A DNA stretch of 64,000 nt from Deltaproteobacteria bacterium (GTDB lineage Bacteria; Desulfobacterota; DSM-4660; Desulfatiglandales; HGW-15), in assembly GCA_016931115.1 (NCBI GenBank), contig JAFGFM010000144.1:68008-132007 (forward strand), read 5' to 3'. Both the position numbers and the translations under genes were made by a program. Under the pieces are notes generated by a model. The model worked only from the letters and a program-made list of their open reading frames with translations. It searched no databases and was not told where the DNA came from. Positions 1 through 64,000 of the stretch are shown piece after piece; positions within the stretch are counted from its first letter, which is position 1; the number at the start of each line of letters is the position of its first letter.

Positions 1-2
1 AG

Positions 3-749
3 ATAAAGATAGGTCCGGACGGGAAATCCATTGCTGAAAATGATATCAAATGGGTTATGAACCCCTATGATGAATACGGGGTTGAAGAGGCACTGAGATT
101 AAAGGAAAAATTTGGAGGAGAGGTCACTGTAATAGGCCTTGGCCCCAAGAGGGTGGCGGAATCTATCCGTACGGCCCTTGCCATGGGCGCTGATAAGGGC
201 ATCCTGATTACAGACCCTGCGCTTGATGGAAGTGATTCCCTCGCCGTAGCAAAGGCGCTTGCCGCTGCAATTAAGACCGTAAGCTATGATATTATTTTTG
301 CAGGTCAGAGAGGCGTTGATGATGACAGTGGTCTTGTGGGCGCAGCCATTGCGGAATACCTGGATATCCCCCAGATATCAATAATAACAAAGCTTGAAGT
401 ATCTGAAGATGGAAAAACAGTTAAGGCAAACAGGCCTGTAGAGGGTGAAACCCATGTTGTTGAGGCAAACACACCTGTCCTCTTAACCACACAGAAGGGT
501 CTTAATGAACCCAGGTACGCATCCCTTCCAGGCATTATGAAGGCAAAGAAGAAACCTCTTGATGAAAAGACCCTTGAATCCCTTGGGCTAAATGCAGCGG
601 AATTCGGCAAGGATGCCAGAAAGTTGAAGATAGTGGCGCTTACACCGCCCCCCCAGAGGGCTGCCGGTAAGATTATTGATGGGGATTCACCCCAGACCAA
701 GGCCGCACAGCTTGCGAAACTGTTACATGAAGAGGCAAAGGTTATCTAG
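3..749 (+). CDS. etfB: Electron transfer flavoprotein beta subunit (EtfB), 5'-truncated by the window edge
   Basis: The frame stays open from nt 3 with no stop before the first Met at 57 (IKIGPDGKSIAENDIKWVMNPYDEYGVEEALRLKE...). This is a typical EtfB core, and etfA follows 54 nt downstream. Confidence 0.9.
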   Translation: MKIGPDGKSIAENDIKWVMNPYDEYGVEEALRLKEKFGGEVTVIGLGPKRVAESIRTALAMGADKGILITDPALDGSDSLAVAKALAAAIKTVSYDIIFAGQRGVDDDSGLVGAAIAEYLDIPQISIITKLEVSEDGKTVKANRPVEGETHVVEANTPVLLTTQKGLNEPRYASLPGIMKAKKKPLDEKTLESLGLNAAEFGKDARKLKIVALTPPPQRAAGKIIDGDSPQTKAAQLAKLLHEEAKVI

Positions 750-803
750 TTAACGTGCCGGGTACCATACTAAAAAGGATATTATAAAGAAGGAGATATA
801 AAT

Positions 804-1787
804 ATGGCTCAAGGAGTTATGATCATCGCTGAACAGAGAGATGGAGACATAAGAAAGATATCATATGAACTCACAAGTGAAGGTAAAAGGCTTGCTGATG
901 CCTCCGGTCAGGAACTGACAGCGGTTTTATTAGGTTCAAATATCAAGGACAAGGCCGCATTGTTTGGAAAATACGGCGCAAAGAAGGTGATTGTGGCTGA
1001 TGACCCAAGGCTTGCAAAATATACAACAGATGCATATGCATCAGTAATCGCCCAGATCGTTAAGGCCGCTGGCCCTGCGATACTTCTGCTTGGCGCATCC
1101 TCACAGGGTAAAGACCTGGCCGGCCGCCTTGCGGCAAAACTTGGCGTAGGCATGGCACAGGACTGCACGAAGTTTGCAGTGGAAGGCGGAAAGCTTGTTG
1201 CAACAAGACCTATCTATGCAGGCAAGGCATATGCCCAGGTAAGCTATGATGATAGCTATCCGAACATGGCGACAGCAAGGCCAAATGTCATGGCAATAAT
1301 TCCACCAAATGATGCGCTTACCGCAGAGGTTGTTGATGCTGCATTTACTTTAGATGACAGCGCAATCAAGACAAAGGTGGTTGATGCTATCAAGGATGAA
1401 AGCGGAAAGGTGGACCTCACCGAGGCCGACAAGATTGTTTCGGGCGGACGCGGCATGAAGGGGCCTGAAGGCTTTGATGTGCTTGAAAAACTGGCCGATG
1501 CTATCAGGGCATCTGTTGGCGCATCACGTTCAGCAGTCGACGCAGGCTGGAGGACCCAGAATGATCAGGTAGGCCAGACAGGAAAGGTTGTTTCTCCTAA
1601 CCTGTACATTGCCTGCGGTATCTCAGGGGCAATCCAGCACCTGGCAGGCATGTCAACATCAAAATATGTTGTTGCCATTAACAAAGACCCTGAGGCACCT
1701 ATTTTCCAGAAGGCGGATTATGGGATTGTGGATGACCTGTTTAATGTGGTTCCAGCGTTAACAGAAGAGATCAAAAAGGTGATATAG
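804..1787 (+). CDS. etfA: Electron transfer flavoprotein alpha subunit (EtfA)
   Basis: 327-aa ORF with an AAGGAG RBS 8 nt upstream. C-terminal FAD-binding region ...[21 protein letters not shown]...[10 protein letters not shown]. Paired with etfB. Confidence 0.93.
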
Positions 1788-1801
1788 TAAATTATATAAA
1801 A

Positions 1802-1830
1802 CCGGGGAATATTATCTCCCCGGTTTTTTT
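1802..1830 (+). terminator. Rho-independent terminator after etfA
   Basis: Stem ccgggga / tccccgg with an 8-nt loop, followed by a T7 run (1824-1830). Confidence 0.75.
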
Positions 1831-1832
1831 GT

Positions 1833-1860
1833 TTGACAAAAGAAAAGATTTGGATAAATT
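1833..1860 (+). promoter_or_regulatory. Candidate sigma70 promoter for tRNA-Met
   Basis: TTGACA (1833-1838), 16-nt spacer, TAAATT (1855-1860). The tRNA starts 13 nt downstream. Confidence 0.4.
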
Positions 1861-1872
1861 AGGCAGTTCATT

Positions 1873-1946
1873 GGCGATGTAGCTCAGATGGTCAGAGCAT
1901 ACGGCTCATATCCGTAGGGTCACTGGTTCAACTCCAGTCATCGCCA
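1873..1946 (+). tRNA. tRNA-Met (anticodon CAT), elongator type; a lysidine-modified tRNA-Ile2 cannot be excluded
   Basis: Cloverleaf read by hand. Acceptor GGCGATG/CATCGCC, D-arm AGCTCAGATGGTCAGAGC, anticodon stem TACGG/CCGTA with loop CTCATAT, T-arm ACTGG-TTCAACT-CCAGT, discriminator A. No encoded CCA. Confidence 0.9.
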
Positions 1947-2026
1947 CTAAAAAGTCAAAAGGTGTTGACAATCTTGAAATCCGGTTTATTTTTTTAAATC
2001 GGAATTAAATATATCAAGAGAATTTC

Positions 2027-2557
2027 GTGATGACCTATTTGGCATTTAAGGATGATAATATCGATACTATCAGCGAGGCGCTTTTTATAGCTGAGGACAA
2101 GATCGGTGATTATTACAAGTTTTCGTCTGAACAATGGAAGAGATTTCAGTACGATGTAAAAACGCTGGCATCACTTGATGAAAATGAAATAACCTCCTTT
2201 GCATTTGCCCTTTTGAATAAAGGCACAAGGGCCATAAAAGGTTTTGATTCAAGCACAAAAAAACGTGATTTTTATTTTATATGCCTCCAGGATCATCTTA
2301 TATTAAATGCCCTTCAAAGAGATAAAGAGCTGACTTTGCTGCCACTCCTTGTTTATATATTTACTCATGAGCTGGTGCATATTGTCAGGTTCTGTAATTT
2401 TTTTCAGAGGTATGAGGTCTCAGGAAAAACCAGGGAGGAAGAAGAAGCTCTTGTGCATGATACCACATTTAAAATCCTTAAAAGGATTGCCCTGAAAAAC
2501 ATGGATTATATACTTGATTCATACAAACACCACAGACCATGTGAACTGGCTGTGTAA
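2027..2557 (+). CDS. Hypothetical protein with an HExxH motif (FTHELVHIV)
   Basis: 176-aa ORF in a co-directional gene string. I recognise no family; the only motif is HELVH, a possible metallopeptidase-like site. Confidence 0.55.
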   Translation: MMTYLAFKDDNIDTISEALFIAEDKIGDYYKFSSEQWKRFQYDVKTLASLDENEITSFAFALLNKGTRAIKGFDSSTKKRDFYFICLQDHLILNALQRDKELTLLPLLVYIFTHELVHIVRFCNFFQRYEVSGKTREEEEALVHDTTFKILKRIALKNMDYILDSYKHHRPCELAV

Positions 2558-2582
2558 TTTTTATGAGAGAGGTGAATTAAAA

Positions 2583-2912
2583 ATGCCTTTTTACGAATAT
2601 GAATGTACAAAATGTCATCATCATACTGAAGTTTTACAAAAGATATCTGATCCGCCAATCACAAAGTGTGAGAAATGCAAAGGCAAAATGAAAAAACTGA
2701 TATCCCACAGCACTTTTCATTTAAAGGGGTCAGGGTGGTATGTAACTGATTATGCTTCAAAATCAGGAGGGTATGACGGCAAGTCCGGCGCGGGTGATCC
2801 TGCTGCCAGCAATGGCAACAGTACTGAACCCGCTAAAGAAGCAAAAAGCAGCAGCACTGATGCTGCCCCCAAAAAGGCAGAGGCAAAAAGTGCAAAGACA
2901 AAGGATGAATAA
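2583..2912 (+). CDS. FmdB-family zinc-ribbon protein
   Basis: MPFYEYECTKCHHHTEVLQKISDPPITKCEKCKG is the canonical FmdB CxxC...CxxC N-terminus, followed by a low-complexity tail. Start moved to the ATG at 2583 (GAGAGG RBS upstream) from the ORF-track start at 2514. Confidence 0.85.
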   Translation: MPFYEYECTKCHHHTEVLQKISDPPITKCEKCKGKMKKLISHSTFHLKGSGWYVTDYASKSGGYDGKSGAGDPAASNGNSTEPAKEAKSSSTDAAPKKAEAKSAKTKDE

Positions 2913-2959
2913 CCTGCGTGAATTTATAACGGCCCAGTGCCCCTTAAAAAACAGGAAAT

Positions 2960-3520
2960 ATGAAACATCTAAATACAGATAAAGAACAGAATAAACTGAT
3001 AAAAAGGCTTGAGCAGCAGGAAAAAAAGCAGTCCATTCAGAGGGACAGGTTTCTCAAATACAAGATGAATGAGATCCATTCCAGCCTGACACAGGAACTT
3101 CTGATGCAGAAGGTTGTTGAAACAGATAATGCAGGGGCCTTTTCAGAGCTAATACTTAAGGGTTTGAAAAAGCTCCAGAAGACAAGCGAGTTTGATTACA
3201 AGTATTTTATCGCCCCCATAAGGGGCCTGATTCCCCGATCGAACCCCATTTCATTATATATGACCCAGTTTATCCTTGAAGATGTTATGAATGACCCGTG
3301 TGTTATTGATGTCTTTGGCACAGAGGAAGAGATATACAAGGCGGTAAACAGGGTTGTTTCAAACATAAACCTCAAGTTTGAAAGGGCTGAAGAGAAGATA
3401 ATGCAGCAGCTTTCAAACAACAAATCCATTTCTCCCGGTTCAAGGGACTATGACATTGCATTTGAAGAGCTCTTCCACAAAACCATGGGCGACCCACAGG
3501 GCGGAAGCATCCCTCAATAA
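2960..3520 (+). CDS. Hypothetical protein
   Basis: 186-aa ORF with no recognisable motif. Co-directional and followed by a terminator. Confidence 0.5.
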   Translation: MKHLNTDKEQNKLIKRLEQQEKKQSIQRDRFLKYKMNEIHSSLTQELLMQKVVETDNAGAFSELILKGLKKLQKTSEFDYKYFIAPIRGLIPRSNPISLYMTQFILEDVMNDPCVIDVFGTEEEIYKAVNRVVSNINLKFERAEEKIMQQLSNNKSISPGSRDYDIAFEELFHKTMGDPQGGSIPQ

Positions 3521-3545
3521 TGTCAAAAAAATATTAGTTATCAAA

Positions 3546-3579
3546 GCAACCCCTTTGTTTGTCAGGGGGTTGCTTTTTT
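3546..3579 (+). terminator. Rho-independent terminator
   Basis: Stem gcaacccc / ggggttgc with a 12-nt loop, then TTTTTT (3574-3579). It lies between the hypothetical gene and fabD. Confidence 0.7.
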
Positions 3580-3591
3580 AAGGAGCAACCA

Positions 3592-4533
3592 ATGTATAAT
3601 AAAATCGCATTCCTGTTTCCAGGTCAGAATTCCCAGATAACAGGTATGGGCATGGATCTCTCTGATGAATACCCTGAGGTGCGTGAACTGTTCAGAGAGC
3701 TTGATGATATCTGTGAAAAACCCATGTCTAAACTCTGCTTTGAAGGGCCTAATGAGGAGCTTATCCTTACTGTCAACCAGCAGCCCGCTATTACAGCGGT
3801 TAACCTTGCTTGTCTAAAGGCACTTAACATAAAGGGGATAAAGGCCTCCATATCTGCAGGCCACAGTCTTGGTGAGTTTGCAGCCCTTGTATCCGCAGGG
3901 GTGCTTACAGAATATGATGCCTTAAGAGTAGTGAAAAAACGCGGTGAACTCATGCACAGGGAGTCGTTAACTCATCCTGGAGTTATGGCCGCGGTTATGA
4001 AACTCCCTGTTGAAAAGGTTAGCGGGATAGTTGAAAAGGCAAAGAAGAAGGGGGTGCTTGCAGTAGCAAACCACAATTCGGCAGAGCAGATTGTTATTAC
4101 CGGTGAAGCTGCGCCCATGGAATATGCCCTCTCACTTGTCAAGGAAGAAAAGGGCAAGGCCATACCCTTAAAGGTAAGCGGTGCGTGGCACTGCGCTCTT
4201 ATGAAGGGGGCCGTGAATGAATTCAGGGAATATATGGAGGGGATCACCTTTAAAAGGCCTTCATCAACGATTCTCTTCAATGCAACCGCCAGTGTGGAGA
4301 CTGACCCGGAAAAGATAAAGGATATCATGGCAAATCAGTTAACATCCCCTGTAAGGTGGTATGATATTGTCCTCCGCATGATGGAAGAAAAGGTGGACGC
4401 CATGATTGATGTTGGCCCGCAGAAACAGATGATGGGGCTGGCCGGGAGGATAGTGCCAGAGGGGAGTAATATTAAACTATCGAGTGTTGAGGGTGTCCAG
4501 AGCCTTAATGAATTTATGAGCATGAACGTGTAA
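3592..4533 (+). CDS. fabD: Malonyl-CoA:ACP transacylase (FabD)
   Basis: MYNKIAFLFPGQNSQ N-terminus, active-site GHSLGEFAA, and the ...NHNSAEQIVITG... motif. The ATG at 3592 with an AAGGAG RBS is preferred over the track start at 3559, which overlaps the terminator. Confidence 0.92.
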   Translation: MYNKIAFLFPGQNSQITGMGMDLSDEYPEVRELFRELDDICEKPMSKLCFEGPNEELILTVNQQPAITAVNLACLKALNIKGIKASISAGHSLGEFAALVSAGVLTEYDALRVVKKRGELMHRESLTHPGVMAAVMKLPVEKVSGIVEKAKKKGVLAVANHNSAEQIVITGEAAPMEYALSLVKEEKGKAIPLKVSGAWHCALMKGAVNEFREYMEGITFKRPSSTILFNATASVETDPEKIKDIMANQLTSPVRWYDIVLRMMEEKVDAMIDVGPQKQMMGLAGRIVPEGSNIKLSSVEGVQSLNEFMSMNV

Positions 4534-4558
4534 TTTATATCTTATTGAATTTTTCTAA

Positions 4559-5299
4559 TCAATTCAGCGCCGGGAAAAAGACCCTGCATTTGATCCCCGC
4601 AGGCAGTGAATGCCCGGGATTTGCGAGTACAAGCCGCACACCGAATGTGCCGCTTGCAGCGTCTATCACAGTATCCACAACGCTTACCGTTGCCTTCAGC
4701 TCCCGTGAAACAGGGTTCTCTATCCTGATCCTGGCAGTTGAGCCCTTTTTGATCCTGCCATACTCCCCGGCAGGCATAACAACCTCCACATAAAGCGGGT
4801 CAATCCGGGCAATAGACATTATGGGTTTATCACTTACATACTCTCCCCTTGAGATAAACCTCTCAACAACAACGCCATTCACAGGGCTCTTTATATTCTT
4901 TATTTTCAGCTTTTCAAGGGCCTCTTTATACTGAAGCTCTGCGATCGTGAGTTCTGTCTCCATCTCATCCTTGTCATGAATGGAGATAAGCTGTTTTTTA
5001 TATAGGTCTTCATTCCTCTGGCATTTTCTCCTCATGAATTCGACCCTGGCAAGGGCAAGGTCCGCAGAGGCCTTTTCAATGTCAGAATTAAGAGAGGCAA
5101 TTACATCATCTGAACTGACCTTGTCACCCCGGTCAAAAAAGGCCTGTGCAAGGATGCCCTCAACCTGACTGCTCACCTTCACCAGCTCACTGGGCTCAAC
5201 AATACCGTCATAATACAGCTCCTCACCATGGACCGCATTCGAAAGGATGGCCGAAATCATTATTAATAAAAATGTGCCTTTGAGCAGGTTATGTTTCAT
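4559..5299 (-). CDS. HlyD/efflux-type periplasmic adaptor (membrane-fusion protein), small, signal-anchored
   Basis: Start at MKHNLLKGTFLLIMISAILSNAVHG (AAGGGG RBS), 13 nt after the SecA-like stop. Lipoyl-like hairpin (VSSQVEGIL...GDKV...IKSPVNGVV), coiled-coil segment and beta-barrel tail typical of MFPs. Last gene of the operon. Confidence 0.8.
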   Translation of the reverse strand: MKHNLLKGTFLLIMISAILSNAVHGEELYYDGIVEPSELVKVSSQVEGILAQAFFDRGDKVSSDDVIASLNSDIEKASADLALARVEFMRRKCQRNEDLYKKQLISIHDKDEMETELTIAELQYKEALEKLKIKNIKSPVNGVVVERFISRGEYVSDKPIMSIARIDPLYVEVVMPAGEYGRIKKGSTARIRIENPVSRELKATVSVVDTVIDAASGTFGVRLVLANPGHSLPAGIKCRVFFPALN

Positions 5300-5312
5300 T
5301 GATAAACCCCTT

Positions 5313-7316
5313 CTATTCAGAGCGCCCCGAAAATGAGAGCATATTGCCACGCCGCTCATCTTCTTTAAGCAGGTTTTTTCTCATGTCTGAATGGATATGT
5401 TCCATCCTCTTCTGTGCATACAATATGGCCTTTTTTGATAAAAAACAAAAGAGCAATGTCTTTTCAAATGGATAATTTACAGCCATCCATTTCCATAGCC
5501 CGGCTCTTCCTTTTTCAAGAAGGGTATCATCAAGGGATAACATGGCCTCAAAGCTTCCAGGGTCTCCCATACGGGCGCACCGTCCGGCAAGCTGACGGTC
5601 TATCCTGCCTGCCTCATGGCGTTCGGTAAGTATGACATGAAGGCCGTTAAGCTTACTCACTTTTTCCGAGAGCTTAATATCAACTCCGCGGCCAGCCATG
5701 TTTGTAGCAATGGTAATGCTGTATTCATTACCGGCCTGGGCAATAATATCCGCCTCTTCCCTGTCCTGTTTCGCATTCAGTATCCTGAAGGGTAAGCCCT
5801 TCGCAGCAAAATATTTCCCGGCCTTTTCCGAAGCGGCTACCGAATGTGTGCCTATAAGCACAGGCCTTCCCTCCTTATGCATGGCATAAACCCTTTCTGA
5901 AACAGCCTCCCATTTCTCCTCTTCTTTATAAAATACCCTGTCAGAAAACAATTTTCTGCTGTTAGGTTTATAGGTGGGGACGGTTATAACATTGAGCCCA
6001 TATACCTTAATAAGCTCATTTTTCACCTCACGGGCAGTGCCTGTCATCCCGGACAGCTTTATGTACCTTCTAAAAAATCTCTGATAGCTGATACGGGCAA
6101 GAACCTTTGTCTGTTTTGATATCTCACACCCCTCCTTTACCTCAATTAGCTGATGCAGCCCCTTTTCATAGGACCTGTCGGCCATCACCCTGCCGGTGAA
6201 TTCATCAATGATCTGCACCTTTCCATCGCGCACCATATACTGTTCATCAGGTTTGAAAAAATGTATTGCCGAAAGGGCAAGCCTAACGATCTCGGCCCTT
6301 CTTACCTTGCCTGTCCAAAGGGGGCCAAGTCCTGCTGATAATCTAACGATCATCTCTTCACCGCCTGGGGTCAGCCTTATCTCATGGCCAGGGATATTGA
6401 TACTGTAATCCCTGCCCTCGGTCAATTTGCCTGCCAGATCAATAGCCTGATGAAAGAATTTATGTTCATCATGGAGAGTTTCACTTTGACCTGAGATAAT
6501 GAGCGGTGTCCTTGCCTCATCGATCAAAACACTGTCTGCCTCATCTACAATAGCAAAATGAAGGCCCCTTAAAAGAAGCCTCTCTATCCGCTCACTCCCG
6601 TTATAGAGGTATTCAGCATGAAGCTTAAGCTTATTGCCCCTGTCTTCAAGGATGAGCCAGTCCTTAAGGTAGTCAAAAACTATCTCCTTGTTGGTGCAGT
6701 ATACTATATCCTTTTCGTAAGCCCTTCTTCTCTCTTCTGGCGTCATGCCATGAATGATAAATCCTGTGGTTAAACCCATTGCACTGTATATGGAAGATGT
6801 CCATTCTGCATCCCTCTGTGTCAGGTAATCGTTTACGGTTATAACATGAACAGGAATGCCTGCGAGCGCAACAGTCCCAGCTGCAAGGGTTGCGGTAAGG
6901 GTCTTCCCCTCTCCTGTCTCCATTTCAGCTATCATGCCGTCCAGCATGACTTTTCCACCTGCGATCTGTGTATCAAAGTGTTTAAGGCCCTTAATCCTTG
7001 AAGAAAACTCTCTTATAATAGCAAAGGCATGGCTGGCGTTTTTCTCTGTCATCCCCTCCCTTCTAAATATCGCCCTTAATTCATCCGCCTTTGTTCCAAG
7101 TTCTGTTTCTGTCAATCCTTCCAGGTTTGATGATAATTGTTCCACCTCTCCTGCAAATCTTTTAAGTCTGCGCCTGTAACCTTTAAAAGGTGATGAAAAG
7201 GAGATAACCAGATTTTTATATATTCTATCCAGCGCGTTTGTCCTCCTGTCAGCCTTTTCAGGCCTCAATATATGGGAGGCTGGAGGAAATTCTGTCCTGT
7301 TGAATAGCATGGTCAC
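5313..7316 (-). CDS. SecA-like ATPase (truncated SecA paralogue, 667 aa)
   Basis: SecA motor motifs. Walker A MIAEMETGEGKTLTA (ETGEGKT = nt 6900-6920). VHVITVNDYL. VDEADSVLIDEARTPLIISG (VDEAD = nt 6534-6548). LSGMTGTA. ATNMAGRGVDIKL. GLHVILTERHEAGRIDRQLAGRCARMGDPG. The GTG start overlaps the upstream stop (GTGA); an alternative ATG is at 7310. Confidence 0.85.
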   Translation of the reverse strand: MTMLFNRTEFPPASHILRPEKADRRTNALDRIYKNLVISFSSPFKGYRRRLKRFAGEVEQLSSNLEGLTETELGTKADELRAIFRREGMTEKNASHAFAIIREFSSRIKGLKHFDTQIAGGKVMLDGMIAEMETGEGKTLTATLAAGTVALAGIPVHVITVNDYLTQRDAEWTSSIYSAMGLTTGFIIHGMTPEERRRAYEKDIVYCTNKEIVFDYLKDWLILEDRGNKLKLHAEYLYNGSERIERLLLRGLHFAIVDEADSVLIDEARTPLIISGQSETLHDEHKFFHQAIDLAGKLTEGRDYSINIPGHEIRLTPGGEEMIVRLSAGLGPLWTGKVRRAEIVRLALSAIHFFKPDEQYMVRDGKVQIIDEFTGRVMADRSYEKGLHQLIEVKEGCEISKQTKVLARISYQRFFRRYIKLSGMTGTAREVKNELIKVYGLNVITVPTYKPNSRKLFSDRVFYKEEEKWEAVSERVYAMHKEGRPVLIGTHSVAASEKAGKYFAAKGLPFRILNAKQDREEADIIAQAGNEYSITIATNMAGRGVDIKLSEKVSKLNGLHVILTERHEAGRIDRQLAGRCARMGDPGSFEAMLSLDDTLLEKGRAGLWKWMAVNYPFEKTLLFCFLSKKAILYAQKRMEHIHSDMRKNLLKEDERRGNMLSFSGRSE

Positions 7317-9457
7317 ACACTGAATTTACTTAAAAATGTACGTCTTATTCCCTTGTAGATCCTTATGAAAAGAGGCTCATACCCGTGGTTGAATTTTACA
7401 AGCACCCTGGAGCCGATATTGGATATACGCGGATTCTCAATTGATATTTCAAAATGAAAAAGTTTTTCAAATGCATTAACCCTATCAGTGTCAGCAGGAT
7501 TAAGGGCATGTTCGCCTCCCCCTTCAAGAGAGAGGGCAAGACTTGGCAGTTCTGTGGATGCGGCAGGGATTTCTCTGTAAATACGGCCTGGATATGATTG
7601 CCCGGGGGTTTCCACAAGCATAGCCTCAACAGTACCGGGTTTCACCCTGATCCTGTCTATATCCCTTTGCGGCACCACTATCCTGGCAGTTACCCTGTTA
7701 AAATCCACAACATACCCTATCTGTACCCCCCTTCTTAAGTAAAGGCCAATAAGGTTTTCCTGGTCAGGAAGAAGAAATATACCCTCCGACGGACTTTTTA
7801 CTGTAAGGTTTTGGATCTGTTCAGTGATGTTTTTCAGCTCTGCGGATATCCGCCAAATCTCATCCTTTAATATCCTGGCCTCTATCCGGTCACGTGTCTC
7901 TGCAAGGTTGTGGCGCAGTTCATATTCCTTAACTATTGAATCCAGTTCTTTTTTTTGTGTTTCAAGATCCTGATTTACACATACTATAAGAGGATCGCCC
8001 GTTTTGACTTTTGAGCCTGAAGGCACGATAACCTTTTCTATGTATCCATCTGCGCCGGCATAGAGTCTTGAATTTTCAGGGGGCCACAGCACCCCCCTGG
8101 AAATCGTATGGGAGGGGAATGGGATGATAAACAGAGTTGGAATAATTACTAGAAGAGAGATTAATGCTACACTGATTGCCCTTGCCTTTTTTCGCTTCAT
8201 CACAGGATCAGAAAAGAAAAACTTTACTATTTTTACCAGGGGCATAACAATAATGCCAGCCAGACCCCAGATGGCAAGCACGACCCCTACAAAAAAGAAT
8301 CGCCCTGCAATGAATATTGCAATTCGGATTGTTATGAAAATGCGGTACGTAAAGGAACTCAGGCCGTATATCACAAACCATTTTGCCTCACCCTTTGCAG
8401 TTACGGGACTAACAACATCTTCCATATTGAGCAGGTACCGCCTGAACAGATAACCGATATAACTGGCTGAACGCATTGCAAGATTGGGTATCTCAAGAAG
8501 ATCTGACAGGATATAATAGGCATCAAACCTGAGCAGGGGATTGCCGTTAAACAGGATTGTTGAGAGCCCCGCAACAATCATGACGTTAAAGCATACTGCC
8601 CTTATAATCCCCGGCTCTACATTGACCCATAGCAGCATTGCTAAAGACGCAAGCATTAGTTCGGCGAGGATACCGCTGGCCCCCACCATTACCCTTTTGT
8701 ATTTTTCTCTGAAGGCGGATGAAGATGATGCATCAACATAGGGGACAGGCACAAATACAAGGAACATAATTCCCATGTCATGTACCTCGCCCCCAAAGTA
8801 TTTTACTGTATAGGCATGTGAAAACTCATGCACAGCCTTGATTACCGGGTAGATTATCCACAGAAGAAACATGTTTTCAAGGGCAAGAACCCTGTCAGCA
8901 AGGTTCATGGTCAGTTCCTTAAAATGAAATGTGGCAAGAGATAAAGAGAAAAGGAGCAGGATTAAATAGAAGACAAGCCCTGTTCCAGTGAAGAGGGGCC
9001 TGACAAGAAACATGCTCTTTTCAAGAAATCTTTCAGGATCAATCAGGGGCAATTTTATTGAGAGCGGTGATTTTATCCTGCTCAGGATATCATTTTTTTT
9101 AAACCCTTTATTGCGCTCATAAAGTTCCTTTATATCGGGCGGGATATCTGCCTGAAGCAGGTCAGCCTGATGAAGTTGAGATAAAAGCATTATCACCTCA
9201 TCCTGGGTAGGCATGTCATCTCCCAGCATTTCGCAGGCCGATTCCCATATCTCTTTAAGGCTGTTTTTACCATCCATCAAACCAATTATATAGTACGCCT
9301 CCTTTGAAAACCGATGAAAGCCGCCCGTGTAATTATCCTGGAGTACATGCCATTCCTCGCCCCTGTACATTTGGTGATGTACCTTTGCGTGACTTCTTAA
9401 TACTGGCCTTAATGCTGAAACCCTGTACCAGGATTCACTGAAAAGAGAGCCGGTCAA
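7313..9457 (-). CDS. Fusion protein: PqqD-like N-terminal domain + M50 (site-2-protease-like) polytopic membrane domain + C-terminal HlyD-type membrane-fusion domain
   Basis: aa ~10-100 follow a PqqD/RRE-like pattern (ALRPVLRSHAKV...WHVLQD...FHRFSKEAYYIIGLMDGKNSLKEIWE...VIMLLSQLHQADLL). HEFSH is at aa 210-214 (nt 8816-8830) inside a hydrophobic segment. NPLLRFDAYY is at aa 305-314 (within nt 8513-8545), matching the S2P NxxPxxxxDG-type second motif. About 8 hydrophobic segments. aa ~455-714 form the lipoyl/coiled-coil/beta-barrel MFP part. Confidence 0.8.
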   Translation of the reverse strand: MTGSLFSESWYRVSALRPVLRSHAKVHHQMYRGEEWHVLQDNYTGGFHRFSKEAYYIIGLMDGKNSLKEIWESACEMLGDDMPTQDEVIMLLSQLHQADLLQADIPPDIKELYERNKGFKKNDILSRIKSPLSIKLPLIDPERFLEKSMFLVRPLFTGTGLVFYLILLLFSLSLATFHFKELTMNLADRVLALENMFLLWIIYPVIKAVHEFSHAYTVKYFGGEVHDMGIMFLVFVPVPYVDASSSSAFREKYKRVMVGASGILAELMLASLAMLLWVNVEPGIIRAVCFNVMIVAGLSTILFNGNPLLRFDAYYILSDLLEIPNLAMRSASYIGYLFRRYLLNMEDVVSPVTAKGEAKWFVIYGLSSFTYRIFITIRIAIFIAGRFFFVGVVLAIWGLAGIIVMPLVKIVKFFFSDPVMKRKKARAISVALISLLVIIPTLFIIPFPSHTISRGVLWPPENSRLYAGADGYIEKVIVPSGSKVKTGDPLIVCVNQDLETQKKELDSIVKEYELRHNLAETRDRIEARILKDEIWRISAELKNITEQIQNLTVKSPSEGIFLLPDQENLIGLYLRRGVQIGYVVDFNRVTARIVVPQRDIDRIRVKPGTVEAMLVETPGQSYPGRIYREIPAASTELPSLALSLEGGGEHALNPADTDRVNAFEKLFHFEISIENPRISNIGSRVLVKFNHGYEPLFIRIYKGIRRTFLSKFSV

Positions 9458-9500
9458 TTTTTTTGTCCTGTAAATTCAAAACTGTTTTAATTTATTCTTT

Positions 9501-11369
9501 TTATTTGAAATATTCCCAAAACTTTACTGCAAGCCATTCCTTCATGGAGCGTGTCCAGATAGAAAAAAGATTTCTTCTGTCTATATATATCTTCCCTATC
9601 CCCTCCATGCCAGGTCTCAGCCTGTCTGTGATCACCTCAGGGGCAGCCTCAACCCTGAAAAAATTCAACCCCTCTTTTGCAGCAGCGATGGGTGTAATCT
9701 TGTTTACTGTAAAGGCAATCTTTTCATTTGGCAGGGCTGACAGGATCATATGCCCCTTTTGACCCGTTGTTACATCGGCAATCCGTCGTTCATCAACCTC
9801 CAGTATGATCCTGTATTCATCCAGGGGGGCCACTTCAAAGAGTATTTCACCCTTGACAGCTGCCCCGCCCAGCCTTTGACTCAGGTCACCGCTTATTACT
9901 ATCCCGTTAAACGGTGATACAAGATTTGCCCTTTCAATCTGGCTCTCTGTGAGCTCAAGTCTTGCGCTGGCCTGATCAATCTGTGCCCTGAATATCTCTG
10001 CCTCAGCTCTCTCACGCGTTGCCTGCGCTTCCTGATACTGTTTTTCATACTGTGCCTTTTTACTCATCCAGTTGAGCCTCTCAAGACGCAACTCCCTGTC
10101 ATCCATCATGCACAGTTTCGCATCCTTATCCACACGGTCTCCTGCCCTTACATAGGCATCCTTTATGTAGCCTTCAAATGGCGCCACAATCACCCGTTTG
10201 ACAGCCCCTTCAAGGATGGTATTTGCCGGGAGCCTGTAATCCCCATCCTTTACAGCGAAAAATATGACCATGATAACAATAAGGATGGCAAAAAGTTTTC
10301 TACCGCCATATTCAGTCCCCATACCTTTTTTGATAAAGCATTTAAAACCATCTGAGGCTTTTGTCAGTATTGGCCTTTCCCTTTCAAACATCATTCTGAG
10401 TACTGGCTGTATCAAGGATGCTACACTTTTACAGTACATGGAATCATCATCTGTAAATGGCCCTGTTTTGCTTCTTTCAAGGGTGATTACATTTACATAT
10501 CTCTCTTCATCATAAAAGGGGATTGTAAGGATATATTCTGACCCATGCTGTCGGGCGAGGGATTCGTGATCCCGTACGATCTGGCGTTCATGCCCTGTGC
10601 CAGGATAGAAAACTTCCTTTTGCTGGCTTATTGCCTCATCCATTGCCTGAATAATAGCTCTGACAAGATTCATATTATCGGAAACCCGGCTGCTGTGGGA
10701 TACTGCCTGGATCTTTATCTTTTTGTTTTTGATATGGCCAAGGCTAACCCTGTCACACATCAGGCATGTGGCCAACTCTGTCACAAAGGAGAGGCAGGCG
10801 CTCATATAATCTTTTCTGGATACAACCTCTGCCATTAAATCTACTGAAGCCTTGAGTCTTTTAAGTAATTCTCCGGCATCATTTTCACGTTCACGGCGCA
10901 GCATGACCTCCATCCAGGAGATGCCCCACTGAAGCTGCTCCAGGGTATATTTCAACTCTTCTTCTGTTTCAGCCTTTACCTCGATCGCGACAAGCCCGCA
11001 AAAGATGGTACCGGTAAAAACAGGATAGGCAACACCATATGAGCGGACGCTATCCTGCCTGGCCCTCTCTTCATGATCAAGCTCCACAAGCATGCCGCTT
11101 TTATCTTCAATAACCCGCTCTGCTATCTCTGTAAGGCGTTCCGGGTTTGCACCCTTTTCAGGCCATTTTGCCGCTGGAGAAAAATTCTCCTTTGCCTGAT
11201 CGGAAAGGATAACTATACCCTGAGTAACATTGGCGATTATTGCACATTGGAGTGTAAGCCAGTAAAGACAGTATTCTTCCCTTTCTACAGCGCTTGTGAA
11301 CTGAGACCACAAACGGTTGTCAATCCTGGGTCGAAATTTTATTCTTTCGTAATTGTATGTTTTATTCAC
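9501..11369 (-). CDS. GAF-domain-containing HlyD-type membrane-fusion protein
   Basis: The ~350-aa cytoplasmic N-terminus looks like two GAF-like folds by pattern, not by HMM. One TM segment (KLFAILIVIMVIFFAV). Then MFP hallmarks (APFEGYIKDAYVRAGDRV, long coiled coil, LVSPFNGIV, beta-barrel). GTG start. Confidence 0.72.
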   Translation of the reverse strand: MNKTYNYERIKFRPRIDNRLWSQFTSAVEREEYCLYWLTLQCAIIANVTQGIVILSDQAKENFSPAAKWPEKGANPERLTEIAERVIEDKSGMLVELDHEERARQDSVRSYGVAYPVFTGTIFCGLVAIEVKAETEEELKYTLEQLQWGISWMEVMLRRERENDAGELLKRLKASVDLMAEVVSRKDYMSACLSFVTELATCLMCDRVSLGHIKNKKIKIQAVSHSSRVSDNMNLVRAIIQAMDEAISQQKEVFYPGTGHERQIVRDHESLARQHGSEYILTIPFYDEERYVNVITLERSKTGPFTDDDSMYCKSVASLIQPVLRMMFERERPILTKASDGFKCFIKKGMGTEYGGRKLFAILIVIMVIFFAVKDGDYRLPANTILEGAVKRVIVAPFEGYIKDAYVRAGDRVDKDAKLCMMDDRELRLERLNWMSKKAQYEKQYQEAQATRERAEAEIFRAQIDQASARLELTESQIERANLVSPFNGIVISGDLSQRLGGAAVKGEILFEVAPLDEYRIILEVDERRIADVTTGQKGHMILSALPNEKIAFTVNKITPIAAAKEGLNFFRVEAAPEVITDRLRPGMEGIGKIYIDRRNLFSIWTRSMKEWLAVKFWEYFK

Positions 11370-11384
11370 GGCAGACCCGGTATT

Positions 11385-11418
11385 AAAAAAGGACTTAACC
11401 CTTCAAGTCAAGTCCTTT
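11385..11418 (-). terminator. Weak intra-operon hairpin + U-tract (possible attenuator/partial terminator)
   Basis: Minus strand: aaaggactt-(13 nt)-aagtccttt followed by tttaata. The stem is AT-rich and lies between the DUF3467 gene and the GAF-MFP gene. Confidence 0.25.
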
Positions 11419-11468
11419 AGCAAAATTGATAAAAATCTGATATACAGCTTTACAAGGGTACAGGTTAA

Positions 11469-11792
11469 TTATTTAGTAAGATCAATCTTCAGTTCACCAA
11501 AACGCGCCTCATATTCCCGTAAAATGTTACCAAGCAGAATGGCAAGCCTCTTTGCGGCAAAGGGGTTCAGAATGATACGATTTGTAAGCTGAACCGTCAG
11601 CTCAGGCTGCCCTGTATGCCAGCTCTGGTTTGTCCCAAAAAGCATTGTAACCTCTTCCCGTGTGCTGGAAACATTGCACACATTTGCATAGGTGCTTGTC
11701 ATTTTTGAGTCATCCCAGCGCAGGGTCTGTGTTGCAACCGCCTTTTTATCATCTTTTACCTCTTCCATCTTTTCCTCATGTTTAGTGGCCAT
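11469..11792 (-). CDS. DUF3467-like small protein (107 aa)
   Basis: ...YANVCNVSSTREEVTMLFG...VQLTNRIILNPFAAKRLAILLGNILREYEARFGEL matches my recollection of the DUF3467 pattern (YsN..i.hs..EF.lDF...v.sRiil.P.hAKrLl.aL..ni..yE). AAGGAG RBS. Lies 72 nt after the giant gene. Confidence 0.7.
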   Translation of the reverse strand: MATKHEEKMEEVKDDKKAVATQTLRWDDSKMTSTYANVCNVSSTREEVTMLFGTNQSWHTGQPELTVQLTNRIILNPFAAKRLAILLGNILREYEARFGELKIDLTK

Positions 11793-11864
11793 AATTTCTC
11801 CTTATTATTTTTCTATTTTATATTAAATATGTATCCATGTACCGAAACCATTTTCCATGTTCAT

Positions 11865-14800
11865 CTAATTAAGCTCTTTTTTCTTTAAATATGACAACTC
11901 ATTGCCTGATTTCTTATCCAGCTCTCCGTTAGTCCATTTGACAAACTTCCTGAGCCTGTTCTTTCTATCCAGATTTATGAATCCTGATTTGTCTATAATT
12001 TTACCTGTTTCAGATTTTTTACCAGACAATGCACCCCAGCCGGTCAGACCTGCTACCATTGCTGTTATATCTATTTTCTGGTCCAGATTATCAGACCTCT
12101 CTTTTGCTTTCAAGCCTGTGCGAAGGTCATTATCCATATTAGAGAGACCGTCAGTATCCCTTCTTGCGCTCAACAATAATTTATTCAGTCTCAGGTCTGT
12201 GCCTTCATTCTCCGCTGAGCTGTTAATGATCGTACCATCCGGCAGCACCTTTATTATCCTTCCATCAGGATATGTCGTTACAGAAGATCCATCCGGGTTT
12301 TTAATTGTTTTGGTACCATTAGGCAAGGTGATGGTAATGGTGCCATCAGGGAATATCATAACCTCCCTGCCGTCAGGTGCGTTCCTTACTATTGTTTTAT
12401 CCTGTTTAATAACTTCTATAAGGCCATTCGGATAACGCTTTTCAATTGCGCCATCAGACAGGATTGAGGTTTTAATTGTGGCTTTTCCCTGGCCCTGATT
12501 ATTACCGTCAGAGAGATGGCTGTAATAGCTACCCATACCAAAAGCCTCTTCCGGTCCGGTAATTACTGTCCCTGATGCAATTGTTTTACTCTCAATCTGC
12601 ATAAATAGAGACCTGTCAGAAGGGTGGAGAATGTTTTCTCCTGGCGAGGTTAATCTTCCGGCTTTAGATAATGCCCCTTCTGCCATATTATATTGAGGTG
12701 GGTAAACCCTGTTAACCCTGTATTCTTCAAGGATAACCCTTCCATATTTGCTGATCAGGACATCCTCAGGGGCTTTTTTGTTGATAATGTCTTTACCCTC
12801 ACCGCCAAAGAGGATATCTGTACCTTCACCACCATCAAAAATATCAGCCTCTCCATTGACTGTATGCCTGGTCTCTATTGTGACAGGGATACCATTACTG
12901 AACTGAATAAATCCATTATCACCAATGAGGATATCAGTGCCATTTCCTCCTGAAATCGTGTCTTTACCCTCACCGCCCAAGAGGATATCATTGCCATTGC
13001 CTCCGGATAACACCTCCTGTCCCCCGGAAGGTGCCGGGACGCTTATTACCTGGTAGACAACTCCATCTTCAAAGGTGACTATGCCAAGGTCACCAATTAT
13101 GATGTCACGACCAATTCCAGCAGTTATTGTGTCATTGCCCTGACCCGCTATCGCAATATTTGCACCATCACCAAGGTTAACAGTATCATCCCCACCAAGG
13201 TTATCCAGCCTTGTGTCAATTTCAGTAAGGTCACCCACATCTGTAAAGATCATGAGGCCATTATCACCGGTTACATGGTCATCTCCTGAACCTCCGGTTA
13301 CAGTATCGTTCCCGCCACCTGCTATCACATAGTTGTTACCATCTCCAGAATCGATTGTGTCATCGCCCGTAGTGGTGTCATTCGTATCTGTGCTCTCCAT
13401 CAGGGTTACAATGCCATCTGTGATTTCAATTGTGCCGTTGTCGCCGGTAATGTAATCCTTGCCTGCGCCTGTTGTTACAGTATCATCCCCTGCGCCAGCG
13501 ATTATGTAACTGGTGCCATCTCCTGTTGTTATCTCATCATCACCGCCTTGTGTCGGGCTTGTGCTTTCCAGCCTGGTTATCACACCATTTTCATCTATCT
13601 CTATTACGCCCGAATCACCGATAATGGCATCATTACCAATTCCAGCTGTTATTGTGTCATTGCCCTGGCCTGCTATCGCAATATTGTCACCATCACCAGC
13701 ATCGATTATATCGTCACCCGTGGTGGTATCATTAGTATCTTTGCTCTCCATCAGGGTTACGATATTGTCAGTGATTTCAATATTGCCATTGTCACCAGTT
13801 ATGTAATCCTTGCCTGCGCCTGTTGTGACTGAATCATTCCCTGCACCGGCTATTATGTAATTGGTGCCATCTCCTGCGGTTATATTATCATTACCACCCT
13901 GAGTCAGGCTTGTACTTTCCAGCCTGGTTATCACACCATTCTCATCTATTCCTATTACCCCTGAATCACCGATAATGGCATCACTGCCCTCTCCAGCTGT
14001 TATGGTATCATTACCCTGACCGCCTATCGCAATATTGTTACCATTGCCAAGGTCAATATTATCATCCCCGCCAAGGTTATCCAGCCTGGTGGCTATTTCG
14101 GTAAGGTCTCCCACATCTGTAAAGACCATTGTACCATGATCACCCGTTACATAATCTTCCCCGGATCCTCCAGTTACAGTATCCTTTCCGCCACCTGCTA
14201 TCACATAGTTGTCACCATCTCCAGCATCGATTATGTCGTCACCCGTGGTGGTATCATTAGTATCTTTGCTTTCCATCAGGGTTACAATGCCATTTGTGAT
14301 TTCAATGGTGCCGTTATCGCCAGTGATGTAGTCCTCTCCTCCACCTGTTGTTACAGCATCATTACCTGCACCGGCTATTATGTAATTGGTGCCATCTCCT
14401 GTTGTTATCTCATCATCACCGCCCTGTGTCAGTCTTGCGCTCTCAAGTCCGGTTATAATACCATTTTCATCTATTCCTATTACACCTGAATCACCTATAA
14501 TAGCATCATCACCAATCCCAGCTGTTATTGTGTCATTGCCCTGACCTGCTATCGCAATATTTGCACCATCACCAAGGTCAAGGATATCATCCCCGCCAAG
14601 CTCATTAAGGCGTGTGGCTATCTCGGTAAGGTCACCCACATCTGTAAAGACCAGTGTACCATGATCACCAATCACATAGTCATCGCCTGAACCGCCGGTT
14701 ACAGTATCCTTTCCACCACCTGCTATCACATAGTTGTCACCATCTCCAGAGTCGATTGTGTCATCGCCCGTAGTGGTATCATTCGTATCTCTGCTCTCCA

Positions 14801-17800
14801 TCAGGGTCACGATATTGTCAGTGATTTCAACTGTGCCATTGTCGCCTACAATATAGTCATTGCCATTGTTCCCGGTGATATCATCATCACCAAAACCGCC
14901 AACAAGTATATCGTCTCCATCATTACCAACAATTACCTCATTACCACCAGAGTCAGGCTGAACTGATACTACCCCTGTAATGTTGTAATTAATATCACGG
15001 TCAATTGTTGCCTCATCACCAAAGATAACATCATTACCATCTCCGCCAAACAGGTTATCATTACCAAGCCCGCCTGCCAGAACCAGCTCGGCACCAGCAG
15101 GAACAGCTGAGGCGTCAATCGTATCATCTCCATCATCGCCATGAACCTCAAGTCTGCCTGAAATAACCGTCTCTTCTATGGTTATAACATCGTCTCCTTC
15201 ATTTCCCGATATCGTTGTAAGAGTATCACTTTGGATATCTACTACAGAGATTACATCTGCACCCCTTCCGAAGATAATTTTTATACCGCCCTCAAAGGTT
15301 CCATTGGTTGCTGCATAATTAATATCCGCAGGCGACATGCCGGAGACCCTGTTCTCTGTAATAATTACATTAATATCCGCTGTTTCTGATCCTGCATCAC
15401 TTATGGTAATGGTGTTACTGCCTGATTCTGTATCAATATTGATTGTTCCGTTTATGCCATCCAGGTTACCAAGGTTAGCCGGGGCATCAGAGGATATATT
15501 AACAGTGTCATTACCTGCACCGGTAAAGATATTTGTAACTGTTCCTGATGCTGTTGCCTGCACATTAACCGCATCATCCCCGCTTCCTGTATTCAGGTTA
15601 AGGTTTTCTATGGCGGTATACTGAACTGAGCCATTTAAACCCATGTTAAAACCTGTAATAGTATCCTCTGTCAAGGTCCCTGTTACAGCTTCTGTCTCTC
15701 CGGTAATATCAAGGTGGAGTGTATCAATGCCTGCCCCGCCATCTATATCAATCAATTCAAGAATATTTCTGATATTACCTGAATTATTGCTGTCAGGATC
15801 AGCATTGCTTCCTATGCTGATAGTATCATTACCACCCAGCGTATTGATTACAGTTGGTGAGGCTGTATACATAATAGGAATAATATCATTATCGCTGTTA
15901 CCAGTTATCGTTACGAGATTACCAGTAACCATGCCTCTCATCTCCAGGACACCGCCAACACCAGCGTCCGCATTTCCAAAATCTACATAGAGTTCCACAC
16001 TGTCAGCGGCATGAACAATTGCCCCATCCTCAATAATGAGATTATCACCTGCCCTAAGCTCTATTGACCCGGCAGTCGATATTACATTCACACCCGCCTG
16101 TACAGTCAAATGGTCTGCATCAGAATTATCCGCTGTGGTAAGAATAATATCGCCTGCCTCCATGCGTTCTGTAACGGTCATGGGGCTGTGGGCTGTGATC
16201 TCTATCCTACCTTCAGCCCTGATGCCATCATTCTCTGTTACCCCGCCTATGATAAGGTGGCCCTGGTTAATAAGCCATATACTGCCATGTACAGAGCGAC
16301 CTTCAAGGTGGCCGATAGTGGTTTTAATGGCCCTTGTACCTGAACCTATATTTCCATCTGCAAACAGCCATGCAGAGCCTGACAGGATATTATCCTCCTC
16401 ATCAAGCCTTGCATTAAGTATTGATGCCCCGCTTCCGATAAATGCGGTATAACCAGGCCCTGTAAATACCTGATAAATTGATAGATCCCCATCTGTTTCA
16501 GTAAGATAGGTATTTAATGAGCTGGTACTGATAAGGCTTCCTTCGCCTGAGAATGCGCTGTTTATATCAAGGTCATTACCTGATATCCCGATCCCTCCGA
16601 ACATGGCCTCAAGGTTAATGCTATTCCCTGTAATATCTGCCTGAAGGTCATTTTCAGCATCAAGTATGGATGCCACTGCTCTTAAAGTAACATCACCATT
16701 CGAAGATACAATACTGCCTGTTAACATGTCTCCATCTGTCTCATAGAGATAGATATCTCCGCCTGCGGTTGCATTCAGGATGCCTTCAGGATAAAGATTG
16801 ATATCAAGGTAGTTAATTGTGTCCCCTGTTTTGCTGCCTATGGAATCCCCTGCAAAGAGGTTCAAGACCTCTGTGCGGATATTCAGGTAGTCATCATCAA
16901 AGGCATCAAGGATGGACATGTCAGCAATAAGATCTATCCTCTTTCTTGAAAACAGAGTATCTACATTCATATCTCCATTTACTTCATGGATAAATATCCC
17001 GTTATTTGCCCTTGAAGTGAGTTTAGCACCGGAAGCGAGGTCTATGGTTACAGGAGCCCCATCAAGGCCAATCCCCTCACGCCCTGATTCGAGGAACAGG
17101 TCACCGCCTTTAATATTAGTTCCTGCCCCCGCAGAAGAATTGTATATGCCGCCCTTTGTCTTAAGCCTTATCTCCCCGTTGGGATTATCATCCGGCCCAG
17201 CCTGAATAGATATGATATTCACATCTGACTCAGAACCTATGAATATGAATTCTCCTGCTTTTATATCTATGCCTGCACCTGTATCCTGCTGCTGAATAAT
17301 CCTTATCTCGCTTCTCGTTATATTGATAACACCTGTATCATTCGACCCAAGGGCGTTTTCCTCTGTGTCAAAGAGTTTTATGGTGAATTCATCAATAACT
17401 CTTGCATAATAAATCTCTCCATCTGTTACACCGGAGATATTGCTTATTGTAAAGGTGCCGAACGGCCCAAAATTAACAGGGGTACCGCTTGTAAGGTCAT
17501 GAGCCGAGCCAAACCTTATTGTATTTAGAGCGGAATTACTTTCTGTAATATCTTCCGGATCTGTTGAATTGATCAGGTCATTTTCATAATCAGTAAGGTT
17601 TAAGAGTGTACCCTCTCCACCCATATCCCCTTCTGATGTGTAGATGCTGATCTCGGTAACCGTCCCGCCTGAGGAGAAATCTATATCCTCACGCTGGACA
17701 ATCCTTGCCTCACTGCGCGTGATATTTATCAGGCCTGTATCACCCTCTCCCGTCGCATGAGCAGCGCTGTCAAACAGTTGTATGGTAAAATCATCTATTA

Positions 17801-20800
17801 CCCTGGCATAATATGTAACACCGTCAGTTACACCCTGTATCCCTCCAACACCCATATTCCCGCCTGACCCGAATATTACTGCTGCACCCGATTCCAGTTC
17901 ATGAAGGGTGCCAAAGCTTACAGTGTTGGTATCAGACTTAATGGAGATGAGATCTGCCCTTTCTGCGGCAGCAAGGGCAGCCTTTTCAGAATCGGCAAGA
18001 TCAATCAGGGTGCCGCCCGATTCAAGGTCACCGTTTGAAATAAGGATAACCTGTTCGTTTAGAAAATTACCTATGCTCCCGGAGGCATTAATAACAACAT
18101 TTTTACCAATAATATTTGAGGACTCTATACGTGTCTCAGTATCAGTGGTCTCCTTGAGCCACCCTGCACCAAGAGAATATTTGAGCTGCTCCTCTGTCCA
18201 GCTTGAGCCTATTGCAAGTGCATCAACATCAGAGATGCTGTGATCCGTTCCTGTTGCCCCTGAAGCATCAATATCAAGATAGATACCAAGGTTTGCATTC
18301 TCCAGTGAGTCAGCCAGCCTTATTATCGACGGATTACCGGAATCGGCCTTAATTATGTAATAAATTTTATCCTCGGCCAGCTCCTTCCATTCGCCCTCTT
18401 CCATGTACCTAATTTTAGAACCACCGTTTGCATTGTAGACAACCCCTGTACCGGTAGCTAACAGGTTGACACCTATGTTGATGGTATCATTTGCGCTGTC
18501 CACATCCTGGGCGGGCGTGAAGAGGGGCTCATACCCGGGGTTAGCGGTATCATATTGCCAGTCAGGATTAAAGGTATCACCCAATACGCTGAAGCGGTTA
18601 TGAAGCTCATGGAACTCCTGCGTTCTTTTTAACTCCTCCAGGTCTATCCTGGCATCATCCCACCCCAGCTGATCCTTGTAAGCCTCCCTCTGGGCATCAG
18701 TCATTGTGACTTTAAACCCCGTATCGTATGCCAGCATATTTGTCAGAGAGAACCTCCCTTCTGCTAAAGGAGTGCTGATATTTATGGACTGGTCTGCATT
18801 TGCGTGTGAGAGAGAATCAGCAAGCCTGATGGTATGGCTGCCTACAACAATGGCATAATAGGTCTGTTTATCATTAAGCCCTGTTATTGTATCTCCTTCC
18901 ATCACCCGGTAAAGCAGGGCATCACCGGTTGTAAACCCGTGATCAGCATCAAAGGTAATAGAAGTACCGCTTACCTGGGAGATACTGTCTATATATATGG
19001 TACTTCCTGTTCTATATCCCCAGTAGGTATTATATTCACGGGTCTTAAGCCCCTTGTAGGCATCCTGTGTTTCCTTACCGTCATTATCAATGAGATTCAT
19101 CTCATCCCACAGATCAGCGAGCTCAGCCTCTGTGCGGACATCCCGTCTTTCAAGCGTATTTACATCTACAAGGTTTCCGTCATCAATGGTGATATTTACA
19201 TCGCCATCAAGGGATTCAATGGCCACAACCCTGAGATCATCAGATATCTCATGTAAATATATGTCATTAAATGCATGGGCTGTAATGGCATCAAACTTAT
19301 CGTCATCATCATAGTTGTTATCATTATTTGTATTAATGCGTAAATTCAGTGATGAGGTGCCCAACGCTCCTGTTAAGGATGTCAGGTGTATGTTATCCCC
19401 GGAGATAAGGGAGCTGTTATCATTAGCAAAAATGCCCCCTTCTGATGCCATTACCACATCATCATTTGCAGATATGACCGTGTCGACAGTAACCTTGCCC
19501 TCTATCTCTTCAATAGCAACAAGGCCATCTGCACTGGCTGTAAGAAGACCGCCAGCTACATCAGTACGTACAGACTTATAATGCTCTTCAACTGCGGTCA
19601 GGGTTAAGGGGTCAGTATTGTATTCAGTAGTTGTATCATCCGTTACATTGTAGAGAGTAAATCCATCATTGTCTGTTATTGAAACCAGGCCTGAGCCGTT
19701 TTCAAGTGTAATTGTGCTTTCAGTAATTGAGGCAATGACAAAATCCTTATTGTTATTCTCCCCCAACCCATCAGTGAACCTGATAATATCTCCTGCATCA
19801 TATCCCTCTTCAGTCCATTTACCGCTGTTTCTCCTGATCGTCGCCCTTACCTGATTACCGATGGTTCCATTAGCTGCCTCAAGGGTTATATTTTCTGCCC
19901 TGATAAGCGCAAGCTCTTCAAGCTGGTTTATAGAGCCGTTTTCTGAAACAATGGCCGTCGGGCCGGAGAGGTTACTTATAACACCGGTAAGGTTTATGTC
20001 GGTGTCAGATGTGATCTCAACAACGCCTGTTTCATACCCCATAAACTCAATCTTTACAGGGTAGTCTGCCTTGACACTGTGATAATCATAATTGGTGCGG
20101 CCTACAGAGGTAATTCTCTCAAGGTGATAGGTCTTTGTAGAGAATATCCACCACCCGCTCGTTGTTACCCATTCCCTGGTATATACAACAGGATCTCCAA
20201 GGCTGTTGAATTCATAGGCATAACCTGGATTGGTTGTTCCATCGTTTTCCTTCTCAACAAATTTGCTTTCAGGTTCGAGATCTACCGGTGTCGGATCAAC
20301 ATAATTGTAATAGCTTCTGGATTGCCCATTTGCATAGTTAATGCCCCAAAAACTACTGCTTGTCCACTGTTCGGTCAGGACAGAGGTCTCTGAATATCCT
20401 GTTACCCAGTAATACCTCTGGCCGGAAACAGGCTGATATGTGGCATTACGGCCATCAATAATGGCGCTGGACCCTGAAACCACATTCTGAGTATCATTAT
20501 CTGTTACCTGTACAGAATTCCCTATCCTTGTATAGGTCGTTGTAAGTGGTTTGTAAACATTCGGGTCACTGTCCACATCATAGGCTGTGTCTGTGATAAT
20601 TACCTTTCCCTCTATGCCATTACCCATCCCCTTTACAGTTAGACCTTCAGAGATATTGACTTCATTAACAAGGAATGCGGTTGAATCAAGTTCAAGGCCC
20701 TTTTCCGTTACACGGACCACCTTGTATTCACCGTTATTATTTGCTGAGCCGGTAATTACTATTGTCTGGCCGTCACGGTATCCCTCTTCAATCCAGCTCC

Positions 20801-23800
20801 CTGCATTACGTGTTACCGTGTCCGAATCTGCGGTATGATTGAAGGTGATCCAGTTGCCTACCACCTCAAGTGTAGTAGAGGTGCTGACTTCACTGGAAAA
20901 ATCACCCCCTTCAAGTACAAGGTTAAGGTCTCCCACGGATTTCACAACATATATGCCATCATTCCCATTTGCAGAGTCTAAAATCCTGATCGATTGCCCC
21001 ACATAAAAACCATCAGTTATCCAGCTCCCTGCGCTCCGGCTTATTGTATCATCTGCACCTGTGTCTGAAAGGGTGATCCAGTTGCCGCTGATCTCAAAAG
21101 AGGAGTTGTCACGGAATTCAGTGGTAAGCGTCGCTCCTGCTGTAAGGGTAAGCGCCTTTTCCTCCACCCTCTCAACAGTATAGACCCCGTTATTACCTTC
21201 CTGTGAACCAGTTATGCGTACCTGCTGTCCCTCACGGAAACCATCAAGTATAAAGCTGCCTGTCTGCCTTGTAACTGTATCAGCCCCTGAAGCGCCGTTA
21301 TCCTTGAGTGTAATCCAGTCAGCTCCTGTTACTAGCATATCCCGGCCCGTAACACGCAGGTCAGCGCCGGTTAAGATCAGCTCCTCATCCTCTCCGGTTT
21401 TTATACTCTGTACATCAATTACATAGGAGGACTGATTATCGATTTTTATCTTGCCAAATCCATCCACGACCTTGAGCAGCCCATCTGTGTCCGTTGCAAG
21501 GATGTGCCCTGTAAGTTTTATCAGGCCTCCATCAACTGATACATCATCTATAATAATACGGTTGGTTTCATGGTTATAAAAGACCTCTATATCTGAATCT
21601 GTAAGAGTGATCCAGTCGCTTTTACCCTCTGCTTCCAGTGTTGATATTCTCTGATCAAGTGTGGTTGTCGTCTTATCCTTCAGTGTTACAGAAGAGGTAT
21701 CCTGAAGAGTTAGTGTACGATCTGCATTTCCGCTCTGGATCGGGCCATTAATATTAAGCACCCTTGCGGTGATAAACACATTGTTACCGGCAATAATGGC
21801 ACCATTCTGGGCACGATGTGCGGTATTGCTGCCGGTCCAGTTGCTCCCTCCATCATACTCGGTTCCGTCAGGATTAAATTTTTGAGTGCTATCACTTGCA
21901 GTTGCAAGATCATCCCATACTGCTGCTGGGTCTCCGCCCACATGCTGGGTATCAGTAGCTATGACAACATCCCTTCCGGCCTTTATCTCAACCGTCTTGG
22001 CCTTTATAGATGTCCTCTGCTCAGGAACTGTTGAATCATCATCCTTAATAAAGATGCTTCCCTCTTTGTTGGCGATACTTACTGTCCCCTCTATATTAGT
22101 AATATTTGAGCCCAGTATCTCTATATCCGGGGGTGGCGCTGATGCGAGCAGCCCTGTTGGTGGAGGATTATAGGTATTGCGTATCTCTATAAGGGGATCT
22201 GCTGAATTCTTGTCAGTAATGATGCTGCTGAATTGCGCAAGCCTGCCTGACCTGTTCCGAGCCTGTATGTCGCTATTACTGTAAACCCTTGCACCGTTAA
22301 AGGTGACATTTCCACCAAGGTCCAGGACAGTAAGGTCTTCCTTGATGCGCAAATAATAGGGGCTGTGATTTTCTATGGTGATGCGGGTATCCCCGGGGGC
22401 ATCGAGTTTTCCTGATCCTGAAAGTGTATCGCCTGAGATTATTATATCACCGCTTCTCGCGATAATCTCAGGGGTCTCAATAAATGTGACCTCCATATTT
22501 CCTACAACAGCGCCATCCGGGCTTAAAAGTCCAAGTTCGCCCGCCTGGTATTTAAGCTGGTCAATCTGCGCCTGTATGCCTGCAAGGGCCTTTCCATCTC
22601 CCCCATAATTTTGCTTATCCAGCTCCAGCTTATCTATCTCAGCTCTTATAGCTTCTGCTATATCTGCCTTTACCTCAAGAGGCATATCGACTCCCGGGGT
22701 ACGGTAGATAAGGTCTGAAATAGTGCCCGGTTTTATGGGTGTCGCATAGATTTTCATCCCTGCATACGTCTCGTTTTGACTGATCCTGTGGTTTCCATCC
22801 AGTATAAGAGAGTAACCGCTTATCTCCTGAATCCTGTATGTCCCGTCATTTCCTTCAGAACTACCGCGTATTACGATATACTGGTTTGCCTGGAACCCTT
22901 CGGCAGCCCAGTCACCGGTTAAGCGGGTAATGCGGTTGTCTGCCACTGTCAGGGTAAGGCTTGTCCCCTCTGTGAGTGACACTACCTGTTCAATGGATTT
23001 TGGTGCAATACCTGTAATATTCCTGCTTGCTGACGCAATGTATGTTTCATCAGCATCAAAGGTATCATACCCTGTTGCAAGGATAAGGGTGTCCCCTGTA
23101 GCCAGTTCTATCTTGTATATGCCGTTATTACCACTTGCAGACCCTGTAATCCTTATATACTGCCCTGTTGCAAAACCAAGATCTGACCAGTCTGAACTAT
23201 CAGTGAGTTCAATCCTGTCCTGGCTGCCACCAACGCCTCTTGTGAATAATATCCCTTTCCCATATGTTACCTCAACCACCTTTGCGGCAGGGGTCTGAAT
23301 AAGGGTATCTGTATCAGTGTTTGTTTCATCATGGGTTAATTCATACCCATCCTTCAGCCTGATGACAGTTGCAGTAACACTCTCAATTGCATAGTCGCCA
23401 TCATTATTATCAGAACCTTTGATAACAATCTTCTGATCAGCAGCAAACCCGTCAGTTACCCATGAACCGGAACTGCGCTCTATCCTGGCGTTGTCTATTG
23501 ACCATGTGATGTTCGCTGTAGCTGATGCGCTTACCGTTGCGGTTGTCTGTCCGCCGTTATCAACCATATCAAGGGTAAGTGGGCCGTTGACGTACATAGT
23601 GTTCCCGGAAACAGAAAGGATAGTATAAGAACCATTATTCCCTGAAATATCCGCCCCTGAGAAGGTGACCTGCTGATTTTGCCTGTAGTCAGATGACCAG
23701 CTGCCTGACTGGTTTATAACCTTTGCATATTCATGCTCTCTCTGGGCTGTGAAGCTGACATTATCTGATATAGTAAGGTTTAAGGTAAACAGAGAGCCAT

Positions 23801-26800
23801 TATCATCTGTAGCGGCACCAATTGACGAACTCTCAATAAGTGTAATTACAGAATCTGAAACAGAGTAGATCGAATAATTACCATTATTTGCTCCTGCATC
23901 AGATATGGTAATATTTTGCCCTGCCCTTAAACCTGCTGTAACCCAGCTGCCAGTGTCTCTGGTAATTGTTGCCCTAGAAACCAGATTATCATCACCATCC
24001 CTTACCTCGGCTGCAAAGGTTAAATCAACCCCGGACAAAACAGATATATCCTTTTGAATAGTTATGGGGCCGCTGCTTACAGCATCATCAATAATCCCTG
24101 AACCATCCACAAGTTGAATAACAGAACTGCTGACTGAGGATATTTCAAATCCTGTGCCTGTGTTATTAGCTGCATTATCGGCCCCTGAAATCCTTATCAG
24201 ATCACCAGCAGCAATACCCTGATCCGCCCAGTTGCCTCCAGACCAGGTTATTTCCGCATCAGCTTCAGCCTGTTCCGGCACAAATGCCATATCGACTGTG
24301 GTCTGGCCTATGGTTGATGTTATATTTTCAGCGATATCCGAATGCTCCGTAATATCATAGGTCTCTGCAAGGTACAGACTGCCTGCTGTTACCTGGACAA
24401 CTGCATAATTGACACCATCAATTATGATTGTCTTGCCTGACAGGAAACCATCATCTATAAAGCTGCCTGAACTCCTTTCTATTACTGCCCGCCTGGGAAT
24501 ATAATCAAGGACAGGATTACCTGTTATATTCGCAGCACTTGAGACCGGCTTTATTGCCTGTGCAACTATATCGGCGCTGCCTGTTGTTTCATTTGCAAGT
24601 TTTGATCCGGTTACAGTGATAACCGTGTCAGTTATTGACAGGATACGGTATGCACCATCATTATTTAAAGATCCATCCACATTAATATACTGTCCTTCGA
24701 CAAAACCATCTTCAATCCAGTCTCCAGCCGCGCGGGTAATTGTGGAATTTGTACGATTGAATGTAAGGTTCGGCGACCCGTTCATGACTATTGGTCTAGT
24801 ACCTGTAGAACTTGTGGCTGCAAAAAGATCTGCGCTGTCAGATACCCTGTCTATAATGATATTATCCGCAAGTGTAAGAACTGTATCTCCTACAGAATTA
24901 ATCTTGTATACGCCGTCATTACCGTTTGACCCGTATACCCTTATATATTGTCCTGCCTCAAACCCATCTGTAACCCATGATCCGTTACTCCTTGTAATGG
25001 TATCATCATCCACCCCGTTTGCTGCAAATGTCAGGAGCGGTACACCACTACCCTGATCAGTCATCATAATGGGGGCATACTGTTCATCCGTATTACTTAT
25101 AATGAGTTCCTGGATATTATTCTTCCCTGACCTTACACTACCATCTACCCTTACATCGGCAGATGCTGCCTCTTTGTATGAATCCTTAACTATCTTGAGG
25201 CTTACTGGTTTTATACCAAAGATTGATCCAAAAAAGTTTGCTATGGCGGCCAGCACCTCACGGTAAAGGTCTGTTCCCACACCGGCCCCATGTGCATAAT
25301 AATAACCCTTGTCTGCATTAAGATGCACATCAGCAGCAGAGCCTATATATGCCCCACTCTTTATATCTACAAGGTTGCTCTGGACTATCTCACCATGCGC
25401 CTTTGGATCAGTATAGATAGGAAGCGCTGTCTTGTTCCATAGGTCTGTATTGGCCTTTACATAGAAACTGTTACCAACCCCGGCATTAAGGCTGATATCC
25501 CCGAGTGCGTCTATTTCCGCATTATTGCCAACTGTTACCTTGTTATCTGCATGAACAGATGAATATGACTCTCCCTGAGCTGCCCCTGCAAGACCATAGG
25601 TATTAGAATTAGCCTGTGTCTGCACATTGGCTATTGAAGAGGCAGATATGCCTATACTTCCTACTCCGGTCAGGTTGGCATCCCCGATTATGATCTCATT
25701 TGTATTTACATTGTTTATGATAACTGATTTTGCCAGTGCAATGGCTATGGCTCCACCCGAATCAAGCTTCACCTTATCGGTTGCATAAAGCATGTTTTTG
25801 CTATCAAAATTCATGCTGCCAGGGTGATGCCTGTCACCATCCACCTCTATATCGGCACCATCCTGAACAATTATCTTTGTACGGTCAACAATTGTTGTTA
25901 TGCTTGATGCTGCTGGCCCGCCCACAAGCCCGCCTGCCCCTGCAACTACGTTATAACCGTCTGAGATCTTCGTGATAATATTATTAGCGTCAACATCAAT
26001 AGCCCCGGCATTAACATCTACCCCCGTGCCAAAGACAATATTCACATCAGAGGTGACATTGTTTGTGACATTGGCCCCGCTCCCTCCAACCAGCGCCGCT
26101 GTTATGCTGTCTGAATCTGCTCTGAACAGGGTGTTGTGTTCTGCCTTTACCTTGAAATTGCCACCAACATCTATTTTTGTACCGGTTCCGGTAGCGATAT
26201 CCACCCAGGTAGTGCTGTTATTTATGGTTTTTCCATTAGATGCAGACCCTGCCACCAGGCCACCACTCCCGGCCTTCACATACGCCTTATTATTATCAAC
26301 GCCTGTTGCACTGATATCCAGGCTACCGCCTGTGATGTTTACATTGCCCTCAATGTAGGCATGCGTAACTGTCCCTGAAAGTACAGTGGCCTTGTTAAAC
26401 CCGAGGGCGATTAATCCGCCTGCATTACTGTTTGCCTCTGAATATTGAAGGGTTTTATTATCAGCATTTATAACAGTTGTGCCTGTGATATTAAATTGTG
26501 CACCATCCAGGATATAGCTCTTAACAGCAGCCTTTGCTTCAACATTACCTGTAGTGGCATCAACCCCAACAAGGGCGCCCGCTGAACCTGTGGATCTTGC
26601 ATAGGTTGAATAACCGCTTGATGGCAGCTTATGAGTACCTTTTACCTGGATACTTTGAGCGGTTATGTCACCGCCTGCATAGGCAATAATTGTGGGCGAT
26701 ATCTTTGAGACTGACTTTGATGCGCCGACAGCAGCAAGGCCGGCATTAATGCCTGTAGTGGTCGCGTATGATTTAGAAGTAGCTTCTGCATTTACCTCAA

Positions 26801-29800
26801 TATTACCTGTTGCCTCAATGACCGTATTATCAGCGATGTAGGCATTTACTTCAGGCTTTATTTCCGATTCAGCATAATTTTCTGAGCCACCGCCTATACC
26901 TGCTGATATGGCAGTGGTTTTACTCATGATATCTGCATCGGAAATGGCATTTATATAGATGTCATTCAGATGGTCTGTATCCTGACCTATATCTGTATAA
27001 TCTCCGATATAAGCATTCACAGAACCGGCGATTTCAGACTCAACATCAGAGGCGCCAGCTGCAACGATCCCGACATTTGCGCCAAGACCTGCACCTTTAA
27101 TGCGGTAAGTGCCTTTTGCATATATATTAAGATCATCAGCCTTATTAATACTGTTTTTCTTTGAGCCCGATGTGCCATAGACCCTTGAAGATACATCATT
27201 ATCAATATTGTTGGTTACTGATACCCCGCCGATTGCTGCACCGATGGCACCTGCAAGGCTTAATGCAATGGAATCTATCTCAGACTCATCTGTGGCCTTT
27301 ACTGTAATATCATCGTTTGCCGAAACAGCGCACTCTCCTGATATATTTGCATCAACACTGTTTTTAATAGTATTGTTGGTCTCTGATGCGCTCAGGGCGA
27401 TACCCCCGGCTGCCCCAATACCCAGTGACATGGAGACAATCTTTGATTCTGATTCTGCAAATACAGTTATGTCAGAGGCAGTTGATGTTAAATCAGAATC
27501 TGTAACTGCTGCACTTACTGTGTTCTGAATATCATTATCCGAAACCGCCGCGGCCCCTGCTGCAAGCCCGGCGCCTCCGATGCTACCTGCAAAGGAGAGG
27601 ATATTTGCTGATGACGCATGATCTGTTCCTGACAGTCTACTGTTCAGAGATGAGGAGACATTATTGGGCATTGTCATGCCTGACATATAATTTGAGGCCT
27701 TATCGGCGGAATCAAGCGCCTTTATTATTATTTCCCCGTTTGTTGATATCAGGGTAGAGCCTGTCGCAAATGCTGATATGTTGTTTCTTATCTGGTTAAG
27801 GGTGACTGATGCAGCCCCTGAGACCCCTCCTGCCCCGCTTAACCCAGCAGCAAGAGACCTGATAACTGCTGCGGACTTTGCAAATGCCTCTATATTTCCA
27901 TTCACCGCAACATGGGAACCCTCTATACCTGCACCTACACTGTTTTGAATATGATTTTCCGACAGGGCCGCACCGGCTGCCGCTGCGCCAGAGGCCGCTA
28001 CTCCTACTGAAATGGAGTCAATGGTTGAGCTGTCTGTTGAAAGCAGGGTAATTGCCCCTGTCAGATCAAGATTCGAATCCTTTATCCTTGATGCAACGGT
28101 ATTAATAATGACATTGCCTGATAGCGATAACTGTGCTGCGACAGCCCCTGAAGCGGCAATACCACCGGTAAAGCTGTAGATATTTGAATCTGACAGGGCT
28201 GTGATGTTCAGGTTTGTGCCATCTGTTATTGTTGAACCGGAGATTTCTGCTGTAACAGTATTGGTAATAAAATTTACAGCACCTATTATTGAGGCCGCAA
28301 GCCCGCCTGATGCGGCTATGCTCAGGCCCACTGAGCGTATGGTGGATTTATCGGAAGCAGAGACCTTAATCTCGCCTGCCGCATCAAGAACTGATGTATC
28401 AGAGACAATGGATTCCACCCTGTTTGTAATGGTGTTTCCAAATGCGACCACACTTACTGCTGCGATACCGGAGCCTCCCACGCCAACCGATATAGAGACT
28501 ATCCCTGCGCTTGAAACAGAGGTTTCACTTATACCACCTGCTTCTGAGGTTACAGTTGAATCAGTGATCTCTGTTGTTATGGAGTTTGTTATAACATTTC
28601 CTGTAAAGGCCCCGCTTACTGCCACTGCGCCTGAACCCGCCACATTTATCAGCATTGAAAGTATGTTGGCTGACAGACTGAATGGCGTATCTGAAAGGGC
28701 GTCCTGTAATGAATTTTTAGTCTTTGCATCATTTATAAAGGAGCCAATCGCATCCATTAGAGGTATCATGGATGGGGATTTTTCCTCTGCCTTTATGGTA
28801 ATATCCCCGTTTGCAGTAACTGTGGAGCCGCTTATTAAGGAGGATGTGTCATTAGCGATTACATTCCCCATTGCTGAGACTTGTACCGCAAACCCGCCTG
28901 AACCGGATACCCCTATTGCCAGTGTTCTGATTATGGAGGAATTTGATGAGTCCATAAGGAGTGTGGAGTCAGTATCAACATCACTATTATTAATTTCGGT
29001 CTCTGCACTGTTTACAATAACATTTGCCGCAAGGGCTGCCCCCACAGCGCCTCCCCCAGAGCCTGCAACACCAATGGCAAGGGTGTTAATTTCTGATATG
29101 TCTTTAGCTGTAAGGTTTATTGCCCCTGTCGTATCAATATCAGACCTGCTTGTCTCCTCTCCGGTTATGGCTGCCCTGGTTGTATTTGTTATAACATTTC
29201 CGGTAAGAGAAAGGATACCCGCCCCGGCCCCTGAGGCTGCAACACCGACGCTCAGCCCCAGAATAGAGGATTTGTTTTCTGATGTGAGTTCAAGTTCTGC
29301 TCCGCTCTCAACTTTCGATGAGCTGATCTCTGTAATTACCGAATTACTAATTACATTTGCGCCTATAAGCGCCCCTGCGGCAATACCACCGGTTCCTGCA
29401 ACAGAGATGGCAGCGGATCGTATCAGGGATGTATCAGTCGCATCAAGGGTAATATCACCTGCGGTCGAACCGGTAATAACCTCCGAACCCCCTGTGATTC
29501 TTGATGAGACAGAGTTAGCAATAACATTCCCAAACCCTGTCGCATTAACCGCAACAGCGCCTGACCCTGCTACACCGATTGTAAGGGCAAGAATACCGGC
29601 CCTTGATTCCGTATCAAGCACTATAAGGCCTGTGTCTGATACAACCCTTGAATCATGTATCAACGCCTCAATATTGTTTGAAATAACATTACCGGTAAAT
29701 GCGCCATTTACAGCCACACCGCCTGTACCTGCTACACTTACCATAAGGGAGATTATGTTTGCGGTTGGATCGAAGGGCGTACCGGACAGACCATCTTTAA

Positions 29801-32800
29801 GGTCCTGGACTGTCTCTCCATCTGTAATGTATGAGCCGACAGCATCCATCAATGGAATCATGGTCGGCGCTATATCACTGGCATCAATATTGATATCACC
29901 AGCAGCTGTAACTTCCGAATCACTTATTACAGCGGAGGTATCATTTGCGATCACATTCCCCATGGCTGTTACCTGTACGGCAAATCCACCAGAACCTGAA
30001 ACCCCTATAGCCAGCGTGCGAATTATCGATGAATTCTCAGATGTCAGATCAAGGGTCGACCCTGTCTCAAGTGTTGTACCCTCTATCCTTGTTCCGACAG
30101 AATTGGTAATAACATTTGCTGCAAGGGCCACGCCAACTGCGCCGCCGCCAGTTGCCGACACGCCAATTGCAAGTGTATTGATTTCTGATGTATCTTTGGA
30201 TGAGATTGTCACAGCCCCTGCTGCATCAATAACTGAACCTGTCAAGGCATTGGCCATAAGATCAATCGATTGCCCGTTATATGCATCCTCCTTTGTATAT
30301 GCGAGTTCAATATTCCCTGATGCAGGGTCATCAACTATAACATAATAGGTCTCACCATCTGTAAGACCGCCTATAGCTGAACCTCCACTTGTACCATATA
30401 TAAGCGCATCACCCGTCTTAAAACCATGGTCAGGACCGACGCATATCGTATTATTATCAATACTTACATCATTGGCAGGATCAAAAACTTTCTTTTTGTC
30501 CGCAGTTGCCGTATCATCCAGAGTAAGCTCATGAACCAGCCCTGTACCGCTGCTTATACCTGCCTCGGTTGTGTTTGAGATGACGTTGGCAGATAATGAC
30601 AGCAATACTGAGGCTGCGCCCGATCCGGCAACGCCCACGGTCAACCCAAGAATATCCGAATTGTTTTCAGCTTCAATATTAAGTGTTGACCCGGTTACGA
30701 CTGTCGATCCTGCAATATTCGCCATAACAGTGTTGGCAACAACATTGGCAGCAATTAGCGCACCTACTGATACAGCCCCTGAACCTGCAACGCTAACACC
30801 AAGCGACCGGATCTGGCTGCTATCCATTGCTGTTATATCGATCGTATCCGACGCGGTGACATGTGAACCGCCTGTGATAATTGATTCAATCCTGTTGGTT
30901 ATCACATTCCCATAACCTGTTGCATTCACAGCAACAGCCCCTGAACCTGCAACCCCAACTGTAAGGCCGATAATGCCTGCTTTTGATAATGCATCAATAT
31001 CGATAAGGCCGCCTAATGATTCAACATCAGACTCGCTGATCTCTGCTGTAACTGTATTGGCAATAACATTTCCAACGAGTGCGGCATTTACTGCAACTGA
31101 ACCTGAGGCCGCTACGCTTACCATAACGGAAAGTATATTTGCATCAAGATCAATCGGAGTACCTTCAAGGGCCTTTGTTAGATCATCGGCCCTGTCTGCT
31201 GAGACTATCCAGTCAGGGATGAGGCTTGGGGCAATATCCTTTGCAGTAATTGTTATATCCCCTGCTGCTGTGACTATTGATCCTTCTGAAATGGTTGCGG
31301 AAACCGTATTTGCCACTGCATTTCCCATGGCCGTTACCTGAACCGCTACTGACCCAGAGCCAGAGACCCCTATGGCAAGTGTGCGTATTATTGCGGAAGA
31401 CTCAGACTCGATGCCAAGAGTTGAACCTGTATCAAGATCTGACCCGATAATTGAACTCTCTATGGTATTAACGATAACATTTGCACCAAGACCAATACCT
31501 ACTGCCGTGCTTCCGCTGCCCGAAACACCAAAGGCAAGGGAATCTATGGTTGAGCTATCCTTGGCCGAGATGTCTACTGCACCGCCAGCATCAATATCAG
31601 ACCGGTGATTTATGTTATTGATCAATTGATCACTTATAATCGCCTTTGTAGAGTTTGTAATTACGTTGGCTGAAAGGGAAACCAGCACCGCGGTAGAACC
31701 GGCAGCTGCCACTCCACCGGTAAAGGCCATTATATCGGAATCGGACAAAGATTTAAGTGCAAGACTGTCTCCACTTTTTACATGAGAACCAGCGATTTCT
31801 GATGTCACGCTGTTTGTAATCACATTTGCGCCGACAATTGCGCCTATGGCATTGCTTCCTGAGGCAGCTATGCTTAACCCCAGAGACCTGATGGATGAAT
31901 CATCTTTAGCACTCACAGATATATCGTCTGCAACCTCTACACTGGAATTTGAGATGATCCCTGCCCCTGTACTGTTTGTGATAACATTACCAAATCCGGT
32001 CCCCTGAACAGCCAGATCGCCTGATGCGCCTACGCCAACTGTAACAGCAAGAATGCCCGCCTTTGAATAGGCATCAAAGGAGAGATCAGACTCTGCGTTT
32101 ATCACTGTACCGGTATCATCTACTCCTGCCCTTACTGTTGAACCGCTGATCTCAGCCGCTATATCATTTGTGACTACATTACCCATGAGAGCCACCCCAA
32201 CAGCCTTTTGTCCGCTTCCTGCAACGCTGACATTGACCGCAAGGATGCTCGATTTAAGGTCTATTGGTGAGTCTTCCAGGGCAGCGTTCAGATCCTCCTG
32301 AACCCCTTCATCTATCATCCAGGTGGGTATTATAAACCCTGCCTCATCCTTTGCAGAGAGCAGCACATCCCCTTCTGCTGTAACTGTTGACCCATCCTTT
32401 ATTATGGCCCTGACACTATTGGCAACAGCGTTTCCGGATGCATTTATTGCCACCGCATTTTCACCTGAGCCTGAAACGCCTATACCCAGTGACCTGATTA
32501 TGGGGGTGGATTTGGCTGAGAGGGATACATTTCCCTCTGAATCGATTGTTGATCCTGATATCTCCGCAAGAACGTTGTTTGTAATTATATTAACAGAGCC
32601 TGCTGCACCCACACCGGTTTTACCGGCAGCTGCTATTGTAAAGGCAATAGTGTTTAGGCTGGATGTGTCTGTCGCCGTAAGGATCACATTTCCGCCGGAA
32701 TCAATTGATGCCCCGTCTATGTTGGCCCGTGTATCGGCTGTAAGCACAAATACCGCAAGGGAGCCTGCAATACCGTTTTGCTTTGAGACCCCGGCTGATA

Positions 32801-35800
32801 CCGCAACTGATGTAATATCCTCTTCTGAATCTGCATTTATGGTTACTGACTTATCTGCATTTACTGTTGCACCAGATTCAATATAGGCCTCTGTATCCTT
32901 AACAATAACACCTACATCAAGGGCTATGCCGACGCCTGTGCCACCAAAGGCAACAGCGAGACCTCCGGCGCCGTTGAGTATCCTTGTAAGGCTTGAGGCA
33001 TCAACTACAACAGACTGATTAAGCCCTGCAATTAATGCGGGATCAGTGTTTATCTTTACCCCTTCACCAACATAGGCATGGGTATTCTGTACAACTACAT
33101 CTACAACCGCAGATCCTCCAACGGCTGCCTTCCCTTCACTGCTGGTGCTTACTCCTCCGCCCGCTGCTATGGATGAGACACCAAAACCAAGGGAACCCAT
33201 ACCAGGTATTTCAAGATTAACCGGTGTTATCGAGGAATCGGAGTTGATTGATATTACCTCACTGGCATCCGCATGTGTATCCTCACTTAAGTATGCATCA
33301 GTATTAGAGACGATTATATTGGCTGCAACCGCAACTCCCACACCGGCCTTTTTGCCAACACCACCGCCGCCAGCTATATTCTGGTATGAGATATCATTTT
33401 CTGCATCTATATCTATATTACCTGTGGATTTGAGGGTGGCACCTGCACCTGTGGAGGCATCCGTATCCATGACCATGACATTGATACCGGCTGACCCTGC
33501 AACACCATTATCCTTGCCTCCGCCAATGGCCAGCGCCCATACTGTAAAATCATTTGTCCTATCTTCAGGTGTAACCGCCTGGATAGAGATATTGGCTGCC
33601 TCGATGTCTGCACCGGCACCGATAATTGCCTCATTAGATAAAATCCCGACATTGAGCCCTACTGCCGCTCCCACACCTGTTGTACTGTCAAAGGAGAGGG
33701 CAGCGCCTGTGACTTTAGTTGTAAGGTCTGTTTCAGATTCAGCAATTACCTCAAGTGAGCCACCAGCATTCACATGGATATCCTCTGCAATAGAGGTTTT
33801 ATTGTCCGATATTACCCAGTTTACTCCGATAGCCGCTGCAATACCCACGCTACTTGAACCGGTTCCGTTTTTTCCGTTCTTATCATTGGTTTTTTCCAGG
33901 GATTTGTCATTTGCATCAGAAAGGCTGTCATTTGCCTTTGGCAAAGTTTTTGTGCCGCCGGTTGCTGCATTGGCCTGGGCCTGGGCCTCGTCATCACTGC
34001 TCCTGGGTGCAGCCTCACCCTCTTTTGTCTCATCTTCGCTCTTGTTACCCTTTGCGCTGGCAGTAATATCCAGCATACTGATTTGATCTGTCAGGGCATC
34101 AATTTTTATGTAACCATCTGCAGAAATATCACGTTCTATTTTTGCGACTGTGGAATCAAGAATAATATTTAACCCCACTGCTGCACCAACCGCAGCCTTG
34201 TCACCGGCCACAGATGCGTCTGCTATTGTATGGGCTGTTCCTGTGTGGTTTGCCTCAATAGTTACATTGCCTGTAATATCTATCTGGCTGATATCATTGG
34301 CACCTAACCTGGCAGTCGTATAATCATTGGCAAAGGCTACAGCTACAGCAGGGCTCACTGCCGTACCGCCTGCAGCCCCTGCCTTGACCGTTGTAAACAC
34401 GGCATGCTCTGATTCTGCCTTTATGGTAAGGTCATTACCCCCGGTTATTTGTGAATTATCCTGTATATCCGCATTTATTACATTTACCGGAAGGACATTA
34501 AGCGCCACCGATGCACCTATGCCTACTTTACCGCCTGTGACCTTTGATGCTGCACTTGCTGAATCATTCTGTGAGCTTTCAGCTATTATAGAAATATTGC
34601 CTGTCCCGGCATCAACTGCCGCTAAAGATTCAATCACTGCCTCAGTATGGGTTGTAATAACATTCAGCGCCAGGGAGCCTGCAACACCTACATTTGAGGC
34701 ACCCGCACCAGAAACCGCATTTGCGACAAAGCTATGACTCTTTTCAATGAGCCTGTGATTACTGCCCGTGGCTCCTGTTGTAAGGTCTATTGTTTTTCCG
34801 ATCAGGGCATCCTCCGGGGTTAATGCAAGTTTTACTGCCACCGGATATACAATAGTAAATTTGTGATCAAAGAAGCTTATGTTTTCAACTGAAAATAGAA
34901 GGTCCTGCACTTCATCGGAATCAGGGTCAAGCAGTTTAATCCGGGTTGGATTATCTTCATCCACATCAACCTTGTATGTTGCCCCCTCTTTCAATCCCCC
35001 GATAGGTCCGCTGTTAAGCAGGTTCCCCTTGGAATAGACCACAAGGTCTCCATCCTTTAAAAAATGGTCAGCCCCCAGCTCTATCCAGTTATCTGTATAA
35101 TTTATAGACCCGCCTATTGTATTTATGTCTATACCCACCTTTGCCATTGCGTCCCTGAAGGTATTGAGTTCATTTACCCCGAGGTCATCAATGTCATAGG
35201 GGATAATATTGAAGCTTCTGGTATCATCCAAAACGGCATAATAGGTCTGGCCATCTACAAGCCCGCCAATGCTGGCATCCCCGCCGTTGTCATATACTAT
35301 TTTGTCCCCTGTCTGGATACCATGCTCTTCCCCAAGATTTATACTTTCCCTTGTCACAGAAACACTGGAAAGATCAATGGCCTTTTCATCCCCTGCCATA
35401 TCGGCCTTTACTACAAGACCGTTGGTATCTATATCAGCATCGGTTCCTACATAGGCCCTGTTTGCCACATCCGAATAATTTATTGCAATCGCTGCGCCTA
35501 TGCCAACCTTTGTATTGGCAGGATCAACAGCGCTTCCGTCTGCATCTGCTTTTGCATCCGTGTTATTTGAAGAGTTTAATGTAAGGGTGCCTCCTGATAC
35601 TACATGTCCATTTGCAGGGATAAATGCCTTTGATTCACTTAATGTGATATTTACCCCTATGGCGGCTGCAACACTTACAGTGCCATCAGAGGTTTCAGCC
35701 TTGGGTGTTTCAGCAGCATCTCCAGTACCTTTTTTACCTGTCTCCTGTGCCTTGTCATCAGCGAGCTTTCTCTGATCACCAACCTTCTTGTCAACATTTT

Positions 35801-38800
35801 CAGATGAACCGCTCCCTTCAGATTCACCCTCAGACCCTTTTGCACTTGCCTTGGCAGATGAGGAGCTTGTAGTAATGGTAAAGGCCTCAAAATTCATATC
35901 ACCGGCAGAATCTATCTCCCTGTCTGTAGTAGATATAGCACTATCAGTAACCACATTCAGACCCAGGGCTATACCTATAGCTGCACCACCACCAGAGGCT
36001 GCACCATCGGCCTTTGTCTCTGTTACTCCTTTGTGATTAGCCTTTGCGTTAAAGTCACCATCTATGTCCAGTTTATCTCCACTGCCCACGTAGGTTATTG
36101 TATCGTTATTGGCTACCGCTATACTGATAGCCCCACCTATCCCAACTCCACTCCCACCCTTGGCTTCACCACCGGCTGTTGAGGTCGTGACTGCCTTGGT
36201 ATTACTGTCCGCTGACAAACTTATATCATTTATCGTTCCGGTTATTATCGCGCTGTTTTCTATCTTCGCCGTTGAGGTGTTGTTAGATATATTTAAGGCT
36301 ACAGAGGCACCTATACCTAGGTTACCTCCTCCGCTTGCAGGGGCTGCTGATTCTACTGTAAGGCTCTGTATTCCTGTTCCGGCTGATGTAATATCAATCG
36401 CTGTACCAGCATTGGCATTAGCCTCTGTAGTGGCAAGCTTCACCCTGGTAGTCCCATCGGTAATCACATAATAGATCGTGCCATCAGTTAAACCGCCTAT
36501 AGCTGTTCCGTCACCCTTGTTGTATACAACCGCATCACCTGTCTGAAGGGCATGTTTCTCCCCCAGTTCAATCGTGTCTGAGGTAGCCACAACCTTTGTA
36601 CCTGCATCAAATCCTTTGCTTGCTACCGCATCAGCGCTGACAGCCTTCACCTTCTCACCGGTCATTACAGACCCTTCAGCGTTCGCTGTCGTAGTCTCAA
36701 GTCCAAGCTGTGTAATGGCAGTAGCTGCACCAATAGCCTCCACCTTAAATTGCTTCACGCTGGCTGTCTGGGTATCTGTCCAGATCGTCATTGTCTCTGA
36801 CGAGTCAAAGATAAGCTGATTTCCTATAAACTTTACATCCACTAATGCTGCATCACCTGCTTCAAGATGACCGGCATCTACCATGGCATCTTTTATCGCG
36901 GCCTTGATATCACTTAACCATGCCTTCTTGCACTCATCCGCTGTACCTAGGTACTCCTTTGCTTCAACTGTTACAAACACACGCTCGTTATCTGTCCCTA
37001 CACGTAAGGCAAAATTAAGCGCTTCGCTTTCATCATTAATTGGTGATTCAACCGCTGTTCCACCATCCCTCCTGTAAAATACTGGGCTCCCTGTCATGGT
37101 TACTGATGTTCCTGCACTTACAACCGGGTCAGCAGGGGTGATAGTATCCGTCATTACAAACTGCTGCTTTGCCTCGTCAAAGCTTGCTACCAGTTGACCC
37201 TTGTTGTTCCCGGCATTGTTGATCTTCTCTATAACCTCACGCACAGTTGTTGCACCATTCAGGACAACCACAAAGCTCTTCCCATTACGCAGGTTAAAAA
37301 CCAGATCTCCTGTGCCAGCACCTGCTGCTGTCAGGTTAAATTCCCCGGCTCCTTGCCCGATCTTTGTATCAAGTGTGATCCGATCCGTGTCACCTGCTGC
37401 CTCTACCTTCTTCTCAGGCTCTACAGAAGCTCCTTTGGCCGTGGCCAAAACTGTAGACTCAGTAGACCCTTCTGCAATGACCTTAACATCCCCGCCAGTA
37501 AGAGTTACTGTGCTACCTCCATTTATCAGCGCCTCGTTTCTGCTGTCAGCTATGTTCAGAGCCAATGACCCAGCTATACCTACCTTGCCTCCGCTCGCCC
37601 CTGATATCGCCTCTGCGCCAATTTTGCCTGTTGTATCACCTGATACAGATCTCTTCTTGGCCTCTATTGTCAGCCAGTCCGCATTTATCGTTGATCCTGT
37701 TCCTACATAGGCCTCATTTACTGCGCTAACAAGGTTGATAGCTACCGCTGCACCTATGCTTACCCCTCCAGATGCACTCGTTGCGCTTCCATCTGCCTTG
37801 GCTGTCGCATCAGTGTTATTGCTGGAACTCAAAGTAACCATGCCGTCAGAGGCTATTGTGCCGTTATCTGGGATATATGCCTGTGCCGTTGATTTAGCTA
37901 TGTTCACCCCTATCGCTGCCGCTACGCTCACGCCACCTTCTGATGTCTCAGCAGCAGGTGTCTCTGCAGATTCCCCTGTCCCCTTTGTACCTGTCTCACC
38001 TGCCTTCTTATCCGCAAGGCCCCTCTCTGCCCCTATCTTCTTGTCTACCCCCTTATCCTTTTCAGGATCAGCATCATCCTCTTCCTTTGCGCCTGATGCA
38101 CTGGCTTTAGCGCCTGCGCTGCTTGCACCCGCATTGTAGGCCCCAAACATCACGTCTCCACCGGCTGTTATTACCCTTTCAGTCGTAGACAGGCTTATAT
38201 CATTTACTACATTAAGCCCCAGCGCTACACCTATACCTGCGCTTGCCCCTCCTGCTGATCCGTCTGCAAAGGTGGTTGTGTTCCCTGTATGCTGTGCCTC
38301 TGCCTTAAGTGCTCCGGTTATACTTAACGGGCTGCCTTCTCCTATTACTGTAATTGCTTCATTGTTAACTACGCTTGTTGCTATGGCACCGCCTAAACCT
38401 ACGCCGCTTCCTCCTGTGGCCGCGCCCCCTGCCTTCGCTGTAGTCACTACAGTATTATCAGATGTGGCCTTCAGGGTTACATCATCCGCTCCGGTGAGAA
38501 CAACTGTGTCAGCTACCTTAGCCCTCGTGCTCGTATTGGCTATATTTAGCGCTACTGATGCACCTACGCCTACGCTCCCTGCTGTAGCACCCTCATTCGC
38601 CGGATTCGCGATAACTGTGTTTACTGTCGTGTTCTCTGCTGTTAAACTTACATCCCCTGCGCCAGTTATAACCACACTCGCACCACTCTCTATCTCCGCC
38701 CGGCTATTACCATCCAATATACCTAATGCCAATGACCCGGCTACTCCTACAGTACCCCCATTAGCGCCCGATATAGCCTCAGATGATATGGTGTTTGCGA

Positions 38801-41216
38801 GGATTGTTTCATCACCCTTTTCAGCCATCAATGCATTAATAGTGATACCGGCAGCACGAATCTCTCCTCCCCCACTCAGATATGCCTCATTACTTATATC
38901 TGCAATATTGATGGATACCCCTGCACCGACACCAACAGCAGCCGAACCTACCGTGCTCCCATCAGCCTTTGCTGAAGAATCTGAATTATTAAGGGATGTT
39001 AAATTTAAAAGACCGCTGGTTATAATACTCTGAGAGCTGTCAATATATGCCCTTGTATCACCTGAAAGGGTGGAAACAGCCACTGCACCCGCGATTGTAA
39101 CCGCACCATCACTCGTTTCTGCCTTATTATCGCTCAGGGCCTTTTCTGTTTTAGTTGATCCGCCTGATTCACTCGCCCCGCCTGATGTTGATTTTGCCGC
39201 TGTTGTTATGGTGTCAAGCTTTTTGGCCTGTATGGAAATACTCCCGGCAGTTTCCACAGATGCGCTTTCACTCAGGTACGCCTCAGTATCCCCTGTTATG
39301 GTTGTTACCGCTACGCTGCCTCCGGCAGCTGTTGAACCTCCTGCTGTACCGTCCGCCTCTGTCTTTACTGTCCTTGTGTTCAGCGCATTGATATTGATTG
39401 CACCACCCGCATTAAATGCGGATGAGCCTGTTACCCTGACAGCCGCAGACCCGTTAACAATAGAGGTTGCAACCGCTGCATCGGCAGATACTGACCCGCC
39501 CATTGATGCAAGAGATTGCGCTGTTGTCTGGGTTGTTGATGTTGCGCTGATACTGGTATTTCCTGTAGTAACTATCCTTGATGAGCCTGTTATGGATATG
39601 ATAGCCTCTGAAGTTACATTGATAAGCGCTACATCCACAGGGAGCTTCAGCTCAAGCGACGCATCTGCATCAACACCTGCTTCTGCAATTATATTTATTT
39701 CGCCTGCATTAAGAGTGGCATTATTAATGGTGACATAGGCCCTTGCATCTCCAAATACACTGTTATCAACAGCAGTTGACAAAAGGTTTATAGCGCCTGA
39801 CCCTGTGTCTATGGAGTTGTTTATATTGATTATCTCTGCCCCTATTGTCAGATTAACACCTGTAAGGAGCAGATTATCAGATATGGTAATGGTATCTTTT
39901 CCATCACCACCATTTATTGTTATATTTTCAATATTGGATATGCTGTTTAAAATAATGCCATAGGAAGTACCGTTTATGGTAATCCCGGAATCTGATATTC
40001 CTATGGTATCAGCGCCTGTTGTGCCCTCTATAATAAGGGTATCATTTCCCTCAAGACCGTTTATCAGGTAATTATCCGATGTTAAGGTGCCTGTAACAAA
40101 ACCATCGTATACTGTGAGTGTCTCCAGATTAAAGGTGATTGTATCTGCACCTGTTGTACCATTCACATTGATATCCGCCAGCAGGTGATCATACCCTGAC
40201 ATATCAATAGCACTGAAAAGGGAGGTGGACTCAATAATGCCCTCAGTGTATTCAAGATCCCAGTCCCCGCCATACCCCATGTGGCCGCTTTCATCTGTTG
40301 AAGCTGCCACATCAGCGCCAGTCTGCCTGCTTAACTCTGTGATAAAGCCAATGCCCAGTTCATCATCTGCAATATTGCACCCATAAAGCAGAATATCCCC
40401 GCCATCATTAAGACTTTCCTGCCAGACCCTCAGGCTTTCCGAATGCTCCTCCAGACTGTTCCTGTCAACAATACTGTTTCCAATACGCATCATACCTGAT
40501 GCACCATGTGAAATAATATGAATGGAGTCTATATCTTTATACTGGCTCAGTATCTCTGTAATCTGTTCAATCCCGTCCCTGCCAGGATCCAGGATTATTA
40601 CCTCATAAGAAGAATCCCTGACATCATCACCCTTTATCCCATTCTGAATGCCCCCATCTCCTGACAGGCTTTTCTCTTGAAGAATATCCTGATTTTCCGT
40701 ACCACCAGGGCTATCCTCAAATTTCCTGTTAATAAGTGTTTCATATTCAGGAACTGAGGGATCAATAATTACAAGCTGGCGTCCACTATCCTCTGAAAGC
40801 AGGTAAGATAACTGAACAGATATATTTTCCTTTGAAAAAGTATAAGCTTCGGAATCGTTTTTTATTGCTGAGGTATCGCCTTCGGACAGGGTGTCCGCAT
40901 GATTTGTCCCTCTACCATCTTTCCAGTCAGCAGATGTTACCGCCTCTGGTGGTGTTATACCAGCCTTTACATCATCAGTGTTTGATTCATTATTCACTCT
41001 TTCGCTGGAAAGTGTGTCCACTTGAGCAGCAGAGATGGCGCCTGTAAGAAGTATCTCATGCTCCTGCAGATCCTGTGCAGCAATAATCGGATCAGCAGAA
41101 AGCAGAATACGCTTTTCAAGGGTTTCAAAAAGCATCCTGCGGCGTTCGGGTTCTTTTTTTGATATTCTACCTGTAAAGGTCTTAAGCCTGCCTGTCAGTT
41201 TTTTCAGGTGTGACAT
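11865..41216 (-). CDS. Giant (9,783 aa) repetitive extracellular/adhesin-like protein: LEPR-XLL-like N-terminus, DUF4347-like domain, beta-solenoid (filamentous-adhesin/LktA-like) repeats, novel repeated modules, C-terminal RTX repeats
   Basis: A single uninterrupted 29,352-nt ORF with an AGAGG RBS. Acidic and G/S/T/A/N/D-rich, and I spotted only four Cys. N-terminal RRRMLFETLEKRILLSADP. DUF4347-like block ...VIIDPSVPEY...IHIISHGASG...LLYGCN...GADVAASTD..GYGGDWDLEY. Hundreds of ...G.GAS.A.N...N.T.A.I... solenoid turns. GGxGxD-type repeats near the C-terminus. Confidence 0.92.
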   Translation of the reverse strand: MSHLKKLTGRLKTFTGRISKKEPERRRMLFETLEKRILLSADPIIAAQDLQEHEILLTGAISAAQVDTLSSERVNNESNTDDVKAGITPPEAVTSADWKDGRGTNHADTLSEGDTSAIKNDSEAYTFSKENISVQLSYLLSEDSGRQLVIIDPSVPEYETLINRKFEDSPGGTENQDILQEKSLSGDGGIQNGIKGDDVRDSSYEVIILDPGRDGIEQITEILSQYKDIDSIHIISHGASGMMRIGNSIVDRNSLEEHSESLRVWQESLNDGGDILLYGCNIADDELGIGFITELSRQTGADVAASTDESGHMGYGGDWDLEYTEGIIESTSLFSAIDMSGYDHLLADINVNGTTGADTITFNLETLTVYDGFVTGTLTSDNYLINGLEGNDTLIIEGTTGADTIGISDSGITINGTSYGIILNSISNIENITINGGDGKDTITISDNLLLTGVNLTIGAEIININNSIDTGSGAINLLSTAVDNSVFGDARAYVTINNATLNAGEINIIAEAGVDADASLELKLPVDVALINVTSEAIISITGSSRIVTTGNTSISATSTTQTTAQSLASMGGSVSADAAVATSIVNGSAAVRVTGSSAFNAGGAININALNTRTVKTEADGTAGGSTAAGGSVAVTTITGDTEAYLSESASVETAGSISIQAKKLDTITTAAKSTSGGASESGGSTKTEKALSDNKAETSDGAVTIAGAVAVSTLSGDTRAYIDSSQSIITSGLLNLTSLNNSDSSAKADGSTVGSAAVGVGAGVSINIADISNEAYLSGGGEIRAAGITINALMAEKGDETILANTISSEAISGANGGTVGVAGSLALGILDGNSRAEIESGASVVITGAGDVSLTAENTTVNTVIANPANEGATAGSVGVGASVALNIANTSTRAKVADTVVLTGADDVTLKATSDNTVVTTAKAGGAATGGSGVGLGGAIATSVVNNEAITVIGEGSPLSITGALKAEAQHTGNTTTFADGSAGGASAGIGVALGLNVVNDISLSTTERVITAGGDVMFGAYNAGASSAGAKASASGAKEEDDADPEKDKGVDKKIGAERGLADKKAGETGTKGTGESAETPAAETSEGGVSVAAAIGVNIAKSTAQAYIPDNGTIASDGMVTLSSSNNTDATAKADGSATSASGGVSIGAAVAINLVSAVNEAYVGTGSTINADWLTIEAKKRSVSGDTTGKIGAEAISGASGGKVGIAGSLALNIADSRNEALINGGSTVTLTGGDVKVIAEGSTESTVLATAKGASVEPEKKVEAAGDTDRITLDTKIGQGAGEFNLTAAGAGTGDLVFNLRNGKSFVVVLNGATTVREVIEKINNAGNNKGQLVASFDEAKQQFVMTDTITPADPVVSAGTSVTMTGSPVFYRRDGGTAVESPINDESEALNFALRVGTDNERVFVTVEAKEYLGTADECKKAWLSDIKAAIKDAMVDAGHLEAGDAALVDVKFIGNQLIFDSSETMTIWTDTQTASVKQFKVEAIGAATAITQLGLETTTANAEGSVMTGEKVKAVSADAVASKGFDAGTKVVATSDTIELGEKHALQTGDAVVYNKGDGTAIGGLTDGTIYYVITDGTTRVKLATTEANANAGTAIDITSAGTGIQSLTVESAAPASGGGNLGIGASVALNISNNTSTAKIENSAIITGTINDISLSADSNTKAVTTSTAGGEAKGGSGVGIGGAISIAVANNDTITYVGSGDKLDIDGDFNAKANHKGVTETKADGAASGGGAAIGIALGLNVVTDSAISTTDREIDSAGDMNFEAFTITTSSSSAKASAKGSEGESEGSGSSENVDKKVGDQRKLADDKAQETGKKGTGDAAETPKAETSDGTVSVAAAIGVNITLSESKAFIPANGHVVSGGTLTLNSSNNTDAKADADGSAVDPANTKVGIGAAIAINYSDVANRAYVGTDADIDTNGLVVKADMAGDEKAIDLSSVSVTRESINLGEEHGIQTGDKIVYDNGGDASIGGLVDGQTYYAVLDDTRSFNIIPYDIDDLGVNELNTFRDAMAKVGIDINTIGGSINYTDNWIELGADHFLKDGDLVVYSKGNLLNSGPIGGLKEGATYKVDVDEDNPTRIKLLDPDSDEVQDLLFSVENISFFDHKFTIVYPVAVKLALTPEDALIGKTIDLTTGATGSNHRLIEKSHSFVANAVSGAGASNVGVAGSLALNVITTHTEAVIESLAAVDAGTGNISIIAESSQNDSASAASKVTGGKVGIGASVALNVLPVNVINADIQDNSQITGGNDLTIKAESEHAVFTTVKAGAAGGTAVSPAVAVAFANDYTTARLGANDISQIDITGNVTIEANHTGTAHTIADASVAGDKAAVGAAVGLNIILDSTVAKIERDISADGYIKIDALTDQISMLDITASAKGNKSEDETKEGEAAPRSSDDEAQAQANAATGGTKTLPKANDSLSDANDKSLEKTNDKNGKNGTGSSSVGIAAAIGVNWVISDNKTSIAEDIHVNAGGSLEVIAESETDLTTKVTGAALSFDSTTGVGAAVGLNVGILSNEAIIGAGADIEAANISIQAVTPEDRTNDFTVWALAIGGGKDNGVAGSAGINVMVMDTDASTGAGATLKSTGNIDIDAENDISYQNIAGGGGVGKKAGVGVAVAANIIVSNTDAYLSEDTHADASEVISINSDSSITPVNLEIPGMGSLGFGVSSIAAGGGVSTSSEGKAAVGGSAVVDVVVQNTHAYVGEGVKINTDPALIAGLNQSVVVDASSLTRILNGAGGLAVAFGGTGVGIALDVGVIVKDTEAYIESGATVNADKSVTINADSEEDITSVAVSAGVSKQNGIAGSLAVFVLTADTRANIDGASIDSGGNVILTATDTSSLNTIAFTIAAAGKTGVGAAGSVNIITNNVLAEISGSTIDSEGNVSLSAKSTPIIRSLGIGVSGSGENAVAINASGNAVANSVRAIIKDGSTVTAEGDVLLSAKDEAGFIIPTWMIDEGVQEDLNAALEDSPIDLKSSILAVNVSVAGSGQKAVGVALMGNVVTNDIAAEISGSTVRAGVDDTGTVINAESDLSFDAYSKAGILAVTVGVGASGDLAVQGTGFGNVITNSTGAGIISNSSVEVADDISVSAKDDSSIRSLGLSIAASGSNAIGAIVGANVITNSVTSEIAGSHVKSGDSLALKSLSDSDIMAFTGGVAAAGSTAVLVSLSANVITNSTKAIISDQLINNINHRSDIDAGGAVDISAKDSSTIDSLAFGVSGSGSTAVGIGLGANVIVNTIESSIIGSDLDTGSTLGIESESSAIIRTLAIGVSGSGSVAVQVTAMGNAVANTVSATISEGSIVTAAGDITITAKDIAPSLIPDWIVSADRADDLTKALEGTPIDLDANILSVMVSVAASGSVAVNAALVGNVIANTVTAEISESDVESLGGLIDIDALSKAGIIGLTVGVAGSGAVAVNATGYGNVITNRIESIITGGSHVTASDTIDITAMDSSQIRSLGVSVAGSGAVSVGALIAANVVANTVMANIAGSTVVTGSTLNIEAENNSDILGLTVGVAGSGAASVLLSLSANVISNTTEAGISSGTGLVHELTLDDTATADKKKVFDPANDVSIDNNTICVGPDHGFKTGDALIYGTSGGSAIGGLTDGETYYVIVDDPASGNIELAYTKEDAYNGQSIDLMANALTGSVIDAAGAVTISSKDTSEINTLAIGVSATGGGAVGVALAANVITNSVGTRIEGTTLETGSTLDLTSENSSIIRTLAIGVSGSGGFAVQVTAMGNVIANDTSAVISDSEVTAAGDINIDASDIAPTMIPLMDAVGSYITDGETVQDLKDGLSGTPFDPTANIISLMVSVAGTGGVAVNGAFTGNVISNNIEALIHDSRVVSDTGLIVLDTESRAGILALTIGVAGSGAVAVNATGFGNVIANSVSSRITGGSEVITGSTAGDITLDATDTSLIRSAAISVAGTGGIAAGALIGANVISNSVITEISSSKVESGAELELTSENKSSILGLSVGVAASGAGAGILSLTGNVITNTTRAAITGEETSRSDIDTTGAINLTAKDISEINTLAIGVAGSGGGAVGAALAANVIVNSAETEINNSDVDTDSTLLMDSSNSSIIRTLAIGVSGSGGFAVQVSAMGNVIANDTSSLISGSTVTANGDITIKAEEKSPSMIPLMDAIGSFINDAKTKNSLQDALSDTPFSLSANILSMLINVAGSGAVAVSGAFTGNVITNSITTEITDSTVTSEAGGISETSVSSAGIVSISVGVGGSGIAAVSVVAFGNTITNRVESIVSDTSVLDAAGEIKVSASDKSTIRSVGLSIAASGGLAASIIGAVNFITNTVTAEISGSTITDGTNLNITALSDSNIYSFTGGIAASGAVAAQLSLSGNVIINTVASRIKDSNLDLTGAITLLSTDSSTIDSISVGVAASGAAAAGAALSENHIQNSVGAGIEGSHVAVNGNIEAFAKSAAVIRSLAAGLSGAGGVSGAASVTLNQIRNNISAFATGSTLISTNGEIIIKALDSADKASNYMSGMTMPNNVSSSLNSRLSGTDHASSANILSFAGSIGGAGLAAGAAAVSDNDIQNTVSAAVTDSDLTSTASDITVFAESESKIVSMSLGIGAAGGIALSASETNNTIKNSVDANISGECAVSANDDITVKATDESEIDSIALSLAGAIGAAIGGVSVTNNIDNDVSSRVYGTSGSKKNSINKADDLNIYAKGTYRIKGAGLGANVGIVAAGASDVESEIAGSVNAYIGDYTDIGQDTDHLNDIYINAISDADIMSKTTAISAGIGGGSENYAESEIKPEVNAYIADNTVIEATGNIEVNAEATSKSYATTTGINAGLAAVGASKSVSKISPTIIAYAGGDITAQSIQVKGTHKLPSSGYSTYARSTGSAGALVGVDATTGNVEAKAAVKSYILDGAQFNITGTTVINADNKTLQYSEANSNAGGLIALGFNKATVLSGTVTHAYIEGNVNITGGSLDISATGVDNNKAYVKAGSGGLVAGSASNGKTINNSTTWVDIATGTGTKIDVGGNFKVKAEHNTLFRADSDSITAALVGGSGANVTNNVTSDVNIVFGTGVDVNAGAIDVDANNIITKISDGYNVVAGAGGLVGGPAASSITTIVDRTKIIVQDGADIEVDGDRHHPGSMNFDSKNMLYATDKVKLDSGGAIAIALAKSVIINNVNTNEIIIGDANLTGVGSIGISASSIANVQTQANSNTYGLAGAAQGESYSSVHADNKVTVGNNAEIDALGDISLNAGVGNSFYVKANTDLWNKTALPIYTDPKAHGEIVQSNLVDIKSGAYIGSAADVHLNADKGYYYAHGAGVGTDLYREVLAAIANFFGSIFGIKPVSLKIVKDSYKEAASADVRVDGSVRSGKNNIQELIISNTDEQYAPIMMTDQGSGVPLLTFAANGVDDDTITRSNGSWVTDGFEAGQYIRVYGSNGNDGVYKINSVGDTVLTLADNIIIDRVSDSADLFAATSSTGTRPIVMNGSPNLTFNRTNSTITRAAGDWIEDGFVEGQYINVDGSLNNDGAYRILSITDTVITVTGSKLANETTGSADIVAQAIKPVSSAANITGNPVLDYIPRRAVIERSSGSFIDDGFLSGKTIIIDGVNYAVVQVTAGSLYLAETYDITEHSDIAENITSTIGQTTVDMAFVPEQAEADAEITWSGGNWADQGIAAGDLIRISGADNAANNTGTGFEISSVSSSVIQLVDGSGIIDDAVSSGPITIQKDISVLSGVDLTFAAEVRDGDDNLVSRATITRDTGSWVTAGLRAGQNITISDAGANNGNYSIYSVSDSVITLIESSSIGAATDDNGSLFTLNLTISDNVSFTAQREHEYAKVINQSGSWSSDYRQNQQVTFSGADISGNNGSYTILSVSGNTMYVNGPLTLDMVDNGGQTTATVSASATANITWSIDNARIERSSGSWVTDGFAADQKIVIKGSDNNDGDYAIESVTATVIRLKDGYELTHDETNTDTDTLIQTPAAKVVEVTYGKGILFTRGVGGSQDRIELTDSSDWSDLGFATGQYIRITGSASGNNGIYKIELATGDTLILATGYDTFDADETYIASASRNITGIAPKSIEQVVSLTEGTSLTLTVADNRITRLTGDWAAEGFQANQYIVIRGSSEGNDGTYRIQEISGYSLILDGNHRISQNETYAGMKIYATPIKPGTISDLIYRTPGVDMPLEVKADIAEAIRAEIDKLELDKQNYGGDGKALAGIQAQIDQLKYQAGELGLLSPDGAVVGNMEVTFIETPEIIARSGDIIISGDTLSGSGKLDAPGDTRITIENHSPYYLRIKEDLTVLDLGGNVTFNGARVYSNSDIQARNRSGRLAQFSSIITDKNSADPLIEIRNTYNPPPTGLLASAPPPDIEILGSNITNIEGTVSIANKEGSIFIKDDDSTVPEQRTSIKAKTVEIKAGRDVVIATDTQHVGGDPAAVWDDLATASDSTQKFNPDGTEYDGGSNWTGSNTAHRAQNGAIIAGNNVFITARVLNINGPIQSGNADRTLTLQDTSSVTLKDKTTTTLDQRISTLEAEGKSDWITLTDSDIEVFYNHETNRIIIDDVSVDGGLIKLTGHILATDTDGLLKVVDGFGKIKIDNQSSYVIDVQSIKTGEDEELILTGADLRVTGRDMLVTGADWITLKDNGASGADTVTRQTGSFILDGFREGQQVRITGSQEGNNGVYTVERVEEKALTLTAGATLTTEFRDNSSFEISGNWITLSDTGADDTISRSAGSWITDGFYVGQSIRILDSANGNDGIYVVKSVGDLNLVLEGGDFSSEVSTSTTLEVVGNWITFNHTADSDTVTRNAGSWIEEGYRDGQTIVITGSANNNGEYKVVRVTEKGLELDSTAFLVNEVNISEGLTVKGMGNGIEGKVIITDTAYDVDSDPNVYKPLTTTYTRIGNSVQVTDNDTQNVVSGSSAIIDGRNATYQPVSGQRYYWVTGYSETSVLTEQWTSSSFWGINYANGQSRSYYNYVDPTPVDLEPESKFVEKENDGTTNPGYAYEFNSLGDPVVYTREWVTTSGWWIFSTKTYHLERITSVGRTNYDYHSVKADYPVKIEFMGYETGVVEITSDTDINLTGVISNLSGPTAIVSENGSINQLEELALIRAENITLEAANGTIGNQVRATIRRNSGKWTEEGYDAGDIIRFTDGLGENNNKDFVIASITESTITLENGSGLVSITDNDGFTLYNVTDDTTTEYNTDPLTLTAVEEHYKSVRTDVAGGLLTASADGLVAIEEIEGKVTVDTVISANDDVVMASEGGIFANDNSSLISGDNIHLTSLTGALGTSSLNLRINTNNDNNYDDDDKFDAITAHAFNDIYLHEISDDLRVVAIESLDGDVNITIDDGNLVDVNTLERRDVRTEAELADLWDEMNLIDNDGKETQDAYKGLKTREYNTYWGYRTGSTIYIDSISQVSGTSITFDADHGFTTGDALLYRVMEGDTITGLNDKQTYYAIVVGSHTIRLADSLSHANADQSINISTPLAEGRFSLTNMLAYDTGFKVTMTDAQREAYKDQLGWDDARIDLEELKRTQEFHELHNRFSVLGDTFNPDWQYDTANPGYEPLFTPAQDVDSANDTINIGVNLLATGTGVVYNANGGSKIRYMEEGEWKELAEDKIYYIIKADSGNPSIIRLADSLENANLGIYLDIDASGATGTDHSISDVDALAIGSSWTEEQLKYSLGAGWLKETTDTETRIESSNIIGKNVVINASGSIGNFLNEQVILISNGDLESGGTLIDLADSEKAALAAAERADLISIKSDTNTVSFGTLHELESGAAVIFGSGGNMGVGGIQGVTDGVTYYARVIDDFTIQLFDSAAHATGEGDTGLINITRSEARIVQREDIDFSSGGTVTEISIYTSEGDMGGEGTLLNLTDYENDLINSTDPEDITESNSALNTIRFGSAHDLTSGTPVNFGPFGTFTISNISGVTDGEIYYARVIDEFTIKLFDTEENALGSNDTGVINITRSEIRIIQQQDTGAGIDIKAGEFIFIGSESDVNIISIQAGPDDNPNGEIRLKTKGGIYNSSAGAGTNIKGGDLFLESGREGIGLDGAPVTIDLASGAKLTSRANNGIFIHEVNGDMNVDTLFSRKRIDLIADMSILDAFDDDYLNIRTEVLNLFAGDSIGSKTGDTINYLDINLYPEGILNATAGGDIYLYETDGDMLTGSIVSSNGDVTLRAVASILDAENDLQADITGNSINLEAMFGGIGISGNDLDINSAFSGEGSLISTSSLNTYLTETDGDLSIYQVFTGPGYTAFIGSGASILNARLDEEDNILSGSAWLFADGNIGSGTRAIKTTIGHLEGRSVHGSIWLINQGHLIIGGVTENDGIRAEGRIEITAHSPMTVTERMEAGDIILTTADNSDADHLTVQAGVNVISTAGSIELRAGDNLIIEDGAIVHAADSVELYVDFGNADAGVGGVLEMRGMVTGNLVTITGNSDNDIIPIMYTASPTVINTLGGNDTISIGSNADPDSNNSGNIRNILELIDIDGGAGIDTLHLDITGETEAVTGTLTEDTITGFNMGLNGSVQYTAIENLNLNTGSGDDAVNVQATASGTVTNIFTGAGNDTVNISSDAPANLGNLDGINGTINIDTESGSNTITISDAGSETADINVIITENRVSGMSPADINYAATNGTFEGGIKIIFGRGADVISVVDIQSDTLTTISGNEGDDVITIEETVISGRLEVHGDDGDDTIDASAVPAGAELVLAGGLGNDNLFGGDGNDVIFGDEATIDRDINYNITGVVSVQPDSGGNEVIVGNDGDDILVGGFGDDDITGNNGNDYIVGDNGTVEITDNIVTLMESRDTNDTTTGDDTIDSGDGDNYVIAGGGKDTVTGGSGDDYVIGDHGTLVFTDVGDLTEIATRLNELGGDDILDLGDGANIAIAGQGNDTITAGIGDDAIIGDSGVIGIDENGIITGLESARLTQGGDDEITTGDGTNYIIAGAGNDAVTTGGGEDYITGDNGTIEITNGIVTLMESKDTNDTTTGDDIIDAGDGDNYVIAGGGKDTVTGGSGEDYVTGDHGTMVFTDVGDLTEIATRLDNLGGDDNIDLGNGNNIAIGGQGNDTITAGEGSDAIIGDSGVIGIDENGVITRLESTSLTQGGNDNITAGDGTNYIIAGAGNDSVTTGAGKDYITGDNGNIEITDNIVTLMESKDTNDTTTGDDIIDAGDGDNIAIAGQGNDTITAGIGNDAIIGDSGVIEIDENGVITRLESTSPTQGGDDEITTGDGTSYIIAGAGDDTVTTGAGKDYITGDNGTIEITDGIVTLMESTDTNDTTTGDDTIDSGDGNNYVIAGGGNDTVTGGSGDDHVTGDNGLMIFTDVGDLTEIDTRLDNLGGDDTVNLGDGANIAIAGQGNDTITAGIGRDIIIGDLGIVTFEDGVVYQVISVPAPSGGQEVLSGGNGNDILLGGEGKDTISGGNGTDILIGDNGFIQFSNGIPVTIETRHTVNGEADIFDGGEGTDILFGGEGKDIINKKAPEDVLISKYGRVILEEYRVNRVYPPQYNMAEGALSKAGRLTSPGENILHPSDRSLFMQIESKTIASGTVITGPEEAFGMGSYYSHLSDGNNQGQGKATIKTSILSDGAIEKRYPNGLIEVIKQDKTIVRNAPDGREVMIFPDGTITITLPNGTKTIKNPDGSSVTTYPDGRIIKVLPDGTIINSSAENEGTDLRLNKLLLSARRDTDGLSNMDNDLRTGLKAKERSDNLDQKIDITAMVAGLTGWGALSGKKSETGKIIDKSGFINLDRKNRLRKFVKWTNGELDKKSGNELSYLKKKELN
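12700..15150 (-). repeat. RTX-type (GGxGxD nonapeptide-like) calcium-binding repeat region of the giant protein
   Basis: Examples: GGLGNDNLFGGDGNDVIFGDE, GNDGDDILVGGFGDDDITGNNGNDYIVGDNG, GGNGNDILLGGEGKDTISGGNGTDILIGDNG. Confidence 0.85.
12890..14816 (-). repeat. Tandem DNA repeat: four units of 525/525/351/~525 nt within the RTX region
   Basis: The marker (c/t)tccatcaggg (reverse complement of ...TLMES) sits at 13395, 13746, 14271 and 14796. Units are roughly 80-90% identical by eye. The 351-nt unit lacks a 174-nt (58-aa) in-frame block. Confidence 0.85.
20640..21325 (-). repeat. Three further copies of the GSWxxDGF module
   Basis: VTRQTGSFILDGFREGQQVRITGSQEGNNGVYTVERV; ISRSAGSWITDGFYVGQSIRILDSANGNDGIYVVKSV; VTRNAGSWIEEGYRDGQTIVITGSANNNGEYKVVRV. 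A 13th copy lies at ~19690-19860. Confidence 0.8.
22745..25045 (-). repeat. Nine tandem ~55-85-aa 'GSWxxDGFxxGQxIxIxGSxxNDGxYxIxSV' modules in the giant protein
   Basis: Examples: ITRSNGSWVTDGFEAGQYIRVYGSNGNDGVYKINSVGDTVLTLAD; ITRAAGDWIEDGFVEGQYINVDGSLNNDGAYRILSITDTVITV; IERSSGSWVTDGFAADQKIVIKGSDNNDGDYAIESVTATVIRL. Confidence 0.8.
27450..32900 (-). repeat. Five tandem super-repeats (356-455 aa each) inside the giant gene
   Basis: The marker I(I/V)R(T/S)LA(I/A)G(V/L)SG(S/A)G recurs at nt ~27843, 28912, 30004, 31369 and 32479, giving spacings of ~1068, 1092, 1365 and 1110 nt. Each is followed by a non-solenoid loop ending ANILS. Confidence 0.8.
40255..40785 (-). other. DUF4347-like domain of the giant protein
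   Basis: QLVIIDPSVPEYETL ... EVIILDPGRDGIEQITEIL ... SIHIISHGASGMMRIG ... ILLYGCNIA ... GADVAASTDESGHMGYGGDWDLEY. Confidence 0.65.
41088..41135 (-). other. LEPR-XLL-like N-terminal motif of the giant protein (aa 28-43: MLFETLEKRILLSADP)
   Basis: A basic run (KKEPERRR) is followed by MLFETLEKRILLSADP, a Pro->Lys variant of the LEPRxLLSA signature that starts many giant repetitive proteins. Confidence 0.65.
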
Positions 41217-41279
41217 TTGAAGGATTACCTCTTGTGTGGATTTTATTAAATATTAATCCGTTAACTCTTTATTTTTTTG

Positions 41280-42827
41280 CTACTTAAGCCACTCATTGAC
41301 AACCGTGATATCTTCCTGTGCAAGCAGGCCGACCGCCTTTTTGAGCCTGAAGCTGTAGATAATGTACTCATACAGCGATTTGGTATACTCCTGCTTGGTC
41401 TGGTACAGGTCCCTTTCTGCATCTGTTACAGCAAGGCTGGGGAACATGCCGGACTTGAATCCCTCTTTCTTGGCCGTGAGTGTAATCTGGTTACTGATCA
41501 TTGCCTCTTTCAGGGCATTGATATTCTCTATTGAGCTTTTAATACCCAAGAACGCTGCCTTGGATTCCCTGGTTGCGGATCTGATCTCTCCTTCAAGATC
41601 CTCTTCAGCGGCCTTTAAAAGAAGCCTTGCCTCCCTCACCTTTGATGAGGTGGAGAAGCCGTTAAAAATAGGGATCTTAAGTTCAACTGCCCCTTCCCAT
41701 CTCTCAAGATCGCTCCCGCCGCCATATAATGACCCATCTTCTATATCCCTGTTCATCCTGCCAACAAGATTAAGAGTCGGCAGATGGCCTGAGTTCTGTA
41801 TTGAGACCTCTTTTCCTGCCACAACCACTCTCTTCTCCTTTACAAGCACATCAATATTCTGCCTTCTTGCTGAAGCGACCCATTCATCAACATTATCAGG
41901 TATCGGGGTTATCAACGGGATTGTGTCCCATGTGTATGCCACTGTTTCTCCGGGGTTCAGGCTGTTGAAGCCCTTTATATCTATATCACCTGTCCCAGGA
42001 GATTGTTTTTCATCAGTAACGGCAGCCTTTGTGCCGCCATTAATATTTCTTGCGCCAGGTTCAGAGAGGTAACTATCAATCTTGATATCGGGCAATATTA
42101 TGGTTTTAAGATCATCCATCCGCCTGCCAGTTATCTCAGCCAGCCCCTCAAGGGCATCTTCAAGGATATGGTCAGCCCTTACACGCTTTGTCGTAATAAC
42201 GGCAAGCCGGGCCTTTGCGTCATGGAAATCGGTAACAGGGGCAAGACCGTTTTCGTATCTTTCCTTTGCAAGATTATAATGCATATTAACAGCCGCCTCT
42301 TCCGATCTGCTGAATTGAAGGATATCCTTTGCCTCAAGCGCTGCAAGGTATGCCTCTGTAACCCGGAGAATGAGTGTCTGTTTTGCTGTCTCAAGCTCCA
42401 GATCAGCCTGCCTGACCTCCTCCTTTGCCTGTGAAAGCCTGACAATAGATGAGTATTTAAAAAGAGGCTGGCTCAATACCAGATCAAACCCCTTACCCGG
42501 ATATTTTGCAGTGCTGTCGCCATATACCACAACCTCATTGTCAAATATCTCATGCCTTGAACGTTTGTAAAAGGCATCAAAACTGACAACAGGCAGTATC
42601 TCAGCGAATGCCTGATTATATATTTCAGGCGATGCGTTGTGCCGGTGTATCTCCTTCTGAAAGGTTGCATCATTCTCAAGGGCAACCTGATAGACCTCAA
42701 GCAGATCAGAAGAATATGCAGACAGAGAGCAGATGAACAGTAACAGAGAGCAAAAAGAGAGCCTTATAAATCCTCCTTTAATGCCCCCTGAAAAACAGTA
42801 AAAATATCTTGAGATAATTGAATACAT
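41280..42827 (-). CDS. TolC-family outer-membrane channel protein
   Basis: Signal peptide (…LLLFICSLSAYSSDL) and GGGAGG RBS. Two-fold repeated TolC pattern (LLEVYQVALENDATFQ..., ...AERDLYQTKQEYTKSLYEYI...) with a ~70-aa insertion between the halves. First gene of the operon. Confidence 0.87.
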   Translation of the reverse strand: MYSIISRYFYCFSGGIKGGFIRLSFCSLLLFICSLSAYSSDLLEVYQVALENDATFQKEIHRHNASPEIYNQAFAEILPVVSFDAFYKRSRHEIFDNEVVVYGDSTAKYPGKGFDLVLSQPLFKYSSIVRLSQAKEEVRQADLELETAKQTLILRVTEAYLAALEAKDILQFSRSEEAAVNMHYNLAKERYENGLAPVTDFHDAKARLAVITTKRVRADHILEDALEGLAEITGRRMDDLKTIILPDIKIDSYLSEPGARNINGGTKAAVTDEKQSPGTGDIDIKGFNSLNPGETVAYTWDTIPLITPIPDNVDEWVASARRQNIDVLVKEKRVVVAGKEVSIQNSGHLPTLNLVGRMNRDIEDGSLYGGGSDLERWEGAVELKIPIFNGFSTSSKVREARLLLKAAEEDLEGEIRSATRESKAAFLGIKSSIENINALKEAMISNQITLTAKKEGFKSGMFPSLAVTDAERDLYQTKQEYTKSLYEYIIYSFRLKKAVGLLAQEDITVVNEWLK

Positions 42828-43290
42828 GTTTGCGACCTCCCGATCTAATAGCTGCCGTTTAGAAGAACAAGATAACTAGCCATAATAACTATATTTTTAT
42901 TAATTAATTTACAAGATAAATCAATGTTCCTGATTACTATTCTTGTCTACAGGCAAAGGCAGCTTTTCCTTCTGACAGGAAGCACCGAATTTAAGTTATT
43001 TTTCTTTGAAACCGATATGTTTCTACTACGAAAAGAGTTTTTTTGAAGGTTTTATGGAAACCGGGGCAGTATACCGGTTTATTCATGTGGAGGGTTTGAT
43101 ATTTAATTCGGTTTACTTAATTAATATTCACAACATTTTAAAAAGGTAAGTTATCACACAAAGCCTCAAAGACCACCAAGAAAAACAGTTTTATTTTAAG
43201 TATTTACCTTTGCGACTTTGTGTCTTTGTGTGAGATTCAGCTTTTTTACGAAACCATTAATATTGATTTGCAGTATCGATTAGTCAAGCG

Positions 43291-43329
43291 TTTTATTTTA
43301 AAACCGGGGCAGGTTCAGTAACCTGCCCC
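43291..43329 (-). terminator. Rho-independent terminator after the FecR-domain gene
   Basis: Minus strand: ggggcaggt-tactga-acctgcccc followed by ggttttaaaataaaa. It separates the upstream cluster from the tolC-led operon. Confidence 0.7.
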
Positions 43330-43346
43330 TGTGGTAAATTTATACA

Positions 43347-46300
43347 TCAGGGTTTTACGCTAACATATCCTGCACCCTCGCCGGAAAAGCTGCCCGATGT
43401 GCCTCCGGTATGGGTGCCGCCAGCCACACCGCTGAACTCTATCTGTGCAGTTGTACCCGTGTCTGCTCTGCTCAGGGTGCCATGTCCATTATATACATCA
43501 GCTCCCCATGTGTTATTCATGGTATCCCAATTCTTAATATTAAAATCAACACTGAGATCGCCATTTGTAAGCATTACATTCTCGCCAAAAGGATTGTCTG
43601 TAAATTCGCCGGTTATGTTCCCGGTAGCCCATATCTCAGGGGCGCTGCCTGTTGATGATGCAAAAAAGGTAACATCATGCATTGTAATATCTGTAACATT
43701 GACACCTGTACCTGAGAGGGTTGTTCTGCCTATCTCCACCGCAGGTATATTGAGTGATGAAAGTATTGCACGGCCGGTCTCTGTTGCCGCCATCCCAACA
43801 TATTCGCCTGCCTTTACCCATACCCCTGCAGCGGCTGACTGCCATTTGAGATTTTCTGAATCTGATGGGTCATATGTACCCGCTATCTTACCTGAAGAGA
43901 CCCCTACAATCGGGACAATATCGTTCAGGTCAACCCATGCTCCAACCATATCACCTTCAATCCTGTTATCAGACCACGTGCCATCAACATTATATTTGGC
44001 AATCATCCCTGCGGTGTTGCCAACTCCTTCGATATAAAAATCACTGTGATAATTAATTATCCACCTGCTCTCAGGGGTTCCGCTGTACGTGCCGCCCAGC
44101 ACTGCCTGCCACACACCCCACGGCTCACCATTGATATTACGAATTGTATGATTACCCCCTCCTGCATATAAATACCCGGTTGAGTAACCCATTGAGTCAA
44201 GAAAGTTCCCTTCGCCAGGATATAAATATGAACCATAGTCATAACGGCCCCAGAAATAGAGGGTCTTATCCTTTAGCCCTTCCAGAAGTGTGCCCGGGGT
44301 TGAAGAGGCCATTTCAACCTGCACCGGATATATACCCCCTGTTGCATCCCATATGCCTGATACCCTGTTTGCGCTCCCGGTGTAATCACCAATAAGTATA
44401 CCCGCCCTGTTTACCGGGCTTATATAGACCGCATATATGTTCCCAAATGTGGAAGAACCAAGTACACCACTTATAAATCCAGCATATGCCCCGCCATCAG
44501 GGGTTGTGTCGGTGTCATTATAGGGGTTGTAGCTATCCAGGCGGTTTGCAAATATGAAAGGCTGAGATGGGTTGACTGAAAACTGGGCATCATAATTACC
44601 CAGAAAGGTTATCCCGGCTTTATTTGCATAGGTTGCACCCCACAGGTCATTAAGGCCTCCCATAATGCCGTCGAGCCAGCCTGTATTATACATATTAAAA
44701 CCCTGCCACGAAGAATTGTACTCCCAGGTGTAAGTGCCTGGCGGTGTAGCAAGAGAGGTAAGATCAAACATGGTAAATGGGCCGGTTGATTCATATGAGA
44801 TGAAATTTCCTGTTGAATGGTCATACACCCACTTCTGGCTGAAGAAATTGGCATATGTGCCATCAAAAGACCTTGCATTTACCTGATAATAGGTATCTGT
44901 ACCTGCACCGGCATTATAAAAGGTATAGCCTCCCTCATGGCTGGATAGGTCATAGTGGTAATGATACATGCTCGGGTTACTGATCATGGAGTAGTTGCCA
45001 CCTGTTTCTCCTCTTAACAGATATAATCCACTCCCAAAGCTGCTGCTGAACTCAAGGTCAGCGGACTTCTTATATAAGCCAACAGAGATACCTGACCAGT
45101 TCCCACCACTACCTCCCGGGCCGATAAGCTCGCCATCTATGGTGCCCGTGCTGGTCATGGTTAAAAATTCACCCATAATCTCACCTGATATCCCATCAGT
45201 AAGCCATGCACCGTCTGTGATTTTGGCAGCCCACATGCCGCCATCATTACGCCATTGTCCTGAATCATCCAGATACTCCCCGAAAAGCCCGCTCCCGCTT
45301 ATTGCTCCGGACCATGAATCTGATGCCAGCCCCTCATCATATCCTGCATAACCGAACGACATATTAAGAATACCCCAATCCTCTCCTCTTATATATGAGG
45401 TATCACCGAATCCATGAGCCTTGATGCCTGTCTCGGAACTCCCTGAAAAGGTGCCTGAGAGCATCTCCACTTCAATAAAGCCGTGTCCAATAAAACTGTT
45501 AAACTCATTTACTGTAAAGGTCCTTCCTGTGCTAACCGGTGTCGCATACATTGTACCGGTAGCGCTCCATGCACCTGTGAGGTCAGATGATCCGCTGAAT
45601 TCGCCTGAAAGGATACCAATCCCTGTACCATCAGGGCTCAGGTAAAGGGCATGGATCAGGCCGCTTGCATCAGCCGCGGTTCCTCCAAAGTAACCTGAAT
45701 AGGCCCCTCCACTCTTAAATGTACCTGAAAGGGTTGCCCTGAAGAGGTATAAAGGATCTGATGATGTGTACTGGCCTGAAAGGGTTATTGCAAGAGGCTC
45801 TGTTTCAGTGGCGCCCCAGAAATCCTCTGCCATGCCTGAAATATCGCCTGTAAAGCTCCCTGTGTCTGCAATTATTGTTGTCGTAAAGCTATCCTGGAAT
45901 CGTTGATAATAACCTGCAGATGGAGGATCCGCCAGAAATGCAAGTGAACCGCTCCATGAGCTTTCAGTTACATCGGGCGCAAACTCATCCTCTCCTCCTG
46001 TCTCTATATAAAGCATACCTCCCGGGGCATAATTATAGAATGTTTCAGAGTCTGAATCCATTATCTCGGTTTCACTCATGCCCCTTAAATAGGTTACATC
46101 ATCATCCTTTAGAAAATTAAAATACTCATATTCATATCTTGCCTGCGCATCACTTTTATTATTTCCATTCTTGCGGGGGTCTGTTGAGTAAGGTAGTACA
46201 TACTCCCCTTCATAATGTGTACCTGAGACAAGACCAAGCATATTACCGTTAAAGGCCATCAGGGAAGTGGGTGCTGGCGGTTCTACCGGTGGCGGTTCCA

Positions 46301-47432
46301 CTGGCGGCACTACCGGTGGCTCTACCGGTGGTGGTTCCACTGGTGGCGGCTCTACCTGAGAAGGTTCTACCGGCGGTATATAAGGCGGGTCAACCGGTTC
46401 CACAGGTGTAATTGGCGGAGAAGCTTCAGGGGTTAAAGTTTCTGGCTGCGGAGATGGCACTTCAGGGAGGTCTCCACCTGGTCCAAGATCGGCCATTAAG
46501 GTTTCTTCAGGCACAAACTCGCCGGTGTCCCCGCCATCCCCGATAATCCCGGTATCCCCTGTATCACCTACAGCTCCAGTATCGCCAGTTGAATTCACAG
46601 ACCCGGTCTCCCCTCCGGCTGTTGAACCTTCACCTTCTGCCTGTGTCTCTTCCGGGCTCTCTGATGCTGACCCGCTATCGCCCTCTTGTTCACCTTCAGA
46701 CTCTTCTGATGTGGCCTCTCCTGCCTGATCATCACCCGAGGCCTCACTTTCTATACCCTTTTCTTCATCTGTCCCTTCCTTATCAGCCTCTTCCTCTTCC
46801 GCCGGGGTTGTTTCCCCTTCAAGCCTTTCTATATCATCATCCGAGGCGATCTGAACAACAGGGTGCGCATCCGCATTGGGTATTATCATGGACTCGCCTG
46901 CCTCAATTTTTATCATGTTATCTGGCTCATTTTTGTTATACCCGTAGCCAAATCCCTCTTTGAATGTGGCGCCGCTTTCACCCTTCTCATAATACATGAA
47001 AAAATCAGTACCCCTTACACCGCATACCGATGTTGGGGTGTGCACCTCATACCGGTTTCCATCATTGCCAAGCACGCTGCCCAGCAGCTTTTTTACCCTG
47101 TTCTGGATCTTTCCCCTGAACAGATTAAGCACTGCGCTACGCCTGCCTGACTCATTTATATATTCTGATATCTCTACCCTTGTATTCTGTGCAAGTTTCA
47201 GGATGTTTCCATCTGTAAAGAGGATCTCCGCCTTAGAATTGCTCTTTGACCTTACTATGTCCTTTTCAAAGACTTGAGTCCCGGCATTAACCTCTTCTGC
47301 CGGGCTTCCAGGTCTGGTGATATCAACACGACCTTCAACTTTTGTAAATTTGCCAATAGACTCAGCATAAACCGCATGTGAAGCCACAGCGGCCAGCATA
47401 ATGATAAAAAATCCGGTTAATATCTTTCCCAT
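43347..47432 (-). CDS. Large secreted FecR-domain protein (1,361 aa) with acidic and proline-rich linkers and a long G/S/T/Y/W-rich C-terminal region
   Basis: Sec signal MGKILTGFFIIMLAAVASHAVYA|E. FecR-like block (FTKVEGRVDITRPG...GTQVFEKDIVRSKSNSKAEILFTDGNILKLAQNTRVEI...YEVHTPTSVCGVRGTDF). D/E-rich segment and (VEPPP)n linker. About 900 aa of unknown function with internal repeats. Confidence 0.8.
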   Translation of the reverse strand: MGKILTGFFIIMLAAVASHAVYAESIGKFTKVEGRVDITRPGSPAEEVNAGTQVFEKDIVRSKSNSKAEILFTDGNILKLAQNTRVEISEYINESGRRSAVLNLFRGKIQNRVKKLLGSVLGNDGNRYEVHTPTSVCGVRGTDFFMYYEKGESGATFKEGFGYGYNKNEPDNMIKIEAGESMIIPNADAHPVVQIASDDDIERLEGETTPAEEEEADKEGTDEEKGIESEASGDDQAGEATSEESEGEQEGDSGSASESPEETQAEGEGSTAGGETGSVNSTGDTGAVGDTGDTGIIGDGGDTGEFVPEETLMADLGPGGDLPEVPSPQPETLTPEASPPITPVEPVDPPYIPPVEPSQVEPPPVEPPPVEPPVVPPVEPPPVEPPAPTSLMAFNGNMLGLVSGTHYEGEYVLPYSTDPRKNGNNKSDAQARYEYEYFNFLKDDDVTYLRGMSETEIMDSDSETFYNYAPGGMLYIETGGEDEFAPDVTESSWSGSLAFLADPPSAGYYQRFQDSFTTTIIADTGSFTGDISGMAEDFWGATETEPLAITLSGQYTSSDPLYLFRATLSGTFKSGGAYSGYFGGTAADASGLIHALYLSPDGTGIGILSGEFSGSSDLTGAWSATGTMYATPVSTGRTFTVNEFNSFIGHGFIEVEMLSGTFSGSSETGIKAHGFGDTSYIRGEDWGILNMSFGYAGYDEGLASDSWSGAISGSGLFGEYLDDSGQWRNDGGMWAAKITDGAWLTDGISGEIMGEFLTMTSTGTIDGELIGPGGSGGNWSGISVGLYKKSADLEFSSSFGSGLYLLRGETGGNYSMISNPSMYHYHYDLSSHEGGYTFYNAGAGTDTYYQVNARSFDGTYANFFSQKWVYDHSTGNFISYESTGPFTMFDLTSLATPPGTYTWEYNSSWQGFNMYNTGWLDGIMGGLNDLWGATYANKAGITFLGNYDAQFSVNPSQPFIFANRLDSYNPYNDTDTTPDGGAYAGFISGVLGSSTFGNIYAVYISPVNRAGILIGDYTGSANRVSGIWDATGGIYPVQVEMASSTPGTLLEGLKDKTLYFWGRYDYGSYLYPGEGNFLDSMGYSTGYLYAGGGNHTIRNINGEPWGVWQAVLGGTYSGTPESRWIINYHSDFYIEGVGNTAGMIAKYNVDGTWSDNRIEGDMVGAWVDLNDIVPIVGVSSGKIAGTYDPSDSENLKWQSAAAGVWVKAGEYVGMAATETGRAILSSLNIPAVEIGRTTLSGTGVNVTDITMHDVTFFASSTGSAPEIWATGNITGEFTDNPFGENVMLTNGDLSVDFNIKNWDTMNNTWGADVYNGHGTLSRADTGTTAQIEFSGVAGGTHTGGTSGSFSGEGAGYVSVKP
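46271..46375 (-). repeat. 15-nt tandem repeat encoding (V-E-P-P-P)n
   Basis: Plus strand: ggttc(t/c)ac(c/t)ggtgg(c/t) repeated about 7 times. It encodes ...PPVEPSQVEPPPVEPPPVEPPVVPPVEPPPVEPP... Confidence 0.85.
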
Positions 47433-47617
47433 TTTTACCCCCGGTTTTAAGAGATACAGATTTAGTCCCCGCAGAATATTTCGCGGTTATCCAGATAAAT
47501 ATGAGGGTTAAAAAACTCCTGTACCCTCTCTCGATTCAAATCGACAGGTGGGGGCAAAGACTTAAATTTTTTAACCGGATCAGTTAATGGTATACAGGAT
47601 GCAAATATCTTTTAATA

Positions 47618-49051
47618 TCAGTCTTTTAGTTCTTCAAGATACTCACTGTAATACTGTAGAATAAGATTTCTGAAACCTATGGTTTCACTGAAGGGAGGGA
47701 GGCCATCAAATTCCTTTACCCTGTGCTGGCCCGCATTGTAGGAGGCCAGGGCAAGGCTTATATCACCATTATTGCTCTTCATCAGCCTTGTAAAATAGGT
47801 ATACCCTGCCTCAATAACCTTTTGTGCATCAAACCGGTCATCGTTTTTTCCATCAGCAAGCTCCTTTTTATATTTTTTAAGCAGCTCTTTTCGCTTTTCA
47901 CCTGCGTTTATGGATTTATTTATATGCTCTCTTGCCTGTTTTGCTGCCTGAGTATCATCCCTTTTTGAGATACTTAAAAGCGCCTGCCTGGCCTTTGCCC
48001 TCATTTCCCGCTCGGTCCTGGATAACTCACCGGCTTTTTTATAATAATCAGGCATATATATCTCTTTCAGGCCAAGATCCAGCGCGGTCTGCGGCATAAG
48101 CTGGGTCAGACCGGCAGCACCGACATAAGAAACCGCCCTGGGCCTGAATGATGACTCCTTTTTCATCAGCGCAAGAAAGAGCAGGGGGTCTGTTCGGTAT
48201 ATGCTGCCCCCCTTTTCCAGAGCTGATTCTATAACAGGCAGAAATTCTGGCACCTCTTTATTTACAACCTTTTTCCAGTCCCCATAGTCCGAACCATTAC
48301 CGTTCCTGCTGTTCTTATCCATATTAAAGAGGCTGATTTCCTCCGGGGATGCCTGGGCAATAAATCTGTTAAAGAGACTGTTTACAAACCGAATGTTTTC
48401 AGGGGCAAGAAAATGACTTCCGTGTTTTGTACTGTGACACCTGTTGTAGAAGCAGGCTAGTGTATCCCTAAGGTTATTACCGGTCTCATTCAGGTCTTCA
48501 TTCAGAATGGTGATGATTAGCCTGTTGCAGATCTCGGGGTTAAACCTGTCATCCTGATCTTTATCTAAATTTTTCCGGTAGTTAACAAGCTTTTCCTTTG
48601 CAAGCAGGGAGTTTTCTTTATAGAGGAGGATATTAGAGATAATTTTTTGTATGACAGCATGTTCAGGCTCCCTGTTTCCCCTGTAAGAGAGGGCCTTTTC
48701 CGCAGCCTCAAGGGCATCAGCCGCCTTTTCAAAAAGGGCGACTGCATCATTGTAATCCTGATCAGTATATACTTTTAAGCCAAGCTTTAAGGCCTCCTCA
48801 GGTTTTATGAAAAGTATCCCCTCTTCCCCTCTGTAGGTTTTATTGCTATCTGAAAGCCTGATCTGTTCTGCATTATATTCAACAATATACCCTGCTATCT
48901 TCTGAACAGCAGTTGTATTATTATCCGCCTGGCAATTAATGGAAGGGTAGAGGAAAACAGTTAATGAATATACTGCTATTACCAGGTTTTTTATTGCTTT
49001 TGTATTAATTTTCAAATTATTTCTCAAATCAGCCGGGTTGGCAGCAAACAA
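47618..49051 (-). CDS. Lytic transglycosylase (SLT-domain) protein
   Basis: The C-terminal catalytic pattern LALMKKESSFRPRAVSYVGAAGLTQLMP ... LALASYNAG is the E-S ... GLMQ ... YNAG family signature. The N-terminal helical region is preceded by a signal-like segment. The start codon is uncertain: TTG at 49051, with in-frame TTGs at 49027 and 49015. Confidence 0.8.
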   Translation of the reverse strand: MFAANPADLRNNLKINTKAIKNLVIAVYSLTVFLYPSINCQADNNTTAVQKIAGYIVEYNAEQIRLSDSNKTYRGEEGILFIKPEEALKLGLKVYTDQDYNDAVALFEKAADALEAAEKALSYRGNREPEHAVIQKIISNILLYKENSLLAKEKLVNYRKNLDKDQDDRFNPEICNRLIITILNEDLNETGNNLRDTLACFYNRCHSTKHGSHFLAPENIRFVNSLFNRFIAQASPEEISLFNMDKNSRNGNGSDYGDWKKVVNKEVPEFLPVIESALEKGGSIYRTDPLLFLALMKKESSFRPRAVSYVGAAGLTQLMPQTALDLGLKEIYMPDYYKKAGELSRTEREMRAKARQALLSISKRDDTQAAKQAREHINKSINAGEKRKELLKKYKKELADGKNDDRFDAQKVIEAGYTYFTRLMKSNNGDISLALASYNAGQHRVKEFDGLPPFSETIGFRNLILQYYSEYLEELKD

Positions 49052-49096
49052 ACCATTGATAAATCATAGAGTAATCAGCTCTTGAAAAATTTATGC

Positions 49097-49116
49097 GCCC
49101 CGGAAAAACCCGGGGC
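49097..49116 (-). terminator. Possible terminator hairpin after skp
   Basis: gccccgg-aaaaac-ccggggc stem-loop. On the minus strand it is followed by cataaattttt, an interrupted U-tract. Confidence 0.35.
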
Positions 49117-49139
49117 ACTTTATATCGGTAAAAGTTTTT

Positions 49140-49655
49140 TTAGGGCTTTGAATCGTATAGTTTTATGATCTGATCAGTTACATCAATCGCTTTATCAGAA
49201 GCCACTATTGAACTCTTTTCAACTATTATTGAAAGCTTCTCTTTGTTCAGGTATTCCTGGGCTGCATCCCTTATGGCTGTTAAAAATTTGCGCCCCAGTT
49301 CTGTATCCTTGGCCTGCATTTCCGCCTCAATCTCTTCCTTCATACGGGGGAGATCCCTTGCTTCCTTTCTGAGGGTCTCTGCCTTGTCTCGCCTGACCTG
49401 TTCAGTCATTGTGCTCCCCTTGGTGGCTAGTTCGTTATCCAGGGCCTGAGCAGCGCTCTGCCTTTTTATGAGTTCCTGCCTTTTGGCCTCAAACTCCTTT
49501 GTGAAATCAGCGCGCGCTTTAGTGATTTTTGCTGACTGCGACAAAATTTTCTGGGTATCTATTACACCTATCTTTACTTCTGCTGCAAAAGCGGGAAAAA
49601 GATTGGCTGCAATGAGCGCAAGAAAACAGATTAACAATAGCGTGAGTCTTTTCAT
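49140..49655 (-). CDS. skp: OmpH/Skp-family periplasmic chaperone
   Basis: Signal peptide followed by KIGVIDTQKILSQSAKITKARADFTKEFEAKRQELIKRQ..., a long charged coiled region. 171 aa, typical Skp size. Confidence 0.85.
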   Translation of the reverse strand: MKRLTLLLICFLALIAANLFPAFAAEVKIGVIDTQKILSQSAKITKARADFTKEFEAKRQELIKRQSAAQALDNELATKGSTMTEQVRRDKAETLRKEARDLPRMKEEIEAEMQAKDTELGRKFLTAIRDAAQEYLNKEKLSIIVEKSSIVASDKAIDVTDQIIKLYDSKP

Positions 49656-49769
49656 AATGATCTTCCTTTCAATAAGATATTAAAGTAATAAGTAATTCAG
49701 GGGTAGAAAAATGTCAAGTGACACCTCATTATCGGTAAGAATCCCCCTCAATGAGGTGTATAAAGCTGA

Positions 49770-51293
49770 TCAAAACCTGTATTCCATACCTAATGTATAG
49801 ATATTTCTTTTATAATCATATATGCCGATATTGGAATCGGTTCTCATCCTGGAGTATTGAATTACTATAGTGGCATTGCTTTCCCAGTTCCATGAAAAGC
49901 CGCCTGACATGGTATATATCTTGTCCTCTCTTTTTAGATCAAAGACCGTATGAAGGTGTTTAAACTCCTGGTCGCTGATCTGGCCGCTCAACTGCAGCTT
50001 GATATCCTTATATATCGGCATTGCATAATTGGCGGAAAAACCTAACATGCTGTTATCCCAGTTTCTGCCCTCTGTATCCATGATATCAGACATAAACCTG
50101 AGATTCAGGAAGTAGTCCTTTTTAAAAAGCCATAAATAACTTATGTAGCTTTTATACCCCTGAGCGTCCCGGTCTTCTTCTGGGGCAAGGGCAGGCCTGA
50201 AGTACTGGCTGTTTGAATAGCCTGAAAATATCTCAAGGAGCTGCGTATCTTTTACTGACATCCTAAGGAGAGGGCCGGTATTGAATGTACCTGAATACTC
50301 TTTAAAGTCAGGGTTTCTTACAAATGCATGGTTATAACTTGTGGCAAGATAGATCGCATACTTGCCGAAATTGTAACCCGGTGTAATGGAGATACTGTTT
50401 GAGATGGAGTCATGGGTAAACCTGTTTTTATCGTGTGTGCTGGCGCCCAGGGCATACTGGGCATTAAACAGCCACCTGCTCTTAAGGTAGGGGGTATAAT
50501 TGACGCGGAAGGATGTATTTAAGACCCCGCTCCCCTCATTTGTGATCCCTGTGGCAAATGCCTGGTCATCAGGCTTTAAGACCATGTTATCATCATACTG
50601 CCCGAATACCCCTATGGTGAACCTTAAGGGTCTTTCAAGTTCGATCCTCTGCTCCACCGCTGCAAGATACTGCCTTGCAAACCCGGCCATATCTGACTGG
50701 GGGTCACTCAGGATGGCCGCCTCAAAGCTCTTTTTTGCCTCCCTCAGATCGCGCTCTTTTATAAAGCCCATGGCAATCCTCATATCAGCGGCCTGAGTAA
50801 TCTTGGGGTCTATGGCCTTGGCCCTTGCAAAGGCATCATTGGCCTCTTTTATCCTGCCCTCTTCCGTGAGGATAAGCCCCTTTAAAAAGGCGGTCTTGGC
50901 AGGGAAGATATTTTCTGTTTCTGCGACTTCAATCCAGTGCTTTGCAACATCCAGCTTATCAAGCTGCATAGCAACATCCACAACCTCGATAAGGGCCTCC
51001 TTGATCCTGGGGGTAAGATTCACTGCATCCAGCAGGTTTGTAAGGGCCTTTTCATAATCCATTGTCTGTTTATAGGCCATGCCAAGGAAGAATGCGGCAG
51101 CAGACGAGCCAGGTTCATCAGCCCTGGCCCTGGTGAGGATTACTATTGCCTCTTCATAACTTTCATCCCTGTATTCATCCATGCCTTTTTGAAGGTTATC
51201 TGATTGCTCACAAAAAATATTCAGGGGAAAAAGTATAATAAAAAGCAGAGAGATTAAAGCAAATGAGGAAATCCTGGTTGCGATCTTTATCAT
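49770..51293 (-). CDS. TPR-repeat + C-terminal outer-membrane beta-barrel protein (Slam/DUF560-like architecture; family assignment tentative)
   Basis: Signal peptide. About 200 aa of TPR-like helices (AIVILTRARADEPGSSAAAFFLGMAYKQTMDYEKALTNL...). Then ~290 aa of alternating beta-strand pattern ending in the OMP C-terminal signature ...YTLGMEYRF. Confidence 0.65.
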   Translation of the reverse strand: MIKIATRISSFALISLLFIILFPLNIFCEQSDNLQKGMDEYRDESYEEAIVILTRARADEPGSSAAAFFLGMAYKQTMDYEKALTNLLDAVNLTPRIKEALIEVVDVAMQLDKLDVAKHWIEVAETENIFPAKTAFLKGLILTEEGRIKEANDAFARAKAIDPKITQAADMRIAMGFIKERDLREAKKSFEAAILSDPQSDMAGFARQYLAAVEQRIELERPLRFTIGVFGQYDDNMVLKPDDQAFATGITNEGSGVLNTSFRVNYTPYLKSRWLFNAQYALGASTHDKNRFTHDSISNSISITPGYNFGKYAIYLATSYNHAFVRNPDFKEYSGTFNTGPLLRMSVKDTQLLEIFSGYSNSQYFRPALAPEEDRDAQGYKSYISYLWLFKKDYFLNLRFMSDIMDTEGRNWDNSMLGFSANYAMPIYKDIKLQLSGQISDQEFKHLHTVFDLKREDKIYTMSGGFSWNWESNATIVIQYSRMRTDSNIGIYDYKRNIYTLGMEYRF

Positions 51294-51450
51294 GTAAGCC
51301 CCCTTTCATCCTGTCCGCTATAGATCTCTTAAACATATGCCCGTTTTAATGGGATATGATAGGCATCTCAGCGAATTTTGTCAATAATATAGCCAATCTT
51401 ACATAGCTAACATTTAATATTGAAAATGTATCTAAACATCTACAAACATC

Positions 51451-51478
51451 TTGACATTAAATATCATGATCTTAATTT
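51451..51478 (+). promoter_or_regulatory. Candidate sigma70 promoter for clpB
   Basis: TTGACA (51451-51456), 16 nt, TAATTT (51473-51478), about 60 nt upstream of the clpB ATG. Confidence 0.4.
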
Positions 51479-51537
51479 CCTTTAATCGGTTAAACAGGCC
51501 GGTATCTTAAAAAAAATAATCGCAGGAGGATACTTAT

Positions 51538-54120
51538 ATGCGTCTTGATAAACTAACATTAAAGGGGCAGGAGGCCCTGAAGGAATCGCAGCAGACCGCT
51601 GAAAGGCTGGGGCATCAGCAGATAGAGCCGGAACATATTTTGAGCGCCATAATTAGAGAGAAGGATGGGGCCATACCTCCCCTTCTGGCAAAGGTGGGGG
51701 CAAACCAGCCCGCCCTGATTAAAAATATTACCGATGTACTTGAACGGCTCCCGAAAGTTTCCGGAGGAGGATATGGGCAGTCATATCTCTCAGCAAAGAG
51801 CCAGGCCATGCTTGAGCAGGCATTCAAAGAGGCCGAGCAGATGAAGGATGAATATGTGAGCCTTGAACATATACTCATAGCCATATCCGATGAAAAGGAT
51901 GGTAATGCGGCAAGGATACTCAAATCATCCGGTATCACAAGGGATACCATACTTGCTGCCCTTGTGGATATAAGGGGCGGGCAGAGGATCACAGACCAGA
52001 ACCCTGAAGACAAATACCAGGCGCTTGAGAGGTTTGGCCGTGACCTTACAGCTATTGCGGCAAAGGACAAGCTTGACCCTGTCATAGGCCGTGATGATGA
52101 GATAAGAAGGGTTGTCCAGGTGCTCTCAAGGAGGACAAAGAATAATCCTGTGCTGATAGGTGAACCCGGTGTAGGGAAAACCGCAATCGTTGAAGGGCTT
52201 GCCCAGAGGATCATACAGGGGGATATCCCTGAAACGCTCAAGAACAAGCGTGTGGTGGCCCTTGATATGGGCGCCCTTGTGGCAGGGGCCAAGTACAGGG
52301 GAGAGTTTGAGGACAGGCTCAAGGCCGTGCTCAAGGAGGTCACTGACTCCAATGGCGAGATAATACTCTTTATAGATGAAATGCATACGATCGTGGGCGC
52401 AGGCGCCGCAGAGGGTGCTGTTGACGCATCAAACATGCTGAAACCTGCGCTGGCCAGGGGAGAGCTGCGCTGTGTGGGTGCAACCACCATAAAGGAGTAC
52501 AGAAAATATATAGAAAAGGATGCGGCATTTGAGAGGAGGTTCCAGCCTGTTAATGTGGAGGAGCCTTCAGTGGAGGACACCATATCCATATTAAGGGGGC
52601 TCAAAGAAAAGTATGAGGTGCACCACGGTGTAAGGATACAGGACTCTGCCCTTGTAGCCGCAGCAACCCTTTCACACAGGTACATTACAGACAGGTTCCT
52701 GCCTGACAAGGCCATTGACCTTATAGATGAGGCCACCAGCAGGCTAAGGATAGAGATAGACAGTATGCCTGCTGAGATCGATGCGGTGCAGCGCAAGATC
52801 ACACAGCTTGAGATAGAAAAACAGGCCTTGAAAAAGGAAAAAGATACTGCTTCAAAGGATAGGCTTGTAAAAATCGAAGAGGAGCTTAAGCAGTTAAAGG
52901 CAGGCAGCGATGAGATGATAAAGCACTGGCGGATGGAAAAGGAGATCATATCAAAAATAGGCGAGGTAAAGGAGAGGCTTGAATCAACCAGAACAGCAGC
53001 CCAGGTGGCAGAAAGGGCAGGCGACCTCTCAAAGGCCGCAGAGCTCAGGTATGGCACCACTATTGCTCTTGAAAAGGAGCTTGAGGCACAGAATGCAAGG
53101 CTCAATGAGCTTCAAAAGGGTAATAAGATGCTCAAGGAGGAGGTGGATGCAGAGGACATCGCAGAGGTGGTTGCAAAGTGGACAAACATCCCTGTATCAA
53201 GGCTTATGCAGGGAGAGCGTGAAAAGCTCATAAAAATGGAGGAGATGCTCTCTAAAAGGGTTATAGGACAGGAGCAGGGGGTTATTGCGGTCGCCAATGC
53301 TGTAAGACGCGCCAGATCAGGGCTCCAGGACCCGAATCGGCCCATAGGCTCATTTATCTTCCTTGGCCCTACAGGTGTTGGGAAAACAGAGCTTGCCCGC
53401 GCGGTTGCAGAGTTTCTCTTTGATGATGAGCAGTACATGATCAGGGTCGACATGTCCGAATATATGGAGAAGCACTCTGTGGCAAGACTTATAGGCGCAC
53501 CCCCGGGGTATGTGGGCTATGATGAGGGAGGGTACCTGACAGAGGCGGTACGCCGACACCCCTACTCTGTCATTCTGTTTGACGAGATAGAAAAGGCGCA
53601 CCCTGATGTTTTTAACGCCCTATTGCAGATACTGGATGATGGCAGGATGACCGATGGCAAGGGACGCACAGTTGATTTCAAGAATACAGTGCTGATCATG
53701 ACCTCAAATGTTGGGAGCCAGTGGATCAATGAACTCAGAGGCAAAGATGAAAAGGAGATGGAATCACGAGTATTGGAGGCGCTTAAAAATATGTTCAGGC
53801 CGGAATTCTTAAATAGAATAGATGAGACCATAATATTCCATTCACTTGGCAGGGAGGAGATCAAACATATCGTGGATATACAGATCAACCTCCTTAAAAA
53901 GAGGCTTGAGGCAAACAAGATAACCCTGGAGCTTACTGAGGATGCAAGGGAATACCTTGCTGAAGCTGGCTTTGACCCTGTTTATGGCGCAAGACCACTT
54001 AAGAGGGCCATACAGCAGATCGTTCAGAACCCGCTTTCCATGAGGATACTTGAGGGCAGGATCAGCGAGGGGAGCAGGGTTCAAATGGATATAAAAAATG
54101 GTGAGGTGATGTTTGAATAA
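51538..54120 (+). CDS. clpB: ATP-dependent chaperone/disaggregase ClpB
   Basis: 860 aa. Clp N-domain, two AAA+ modules ([15 protein letters not shown]; [15 protein letters not shown]), a long coiled-coil middle domain, and the [11 protein letters not shown] and GARPLKR motifs. GGAGG RBS. Confidence 0.97.
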
Positions 54121-54163
54121 GGCGCAGGGCTTAAGGTGTAAAAGGCACGGAGCAGAAGATAAT

Positions 54164-54222
54164 AAAGCTGAAAGCTCAAAGCTCAAAGGATAAAAAAGCT
54201 TTTACTTTGAGCCTTTAGCTTT
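54164..54222. terminator. Hairpin between convergent clpB and the HU-like gene (candidate bidirectional terminator)
   Basis: aaagctgaaagctcaaag (54164-54181) pairs 16/18 with ctttgagcctttagcttt (54205-54222). The left arm contains a tandem agctcaa heptamer. The right arm overlaps the HU-like stop codon. U-tracts are weak. Confidence 0.45.
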
Positions 54223-54559
54223 TCCCATTCATCCTCTCCTTCAGCCTTTTAAAATAGCGGAATTTTATCTTTCTTTTGGAGTTGATGAATATCTTTTCAC
54301 CTGTTTTCGGGTTTCTCCACTTTTTTGCCCATTTGAATTCTACATCAAACTGTCCAAATCCGGGGATATTGATAAAATCACCCTTTTCAAGGCATGACTT
54401 CATAATATCAAGAAGGGAGTTTACTATGCTCTCGGCCTTGTTTTTTGGCATAAGGTCATAATTTAGCTCAGGAAAGAGCCACTGCTGCCTCTCCCTCTTT
54501 TTCTTTTTCAGATGAACATTTTCTATCACACTTTTTACGAGATCAGTTTTATTTATCAC
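54215..54559 (-). CDS. HU/IHF-family DNA-binding protein (with an N-terminal insertion)
   Basis: MINKTDLVKSV...AESIVNSLLDIMKSCLEKGDFINIPGFGQFDVEFKWAKKWRNPKTGEKIFINSKRKIKFR matches the IHF/HU pattern (..GFG.F......R.gRNP.TGe.i.i.a.....F.). GTG start. Confidence 0.8.
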   Translation of the reverse strand: MINKTDLVKSVIENVHLKKKKRERQQWLFPELNYDLMPKNKAESIVNSLLDIMKSCLEKGDFINIPGFGQFDVEFKWAKKWRNPKTGEKIFINSKRKIKFRYFKRLKERMNGKS

Positions 54560-54674
54560 AGGAGACCTAAATGATATAATTTTTTTCTCAGCGCTATTTA
54601 AGATTGTTAAAAGGTGCCATATCTGTTAAAGATTGTCAATTATTCTAAATCATTAGGGAAATTTTAATTAAAGA

Positions 54675-55211
54675 ATGCATCATAATTACATATTTCGTCA
54701 CTGCCCCGTGTGCGGTGATGAGTTTACAAAAAAGAGAGTAAAGGATCATGAGCCTCCCAGGCTTGTCTGTAAAAACAGGGAGTGCGGATTTGTATTTTAC
54801 CTTGACCCGAAGCTTGTGGCATGTGCGATCGTTGAAATGGATAACAGGATTGTACTCTTGAAGCGCGCCAGATCACCTGAAAGGGGCAAGTGGGTAATGC
54901 CCGGGGGCTACGTTGACAGGGGGGAAAAGGTAGAAGATGCCGCTATCCGGGAAACAAAAGAGGAGTGCGGGATTGATATCAGGCTCAAAGGGCTCTTTGG
55001 TGTCTATTCTTACCCAGGATACCTTGAGGTGGTTATTGTTTATCTTGCGGATTATATATCCGGCACGCTTGCCGCTGAAGATGAAACCACTGACAGCAAA
55101 CTTATCAGTGTCGAGGAAATACCCTGGGATGAACTGGCCTTTGAAAGCACGAGGGATGCGCTTAAGGATTACTGTGAGATGAAAAAGAATGCAGAAAAGG
55201 AGTTAAAATAA
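54675..55211 (+). CDS. NUDIX hydrolase with N-terminal zinc ribbon
   Basis: Nudix box GGYVDRGEKVEDAAIRETKEECGI. N-terminal CPVCG...CKNRECG. Confidence 0.88.
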   Translation: MHHNYIFRHCPVCGDEFTKKRVKDHEPPRLVCKNRECGFVFYLDPKLVACAIVEMDNRIVLLKRARSPERGKWVMPGGYVDRGEKVEDAAIRETKEECGIDIRLKGLFGVYSYPGYLEVVIVYLADYISGTLAAEDETTDSKLISVEEIPWDELAFESTRDALKDYCEMKKNAEKELK

Positions 55212-56519
55212 TTGCTTAATCTTAAACCTGAAAGGATTGATGAACTTGACAGAGCGAGATGGAAATCCATTATGGAAAGGTCAATGGAGGATATCTCATC
55301 TGTCTTTGAGGATACAAGAAAGATAGTAGAGGATGTGCGCAGGAACGGCGACAAAGTTGCGCTTATGCACTATAAAAAGCATAAAGAGGATATTTGTGCT
55401 GCTGATCTTGAGGTAACAGCAGGAGAAATTGCCAATGCATATAAAAGGATAAACCCCCATGTTGTGAAGTGCCTTAAAAAGGCCGCAGAAAATATTACAA
55501 GATTCCACAGGGCACAGCTTGAAAGGGAGATGTGGTCAATAGAGGTGCAAAAGGGGATACTGGCAGGCCGCATAACAAGACCAATGGATATTGTGGGCTG
55601 TTACATCCCTGGCGGGCGGGCGGTCTACCCGAGTTCCATTTTAATGACCGTGCTACCGGCAAAGGTTGCTGGTGTAAAGGATATTGTAGCGGTTACCCCG
55701 CCGGAGAAGGGCATGACTGTTAACCCTGCAATTCTTGTTGCAGCGGATATTGCGGGGTGCGACCGGATATTCAAGGTGGGCGGCCCCTGGGGTGTTGCCG
55801 GGCTTGCATATGGCACAGAGACCATGCCAAAGGTGCACAAGATAGTGGGGCCGGGCAACAAGTATGTTACTGCGGCAAAGATGATCGTGTATGGCCAGGT
55901 GGATATAGATTCACCGGCAGGCCCCAGCGAATCACTTATACTTGCGGATGAAAGCGGTAACCCGGCATTTATTACAGTGGATTTTCTTTCACAGGCTGAG
56001 CATGACCCTGACTCTGCGGCAGTGCTGGTAACCACTTCTGCTGAGCTTGCTAAAAAGGTGTGTGATAATATTGCGAGGGAATATGAGACCCTGCCGAGAA
56101 AGGAGATATTTGAGTCTTCCCTTAACAGGCACTCATATGTGCTTATTGCAAATGATATGGCACAGGCCATTGATTTTACAAACGAATATGCAGCAGAACA
56201 CCTACAGATCATTACAATAGACCCATTTATTACATTAACATCCATAAAACATGCAGGCTCTATTTTTATGGGGCCATATGCGCCTGTACCTGTGGGTGAT
56301 TATGCATCCGGTACAAACCATGTACTTCCAACAGGCCAGTGCGCAAGGATGTTTTCAGGGCTCTCGGTTGATGATTTTATAAAAAAACCGACATTCCAGT
56401 ACCTGAGCAAAGAGGGGCTCGAAGGGCTGAAAGACACGGTGATTACACTTGCGGAAGAGGAGGGGCTGCCGCTCCATGCGAGGACGGTTAAAGCAAGGTT
56501 TGAAAAAGCAGAGGGCTAA
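55212..56519 (+). CDS. hisD: Histidinol dehydrogenase
   Basis: 435 aa. ...YIPGGRAVYPSSILMTVLPAKVAGV..., GPGNKYVTAAK, AGPSESLILAD, QAEHDPDSAAVLVT, GDYASGTNHVLPT. The TTG start directly abuts the NUDIX stop. Confidence 0.93.
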   Translation: MLNLKPERIDELDRARWKSIMERSMEDISSVFEDTRKIVEDVRRNGDKVALMHYKKHKEDICAADLEVTAGEIANAYKRINPHVVKCLKKAAENITRFHRAQLEREMWSIEVQKGILAGRITRPMDIVGCYIPGGRAVYPSSILMTVLPAKVAGVKDIVAVTPPEKGMTVNPAILVAADIAGCDRIFKVGGPWGVAGLAYGTETMPKVHKIVGPGNKYVTAAKMIVYGQVDIDSPAGPSESLILADESGNPAFITVDFLSQAEHDPDSAAVLVTTSAELAKKVCDNIAREYETLPRKEIFESSLNRHSYVLIANDMAQAIDFTNEYAAEHLQIITIDPFITLTSIKHAGSIFMGPYAPVPVGDYASGTNHVLPTGQCARMFSGLSVDDFIKKPTFQYLSKEGLEGLKDTVITLAEEEGLPLHARTVKARFEKAEG

Positions 56520-56551
56520 GCGCATAGAGAAGAGGGCAATAAGTTTGTAGG

Positions 56552-56571
56552 GGTAGACCTGCGTGTCTGCC
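56552..56571. repeat. REP-like GC-rich hairpin after hisD
   Basis: ggtagac-ctgcgt-gtctgcc within tgtaggggtagacctgcgtgtctgcccg. This resembles a short palindromic element I have seen dispersed in many environmental anaerobe genomes. Confidence 0.35.
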
Positions 56572-56633
56572 CGCCCGGAGAAAGAACCAAGGTATTTCTG
56601 TAGCCTTAAAGTTCTTAAATAAGAAAATTTGTT

Positions 56634-56662
56634 TTGACAAAGGTAATTTTATTCTCTATATA
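56634..56662 (+). promoter_or_regulatory. Sigma70-type promoter for tRNA-Lys
   Basis: TTGACA (56634-56639), 17 nt, TATATA (56657-56662). The tRNA begins 18 nt downstream. Confidence 0.6.
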
Positions 56663-56679
56663 AAATGATTCTTTTTCAC

Positions 56680-56755
56680 GGGTCGTTAGCTCAGCTGGTA
56701 GAGCAGCGGACTTTTAATCCGTTGGTCGTGGGTTCGATTCCCGCACGACCCACCA
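56680..56755 (+). tRNA. tRNA-Lys (anticodon TTT), CCA encoded
   Basis: Acceptor GGGTCGT/ACGACCC, anticodon stem GCGGA/TCCGT with loop CTTTTAA, T-arm GTGGG-TTCGATT-CCCGC, then A-CCA. Confidence 0.95.
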
Positions 56756-56848
56756 GTAACTGCCTCTGGTGAGAATAAAAAGGCGGCTTTTAACACGATA
56801 AATTATGTGTTAAAAAATAAAAATCAGGTCAATAGCGCAAAATTGATC

Positions 56849-56877
56849 TTGATTAATCTGAAAAAGAAAATTAGAAT
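56849..56877 (+). promoter_or_regulatory. Sigma70-type promoter upstream of the tRNA-like element / tRNA-Glu
   Basis: TTGATT (56849-56854), 17 nt, TAGAAT (56872-56877). The tRNA-like element starts 13 nt downstream. Confidence 0.5.
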
Positions 56878-56889
56878 TGCGTTTTTCTG

Positions 56890-56968
56890 GCTCCTTATTG
56901 TCTAGCCCGGTCCAGGACATCCCGCTTACTGCGGGACGACAGGGTGTGACAAAATGAACTGGGGAGCA
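56890..56968 (+). pseudogene. Degenerate tRNA-like element (tRNA-Glu-derived 5' half, alternative anticodon arm, no T-arm)
   Basis: GTCTAGCCCGGTCCAGGACA, the variable CGAC and AGGG are identical to the neighbouring tRNA-Glu. The anticodon stem is replaced by a fully paired TCCCG/CGGGA with loop CTTACTG (TAC, but T at position 37). Acceptor GCTCCTT/GGGGAGC needs two G-U pairs. The T-loop and 3' T-stem are replaced by GTGACAAAATGAAC. Confidence 0.4.
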
Positions 56969-56996
56969 CAGAAGAGTATGATATAAGGATTTATGC

Positions 56997-57074
56997 GTCC
57001 CCATCGTCTAGCCCGGTCCAGGACACAGGCCTTTCACGCCTGCGACAGGGGTTCGAATCCCCTTGGGGACGCCA
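56997..57074 (+). tRNA. tRNA-Glu (anticodon TTC), CCA encoded
   Basis: GTCCCCA...TGGGGAC-G-CCA. Anticodon arm CAGGC-CTTTCAC-GCCTG. T-arm AGGGG-TTCGAAT-CCCCT. Close to the E. coli tRNA-Glu layout. Confidence 0.95.
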
Positions 57075-57240
57075 ACTTTAATAACAGGGAGTTAATCCTA
57101 AGACGGGTTGACTCCTTGTTTTATTTCCGGGACAGGACATCCCGCTTACATGAAAACCATTTATTGCATATGAAAATTAATTATATTTCATTCTTTTCAT
57201 GAAAAACGAGTATGATAAAAAGGCAGGCATAAAAATAAAA

Positions 57241-57273
57241 AAGGGCTTATACCCTAAAAAGGTATAAGCCCTT
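57241..57273. terminator. Bidirectional rho-independent terminator between tRNA-Glu (+) and tRNA-fMet (-)
   Basis: aagggcttatacc-ctaaaaa-ggtataagccctt. It is flanked by a T-run on the plus side (gaattttttt) and an A-run on the other side, which is a T-run on the minus strand. Confidence 0.7.
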
Positions 57274-57282
57274 GAATTTTTT

Positions 57283-57359
57283 TGGTAGCGGGGGCTGGAT
57301 TCGAACCAACGACCTTCGGGTTATGAGCCCGACGAGCTGCCTGACTGCTCCACCCCGCG
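57283..57359 (-). tRNA. Initiator tRNA-fMet (anticodon CAT), CCA encoded
   Basis: The reverse complement reads CGCGGGGTGGAGCAG...TCGGGCTCATAACCCGA.... There are three consecutive G-C pairs closing the anticodon stem, and position 1:72 is unpaired (C:U). T-arm GTTGG-TTCGAAT-CCAGC. Confidence 0.93.
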
Positions 57360-57374
57360 TCATGTAAACAGGTG

Positions 57375-57403
57375 CTTATAGCACTACTAACCTAGCTAGT
57401 CAA
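57375..57403 (-). promoter_or_regulatory. Sigma70-type promoter for tRNA-fMet
   Basis: Minus strand: TTGACT (57403-57398), 17 nt, TATAAG (57380-57375). The tRNA 5' end is 15 nt downstream. Confidence 0.5.
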
Positions 57404-57433
57404 TGATATTATTTAAAATAATTTTGTGCCTTT

Positions 57434-58942
57434 TTATTCCGGAATCTGGATGGTAAAGGTGGTGCCCCTCCCCGGGACGCTTACTGCCCATATATCACCA
57501 TTATGTGCCTGAACTATCTTATATGAAATGGCAAGGCCAAGGCCAGTCCCCTTTTCCCTTGTTGTGTAAAATGGTTCAAAGATATGTTTCATCTCTTCGC
57601 TGGTCATACCCTTTCCATCATCACCTATGGATATCTCAACCCCTCCATCAATTTTAACTGTCTTTACCCTGATCACACCCCCTTCAGGCATGGCCTCTAC
57701 CCCGTTTGATATGATATTTATGAACACCTGCTTGAGCTTGTCCGGGTCACAGGTGATCTCACATAATCCATCATCTTGATATCGTTCAAAATAATACTTT
57801 TCATTACTGTATACCCCTGCCATGATATTCAGGACATCCTCTATAACAGAGTTTATTTCAGCCGGTCTCATAACCAGCCTGTATTCCTTTGTAAAATCGC
57901 CAAGATTGGCCACAAGCCTTTCAAGCCTGGCAACCTCTTCAAGCACCATATCTATCTTGTTGATATCCTTTTTATTCTCAAGTACCGACCTTATCTGGCT
58001 GGTAAAACCCCCTATTATCATAAGGGGATTTTTGATCTCATGAGCAACGCGGGCCACTGCCTGCCCCACAGAGGCAAGTCTTTCTGCCTGAAGCATCTTC
58101 CTTTCCATCTGCTGCTGATGGGTTATATCACGTATTATTGCAGTGAAGGTCTTTTTACCACCCATGTTCAGGACAGAGATACTGAGATCAACAGGAAAAA
58201 ACTCGCCGTTCTTCCTCATTGCGTTAAGTGCGATATTTTTACCGGTTATGCCTTGTTCCTGGTTTTCCATGAGGCGGTCCAGGTATATTTGATAGTGCTC
58301 GGAGTTCTGGGGAATTATGGTATCAAGGGTCTTCCCTGTAACCTCACTGCCTAAATAACCAAAAATCTTCTGGGCCGCATTATTGAACAGTATTATGCGC
58401 TGGTTTTCATCTATGCTTATAATGGCATCTGTTGCCGTATCCAGGATGGCCTTAAACCTCTTTTCAGAACGCTGAAGTTTAAGTATAAGATGGCGGTATT
58501 CGGTAACATCCCTTGTGATCTCAAGATAATATCTTCTACTCTCCTCCTCTGCCATGAGCGGGTACATGATGACAATATATTCACGCGATTCCCCTTTTTC
58601 GTCTTTATGGGTAACTGTCATCTCAACCGGTTCGCCGGTTGTGGCCTTTTCTACCGGGCATCTTCCCTCGTCTGCCAGACAGGGCAGCCACGCCCTTTTG
58701 ACCTCATAACATTTCCTGCCTGCCACATCCTTTTTTTCAAGCCCTGCCTTTGCAAGAAATGCCCTGTTTGCATCAATAATATAAAAATCCTGGTCTATTA
58801 CGATTATCTCTTCGCTTATGCCATCATAAAGGGATGAGAGAAACATATTGGTTTTTTTAAGGGCTCTTATCTCACTGTTAAGCTTTTCAAGGCGGGAATC
58901 CCGGGTCTCTTCTTTAAGGATTCGTGATTTTTTTATGACCAT
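57434..58942 (-). CDS. PAS-domain sensor histidine kinase
   Basis: Two PAS-like segments, H-box ARVAHEIKNPL, N/G boxes (FINIISNGVEAM; DDGKGM; GTGLGLAISYKIVQAHNG). GAGGAG RBS. Confidence 0.88.
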   Translation of the reverse strand: MVIKKSRILKEETRDSRLEKLNSEIRALKKTNMFLSSLYDGISEEIIVIDQDFYIIDANRAFLAKAGLEKKDVAGRKCYEVKRAWLPCLADEGRCPVEKATTGEPVEMTVTHKDEKGESREYIVIMYPLMAEEESRRYYLEITRDVTEYRHLILKLQRSEKRFKAILDTATDAIISIDENQRIILFNNAAQKIFGYLGSEVTGKTLDTIIPQNSEHYQIYLDRLMENQEQGITGKNIALNAMRKNGEFFPVDLSISVLNMGGKKTFTAIIRDITHQQQMERKMLQAERLASVGQAVARVAHEIKNPLMIIGGFTSQIRSVLENKKDINKIDMVLEEVARLERLVANLGDFTKEYRLVMRPAEINSVIEDVLNIMAGVYSNEKYYFERYQDDGLCEITCDPDKLKQVFINIISNGVEAMPEGGVIRVKTVKIDGGVEISIGDDGKGMTSEEMKHIFEPFYTTREKGTGLGLAISYKIVQAHNGDIWAVSVPGRGTTFTIQIPE

Positions 58943-59030
58943 AGCTCCTCTCTTATTTAAAAAGGCAGGATCATTAAATCATATATAATCAACCGACATG
59001 GGCCTTTCCACCGGCCAAAGAGGCATTATG

Positions 59031-59939
59031 TCATGGCCTGGGGTGGTATTTTTCGTGTATTTTCTTAAGCCTTTCCCTGCTCACATGGGTATAAATCTGT
59101 GTTGTCGAAATATCAGAATGCCCGAGCATTATCTGTACGGACCGCAGGTCTGCCCCCCCTTCAAGCAGATGCGTTGCAAATGAGTGTCTCAGGCTGTGGG
59201 GGGTGATCCTTTTTGTAATGCCCGCCATTATGCCATATTTTTTTATTATTTTCCAGAAACCCTGTCTGGACATTGAAGCGCCTCTGGAATTGAGGAAAAG
59301 AAAAGGGCTGTTTTTGCCCCTGATGAGCTCCCTGCGCCCATATGCAAGGTAAAGCCTCAGGGCATCCCTTGCCTTGTCACCCATAGGTACAATCCTCTCC
59401 TTTGAACCCTTTCCGACGGTCCTGACATACCCGGGTTCAAGATTGAGATTAACAAGATGCAGCCCTACAAGCTCGGAAACCCTTAAACCTGTTGCGTATA
59501 ACAGCTCAAGCATTGCGCTGTCCCTCTTGCCGAGGTCTGTTTTTATGTCAGGGGCCGCGAGCAGGCTATCCACCTCTTCATGGCTTAAGGTCCCTGGAAG
59601 CCTGCCAGGGAGCTTTATGGGGTCAAGGAGCCTTGCCGGGTTTTCAGTGAGCCTCCCCTCGGTGATAAGAAACCTGTAGAACATCTTTATCGCAGAGATG
59701 TTTCTTGCTATTGTGCGTGCTGAAAGGCCTTTTTCTTTTTTTAACACCCCTGTGTATTCGGCTATATCCTCTCTCTTTACCAGGAGAGGTATTCTTTTTA
59801 TCAGGGAAAGATACCCGAAATATTTGATCAGGTCACTAGCGTATGAAGAGACTGTATTTTCTGAAAGCCCCCGCTCTACCCTCAGATGATTCAGGAACTG
59901 GTCAAGGAGGTCATTATTTTCTGCATCATTTGTCTTCAT
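59031..59939 (-). CDS. xerD: Tyrosine recombinase XerD (XerC/XerD family)
   Basis: N-terminal LDQFLNHLRVERGLSENTVSSYASDL. Catalytic region ATGLRVSELVGL...HSLRHSFATHLLEGGADLRSVQIMLGHSDISTTQIYTHVSRERL. 302 aa. Confidence 0.8.
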   Translation of the reverse strand: MKTNDAENNDLLDQFLNHLRVERGLSENTVSSYASDLIKYFGYLSLIKRIPLLVKREDIAEYTGVLKKEKGLSARTIARNISAIKMFYRFLITEGRLTENPARLLDPIKLPGRLPGTLSHEEVDSLLAAPDIKTDLGKRDSAMLELLYATGLRVSELVGLHLVNLNLEPGYVRTVGKGSKERIVPMGDKARDALRLYLAYGRRELIRGKNSPFLFLNSRGASMSRQGFWKIIKKYGIMAGITKRITPHSLRHSFATHLLEGGADLRSVQIMLGHSDISTTQIYTHVSRERLKKIHEKYHPRP

Positions 59940-59953
59940 AAATATGATTACCC

Positions 59954-61066
59954 TTAAAAATCATAATACCTTCTGTTCATGGTTAATATCCTCGGCCCCC
60001 TCTTTCCTATAACAACCATCTCTTCAAGGCGTACACCCCCTTTTCCGGGGAGATAAATGCCCGGTTCAACAGTAACCACCATGCCCTCGATAAGTTTAAC
60101 CGGGTTTCTGGGGCTTAACCTCGGTGCCTCATGGGTGGCAAGACCAACACCGTGCCCCAGGGAGTGACCGAAAAAGCTGCCATAACCTGCCCTGCCTATA
60201 ATATCCCTTGCCACGGAGTCGGGCCTTGTGCTCATCTCCCCGGGTCTTACATATTCAAGTGCGTTAAGCTGTGCCTCCCTGACTATCTTATATATCTCCT
60301 TAATCTTTCTTTCCGGCTTTCCAATAAAAACTGTGCGTGTCATGTCACAGCAGTATCCATTCACCTTGAGCCCCACATCAAAGGTAATGTGATCCCTCTT
60401 TTTTATCTTTCTATCTGTGGGCACCGCATGGGGAAGGGCTGCATTCGGGCCTGATGCCACGATTGATTCAAAGGCCATTCCCTCTGCCCCTGCCTCAATG
60501 GATAAGTCGTGGATCATCCTCGCGATCTCCTTTTCGGTCTGGCCAGGGACAACAGAATCAATAACCCTGTCCAGCACCTCTGACATCATTTTAGATGCCC
60601 TTTCCATGATGGCTATTTCAGAGGCATCCTTGACCTCCCTCATCTTTTCGATCATGCCGGAGATGTTTTTCATCTTCACCGGATTGGGGGATTTTTTAAA
60701 CCTTTTTAAAAGGTCGTTATACAGGTTAAATATTACATGATCCCCTTCAAACCCGATGGTCTTACCCCCAGCCCTTTCGACCTGCTTTACAAGCTCATCC
60801 TGAAAAGCCCCCTTCTGGGTAATGACCCTGAAATCAGGTGCCTCCCTTTTTGCCACCACTGTATACCTTGAATCAGTAATGAGCTGGTTCTTTTTTCTGG
60901 AAATTAAAAGAGAGCCTGATGATTCATTAAGCTGGGTATCATGGGCCATGAATCCGGAAAGATACTGCCTGTTTTCAGGCTGAACAATCCAGAGCATATC
61001 GATATTTTTATCCTCAAAATCTTTTTTGAGGTATGAAAGCCTTTTTTTAAAGGGCGAATTCTTCAT
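59954..61066 (-). CDS. M24-family Xaa-Pro aminopeptidase
   Basis: Creatinase-like N-domain + pita-bread fold motifs ([54 protein letters not shown]). Start set at the ATG at 61066 (GGAGG RBS) rather than the track start at 61162. Confidence 0.85.
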
Positions 61067-61117
61067 TATGTTCCTCCAGGGGTATTGTAATAAAATGTAA
61101 GTAATGAACAGCAAGAA

Positions 61118-61141
61118 ATATGTCAAGCTTTGTTGACATAT
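61118..61141. promoter_or_regulatory. 9-bp inverted repeat carrying two divergent TTGACA boxes
   Basis: atatgtcaa-gctttg-ttgacatat in the 238-nt divergent region between the aminopeptidase operon and the RNB gene. Candidate -10 elements are weak (TAAACA on plus, TACTTA on minus). Confidence 0.3.
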
Positions 61142-61304
61142 CTTATATCCCTTGCTAAACATAACAGGTTGATTGGTTAATAAACCTGATCACTACCCCG
61201 GTCTTTTACGCAGTTATAGAGCTGCTTCACTTCTGTAATGGGGAGATTTGCCGGTTAAAAATCAGGGATCCGATAATCTCATAGATAGAAAGTATTTTTA
61301 ACCC

Positions 61305-63299
61305 ATGTCTGAGGGCAAAATAATAGAATATATTGATCAGGGGAGGCTTGTCTGCGCCCTCTGTATCCAGGATAAGGGGCAGAGACTCCATCTCCTTACC
61401 CTTTCAAACAGGCTTGTAAACCTCTCTGAAAAACGGGCAACCCATATATCTGTTTCACGCATTCCAACAGAGCGGCCAAGGGAAGAGCTTATTCACCGCT
61501 TGAGGGAAATCGATACAGCCAGGGAATCACTAAAGGCGGAAATAAACATAAAAGAGCTCTGGGAGCTTATCAAGGACGAAAACGAAAGCTTTGATTACAA
61601 ATACCTTGCCCAGCTCTGTTTTGGTGATGATGTTACGGACGACCATGTTGCTGCCCTTGTCAGGGCTCTCTTTGAAGACCAGCTCTTTTTCAAGATGAAG
61701 GATGGTCACTTCCTGCCTAATCCTGAAGAAAAGATAGCCTCAGCAATCCGACAAATGGAGGAGGAGCGGCAAAAGGAAGAAAAGCTCATTTCAGGGAGTG
61801 ACTGGCTTAAAAGGTCATTAAAGGAAGGGGCCATTATAAATAGTGATTCGGAAAGATACGTAGTCGATAACCTTATAGACCTTGCCCTTAACCAAAGGGA
61901 GGCAAAGGAGTATAAATTTGTAAAGGAGCTGCTCGAAAGGGCAGGGATTACCGATACTGCTGAGGCAAGGAATATCCTTGTGAAGCTTGGGATATGGGAA
62001 AGGGATGAGCATGTTGACCTGATCCGGTACAATATACCCCAGTCATTCAGCGATGAGCAGATTGAACAGGCGGTTTTGCTGAATAAAAAACCGGTCTCAT
62101 ATAATGGTTATGAAGACCTGCGCCATCTGGATGTCTTTACTGTTGATGGGGCAGATACCCTTGATTTTGATGATGCCCTGAGCATTGAGAGGGATGGGGA
62201 TCATATGCAGGTCGGGATACACATAACCGATGTCTCATCGGTTATAGATGCCGGGAGTATACTTGATAAGGAGGCGCTTTTCAGGGCCTCTTCTTTATAT
62301 CTGCCCGGAAAAGAGATCCCCATGTTTCCGCCGCAGCTCTCACACGACAGGCTGAGCCTTAAAAAGGATCATGAACGGCAGGCACTCTCTCTACTTGTGA
62401 ATTTTGATATGAACGGGGAGATATTTGACTACAGGTTTGTCCCTAGCATTATTTGTATCAAAAGGCACCTCACCTATGACCATGTGAATAATATCTATGA
62501 AACAGAGAAGGATACCATTTTTCACTGGCTTTACAGGCTTGCCCTGAAAAGACAGAGACACAGGGTGGAGCAGGGCGGGGCTCTTATACTTTCGCTGCCG
62601 GAATTGAGCATCTCTATAGATAAAGATAATTCCATCAATATAGGGCTTGTACGCCAGGAGACACCGTCACGCATGATGATAGCCGAGATGATGATCCTCT
62701 ACAACTGGCTTGCAGCAAGGTTCTGCCGCGATAATCGTGTTCCCACAATATACAGGGCACAGAAGGAGCCCTCTGAAAAGCTGGGGCTTGAAGATGGGAA
62801 CTATATCTATTATGTGTTCAGACAGAGGAGGAAGCTTCAGCCGCTTAATATTGATGTGGAGCCCCTGCCCCATTCAGGCATTGGCCTTGACAGCTACATC
62901 AATGTGACATCACCCATAAGAAGATATTTTGACCTCATCAGCCAGCGCCAGATGCTGAACTTCATGTTCAGGGGAACACCTTTTTATAACAGGGAAGAGC
63001 TGGACAGGATCATCACACAGGTGACAGCAGTGATCAAGGATCTCAATACCGTGAAGAGAAACAGGCACAACTACTGGATTATAAGATACCTTGAGACCCG
63101 TGCAGGAAAACCCATCCCTGCCATTGTTCTGGATGTGCTGAAGGGCAGATACAGGGTTATACTGACAGATTTCTTCATTACCGCTGAGATAAAACGTGAA
63201 AAGGAGAGTAGATTAACCGCAGGTGAAGAGATATATGTGAGGGTGACAAAGGCAGATGCATGGAATGATATACTTGACCTGGAGCATGTCAGAACCTGA
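61305..63299 (+). CDS. RNB-domain 3'-5' exoribonuclease (RNase II/R family)
   Basis: VFTVDGADTLDFDDALSIE...IHITDVS (RNB motif I region), HSGIGLDSYINVTSPIRRYFDLISQRQ (motif IV), and a C-terminal S1-like tail. Confidence 0.88.
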   Translation: MSEGKIIEYIDQGRLVCALCIQDKGQRLHLLTLSNRLVNLSEKRATHISVSRIPTERPREELIHRLREIDTARESLKAEINIKELWELIKDENESFDYKYLAQLCFGDDVTDDHVAALVRALFEDQLFFKMKDGHFLPNPEEKIASAIRQMEEERQKEEKLISGSDWLKRSLKEGAIINSDSERYVVDNLIDLALNQREAKEYKFVKELLERAGITDTAEARNILVKLGIWERDEHVDLIRYNIPQSFSDEQIEQAVLLNKKPVSYNGYEDLRHLDVFTVDGADTLDFDDALSIERDGDHMQVGIHITDVSSVIDAGSILDKEALFRASSLYLPGKEIPMFPPQLSHDRLSLKKDHERQALSLLVNFDMNGEIFDYRFVPSIICIKRHLTYDHVNNIYETEKDTIFHWLYRLALKRQRHRVEQGGALILSLPELSISIDKDNSINIGLVRQETPSRMMIAEMMILYNWLAARFCRDNRVPTIYRAQKEPSEKLGLEDGNYIYYVFRQRRKLQPLNIDVEPLPHSGIGLDSYINVTSPIRRYFDLISQRQMLNFMFRGTPFYNREELDRIITQVTAVIKDLNTVKRNRHNYWIIRYLETRAGKPIPAIVLDVLKGRYRVILTDFFITAEIKREKESRLTAGEEIYVRVTKADAWNDILDLEHVRT

Positions 63300-63663
63300 G
63301 GGGATTCTGATAAGGGTTTACATCACGCCCCTTTGCAGACAGATGCCCGCACCTTGCTATTACCTTGGCAGGCTGAAGCTTTTTCGGCTGCCGTCGTCGC
63401 CAAGGCCATGCCGGCCAAGGAAGGCAGTTAGTATTTTCCGATTTACCTTCAGACTTCAGACTAAACACCTTCAGTCTACCTTTCATTCCCCACTGTAATT
63501 CACGAAATCGGCCAAGGTCTTTTTTACCACCAAGCGATAGCCCAAATGATAGACTCAGGCCAGCAGTGCTTTTCAGCGACTTGAGTAACTGTGAATCCTT
63601 CTTTAAAATCATAAATCGGCCATTTTGCCAGCATCGGCATTTTGGCCGATATATGATTATTAA

Positions 63664-63963
63664 TTGTCTTTAGTGGAATCCCTAAGCGTTCCGAAACCTG
63701 TCATTATTGATCGGGATATAGCAGCCTTTTATGATGTGGAGACAAGAGTCGTAAACCAGGCTGTAAAAAGGAATATAGAGAGATTTCCCGAGGAATTTTG
63801 TTTCCAGTTAACTGAAAAGGAATTCCATGATTGGAAATCACAAATTGTGATATCCAATAAAGAAAAAATGGGGCTCAGGAAAGCGCCTTATGCATTTACT
63901 GAACAGGGTGTTGCAATGCTTTCTGCTGTCTTGAAAAGCGAAACAGACGTAAAAATAGTATGA
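63664..63963 (+). CDS. ORF6N-domain protein, apparently truncated (possible pseudogene)
   Basis: ...DRDIAAFYDVETRVVNQAVKRNIERFPEEFCFQLTEKEFHDWKSQIV...APYAFTEQGVAMLSAVLKSE matches the ORF6N/KilA-N-like core. It has a non-ATG start, lacks the usual N-terminal part, and stops early (…DVKIV*). Confidence 0.5.
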   Translation: MSLVESLSVPKPVIIDRDIAAFYDVETRVVNQAVKRNIERFPEEFCFQLTEKEFHDWKSQIVISNKEKMGLRKAPYAFTEQGVAMLSAVLKSETDVKIV

Positions 63964-64000
63964 AGGGCTCCGTCAAAAAAACTGGAACTTGATGTGCTGA

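Follow-up and report, generated by a model that had tools for sequence, protein, structure and literature searches.

A 1-MDa LEPR-XLL/DUF4347 protein as the probable cargo of an adjoining SecA-like/M50/HlyD module that has no ABC transporter

Introduction

How megadalton proteins are transported across two bacterial membranes is an unsolved problem. In classical type I secretion, the whole chain is made before the C-terminal signal emerges, an arrangement that is awkward for proteins of 10,000–36,000 aa. The giant RTX adhesins of type I systems—LapA, MpIBP and SiiE—use an ABC exporter of the HlyB type, a C-terminal signal, and an N-terminal retention plug. The 9,783-aa protein described here resembles these adhesins in its huge, repetitive extender, its C-terminal RTX repeats, its association with TolC and membrane-fusion proteins, and its probable retention at the surface; but its locus has no ABC exporter, and the protein has a conserved leader at its N-terminus and a conserved motif at its C-terminal end. 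With Fusobacterium LktA and filamentous haemagglutinin (FHA) it has one type of 53-aa tandem repeat in common (NF012206), but it lacks their TPS domain, signal peptide and TpsB partner.

The LEPR-8K/DUF4347 giants, such as a Vibrio protein of ~8,000 aa (PMC10868602), match it in the LEPR-XLL motif, the DUF4347 domain, great length and C-terminal RTX repeats; ours has, in addition, LktA_tand_53 repeats and two unannotated small modules. Giants of the LEPR-XLL/DUF4347 kind are known from database annotations; nothing that we found published assigns them a function, a route of secretion or a structure, and the papers searched contained no experimental characterization of the LEPR-XLL/DUF4347/LktA_tand_53 family.

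The genes that flank the giant gene have a precedent of their own. Kamneva, Poudel and Ward (PLoS One 2015, PMC4452313) described, bioinformatically, a conserved ‘secondary SecA_DEAD’ locus encoding the same four proteins—GAF+HlyD, Peptidase_M50-like+HlyD, SecA_DEAD, and HlyD/biotin-lipoyl—sometimes with OEP/TolC adjacent and, as here, without an ABC transporter. They proposed that SecA is the energy source and the M50 protein the membrane part; they named no substrate, and giant, RTX and DUF4347 proteins go unmentioned in their paper. What is added here to that work is the tie to giant proteins with LEPR leaders, along with a PqqD-like domain in the M50 protein, a small DUF3467 gene and a motif at the C-terminus of the cargo.

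Giant proteins have been linked to parts of such machinery elsewhere. Cag_663 and Cag_665 of Chlorobium chlorochromatii possess LktA-like repeats and, as here, an adjacent TolC gene, and export by SapC, TolC and HlyD has been proposed for them (bioRxiv 10.64898/2026.03.19.712371). Giant genes with SecA_DEAD domains occur in Omnitrophota (bioRxiv 10.1101/2023.11.21.568195); there, too, a truncated SecA motor without scaffold and wing domains is tied to giant proteins; the difference is that there the giant protein itself incorporates the SecA domains by fusion, while the SecA-like protein described below has a gene of its own.

The giant gene

The original prediction, made from the DNA sequence alone, was of an uninterrupted frame encoding 9,783 aa, and so it proved: the ORF listing and our own translation of the 29,352 nt agree on a frame without internal stops that ends in a single terminal stop. 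The second-longest ORF of the window—the whole 64-kb stretch of DNA that was analysed—encodes 1,361 aa, and the giant ORF is far longer than expected by chance. Its ATG lies 63 nt past the stop codon of the TolC gene, with a Shine–Dalgarno sequence, AAGAGG, 11 nt 5' of it. The protein has a mass of 999.8 kDa (~1.0 MDa), a pI of 4.17, and four cysteines in all. Its repeats were also predicted to be diverged at the DNA level and they are: no self-match of the gene exceeds 85% identity, and the longest stretch repeated exactly is 37 nt. The orthologue in locus L087, 9,406 aa long, is called intact on at least seven independent JGI contigs. The two proteins are 78% identical across 2,192 colinear residues, and dN/dS is 0.15 over the C-terminal 2,189 aligned codons.

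Intact frame, diverged repeats, intact orthologue and a dN/dS of 0.15 together establish that this 29-kb gene is real. It is true that short-read assemblies break at the 3' end of the giant gene, where a Logan contig that is 99% identical and belongs to the same organism stops at a distance of 112 nt from the DUF3467 gene, and that gene calls are fragmented on related long-read contigs; but with those four observations against it, and with every conserved terminal feature in place, an assembly artefact or a decaying pseudogene is very improbable. The further claim that the gene is among the largest in bacteria stands in general, but within the LEPR-XLL/DUF4347 family its size is not exceptional. 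A giant relative adjoining the same type of module is 18,499 aa long, the NCBIfam model of the leader carries the name LEPR-8K, and genes for more than 30,000 aa have been published (bioRxiv 10.1101/2023.11.21.568195).

Architecture of the giant protein

Profile scans and self-comparison returned the domain order that had been predicted, at the same positions: a leader and DUF4347-like domain, an LktA-type solenoid interrupted by three charged linkers, five super-repeats, two unfamiliar small modules, an RTX block, and an atypical tail (Table 1). The protein is a member of the LEPR-XLL/DUF4347/LktA_tand_53 family as judged by NF012209, PF14252 and NF012206, each of which scores above its own cutoff. 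The family is large: of the representatives clustered at 50% identity, 13,556 are related to the DUF4347 N-terminus.

Table 1. Features of the giant gene and of its neighbours, in window coordinates
Feature	Coordinates	Strand	Evidence and remarks
TolC-family outer-membrane channel, 515 aa	41280..42827	-	Pfam OEP E 1.7e-50
Giant ORF	11865..41216	-	9,783 aa, ATG start; ORF listing and own translation
N-terminal leader, aa 1–45	41082..41216	-	basic stretch, then FETLEKRILLSADP
DUF4347, aa 148–346	40179..40775	-	Pfam PF14252, E 5e-50
LktA_tand_53 region, aa ~380–5380	25077..40079	-	G/A/S/T/N/I-rich 53-aa repeats; presumed beta-solenoid shaft
Three charged linkers in shaft	37929–38099, 35679–35849, 33846–34064	-	sequence
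Five ~360-aa super-repeats	27402–32903	-	landmark motifs and self-comparison
Module A, 13 copies, ~80–95 aa	22692–25016, 20592–21293, 19602–19856 (span 19602..25016)	-	iterated HMM
Module B, ~68 aa, 4 clustered copies	17325..18977	-	iterated HMM
Module B, 4 copies inserted in shaft	36387–36590, 35157–35360, 34884–35102, 30255–30464	-	iterated HMM
RTX calcium-binding block, aa 8689–9480	12777..15152	-	HemolysinCabind E 1.4e-43
C-terminal tail, aa 9481–9783	11868..12776	-	Tcp10_C and motif HMM
DUF3467 protein, 107 aa	11469..11792	-	PF11950 E 2.6e-21
GAF-HlyD	9501..11369	-	HlyD_D23 E 5e-16, GAF_3 E 8e-6
PqqD/RRE-like domain, M50-type intramembrane metalloprotease, TM and HlyD (M50-HlyD)	7313..9457	-	Peptidase_M50, HlyD_D23
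Truncated SecA-like ATPase, 667 aa	5313..7316	-	SecA_DEAD E 4e-102, SecA_PP_bind E 3e-23
Short HlyD/RND-type adaptor, 266 aa	4559..5359	-	HlyD_D23 E 4e-20

The sequence FETLEKRILLSADP, at aa 29–43, is the LEPR-XLL motif. NF012209 (LEPR-8K) matches aa 29–50 with 28.7–32.2 bits against a cutoff of 17, Pfam Planc_extracel matches the leader region weakly, and of 120 N-terminal homologues 56 carry the motif too. A hydrophobic core of the Sec type is absent from the leader, and no TM-like segment is found before aa 1148. When the retrieved loci, 1.34 million residues in six frames, were scanned with a strict leader regular expression, nine matches came back, and all nine lie at the N-terminus of an ORF that adjoins either the module or TolC.

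PF14252 matches the DUF4347 domain over the full model, with 169.8 bits against a cutoff of 24.6. Among 99 aligned domains, His237 is conserved in 99% and Cys280 in 100%. In an AF2 model (pLDDT 92.6) both residues are placed at the ends of beta-strands, and the model has the features of clan CD: a caspase-like alpha/beta fold with His, then Cys, at strand ends. The same His...Cys order at the strand ends of a central sheet is found in the cysteine-protease domain (CPD, family C80) of MARTX and TcdB and in the type VI effectors Tce1 and Tce2. Compared with Foldseek, the model has Tce1 as its top match (9qpe_G, E 2.3e-4), followed, weakly, by legumain, the GPI transamidase PIGK, caspase-3 and the MARTX CPD; TM-scores against well-characterized clan-CD peptidases are weak, 0.3–0.4. 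Tce1 itself belongs to DUF4347, and published work calls it a putative cysteine protease (PMC8262886, PMC13323088). The toxicity of Tce2 depends on its predicted active site, and both effectors were aligned by the authors to the catalytic dyad of the TcdB and MARTX CPDs (PMC13323088). DUF4347 in the giant protein is predicted to be a clan-CD, CPD-like cysteine-protease fold with His237 and Cys280. Its counterparts are small effectors (Tce1, Tce2) or internal domains of toxins (the MARTX and TcdB CPDs), whereas here it is the N-terminal domain of a 1-MDa protein.

The LktA-type resemblance of the shaft rests on 37 stretches that match NF012206, LktA_tand_53, with 671.9 bits against a cutoff of 50 (E 1.5e-207). 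The three linkers end as predicted, in VSVAAAIGVN or GIAAAIGVNWV, at aa 1096, 1847 and 2458 (nt ~37.9, 35.7 and 33.8 kb). The landmark motifs of the five super-repeats fall at aa ~2957, 3327, 3780, 4145 and 4501, spaced 356–453 aa apart, and the repeats also appear in the DNA as a self-match at an offset of 364 aa. Of the small modules, A has the consensus TITRxxGSWxxDGFxxGQxIxIxGS..N.GxYxIxSV, and its copies score E 1e-20 to 1e-31 each; B, with eight copies in total, has the consensus GxxHxLxTGDAVVYxxGGGxxIGGLTDGxTYYAIV. Neither has a significant match in Pfam, and the best hits in sequence searches of the PDB—a de novo SH3-like barrel at E 0.014 for A, and E 0.026 for B—are not significant.

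The RTX block accounts for 16 of the protein's 21 GGxGxD-like motifs. It is built from units of ~117 and ~175 aa that are 62–86% identical as protein and at most 85% identical as DNA, and its length differs between the giant protein and its orthologue in L087. Beyond it lie ~300 aa that include a conserved, non-RTX motif. This tail contains G-box/Tcp10_C-like beta repeats (12222–12449, Tcp10_C E 7.5e-19) and carries, at 11913–12071, a terminal motif of ~50 aa, DITAMVAGLTGWGALSGKK...RLRKFVKWTNGEL, that no Pfam or NCBIfam model covered when the tail was scanned. An HMM of this motif picked out 22 related loci, and in each the ORF ahead of the module ends 0–38 aa past the motif.

The flanking genes

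The most informative part of the locus is the apparatus that flanks the giant gene, which the original prediction had passed over. TolC lies upstream; downstream, in order, come DUF3467, GAF-HlyD, M50-HlyD, the SecA-like gene, and the short HlyD. These secondary-SecA_DEAD/M50/HlyD/GAF genes are co-linear, and profile scans found no ABC exporter anywhere in the 64-kb window. Across 89 loci, an ABC nucleotide-binding motif turned up in two, both times in a small stand-alone protein, and in 87 there is none within 10 kb of the module.

The TolC protein scores 240.7 bits with TIGR01844 (type_I_sec_TolC), above the cutoff of 225, and TolC stands directly 5' of a giant gene with DUF4347 in other loci, too, L085, L012, L089, L090, L092 and L093 among them. 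The DUF3467 gene, with an RBS of its own, occupies the gap between the giant gene and the module; in 31 of 68 related loci it is found at the equivalent place and in the same orientation, and its products are 46–84% identical across phyla. Considered as a SecB-like chaperone and compared with SecB by hhalign, DUF3467 gave a probability of 0.2 over 14 columns, and its AF2 model has a pLDDT of only 50, too low for a comparison of folds.

GAF-HlyD, which is kept in nearly all of 80 loci, has a cytoplasmic N-terminal GAF part, one strong TM segment (aa 355–373), and a periplasmic HlyD domain. M50-HlyD has ~6–7 hydrophobic segments, and matches NF041824 (daptide_HExxH) over aa 20–407 with E 4.7e-44, below the equivalog cutoff, and Pfam Peptidase_M50 with a score of 22.4, below the cutoff of 27.2. 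Both zinc-site motifs of site-2 proteases, HExxH and NxxPxxxxD(G), are present, as HEFSH and NPLLRFD, and H210, E211, H214, N304/N306, P307 and D312 are invariant in 22 aligned sequences. Its match to PqqD is below the Pfam cutoff (E 0.003; 18.2 bits against 23.4), while 14 of 22 family members match PqqD, the best with E 1.7e-5.

The SecA-like protein retains NBD1, the preprotein-binding domain and NBD2, with GEGKT as Walker A and DEAD as the DEAD box. It aligns to residues 10–601 of solved SecA chains 778–802 aa long, and lacks ~200 C-terminal residues of SecA; in published domain maps this missing part comprises the wing domain, the two-helix finger, and the C-terminal linker. With these regions gone, and with 595 bits against SecA and SecA2 equivalog cutoffs of 800–814, it is neither a canonical SecA nor an accessory SecA2. 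The start of the short HlyD gene overlaps the SecA-like gene; its product has an N-terminal hydrophobic anchor and scores 119.7 bits with TIGR01730 (cutoff 94.9). Domain and TM scans of the locus revealed no obvious dedicated inner-membrane, protein-conducting channel.

Linkage of module and giant protein

Homologues of M50-HlyD number more than 6,700. Eighty genome loci retrieved with an M50-HlyD profile, from Desulfobacterota, Alpha-, Beta- and Gammaproteobacteria, Rokubacteria, Omnitrophota and Planctomycetota, hold the order GAF-HlyD, M50-HlyD, SecA-like, HlyD; the SecA-like gene is missing within the module at L003, L050, L100, L107 and L132. Upstream sequence of 4 kb or more was available for 52 loci; in 34 of them an ORF of at least 1,200 aa on the same strand ends just before the module, and 31 of these ORFs run past the edge of the locus. 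One product is the relative of 18,499 aa. About a third of the module loci, that of Desulfuromonas acetoxidans for example, have no adjacent giant gene.

The reverse search gave the same picture from the other side. Of 80 metagenome loci retrieved by DUF4347, 33 offered 4 kb or more of upstream sequence; in 14 of these the M50/SecA-like module is upstream of DUF4347 and in five TolC (19 of 33 together). The linkage is seen also in L083, L084 and L085, and in L050, from Omnitrophota, a giant ORF with a LEPR leader directly follows M50-HlyD. The module and the giant proteins with LEPR leaders are thus linked in both directions, and across phyla.

A possible export route

Given this linkage, the module probably exports the giant protein. 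As far as its genes tell, the apparatus resembles type I secretion in having periplasmic adaptors and a TolC duct, and it includes no ABC transporter. We consider it likely, on balance, that the ORF encodes an acidic, calcium-binding, extracellular LEPR-XLL/DUF4347 protein of 1 MDa, fibre- or adhesin-like, that is the cargo of the surrounding export apparatus. The reality of the gene, the identities of the domains, the conservation of catalytic residues and the two-way linkage are shown; export of this protein by the module is inferred, as are recognition of the leader, the direction of threading, any cleavage, and a role in adhesion or as a fibre.

Export might proceed as follows. The N-terminal leader—the basic stretch and FExLE(P/K)RxLLSAD—would act as the targeting signal, and the PqqD-like leader-recognition domain of M50-HlyD would bind it. 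The SecA-like motor, its preprotein clamp kept, would then feed the unfolded chain into an inner-membrane complex of M50 protein and adaptors, from which the chain would leave through TolC. Processing could be the work of the M50 protease, of the His-Cys protease domain of DUF4347, or of both. Outside the cell the solenoid and RTX parts would fold with calcium, and the basic GW...RW tail at the C-terminus, last to exit, may serve as a retention or anchoring element or, alternatively, as a second recognition element. Several points stand against this scheme: the locus encodes no obvious protein-conducting channel, and M50 proteases are not known to conduct polypeptides; canonical SecA engages SecY through regions that the SecA-like protein lacks; some module loci have no giant gene beside them, and a few have no SecA-like gene within the module; the PqqD match of the M50-HlyD protein in the window falls below the Pfam cutoff, and DUF4347 is only weakly similar in structure to well-characterized clan-CD peptidases; and RTX repeats close to the C-terminus typify substrates that leave C-terminus first by ABC-driven type I secretion.

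In its boldest form, which we hold with rather more doubt than conviction, the proposal is that giant proteins have a widespread secretion pathway of their own, of which the locus is one instance. A RiPP-style domain, fused to an intramembrane M50 protease and a periplasmic adaptor, would recognize a cleavable LEPR-XLL leader; a stripped-down SecA would replace the ABC transporter; threading would run from N- to C-terminus through HlyD and TolC, possibly co-translationally; and the GW...RW tail would be a stop or anchor. Should this be so, the pathway would be a distinct type of secretion system and would account for the bacterial export of 1–4-MDa proteins.

Alternative readings

The most serious alternative, in our view an unlikely one, is that the giant protein is a classical type I substrate, exported C-terminus first by an ABC/HlyD pair encoded elsewhere together with the adjacent TolC, and that the SecA-like/M50 module serves another purpose. 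The large C-terminal RTX block, the acidic pI, the scarcity of cysteines (a composition typical of RTX adhesins), the nearness of TolC, and the module loci that have no neighbouring giant gene would all fit. Of the parts of a type I system, however, the window supplies the membrane-fusion component (three HlyD-domain proteins) and TolC but no HlyB-type exporter, and 87 of the 89 module neighbourhoods are likewise without an ABC motif. The two-way linkage across phyla would be left unaccounted for, as would a conserved N-terminal leader confined to ORFs that adjoin the module or TolC, and classical substrates end in a short terminal signal, for which there is no consensus to search with, rather than in ~300 aa with a conserved non-RTX motif past the RTX block.

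Less likely again is export in two steps, in which the SecA-like ATPase delivers the leader-bearing chain to the housekeeping SecYEG, the three HlyD adaptors and TolC carry it onward out of the periplasm, and the leader is cut off in the membrane by the M50 protease. The ATPase is, after all, truly homologous to SecA and keeps a preprotein-binding domain, the locus encodes no dedicated inner-membrane channel, and M50-family (site-2) proteases cut within or near the membrane. But the leader has no hydrophobic core, and the ATPase, which falls below every SecA and SecA2 equivalog cutoff, is missing the C-terminal third of SecA, whose two-helix finger is used at SecY in SecA–SecY structures.

We give less credence still to the idea that the protein is in the main a MARTX-like or contact-delivered toxin and not a structural adhesin, its DUF4347 cysteine protease entering another cell as the active or auto-processing part. 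DUF4347 does resemble the putative cysteine-protease effectors Tce1 and Tce2, and for Chlorobium chlorochromatii a transfer of giant LktA-repeat proteins into a partner bacterium has been reported (bioRxiv 10.64898/2026.03.19.712371); but the other 9,400 aa contain no recognizable effector domain, shaft-like repeats dominate the architecture, and the position of the protease domain at the extreme N-terminus, beside the leader, fits self-processing. A two-partner-secretion exoprotein of the FHA/LktA type can be dismissed as scarcely credible: LktA_tand_53 repeats, named for the Fusobacterium leukotoxin that is encoded beside a TpsB-like gene, are present, but the features that define such systems are all missing, the protein having neither a Sec signal peptide nor a TPS (Haemagg_act) domain and the window ORFs of at least 150 aa, as originally predicted of TpsB, including neither POTRA nor a ShlB transporter.

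Export by the module, then, is the reading we favour. It pairs a large family of giant proteins, of more than 13,000 sequence clusters, with an ABC-less module previously without a known cargo, and the pairing provides elements that can be tested: the leader and a PqqD-like reader; two proteases, M50 and DUF4347; a motor resembling SecA; DUF3467; and the motif at the C-terminus of the cargo. It may bear, too, on how the giant symbiosis proteins of Chlorochromatium are exported, and on the SecA-containing giants of Omnitrophota. Both parts, giant protein and module, are present in Methylobacterium extorquens, Neptuniibacter caesariensis MED92, Marinobacterium rhizophilum and Mesorhizobium, among others; culturable bacteria with the system are found in Methylobacterium, Mesorhizobium, Bradyrhizobium, Neptuniibacter, Marinobacterium and Vibrio.

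The giant gene is intact

The original prediction of an uninterrupted gene for a 9,783-aa protein holds: a single stop-free frame runs from 41216 to 11865 on the minus strand, the ORF listing gives 9,783 codons from an ATG start, and independent translation encounters only the terminal stop. An AAGAGG ribosome-binding site lies 11 nt 5' of the ATG, and the stop codon of the preceding gene, TolC, is separated from the start by 63 nt. The product has a mass of 999.8 kDa, a pI of 4.17 and only four cysteines.

A gene of this size and repetitiveness could be an artefact of assembly, but we reject this reading on the grounds of diverged repeats, an intact orthologue, and selection at the codon level. 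The repeats have indeed diverged in DNA, as originally noted; the closest, all in the RTX block, are 83-85% identical, and the longest exact repeat is 37 nt, so repeat collapse or chimerism is unlikely. A 9,406-aa gene occupies the same position in a related organism (M50-HlyD 73% identical), and at least seven JGI contigs have it as an intact gene call. The last 2,476 residues of this orthologue are colinear with the window protein, with 78% identity over 2,192 aa, and dN/dS across the aligned codons of the two giant genes is 0.15. The main difference between them is the length of the RTX block (L087/L088, the orthologue loci, 1-7429, versus 12.7-15.2 kb in the window). There the alignment jumps from aa 9034 to aa 9179, and hence the number of RTX units varies between close relatives. 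An independent assembly of the same organism (Logan SRR8925804; short-read contig of 16,444 bp, 99% identity) also contains the genes DUF3467 through ETF. This contig breaks off at the 3' end of the giant gene, 112 nt short of the DUF3467 gene, which shows why such genes usually appear fragmented in assemblies.

The plus strand opposite the giant gene contains ORFs of up to 714 aa, 28201-30345 (+) for example. These are most likely shadow ORFs, since the codon content of the giant gene is biased and repetitive.

Architecture and family of the giant protein

Every architectural element described at first reading can be traced in the protein. The DUF4347-like domain after the leader is a Pfam match at aa 148-346 (E 5e-50). 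The endings of the three charged linkers, VSVAAAIGVN, VSVAAAIGVN and GIAAAIGVNWV, are at aa 1096, 1847 and 2458 (~37.9, 35.7 and 33.8 kb). The five super-repeats share a recurring landmark (aa ~2957, 3327, 3780, 4145 and 4501), and a DNA self-match offset by 364 aa supports them. Iterated HMMs delimit the two types of small module, A with 13 copies and B with 8; the RTX block occupies aa 8689-9480 (HemolysinCabind, E 1e-43), and the tail that follows it is ~300 aa long.

Above their cutoffs, the NCBIfam models LEPR-8K (NF012209; the LEPR-XLL motif, in the leader) and LktA_tand_53 (NF012206; 37 stretches, E 1.5e-207) both match. Pfam recognizes DUF4347, the RTX repeats, and Tcp10_C/G-box-like repeats in the tail; ~85% of the sequence, modules A and B included, has no Pfam match, these modules having none at E <= 0.1. 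Profiles of the two modules found nothing significant among PDB sequences, the best matches being a de novo SH3-like barrel for A (E 0.014) and an adhesin for B (E 0.026).

No hydrophobic core was found at the N-terminus. The leader consists of a basic stretch, then FETLEKRILLSADP, and 56 of 120 N-terminal homologues display the consensus FExLEPRxLLSAD. Among 50%-identity representatives, 13,556 are related to the DUF4347 N-terminus, and many of these run to thousands of residues. A Vibrio LEPR-XLL/RTX protein of ~8,000 aa has been mentioned in passing (PMC10868602), and the literature searched, which mostly excludes subscription journals, yielded no functional study of LEPR-XLL/DUF4347 giants. 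The giant protein is a new member, large yet typical, of an annotated but unstudied family. Its architecture suggests a role in adhesion, matrix or cell-cell contact. LktA-repeat giant proteins are reported to be transferred between the partners in 'Chlorochromatium aggregatum' (bioRxiv 10.64898/2026.03.19.712371), and so other roles are possible, too.

DUF4347 as a protease-like domain

Among 99 aligned DUF4347 domains, His237 is present in 99% and Gly279-Cys280 in 100%, with AAS306, TG311 and GGDWxLE conserved alongside; the invariant Cys280 is one of the four cysteines in the 9,783 aa of the giant protein. In an AlphaFold2 model of aa 196-350 (55 sequences, pLDDT 92.6), the His and the Cys lie at the ends of adjacent strands. 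The top Foldseek match to this model in the PDB is 9qpe_G (E 2.3e-4, probability 1.0, 25% identity), a chain deposited under the name 'DUF4347 domain-containing protein'; it is Tce1, from the Hcp3-Tce1 complex. The matches that follow are weak—legumain, GPI transamidase, caspase-3 and the MARTX cysteine protease domain—and all of these belong to clan CD. In sequence searches, profile A4 had no match among PDB sequences at E <= 0.01, and single-sequence phmmer returned spurious de novo TIM-barrel matches, with 9qpe_G at E 0.41 only.

The literature on Tce1 agrees with this structural link. PA0256/Tce1 contains DUF4347 (PMC8262886); Tce1 and Tce2 have been put forward as cysteine proteases whose His and Cys align with the dyad of the TcdB CPD, and the toxicity of Tce2 depends on its predicted His/Cys site (PMC13323088). 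The model points to a protease-like domain of clan CD in the giants, a reading not described before as far as the searchable literature goes, and the domain in our giant protein may be an active protease.

The gene cluster around the giant gene

The giant gene is the second of seven in a co-directional minus-strand cluster, preceded by TolC and followed by the genes for DUF3467, GAF-HlyD, M50-HlyD, the SecA-like protein and a short HlyD.

Genes that accompany the giant gene, in cluster order
Gene or product	Position	Strand	Remarks
TolC	41280-42827	-	First of cluster
DUF3467 protein, 107 aa	11469-11792	-	Own strong RBS; Pfam E 2.6e-21
GAF-HlyD	9501-11369	-	After DUF3467
M50-HlyD: M50-type intramembrane metalloprotease fused to HlyD adaptor	7313-9457	-	After GAF-HlyD
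SecA-like protein, 667 aa	5313-7316	-	After M50-HlyD
Short HlyD adaptor	4559-5359	-	Last of cluster

The last four genes form a module that Kamneva, Poudel and Ward described in 2015, in which an OEP gene is an occasional addition and an ABC transporter is always absent; these authors proposed a role in secretion, left the substrate unnamed, and do not mention giant or RTX proteins (PMC4452313). It is a previously noticed but unstudied locus, and no paper linking it to the giant protein, its candidate cargo, was found in the literature searched (mostly outside subscription journals). No ABC transporter was found anywhere in the 64-kb window.

The SecA-like protein retains both its ATPase motifs and a preprotein-binding domain, aligns to residues 10-601 only of solved SecA chains, and scores below every SecA/SecA2 equivalog cutoff. 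In published SecA domain maps, the C-terminal part that it lacks contains the wing domain, two-helix finger and C-terminal linker. In M50-HlyD the motifs HExxH and NPLLRFD are invariant, and the protein's match to the daptide leader-peptidase model (E 4.7e-44) falls under the equivalog cutoff of that model. Its N-terminus is PqqD-like: at E 0.003 in the window protein, which is below the Pfam cutoff, and in 14 of 22 family members, at best with E 1.7e-5. PqqD-like domains are leader-peptide recognition elements of RiPP pathways.

Across phyla, the DUF3467 protein shows 46-84% identity, and its gene has the same place in 31 of 68 related loci. Its AlphaFold2 model from a 40-sequence alignment was unusable (pLDDT 50), and comparison with E. 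coli SecB by hhalign gave a probability of 0.2; that it acts as a SecB-like chaperone is a guess. Directly after its stop codon and before GAF-HlyD, at 11385-11417 (-), is an 8-bp hairpin, AAGGACTT ... AAGTCCTT, with a 13-nt loop and then T6. One possible role for it is that of an attenuating terminator, separating cargo from machinery genes. The terminator scan missed it because the loop is long; consensus scans for promoters and terminators did no better than chance.

Linkage of cargo and module

The association was followed in both directions. From module to cargo, a search of species-representative genomes with the M50-HlyD profile gave 80 loci, from Desulfobacterota, Alpha-, Beta- and Gammaproteobacteria, Rokubacteria, Omnitrophota and Planctomycetota, nearly all of which keep the order GAF-HlyD, M50-HlyD, SecA-like, HlyD. 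In 34 of the 52 loci that extend 4 kb or more upstream, a same-strand ORF of at least 1,200 aa ends 85-2,500 nt before GAF-HlyD; 31 of these 34 run beyond the 10-kb flank, and one product next to the module is 18,499 aa long. From cargo to module, a search with DUF4347 gave 80 metagenome loci; 33 of them extend 4 kb or more upstream, and in that region the M50/SecA-like module is found in 14 and TolC in 5. Three contigs inspected one by one display the same pattern. In the 1.34 million six-frame residues of the loci, a strict regex for the leader has nine matches, always at the N-terminus of an ORF adjoining the module or TolC. Nucleotide-binding motifs of the ABC type are confined to 2 of 89 loci, in each case in a small stand-alone protein.

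Cargos in 22 loci have a C-terminal motif of ~50 aa in common, VAGLTGWGxxS plus basic residues ... RxFxRW(D/E/N), always 0-38 residues from the stop, for which there is no Pfam or NCBIfam model. As far as the searchable literature goes, neither this motif nor the DUF3467 component, the pairing of cargo and module, or the PqqD-like reader has been described before.

Variants occur. The upstream giant ORFs of L021, L023, L067, L069 and L078 end, not in the GW...RW tail, but in a metzincin-like HELGHxLGL zinc-protease motif; a serralysin domain is likewise mentioned for the Vibrio case (PMC10868602). In L003, L100, L107 and L132, the short HlyD gene immediately follows M50-HlyD, with no SecA-like gene between. 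In L050, which comes from an Omnitrophota MAG, M50-HlyD is directly followed by a giant ORF (12648-22091) whose leader is of the LEPR type, FEAMESRILLSAND. An Omnitrophota locus of this arrangement is among those with a match to the strict leader regex; neither a SecA-like gene nor DUF4347 was detected in L050. It may connect to published Omnitrophota giant genes with internal SecA domains.

A proposed export route

The most economical reading, we infer, is type-I-like, TolC-dependent export in which the ABC transporter has been replaced. The leader would serve as the address and the PqqD-like domain as its reader; the SecA-like motor would push the chain at the expense of ATP through an inner-membrane and periplasmic assembly of M50 and adaptor proteins, and TolC would be the exit. 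The M50 protease, the DUF4347 protease, or both, might process the chain, and once outside, the RTX and solenoid parts would fold with calcium and so block back-sliding. With the signal at the N-terminus, export could start before the ~10,000 codons have been fully translated; the basic C-terminal motif would arrive last, and could anchor the protein or terminate export.

This scheme has its weaknesses. No protein-conducting channel is evident in it, some module loci have no adjacent giant gene, and a few modules have no SecA-like gene. RTX blocks, moreover, classically accompany C-terminus-first, ABC-driven secretion. Set against characterized systems, the one in the window is a variant of type I secretion rather than a member: the ABC exporter that defines the type was searched for without success. 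Two-partner secretion we reject, since the window, as originally stated, has no TpsB gene anywhere, and the locus is not such a system. The locus opens the export of megadalton proteins to experiment.

The wider window

Upstream of TolC on the same strand, 43347-51293 (-) encodes a 1,361-aa FecR-domain protein, an SLT lytic transglycosylase, a Skp/OmpH-like chaperone, and a TPR plus beta-barrel protein. Of these, only the FecR-domain protein was searched for in related loci; it had no counterpart there, and on this ground it and its neighbours were not counted with the system. Best hits place the organism near Desulfatiglans/Desulfobacterales. The surroundings look chromosomal, and their composition gives no hint of an island. 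At 1873-1947, 56680-57359 and 59031-59939 there are four tRNA genes (Met, Lys, Glu, Met) together with a tyrosine recombinase of the XerC/D type, and the genes around them are of the housekeeping kind: ETF, FabD, ClpB, HisD and RNase II-type.

Follow-up and report, generated by a model that had tools for sequence, protein, structure and literature searches.

A Pfam motif related to the LEPR-XLL signature was put forward in 2004 as an export signal, and the motif is not wholly without an assigned function, contrary to the first-pass annotation. Leader recognition by a dedicated domain is represented by the lasso-peptide B1 proteins, RiPP recognition domains whose leader-bound forms are considered below. 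No paper on the present system was found in the literature. In the 64-kb stretch of DNA analysed here (the window), a conserved LEPR-XLL tag is carried within residues 1-43 of a giant protein, beside one unusual membrane machine: a fusion of a leader-binding-type domain, a protease and a periplasmic adaptor, together with TolC and without an ABC transporter. This pairing of leader and cassette recurs across many bacteria, and the tag therefore probably directs giant proteins to a secretion route not previously described. The operon comprises genes for TolC, the giant protein, DUF3467, GAF-HlyD, RRE(PqqD-like)-M50-HlyD, a truncated SecA paralog and a small HlyD; three of these are located as follows.

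5313-7316, SecA-like protein (truncated SecA paralog)
7313-9457, PqqD-like/M50/HlyD fusion
11865-41216, minus strand, giant ORF of 9,783 amino acids

The start of the giant protein had been placed at 41088-41216; these coordinates hold, with the gene on the minus strand, where the reading begins MSHLKKLTGRLKTFTGRISKKEPERRRMLFETLEKRILLSADPIIAA. A plus-strand reading of 41088-41390 was rejected because its translation is riddled with stops. The ATG is preceded by a Shine-Dalgarno sequence (AAGAGG), only 12 in-frame codons separate it from the upstream stop, and the MSHLKK start is common to homologues.

The N-terminal order proposed earlier is borne out: a basic stretch (8 K/R in residues 1-24, read directly from the sequence) is followed by RRRMLFETLEKRILLSADP and then by DUF4347 (residues 148-346, E 4.8e-51). 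Residues 29-50 score 31.7 bits (E 7.6e-8; cutoff 17) against the NCBIfam model NF012209 (LEPR-XLL), and residues 25-43 score 24.1 bits against Pfam PF07595 Planc_extracel, slightly below its cutoff of 25.5. Lysine does replace proline, as had been noted, in a column that varies across the family: among 91 class A leaders it holds P in 31%, Q in 13% and E in 12%. Lysine also occurs there in close relatives. As also noted at first pass, residues 1-60, inspected directly, contain neither an uninterrupted hydrophobic h-region nor an AxA site of the classical Sec kind.

The PqqD-like/M50 fusion was correctly assigned to the same operon, and its N-terminal domain is a genuine RRE fold which superposes on the leader-bound forms of the lasso-peptide B1 proteins, in agreement with the leader-binding type suggested for it. 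This domain is a candidate receptor for the leader. The HExxH and NPxxxxD catalytic motifs of the M50 fusion are invariant, and no ABC transporter is present in the operon or accompanies the cassette. Whether the motif and the PqqD-M50-HlyD gene occur together, as had been proposed, was examined in both directions, with a strongly positive result in each. Of the large genes next to a cassette, 19 had an N-terminus that could be read, and the leader is present in all 19; conversely, a motif-first metagenome scan covered 120 loci, and among the 47 whose upstream sequence extended for 3 kb or more, 12 had cassette-specific genes upstream. None of three leaderless DUF4347 proteins taken as negative controls had a cassette nearby.

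Two leader subclasses covary with two cassette subtypes. The LExRxLLSAD leader goes with the SecA-containing type (14/14), and LExRxMFDGAA with a SecA-less type (5/5, E. coli plasmids among them). The SecA-like gene, also named earlier as a partner, is therefore one in the first type and not universally; since the second type lacks it, the constant partner of the leader is the M50 fusion, not SecA.

The C-terminus of the giant protein may contribute to export as well, because it carries RTX repeats and a conserved, clade-specific tail. The reading of the N-terminal segment as an export leader recognised by the M50 fusion is supported by the two-way co-occurrence, the subclass covariation, the RRE fold, the invariant M50 motifs and the lack of an ABC transporter. 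Under this N-terminal reading the RRE domain would bind the leader, the M50 domain would cleave it, and the giant protein would be transported N-terminus first.

The strict leader motif occurs once across the window. In 9,602 ORF segments from 82 related loci it occurs three times, two of the three being true leaders, and it is thus far from chance.

The reverse-strand open reading frame 11865..41216(-) specifies a protein of 9,783 amino acids which opens with MSHLKKLTGRLKTFTGRISKKEPERRRMLFETLEKRILLSADPIIAA. The first-pass annotation had described this start as a basic stretch followed by a variant of the LEPRxLLSA signature, and the description holds: the coordinates are right and the strand is the minus one, the plus-strand translation being ridden with stops. 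The features of this giant, in window positions, are:

Features of the giant cargo gene
11865..41216, minus strand: giant cargo gene, 9,783 aa (ORF list)
41145..41216, minus strand: basic n-region of the leader, residues 1-24, MSHLKKLTGRLKTFTGRISKKEPE, with 8 K/R (translation)
41088..41144, minus strand: LEPR-XLL core of the leader, residues 25-43, RRRMLFETLEKRILLSADP, class A (NF012209, PF07595)
40179..40775, minus strand: DUF4347 domain, residues 148-346, beyond a low-complexity linker (PF14252, E 4.8e-51)
12912..13004, minus strand: RTX calcium-binding repeat stretch near the C-terminus, best-scoring of 5 (PF00353, E 8.4e-44)
11868..12047, minus strand: C-terminal tail (..MVAGLTGWGALSGKK..RLRKFVKW..) (alignment A2 of cargo C-termini)

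The leader scores 31.7 bits (E 7.6e-8, residues 29-50) against the LEPR-XLL model NF012209, for which the curated cutoff is 17 bits; five other leaders of the same class, which we call class A (LExRxLLSAD), score 22-35.6 bits. The Planc_extracel model PF07595 aligns to residues 25-43 in the same motif register, falling just under its 25.5-bit threshold with a 500-aa query (24.1 bits) and further below with a 4,900-aa query (20.6 bits). The motif begins at residue 25 of 9,783 in the window giant and at a median of residue 33 in 91 class A members, whose logo reads RR(K)LxFExLE(P)RxLLSAD(P), and the region preceding it has a mean net charge of about +5 (119 family members). The reported substitution of proline by lysine lies in a variable column of the family (P 31%, Q 13%, E 12%). 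No second LEPR-XLL-type motif occurs within the 64-kb window, and the strict motif was found three times in 9,602 ORF segments of related loci, two of the three being real leaders.

Read by eye, the leader has no hydrophobic h-region (ILLSADPIIAA is broken by D42) and no AxA site, in agreement with the earlier statement that a Sec-type signal is absent; on this direct reading, for which no predictor was used, it resembles neither a type I nor a type II Sec signal peptide, though it has a basic n-region. The DUF4347-like domain said to follow it is likewise present (PF14252, residues 148-346). The DUF4347 family comprises 13,718 representative proteins; among the best 150 of these, 120 carry a leader of either class within the first 200 residues, and the positional analysis placed 91 in class A and 28 in class B (LExRxMFDGAA). 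The leader also precedes Ig-like, LamG and calcium-binding domains unrelated to DUF4347, in proteins of about 100 to >16,000 aa. A homologue query with a 65-aa leader alone returned no matches from an index that requires shared words. In two instances the start codon chosen by PGAP lies after or inside the leader (the Alisedimentitalea giant, L087 6475-6627 (-), and the Azospirillum brasilense Sp7 giant, L098 about 6130-6256 (+)); in-frame DNA upstream of these starts encodes the basic stretch, and that of Alisedimentitalea holds the entire LEPR motif as well.

The giant gene lies in a minus-strand operon with the order TolC, giant, DUF3467, GAF-HlyD, RRE-M50-HlyD, SecA-like and small HlyD, the last four forming the core of what we term the cassette:

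Genes and sites of the operon around the giant
41280..42827, minus strand: TolC-family outer-membrane channel, 63 nt upstream of the giant gene (TIGR01844, 240.7 bits vs 225; PF02321)
11469..11792, minus strand: DUF3467 protein, 107 aa, candidate cytoplasmic adaptor/chaperone (PF11950, E 2.6e-21)
9501..11369, minus strand: GAF-HlyD, a GAF-like N-domain (putatively cytoplasmic), one transmembrane segment at about residues 355-373 and a periplasmic adaptor
7313..9457, minus strand: RRE(PqqD-like)-M50-HlyD fusion, 714 aa, proposed leader receptor/peptidase (NF041824, PF02163, HlyD_D23)
9143..9457, minus strand: RRE / PqqD-like domain, residues 1-105 of the fusion (PF05402, AF2, Foldseek)
8816..8830, minus strand: HExxH zinc motif HEFSH, H210 E211 H214 of the M50 domain (invariant in alignment A1)
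5313..7316, minus strand: truncated SecA paralog, 667 aa, with DEAD motor, PPXD and NBD2 (SecA_DEAD E 3.7e-102, SecA_PP_bind, P-loop_SecA)
4559..5359, minus strand: small HlyD/RND-type periplasmic adaptor, 266 aa, with signal-anchor (TIGR01730, 119.7 bits vs 94.9)

With three HlyD-type proteins and one TolC the operon possesses the adaptor and channel of type 1 secretion. The ABC exporter that defines such systems is missing: no ABC transporter is encoded in the operon or elsewhere in the 64-kb window. The nearest homologues belong to Desulfatiglans and other Desulfobacterota. Upstream of tolC, at 43347-47432(-), is a gene whose 1,361-aa product combines a FecR domain, a classical Sec signal peptide and a (V)EPP repeat rich in proline and glutamate, followed further out by SLT transglycosylase, Skp-like and TPR genes.

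A scan for the cassette, taking one genome per species, returned 80 loci; counts are given here over 82. They derive from Desulfobacterota, Alpha-, Beta- and Gammaproteobacteria, Omnitrophota and Rokubacteria, and the genera include Vibrio, Mesorhizobium, Bradyrhizobium, Neptuniibacter and Kistimonas. The order GAF-HlyD, M50-HlyD, SecA-like, small HlyD is conserved in 77/82 loci, the remainder being cut by contig ends; GAF-HlyD was found in 77/82 and small HlyD in 66/82, and the SecA-like gene adjoins M50-HlyD in 77/82. An ABC-ATPase-like ORF occurs in only two of the 82, both times small and 6-8 kb off. A giant ORF on the same strand abuts the cassette in 46 loci, its start lying beyond the 10-kb upstream flank. 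Every cassette-adjacent large gene with a readable N-terminus carries the leader (19/19), the motif lying 10-70 residues from the start. These 19 are the window, four genome loci (L013, L057, L067 and, from Omnitrophota, L056), five plasmids with the second cassette type described below, and nine with cassettes of the window type (type 1), from Methylosinus C49, Alisedimentitalea, Pseudosulfitobacter, Pontibrevibacter, Sinorhizobium chiapasense, Mesorhizobium ciceri, Thalassospira marina, Rhizobium WSM1274 and Rhizobium johnstonii; PGAP calls three of the type-1 plasmid cargos 'LEPR-XLL domain-containing protein'. Most of the leader-positive cases were reached from the cassette, the cassette-independent samples being those that started from DUF4347 or from the motif. 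Counting against a strict pairing is Desulfuromonas acetoxidans (L001, 8149-14875), which has a complete four-gene cassette by rpoD/dnaG with no adjacent giant and no DUF3467, so that its cargo must be encoded elsewhere.

SapC-family genes are located beside or inside some type-1 cassettes (L087 6807-7604; L088 22260-23081). According to a 2026 preprint, the giants Cag_663/665 of the Chlorochromatium epibiont, described as 'lacking known signals', are flanked by sapC and tolC, with an extra secA and hlyD in addition; these giants and their neighbours may belong to the same system. In Phyllobacterium sp. 628 (L102, 13743-22049) a 1,412-aa 'HrpK domain' protein in which no clear LEPR motif was seen precedes a divergent M50-HlyD and its single HlyD partner, an ambiguous case. 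A classical T1SS ABC/HlyD pair is encoded there at a distance of 3 kb.

The linkage was also approached from the leader, with a DNA pattern for FExLEPRxLLSAD run over metagenome contigs, which gave at least 120 loci (778 kb). All 121 listed pattern matches fall near an ORF start, nearly all of them after a basic stretch, and the proteins of these at least 120 loci range from about 100 aa to >4,600 aa. Cassette-like genes are present in 32 of the 120 loci listed. Where at least 3 kb upstream of the leader was available, M50-HlyD, SecA-like, GAF-HlyD or DUF3467 genes were seen in 12/47 listed loci, and where at least 6 kb was available, in 6/17. Since the cassette most often lies beyond the far end of a very long cargo gene, out of sight from the leader end, these motif-first figures are lower bounds. 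M50-HlyD occurs in 10 listed loci, or about one per 78 kb, which we estimate to be an enrichment of roughly 50-fold on the assumption of a single copy in each genome of a few megabases. The co-occurrence that the first-pass annotation had proposed as a check was seen in both directions with RRE-M50-HlyD (19/19 from the cassette; M50-HlyD in 10 of the 120 listed loci from the motif); it fails for the SecA-like gene as a constant partner, this gene being missing from type-2 cassettes. To be set against the linkage are the Planctomycetes, with dozens of proteins per genome bearing a sister motif (PMC8567305). Several closed leader ORFs (L126, L132, L158, L163 and others) continue for only about 100-500 aa past the motif. 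The contig of L125 has two leader genes, and one cassette may therefore serve several cargos.

A plasmid search with the DUF4347 N-terminus uncovered the second gene order (type 2): giant, TolC, small HlyD, an HlyD of about 460 aa and an RRE-M50-HlyD fusion of about 700-730 aa, with no SecA-like, GAF or DUF3467 gene in these cassettes. Examples are found in Burkholderia anthina, Azospirillum brasilense Sp7, Variovorax paradoxus (with a cargo of >16,000 aa), Niveispirillum and the E. coli plasmid pKL53-L. All five type-2 cargos begin with a class B leader, ALE(P)Rx(L/M)FDGAA, to which NF012209 gives 16.2-16.7 bits or no match (cutoff 17); on these scores class B is a sister motif outside the reach of the model. 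Leader class and cassette type covary completely, type 1 with class A in 14/14 and type 2 with class B in 5/5 (hand-calculated exact probability 1/11,628). The type-2 fusion is carried by 54 plasmids, including 18 of E. coli and 8 of Citrobacter. Of the plasmid accessions with a leader-type DUF4347 match, all those from Citrobacter and nearly all those from E. coli also have a type-2 M50-HlyD. On the IncF-type plasmid pKL53-L (L105/L106, NZ_CP030920.1 109718-129511) a 4,473-aa class B leader protein is followed by TolC, two HlyD proteins and RRE-M50-HlyD; the module adjoins a sil/cus metal-resistance cluster, and it recurs on one Hafnia plasmid as well as on the 18 from E. coli and the 8 from Citrobacter.

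DUF4347 itself was considered as the cassette-linked element and rejected: in Phaeobacter, Gloeothece and Halotia, DUF4347 proteins that have no leader are not accompanied by a cassette within 20 kb, and leader cargos annotated with LamG, Ig-like or calcium-binding domains do have one. Other observations count against the proposed scheme. No cassette lies within 20 kb of a class B leader gene carried by a Qingshengfaniella plasmid, nor was one found elsewhere on this replicon, and the type-2 cassettes contain no ATPase, which leaves their energisation unexplained.

The only partner common to both leader classes is the fusion at 7313-9457(-), in which, as had been noticed on first reading, a PqqD-like domain is joined to an M50 protease in the operon of the giant; we find an RRE fold and the M50 motifs in it. 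PF05402 (PqqD) aligns over its full model (2-67 of 67) to residues 37-101 at 15.7 bits (gathering threshold 23.4; E 0.02), and matches 12/15 fusion orthologues with a best E of 1.7e-5. The top PDB profile match of the region is PqqD itself (3g2b, E 0.11). An AF2 model of residues 1-125 (pLDDT 80) has strands at 24-31, 34-41 and 46-50 followed by three helices (beta3-alpha3), and Foldseek superposes it on TbiB1 and lasso B1 leader complexes (5v1v, 5v1u, 6jx3) with target TM of 0.68-0.72, and also matches the RRE regions of LynD, CteB and MibB (4v1u, 5wgg, 5ehk). On this model the N-terminal domain is an RRE winged-helix fold like that of leader-binding RREs; orthologues are named 'PqqD family peptide modification chaperone' by PGAP. 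Hydropathy alone does not fix the membrane side of the domain, a point to be counted against the capture of a leader by it.

Both M50 membership motifs, HExxH and NxxPxxxxD(G), are present in the window fusion, and the ligand set H210, E211, H214, N304, P307 and D312 is invariant in alignment A1. The type-2 fusions have HEFGH or HELGH and likewise keep NPxxxxD. PF02163 matches 15/15 orthologues and gives the window fusion 22.4 bits (cutoff 27.2). Among named families the RRE-M50 region comes closest to RiPP leader peptidases, in both cases far below the family cutoffs: the daptide protease NF041824 (151.1 bits, E 4.7e-44, equivalog cutoff 300), aligned over residues 20-407 including the RRE region, and YydH/LiaK (NF058609; 30.8 vs 225). 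Judged by these scores the fusion is a relative of the daptide protease and not a member of that family. Its homologues number >6,700. BLAST alignments between type-1 and type-2 fusions start only past the RRE region, which makes the RRE the most diverged part of the protein, in parallel with the change of leader class.

The SecA paralog matches SecA models with an E of 1e-178 and conserves the DEAD motor, PPXD and NBD2, yet it lies below every SecA/SecA2 equivalog cutoff (595 vs 814 bits for PRK12904). Its match to PRK09200 stops at model position 603/789, about three-quarters of SecA, and at 667 aa it is missing the C-terminal third, which in SecA comprises the wing domain, the two-helix finger and the zinc tail. 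DUF3467 is located between cargo and cassette, just upstream of the latter, in 38/82 loci, and has 13 invariant residues. No sequence relative was found for it in the PDB, and a single-sequence AF2 model (pLDDT 49) was too poor for a fold search. It may act as a chaperone or adaptor for the SecA paralog; a SecB-like role would be speculation.

At the other end of the giant, Pfam recognizes only RTX and Tcp10_C-like repeats besides DUF4347. The terminal tail has the consensus A-G-[LF]-x-G-W-G...basic...R-R-x-x-x-W with two near-invariant tryptophans (alignment A2), and is common to the cassette-linked giants of Desulfobacterota and Gammaproteobacteria (the window and the ends of the upstream giant ORFs in L002 and L009-L049). 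A protein search with this alignment for full-length giants recovered four fragments only, probably because RTX words dominated the matching. RTX repeats and a clade-specific tail are hallmarks of C-terminal, C-first type 1 secretion and weigh against reading the N-terminal leader as the signal. The GW...RRxxW tail was itself considered as a universal signal and rejected, since it is missing from the alphaproteobacterial type-1 and from all type-2 cargos and the leader is always present. Other tails, e.g. ..NNGLLKRLGSLFKK, are found in the alphaproteobacterial and type-2 cargos.

The reading that we favour, with moderate confidence, is that LEPR-XLL is a non-Sec N-terminal leader which marks cargo for a dedicated, envelope-spanning and TolC-dependent exporter, with the RRE-M50-HlyD fusion as its constant component at the inner membrane. 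This is close to the proposal of the first-pass annotation, that the segment is an export leader recognised and possibly cleaved by the M50-PqqD protein, and it is supported at the level of comparative genomics and predicted fold by the motif and its position, the two-way linkage with the cassette, the covariation, the RRE fold, the conserved catalytic residues and the want of an ABC partner. The leader would consist of a basic stretch followed by RR-L-x-F-E-x-L-E-x-R-x-L-L-S-A-D, on cargos that are often giant and RTX- or adhesin-like. Its core would be captured by the RRE domain, putatively on the cytoplasmic side, and the cargo threaded, N-terminus first, into a conduit which the three HlyD paralogs and TolC, all encoded in the operon, might assemble. 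The M50 active site, given its conserved catalytic residues and its kinship with RiPP leader peptidases, may remove or clip the leader. In type 1 the truncated SecA paralog could supply an ATP-driven push, perhaps with DUF3467 as chaperone or adaptor. A broader claim, for which we find belief and doubt evenly balanced, is that leaders of both classes, A and B, serve as cargo signals for a widespread TolC-dependent system not recognised before, which has no ABC, RND or MFS transporter at the inner membrane, consists of an RRE-M50 protease-adaptor fusion and two further adaptors, is driven in one subtype by the SecA paralog with DUF3467, and exports many of the largest bacterial proteins.

The main competitor, which we regard as rather unlikely, makes the leader a retention or tether module in the manner of LapA, bound to the RRE at the inner membrane or channel; the giant would leave C-first by means of its RTX repeats and tail, and later cleavage by the M50 domain, possibly under GAF control, would release it. 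The RTX repeats near the C-terminus and the conserved, clade-specific tail with its two near-invariant tryptophans keep this explanation alive, and the giant, repeat-rich architecture, like that of T1SS adhesins, and the fusion of a GAF sensor domain to one adaptor agree with it. It is hard to reconcile with the finding that none of about 100 cassette loci has a linked ABC exporter, that C-terminal tails vary by clade while the N-terminal leader is universal, that leader proteins may be as short as about 100-500 aa, and that type-2 systems have no GAF domain.

Less probable still is that the leader is an atypical signal read by the PPXD clamp of the SecA paralog, RRE-M50-HlyD then serving in quality control or regulated release. 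Such a role would suit a paralog that keeps the preprotein cross-linking domain and intact ATPase motifs and is encoded beside M50-HlyD in 77/82 loci, and the n-region of the leader is basic like that of a Sec signal. The leader, however, has no hydrophobic h-region and the paralog is without the last third of SecA; five type-2 systems have the same LE-R leader core and no SecA-like gene, which argues against the SecA paralog as the leader receptor, and the only partner common to both leader classes is the RRE-M50-HlyD fusion. We consider it very improbable that the motif plays no part in targeting, being a conserved structural cap or a similarity at annotation level which is found near the cassette through shared adhesin/exporter operons, with the true signal elsewhere in the cargo. 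It is a short motif, of about 19 residues, whose part in targeting is deduced from sequence, but its fixed N-terminal position after a basic stretch, ahead of unrelated domains and in proteins of very different size, the covariation of its subclass with cassette type and the want of a cassette by DUF4347 proteins that do not have it all speak for a targeting function.

Among known systems the exporter proposed here is nearest in logic to the peptidase-containing PCATs of colicin V and other double-glycine bacteriocins, in which the exporter's protease domain recognises a non-Sec N-terminal leader and export proceeds via a membrane-fusion protein and TolC. By analogy, recognition and cleavage of the leader would be coupled to export here too. 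The window system differs in having neither ABC transporter nor C39 peptidase, its recogniser being of RRE fold and its protease an M50 intramembrane metalloprotease fused to an adaptor, and in cargos of up to >16,000 aa, those of PCATs being peptides. With the RRE-dependent RiPP systems, the daptide protease and YydH/LiaK it shares the RRE fold and the best named M50 matches; the fusion, unlike its RiPP counterparts, carries HlyD, shares its operon with TolC and presumably acts on giant proteins, and RiPP modification enzymes are absent from the window operon. Classical T1SS (HlyA, LapA, SiiE) resembles it in TolC, HlyD-family adaptors, RTX repeats on the C-terminal side and giant repetitive cargo, but there an ABC exporter is present and one adaptor suffices, compared with three paralogs here, and in the present system the conserved cargo signal is N-terminal and a SecA paralog and an M50 protease would take part. 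A second SecA for special cargos is a known theme from accessory SecA2, and the DEAD motor, PPXD and NBD2 are conserved; the paralog in the cassette is encoded with adaptors and TolC rather than with SecY2 or Asp proteins, and the C-terminal third is absent. Lastly, the 'Planctomycete extracellular' motif of PF07595 (RRLxxExLExRxLLA) is essentially that of residues 25-43 of the window giant. It has been described as planctomycete-specific and without a cognate machine, whereas we find it in a Desulfobacterota-type genome, Proteobacteria, Omnitrophota and E. coli plasmids, tied to a specific cassette.

A LEPR-type tag has been in the databases since 2004, and NCBI uses it as a name only. The motif is thus already known (NF012209); its assignment to a specific and unusual secretion apparatus appears to be new, and a literature search on the motif, DUF4347, DUF3467, PF07595 and combinations of SecA, HlyD, M50 and TolC found no description of the system. 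To our knowledge, ABC-driven type 1 systems with C-terminal signals are the only described route by which proteins of 5,000-40,000 residues cross two membranes. The parts list here is a different one: a RiPP-derived peptide-recognition domain, an intramembrane protease, three periplasmic adaptors, TolC and sometimes a second SecA. If the link is true, the route would serve giants said to 'lack known signals', even on plasmids of E. coli, Citrobacter and Hafnia, and its secretome could be predicted from sequence alone. Culturable hosts for tests would include E. coli with IncF-type plasmids, Azospirillum brasilense Sp7 and Cupriavidus metallidurans CH34. A function would also be gained for LEPR-XLL, PF07595, DUF3467 and thousands of 'HlyD family' and 'PqqD family' genes. 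Current labels for the SecA paralog vary, its orthologues in L084, L088, L089 and L095 being called by PGAP 'prepilin peptidase', 'DEAD/DEAH box helicase', 'hypothetical protein' and 'preprotein translocase subunit SecA'.

Follow-up and report, generated by a model that had tools for sequence, protein, structure and literature searches.

The closest described counterparts of the locus analysed here are outer-membrane proteins (OMPs) in which a TPR domain precedes a C-terminal β-barrel, as in the T11SS/Slam translocators and in the exopolysaccharide exporters BcsC, PgaA and PelB. Its other components also have precedents. FecR domains elsewhere bind periplasmic domains of OMPs, proline-rich spacers are typical of periplasm-spanning proteins such as TonB, and Ig-like Big_13 and Big_3_3 domains are typical of surface proteins. 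Trans-envelope machines often come with chaperones and lytic transglycosylases. LapA adhesins, which are type 1 secretion substrates that use a TolC-like channel and have no Sec signal, are held in the outer-membrane channel by an N-terminal plug domain. Among the TPR-barrel proteins, the barrels of T11SS/Slam systems have 14 strands and those of PgaA-type exporters 16 (PMC8406197), and Slam-dependent translocation of TbpB requires Skp (PMC9090332).

Results

The window is the whole stretch of DNA that was analysed, 64,000 nucleotides long. Its minus strand carries, at 43347-51293, four co-directional open reading frames (ORFs) that encode a TPR/β-barrel OMP, a Skp/OmpH protein, an SLT-domain enzyme and a FecR-domain protein, followed on the same strand by a TolC gene and then by a 9,783-aa ORF (Table 1). 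An earlier note, made from the letters alone, had called all four domain contents correctly, as Pfam matches and an AF2 model of the barrel demonstrate, and had rightly placed the genes directly upstream of tolC on one strand. The many homologues of each protein show that none of the four ORFs is a chance reading frame. Upstream of the barrel gene lies a candidate promoter that agrees with the consensus at 11 of 12 positions, the best such match in the region. A terminator-like hairpin in the skp/slt gap is kept in position, with compensatory changes in its stem, in loci L002, L010, L081, L084, L004 and L085. The terminator that the earlier note saw at the end of the module is also there: it has a 9-bp GC-rich stem and a 6-nt loop followed by GGTTTT, and it is kept in the orthologous spacers of L081 and L082. 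A terminator scanner passed over it because its T-run is short (four T).

Table 1. Positions of genes, protein parts and putative regulatory elements in the window.
Feature	Position	Strand	Basis or remark
Sigma-70-like promoter candidate, TTGACA-17-TATCAT	51356..51384	-	Upstream of barrel gene; consensus match only
TPR + predicted 14-stranded β-barrel OMP, 507 aa	49770..51293	-	Pfam TPR matches, AF2 model
Barrel protein, signal peptide	~51210-51293	-	
Barrel protein, TPR domain	50637-51200	-	
Barrel protein, barrel	49776-50627	-	
Skp/OmpH-family periplasmic chaperone, 171 aa	49140..49655	-	OmpH E 8.5e-23
Terminator-like hairpin, skp/slt gap	49095..49118	-	10-bp stem, 8 G-C pairs, T-rich tail
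SLT-domain lytic transglycosylase, 477 aa	47618..49051	-	SLT E 2.7e-24
SLT catalytic region	~47642-48214	-	
FecR-capped secreted protein (cargo), 1,361 aa	43347..47432	-	FecR E 1.2e-11
Cargo, signal peptide	47364-47432	-	
Cargo, FecR domain	46833-47357	-	
Cargo, acidic then proline-rich linker	46233-46832	-	
Cargo, β-rich repeat region	44196-46232	-	
Cargo, conserved C-terminal domain	43350-44195	-	
Terminator hairpin at module end, before tolC promoter region	43306..43329	-	Read directly in sequence
TolC gene	41280-42827	-	

In a Pfam profile search the barrel protein matched TPR_2, TPR_8 and TPR_19, and it ends in ...GMEYRF, a YRF β-signal. Its AF2 model (pLDDT 86) has helices over residues 32-219, a TPR region of about 190 aa, and 14 strands over residues 223-506. 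Homologues are about 505 aa long and conserved, with a mean column identity of 64%; across orders the barrel is conserved at 50% identity or more. The earlier note had likened this architecture to Slam/DUF560-type translocators, a likeness that holds for the predicted topology (TPR plus 14 strands) but not for the family. DUF560 (PF04575) was not matched by the window barrel at E <= 1, did not rank in the top 25 families by number of matches among 19 barrel homologues, and appears in the precomputed Pfam lists of just 6 of 120 homologues. The TPR_Slam HMM was matched at E <= 1 by all 19 homologues (best 3.3e-6) and gave the window protein 14.1 bits against a cutoff of 35.2.

The only barrel HMMs matched were those of the DUF2860, BBP2_2 and EpsL families, at marginal or sub-threshold scores. 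For the window barrel these were 21.5 bits for DUF2860 (PF11059; E 1.5e-4, cutoff 22.9) and 19.7 bits for BBP2_2 (PF10082; E 4e-4, cutoff 23.7) in Pfam and, at the C-terminus, 36 bits for EpsL (TIGR03014; E 2.8e-9), far under its NCBIfam cutoff of 275. BBP2_2 was matched by 18 of the 19 homologues (best 1.3e-6) and DUF2860 by 14 (best 2.7e-9), and NCBI names some homologues 'DUF2860 family protein'. Matches to the three families span just the last 80-135 residues and are mostly under the curated cutoffs. The C-terminal strands also scored 21 bits, against a cutoff of 91, with the PEP-CTERM-associated OMP family TIGR03016. Over the whole architecture the best fold match is BcsC, which supplied the top Foldseek matches of the model (E ~1e-13, TM 0.36-0.39, rmsd ~12 Å).

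FecR-family genes adjoin the barrel gene in all 75 loci with enough sequence to be assessed, drawn from Desulfatiglandales, Desulfobacterales and Syntrophales. The FecR-family gene is nearly always downstream on the same strand, usually after a gap of less than 300 nt. One genome has two pairs, whose barrels are 50% and FecR N-domains 57% identical to each other. Each of the two matches an orthologous pair in another genome more closely, at 82-87% identity, indicating that pairs duplicate and persist as units. At L004 the barrel gene is frameshifted and the FecR gene is cut down to 143 aa. The module is widespread in sulfate-reducing and syntrophic "delta" bacteria. In 11-12 loci the barrel gene is separated from the cargo gene by genes for a PilZ protein and a LuxR regulator of the VpsT/CsgD-like kind, which suggests control like that of biofilm-matrix genes. 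Beyond the FecR-family gene, Skp and these regulators, ORF clustering of 79 loci (flanks of up to 10 kb) revealed no recurrent neighbours.

The resemblance to BcsC raises the alternative that the TPR-barrel protein is a porin of the synthase-dependent type that, like BcsC, PgaA and PelB, exports a polymer, with the FecR-capped protein assisting it in the periplasm or at the surface, for instance as a scaffold or a fibre that binds the polymer. EpsL and TIGR03016 are both polysaccharide-locus families, and the PilZ and VpsT/CsgD-like genes, together with a PMT_2 glycosyltransferase gene in three loci, point the same way. However, both family scores fall far under their cutoffs, and the modelled barrel has 14 strands rather than 16-18 (PMC8406197). 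No polysaccharide synthase, modifying enzyme or other glycosyltransferase recurs in the clustered flanks of the 79 loci, where the constant partner is a protein and not an enzyme set. We regard this alternative as improbable.

The window Skp has a signal peptide (...PAFA/AE) and matches OmpH (PF03938) with 81.6 bits against a cutoff of 32.4. About 16 loci have a skp gene, arranged in one of two gene orders, that lies within the barrel-FecR pair or immediately follows it; Skp is missing from over half of the loci, and SLT from about 90%. Judged from synteny, this Skp may be dedicated to the FecR-capped cargo. The SLT protein matches PF01464 with 85.4 bits against a cutoff of 21.3, the domain being interrupted by about 90 inserted residues. 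A putative Glu-Ser catalytic motif, KKESSF, can be read in its translation, as can GLTQLM and SYNAG, and translation may in fact start about 12 codons after the called start codon. Its best NCBIfam match is a flagellar-assembly lytic transglycosylase (1.4e-17, below cutoff). Orthologues are 465-481 aa long and accompany the module, in three gene orders, only in Desulfatiglandales-type loci and in L019.

The earlier note had offered two roles for the four genes, one being that of an accessory module for assembling the adjacent TolC/SecA-like/M50-HlyD exporter of the giant protein. The module does lie directly upstream of tolC on the same strand, both in the window and in relatives whose FecR proteins are 74-79% identical, and it holds a chaperone and a lytic transglycosylase, frequent companions of trans-envelope machines. 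Yet it is only in those relatives that the FecR gene is followed by tolC and the giant gene. In Desulfatiglandales at 45-49% identity, clpB and the barrel-skp-(slt)-fecR block are kept and purC-grpE-dnaK comes next. Conservation beside SecA-like/M50-HlyD operons, which the earlier note had proposed to look for in other genomes, was not seen: the flanks (up to 10 kb) of 79 other loci hold no match to TolC, SecA-like, M50-HlyD or giant-protein sequences. The giant protein lacks the cargo's terminal domain, and the two units are parted by the conserved terminator and by a promoter-like sequence, likewise conserved, that precedes tolC. Since tolC adjacency is confined to close relatives and the block is kept elsewhere, the module is independent of the giant-protein exporter; in transcription as in evolution it stands apart from the tolC/giant-protein operon. 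The accessory role is largely refuted by synteny and very unlikely. The note's other proposal, an independent surface-display system with the FecR-domain protein as its cargo, fares better: independence and pairing fit the synteny (75 of 75 adjacent, pairs co-duplicated), while export itself is something we infer.

The cargo follows a fixed plan of Sec signal, FecR domain, disordered acidic/proline linker, variable β-rich repeats and single-copy terminal domain. In the window its signal peptide (...AVYA/ES) is followed by a FecR domain (PF04773), and it matches the NCBIfam families Lsa33 (3.8e-14) and LipL45 (1.1e-9) below threshold, its FecR-family NCBIfam scores being far under the family cutoffs (52.6 bits against 420). 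An internal repeat relates residues ~540-690 to ~915-1050 (E 1e-10). All full-length homologues from the loci start with an SPase-I signal peptide, which leads straight into the FecR domain and then a low-complexity linker, and none of them has a lipobox. Clustered at 50% identity, the family falls into 679 clusters, its members being 560-4,121 aa long, and some of them carry Big_13 or Big_3_3 domains. The cargo (74-77% identity) diverges faster than its partners, the barrel (87-89%) and Skp (95-96%).

The C-terminal domain sits at the extreme C-terminus in nearly all homologues. In its AF2 model (pLDDT 89, pTM 0.88) seven strands are followed by two helices and eight strands. The 7-strand unit is present one to four times, its number rising with protein length. 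Of 38 complete proteins, 37 have just one terminal 8-strand subdomain, at the C-terminus, and the other has two. The domain has no Pfam match at E <= 10, no PDB sequence match and no match by fold; in particular, Foldseek gave no TbpB, fHbp or hemophilin match (best E 8e-3, TM <0.2). It was never found on other cargo types and so need not be a targeting tag.

The FecR domain invites a reading as cell-surface signalling, in which the barrel senses an external cue that the FecR domain relays to a regulator, and LuxR-type and PilZ genes adjoin the pair in some loci. The cargo has the FecR domain alone, however: no cytoplasmic anti-sigma domain or transmembrane helix was found in it, and it begins with a signal peptide that is cleaved off. 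Neither ECF sigma factors nor TonB-dependent receptors are recurrent neighbours in the loci, and signalling would leave 400-3,900 aa of β-rich repeats and the conserved terminal domain unexplained. We consider it highly improbable.

Discussion

We read the observed gene content, domain architecture, pairing and synteny, and the predicted folds of the barrel and of the cargo's terminal domain, as a self-contained envelope system in which a TPR/14-strand barrel OMP and a Sec-exported, FecR-capped protein form a cognate pair for Slam-like export or anchoring. We give this reading about an even chance. The system would translocate or anchor a fibrous protein at the surface in the manner of Slam. 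The large β-rich protein would leave the Sec channel and be kept unfolded by the module's own Skp paralogue; the TPR-barrel protein would recognise the conserved single-copy C-terminal domain and thread the cargo outward, C-terminus first. Outside the cell the cargo would fold into a fibre whose length is set by repeat number. Its N-terminal FecR domain would remain as a periplasmic anchor docked on the TPR domain, the low-complexity linker filling the barrel lumen, and in the Desulfatiglandales lineage the SLT enzyme would open the peptidoglycan locally. Both the C-terminus-first threading and the use of FecR as an anchor are proposed by analogy.

Alternatively, the complex could be confined to the envelope, with a periplasmic FecR-capped protein for which the TPR-barrel protein is no more than the outer-membrane docking site; the β-rich protein would serve as a tether from the outer membrane to the peptidoglycan or as a periplasmic scaffold, the SLT enzyme remodelling the wall and nothing crossing the outer membrane. 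The classical role of FecR domains as periplasmic binders of OMP domains would suit such a complex, given the Pfam match, as would the TonB-like proline-rich spacer, the linkage of SLT to the module in the Desulfatiglandales lineage, and the position of the module there amid the housekeeping genes clpB, hisD, purC and dnaK. On the other hand, cargo of up to ~4,100 aa with Big_13 domains, fast divergence and large length variation points to the surface, a 14-stranded barrel so well conserved across orders exceeds what a docking site needs, and a substrate that has to be held unfolded would be expected to come with a holdase chaperone. We consider an envelope-confined complex unlikely.

Returning to the export and anchoring reading, the module resembles a surface-display system and belongs to no described family. 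It shares with BcsC, PgaA and PelB a TPR domain followed by a C-terminal barrel and, in some loci, c-di-GMP-type neighbours (PilZ, VpsT-like regulator). It differs from them in its 14 predicted strands as against 16, its much shorter TPR region, the absence of recurrent synthase or polymer-modifying genes from its neighbourhoods, and a large protein as its invariant partner. The uncharacterised outer-membrane barrels of the DUF2860, BBP2_2 and EpsL families share with it the weak HMM matches of the C-terminal strands; we found no description of a TPR domain or paired cargo for these families. With the FecR/PupR anti-sigma domain and the Leptospira lipoproteins LipL45 and Lsa33 the cargo has PF04773 in common, but it has no anti-sigma or transmembrane part and no lipobox, and its FecR domain directly follows a cleaved signal peptide and precedes linker, repeats and terminal domain. 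LapA-type adhesins offer a functional analogy only, no homology of the module to such a system having been detected: they too have a folded domain at the N-terminus, a linker and a long body of repeats, with the export determinant (a proposed one here) at the C-terminus, and c-di-GMP-linked neighbours are shared in some loci, whereas the cargo here is Sec-dependent and its candidate channel is the TPR-barrel protein.

There are also parallels with T11SS/Slam systems. Both have an OMP with a periplasmic N-terminal TPR domain and a 14-stranded barrel (here in an AF2 model), a cargo gene that adjoins the OMP gene, and a Sec-dependent cargo with a variable body and a conserved single-copy C-terminal β domain (here of eight predicted strands). 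Skp is also common to both, as a gene in the locus here and as an experimental requirement for Slam/TbpB. The differences are that the barrel here has no PF04575 match, that the cargo's terminal domain has neither a TbpBBD/Lipoprotein_5 HMM match nor a TbpB, fHbp or hemophilin fold match, that the cargo is always FecR-first and never lipidated, that no TonB or receptor genes are neighbours, and that the hosts are Thermodesulfobacteriota and not Proteobacteria. We tentatively raise the further possibility, itself rather doubtful, that the pair is an unrecognised Thermodesulfobacteriota system for outer-membrane export and surface tethering, unrelated to T11SS at the family level, in which the barrel threads a Sec-delivered fibre of 0.5-4 kaa and the FecR domain is a periplasmic stopper on the TPR domain. 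If true, this would be a new type of secretion system with a built-in anchor.

Gene content and transcription signals

The earlier note had read four co-directional genes in this block, for a TPR/β-barrel outer membrane protein, a Skp-type chaperone, an SLT lytic transglycosylase and a large FecR-domain protein, and all four were read again here, each with domain matches. We refer to the first product as the barrel, and to the FecR-capped secreted protein and its homologues as the cargo. The divergent genes upstream are clpB, a nudix gene and hisD, while genes for TolC, a 9,783-aa ORF, GAF-HlyD, M50-HlyD, SecA-like and HlyD proteins follow fecR on the same strand. The genomes closest to the window carry the label Desulfatiglans. 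Both the barrel and the SLT protein have a Cys near the end of the signal peptide, but the surrounding sequences are atypical lipoboxes.

Features of the barrel-skp-slt-fecR block, in window coordinates
Feature	Position	Size	Strand	Basis
Four consecutive ORFs	43347-51293		minus	Translation and HMM matches
Barrel product		507 aa	minus	Several TPR matches; C-terminal barrel, YRF end
OmpH/Skp product		171 aa	minus	E 8.5e-23
SLT product		477 aa	minus	E 2.7e-24; insertion splits SLT domain
FecR-domain product		1,361 aa	minus	Sec signal peptide, FecR domain immediately after, E 1.2e-11
Near-consensus promoter ahead of barrel gene	51384-51356		minus	Consensus match
Strong GC-rich hairpin and T-run, skp-slt spacer	49118-49095		minus	Scanner and orthologue comparison
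Hairpin after fecR	43306-43329		minus	9-bp GC-rich stem, then GGTTTT

The position of the skp-slt hairpin is kept, with compensatory changes in the stem, in six relatives (loci L002, L010, L081, L084, L004 and L085). The hairpin suggests unequal expression of barrel-skp and slt-fecR, and it may be an attenuator that divides the block into two transcripts. No significant riboswitch or other known RNA was found in the block spacers by an Rfam search. An inverted repeat, long and imperfect (TCTCACACAAAGAC...GGCTTTGTGTGATAA), lies at ~43150-43231 in the 519-nt fecR-tolC spacer; it has no Rfam match, and L081 and L082, in which the orthologous spacer is shorter, lack it.

The barrel and FecR genes travel as a pair

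Conservation of the block was checked by searching with all window proteins in 79 genome loci, each a barrel homologue with up to 10 kb of flanking sequence. A FecR-family gene adjoins the barrel gene in every locus of sufficient extent (75/75); in the other four (L008, L032, L039 and L078) the sequence runs out with the barrel gene or shortly beyond it. Nearly all loci have the FecR-family gene 3' of the barrel gene and co-directional with it, usually across a gap of less than 300 nt. Where one genome carries two pairs (L061, L067), the paralogues share ~50% (barrel) and 57% (FecR N-domain) identity, and each pair shares 82-87% identity with its counterpart in the other genome; pairs thus duplicate and persist as units. 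The close relative L004 (10001-14302) has a barrel gene frameshifted into two pieces and a FecR gene down to 143 aa, matching query residues 1-104 and 1319-1361, with no tolC or giant operon after it; this damage could reflect joint decay or an assembly error.

Accessory genes vary more in their distribution. Skp is encoded between the paired genes or right behind them in ~16 loci, and SLT accompanies the module, in three gene orders, only in the Desulfatiglandales-type lineage and in L019. A single barrel gene in L003 (from 11657 to at least 17986) precedes two FecR-family genes, of 1,144 and 1,405 aa, that flank skp and slt; in this gene order one barrel may serve more than one cargo. In 11-12 Desulfobacterales loci, barrel and fecR have two genes between them, one for a VpsT/CsgD-like LuxR regulator (GerE, 2e-21) and the other for a PilZ protein. 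The regulator lies directly 3' of the barrel gene in 12 loci (L006, L012, L015, L016, L018, L024, L032, L033, L037, L055, L057 and L079, with L032 stopping ahead of fecR), and the small PilZ protein (7.5e-7) follows it in most of them, which hints at c-di-GMP/biofilm-type control. A PMT_2-family membrane glycosyltransferase gene is found directly 3' of fecR in L016, L055 and L057, the full-length example in L057 having a C-terminal TPR region, and the Ser/Thr/Pro-rich cargo linker may be glycosylated. In L073 and L077, minimal fecR genes (611-615 aa) are directly followed by a gene for a conserved protein of 264-271 aa that has a signal peptide, a basic coiled-coil-like tail and no Pfam match at E <= 0.01.

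The barrel has a Slam-like predicted topology

The AlphaFold2 model of the barrel, built with 19 homologues (pLDDT 86), places TPR helices at residues 32-219 and 14 β-strands at 223-506. The T11SS literature gives DUF560 translocons 14 strands and PgaA-type polysaccharide porins 16 (PMC8406197), and by this criterion the modelled topology is Slam-like, albeit with no DUF560 match. The earlier suggestion of a Slam/DUF560-type barrel thus survives in architecture and fails in family assignment: the DUF560 HMM was negative for the window protein, DUF560 was not within the 25 families most often matched by the 19 homologues, a PDB sequence search returned only TPR proteins as relatives, and no Slam structure appeared among the Foldseek matches. 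Other barrel families come closer. BBP2_2 is matched by 18/19 homologues and DUF2860 by 14/19; against the window protein they score 19.7 bits (cutoff 23.7) and 21.5 bits (cutoff 22.9), over the last strands only, and the EpsL C-terminus matches at 2.8e-9, far under its cutoff. We found no functional study of DUF2860 in the literature searched.

Foldseek ranked BcsC first, reflecting the TPR-plus-barrel architecture, followed by the 14-stranded barrels OmpG, CymA, FadL and TodX. A polysaccharide porin resembling BcsC, served by a protein accessory, would share that architecture; the predicted strand number is that of the DUF560 translocons, and we consider such a porin improbable.

The cargo is conserved at both ends

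Every full-length cargo homologue has an SPase-I signal peptide, with no lipobox, and a FecR domain directly after it. A low-complexity linker follows that is acidic, Gly/Ser-rich or proline-rich (residues 201-400 in the window protein, 25% Glu and then 34% Pro), then a β-rich Gly/Ser/Thr/Tyr stretch that repeats internally (E 1e-10) and, at the extreme C-terminus, a conserved domain of ~260 aa; family lengths run from ~560 to 4,121 aa. FecR-type signalling, a role based on the N-terminal domain, would not account for the repeat region and the conserved terminal domain, and we give it very little credence.

The terminal domain model (pLDDT 89, pTM 0.88) starts with seven strands, continues with a helical hairpin and closes with eight strands. 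It has no Pfam match, no PDB sequence match and no fold match by Foldseek against PDB and BFVD (best E 8e-3, TM <0.2). A TbpB-like fold, considered for the similar-looking motif F.G.AAG...FSGTAAG, was rejected on the same searches. Among 38 complete proteins the eight-strand subdomain is single-copy in 37 and present twice in one, and the seven-strand unit occurs 1-4 times, more as proteins lengthen. A membrane-embedded barrel anchor was rejected for the terminal subdomain, since its strands show no alternating lipid-facing hydrophobic pattern and there is no terminal aromatic β-signal, with variable-length tails after the last strand.

A word-indexed homologue search with the terminal-domain profile returned 10 short fragments only, and an exhaustive HMMER profile search was used instead; it defined a family that comprises 679 clusters (50% identity), of which 478 reach E <= 1e-30. 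The domain is C-terminal in all but three of the best 150 of the 679 representatives. Among the matches listed, the FecR N-domain is present in 74 of the 111 representatives that reach 520 aa; the remaining 37 have no signal peptide and appear 5'-truncated, and we therefore rejected the idea of a portable export tag on diverse cargo. In P0170, P0185 and P0138 the "terminal" domain is internal or double (at 1546-1807 of 3,614 aa in P0170); such cases could stem from fusion of tandem cargo genes or from read-through in gene calling.

Some cargo members have Big_13 or Big_3_3 Ig-like domains inserted after the linker, and between close relatives the cargo has diverged more quickly than the barrel and Skp have; together these features suggest that the cargo is at the surface. 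We regard a purely intra-envelope tether or scaffold, in which the cargo would stay within the envelope, as a minority possibility. Ig-like domains (Big_13 at <=64.5 bits, Big_3_3 and Y_Y_Y) were seen in P0154, P0156 and P0176, lying just past the linker at residues ~311-620 in the first two; P0176 has no FecR N-domain and appears 5'-truncated.

The giant-protein exporter is a neighbour

The earlier note had offered two readings of the block, an accessory module of the adjacent giant-protein exporter or an independent surface-display system with the FecR-domain protein as cargo. In relatives with a 74-79% identical FecR protein, tolC and the giant gene do come after fecR. At 45-49% identity, in two Desulfatiglandales assemblies, this adjacency is lost: purC, grpE and dnaK come after the block instead, and what is kept is hisD-nudix-HU-clpB / barrel-skp-(slt)-fecR. 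TolC, the giant protein, the SecA-like protein and M50-HlyD had zero matches in the 79 loci. The terminator proposed after fecR is a real hairpin, passed over by the T-run rule of the terminator scanner, and is kept in orthologous spacers, as is an A/T-rich promoter-like sequence 5' of tolC. The giant protein was also ruled out as a second cargo of the barrel, as it has no cargo terminal domain. Because of the synteny, the absence of the terminal domain, and the conserved fecR terminator and tolC promoter-like sequence, we conclude that the exporter operon is a recent neighbour of the module and not a partner; an accessory role is very unlikely. The 9,783-aa protein itself (11865-41216, minus strand; starting ...RRRMLFETLEKRILLSADP) contains zero cysteine.

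Discussion

From domain architecture, gene pairing and predicted folds, we infer by analogy that the TPR-barrel protein could be a dedicated outer membrane translocon or anchor for a fibrous, Sec-delivered surface protein, the best-supported reading, to which we give an even chance. Since the cargo is conserved at both ends and elastic between them, we propose that the cargo would be threaded C-terminus-first via the barrel, that the FecR domain would stay periplasmic, held on the TPR domain, and that the disordered linker would sit in the barrel lumen. If so, the cargo may be one of the main surface fibres of organisms that have been little studied, with a possible part in aggregation, syntrophic contacts and biofilms. 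Many proteins annotated just as "FecR domain-containing" or "tetratricopeptide repeat protein" would gain a possible role, and the minimal cargo members (~560-615 aa) bring the hypothesis within testing range in E. coli.

To our knowledge, few outer membrane translocons act alone on Sec-delivered proteins, namely autotransporters, two-partner secretion and Slam/T11SS, and T11SS has so far been DUF560-defined and confined to Proteobacteria. The module occurs in three orders of anaerobes that reduce sulfate or live syntrophically, so that, if the protein is exported, a T11SS-like export mode would reach another phylum. It is well conserved, widespread and unannotated, with a function suggested by analogy; we found nothing in the literature searched on FecR-domain proteins paired with TPR barrels, nor on FecR proteins in these taxa. 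In T11SS/Slam systems, a TPR and 14-strand outer membrane protein is encoded alongside its cargo, a C-terminal β domain is recognised on the cargo, and Skp is the holdase for unfolded cargo (PMC8406197, PMC9090332, PMC12282271). Like these systems, the module has a TPR and predicted 14-strand barrel, an adjacent cargo, a conserved cargo C-terminal domain and a linked Skp. Unlike them, its outer membrane protein is without DUF560 and its cargo without TbpBBD, the two features by which T11SS is defined in sequence. We tentatively entertain a distinct secretion and tethering system, one that would work most like T11SS while apparently sharing no family-level homology with it.
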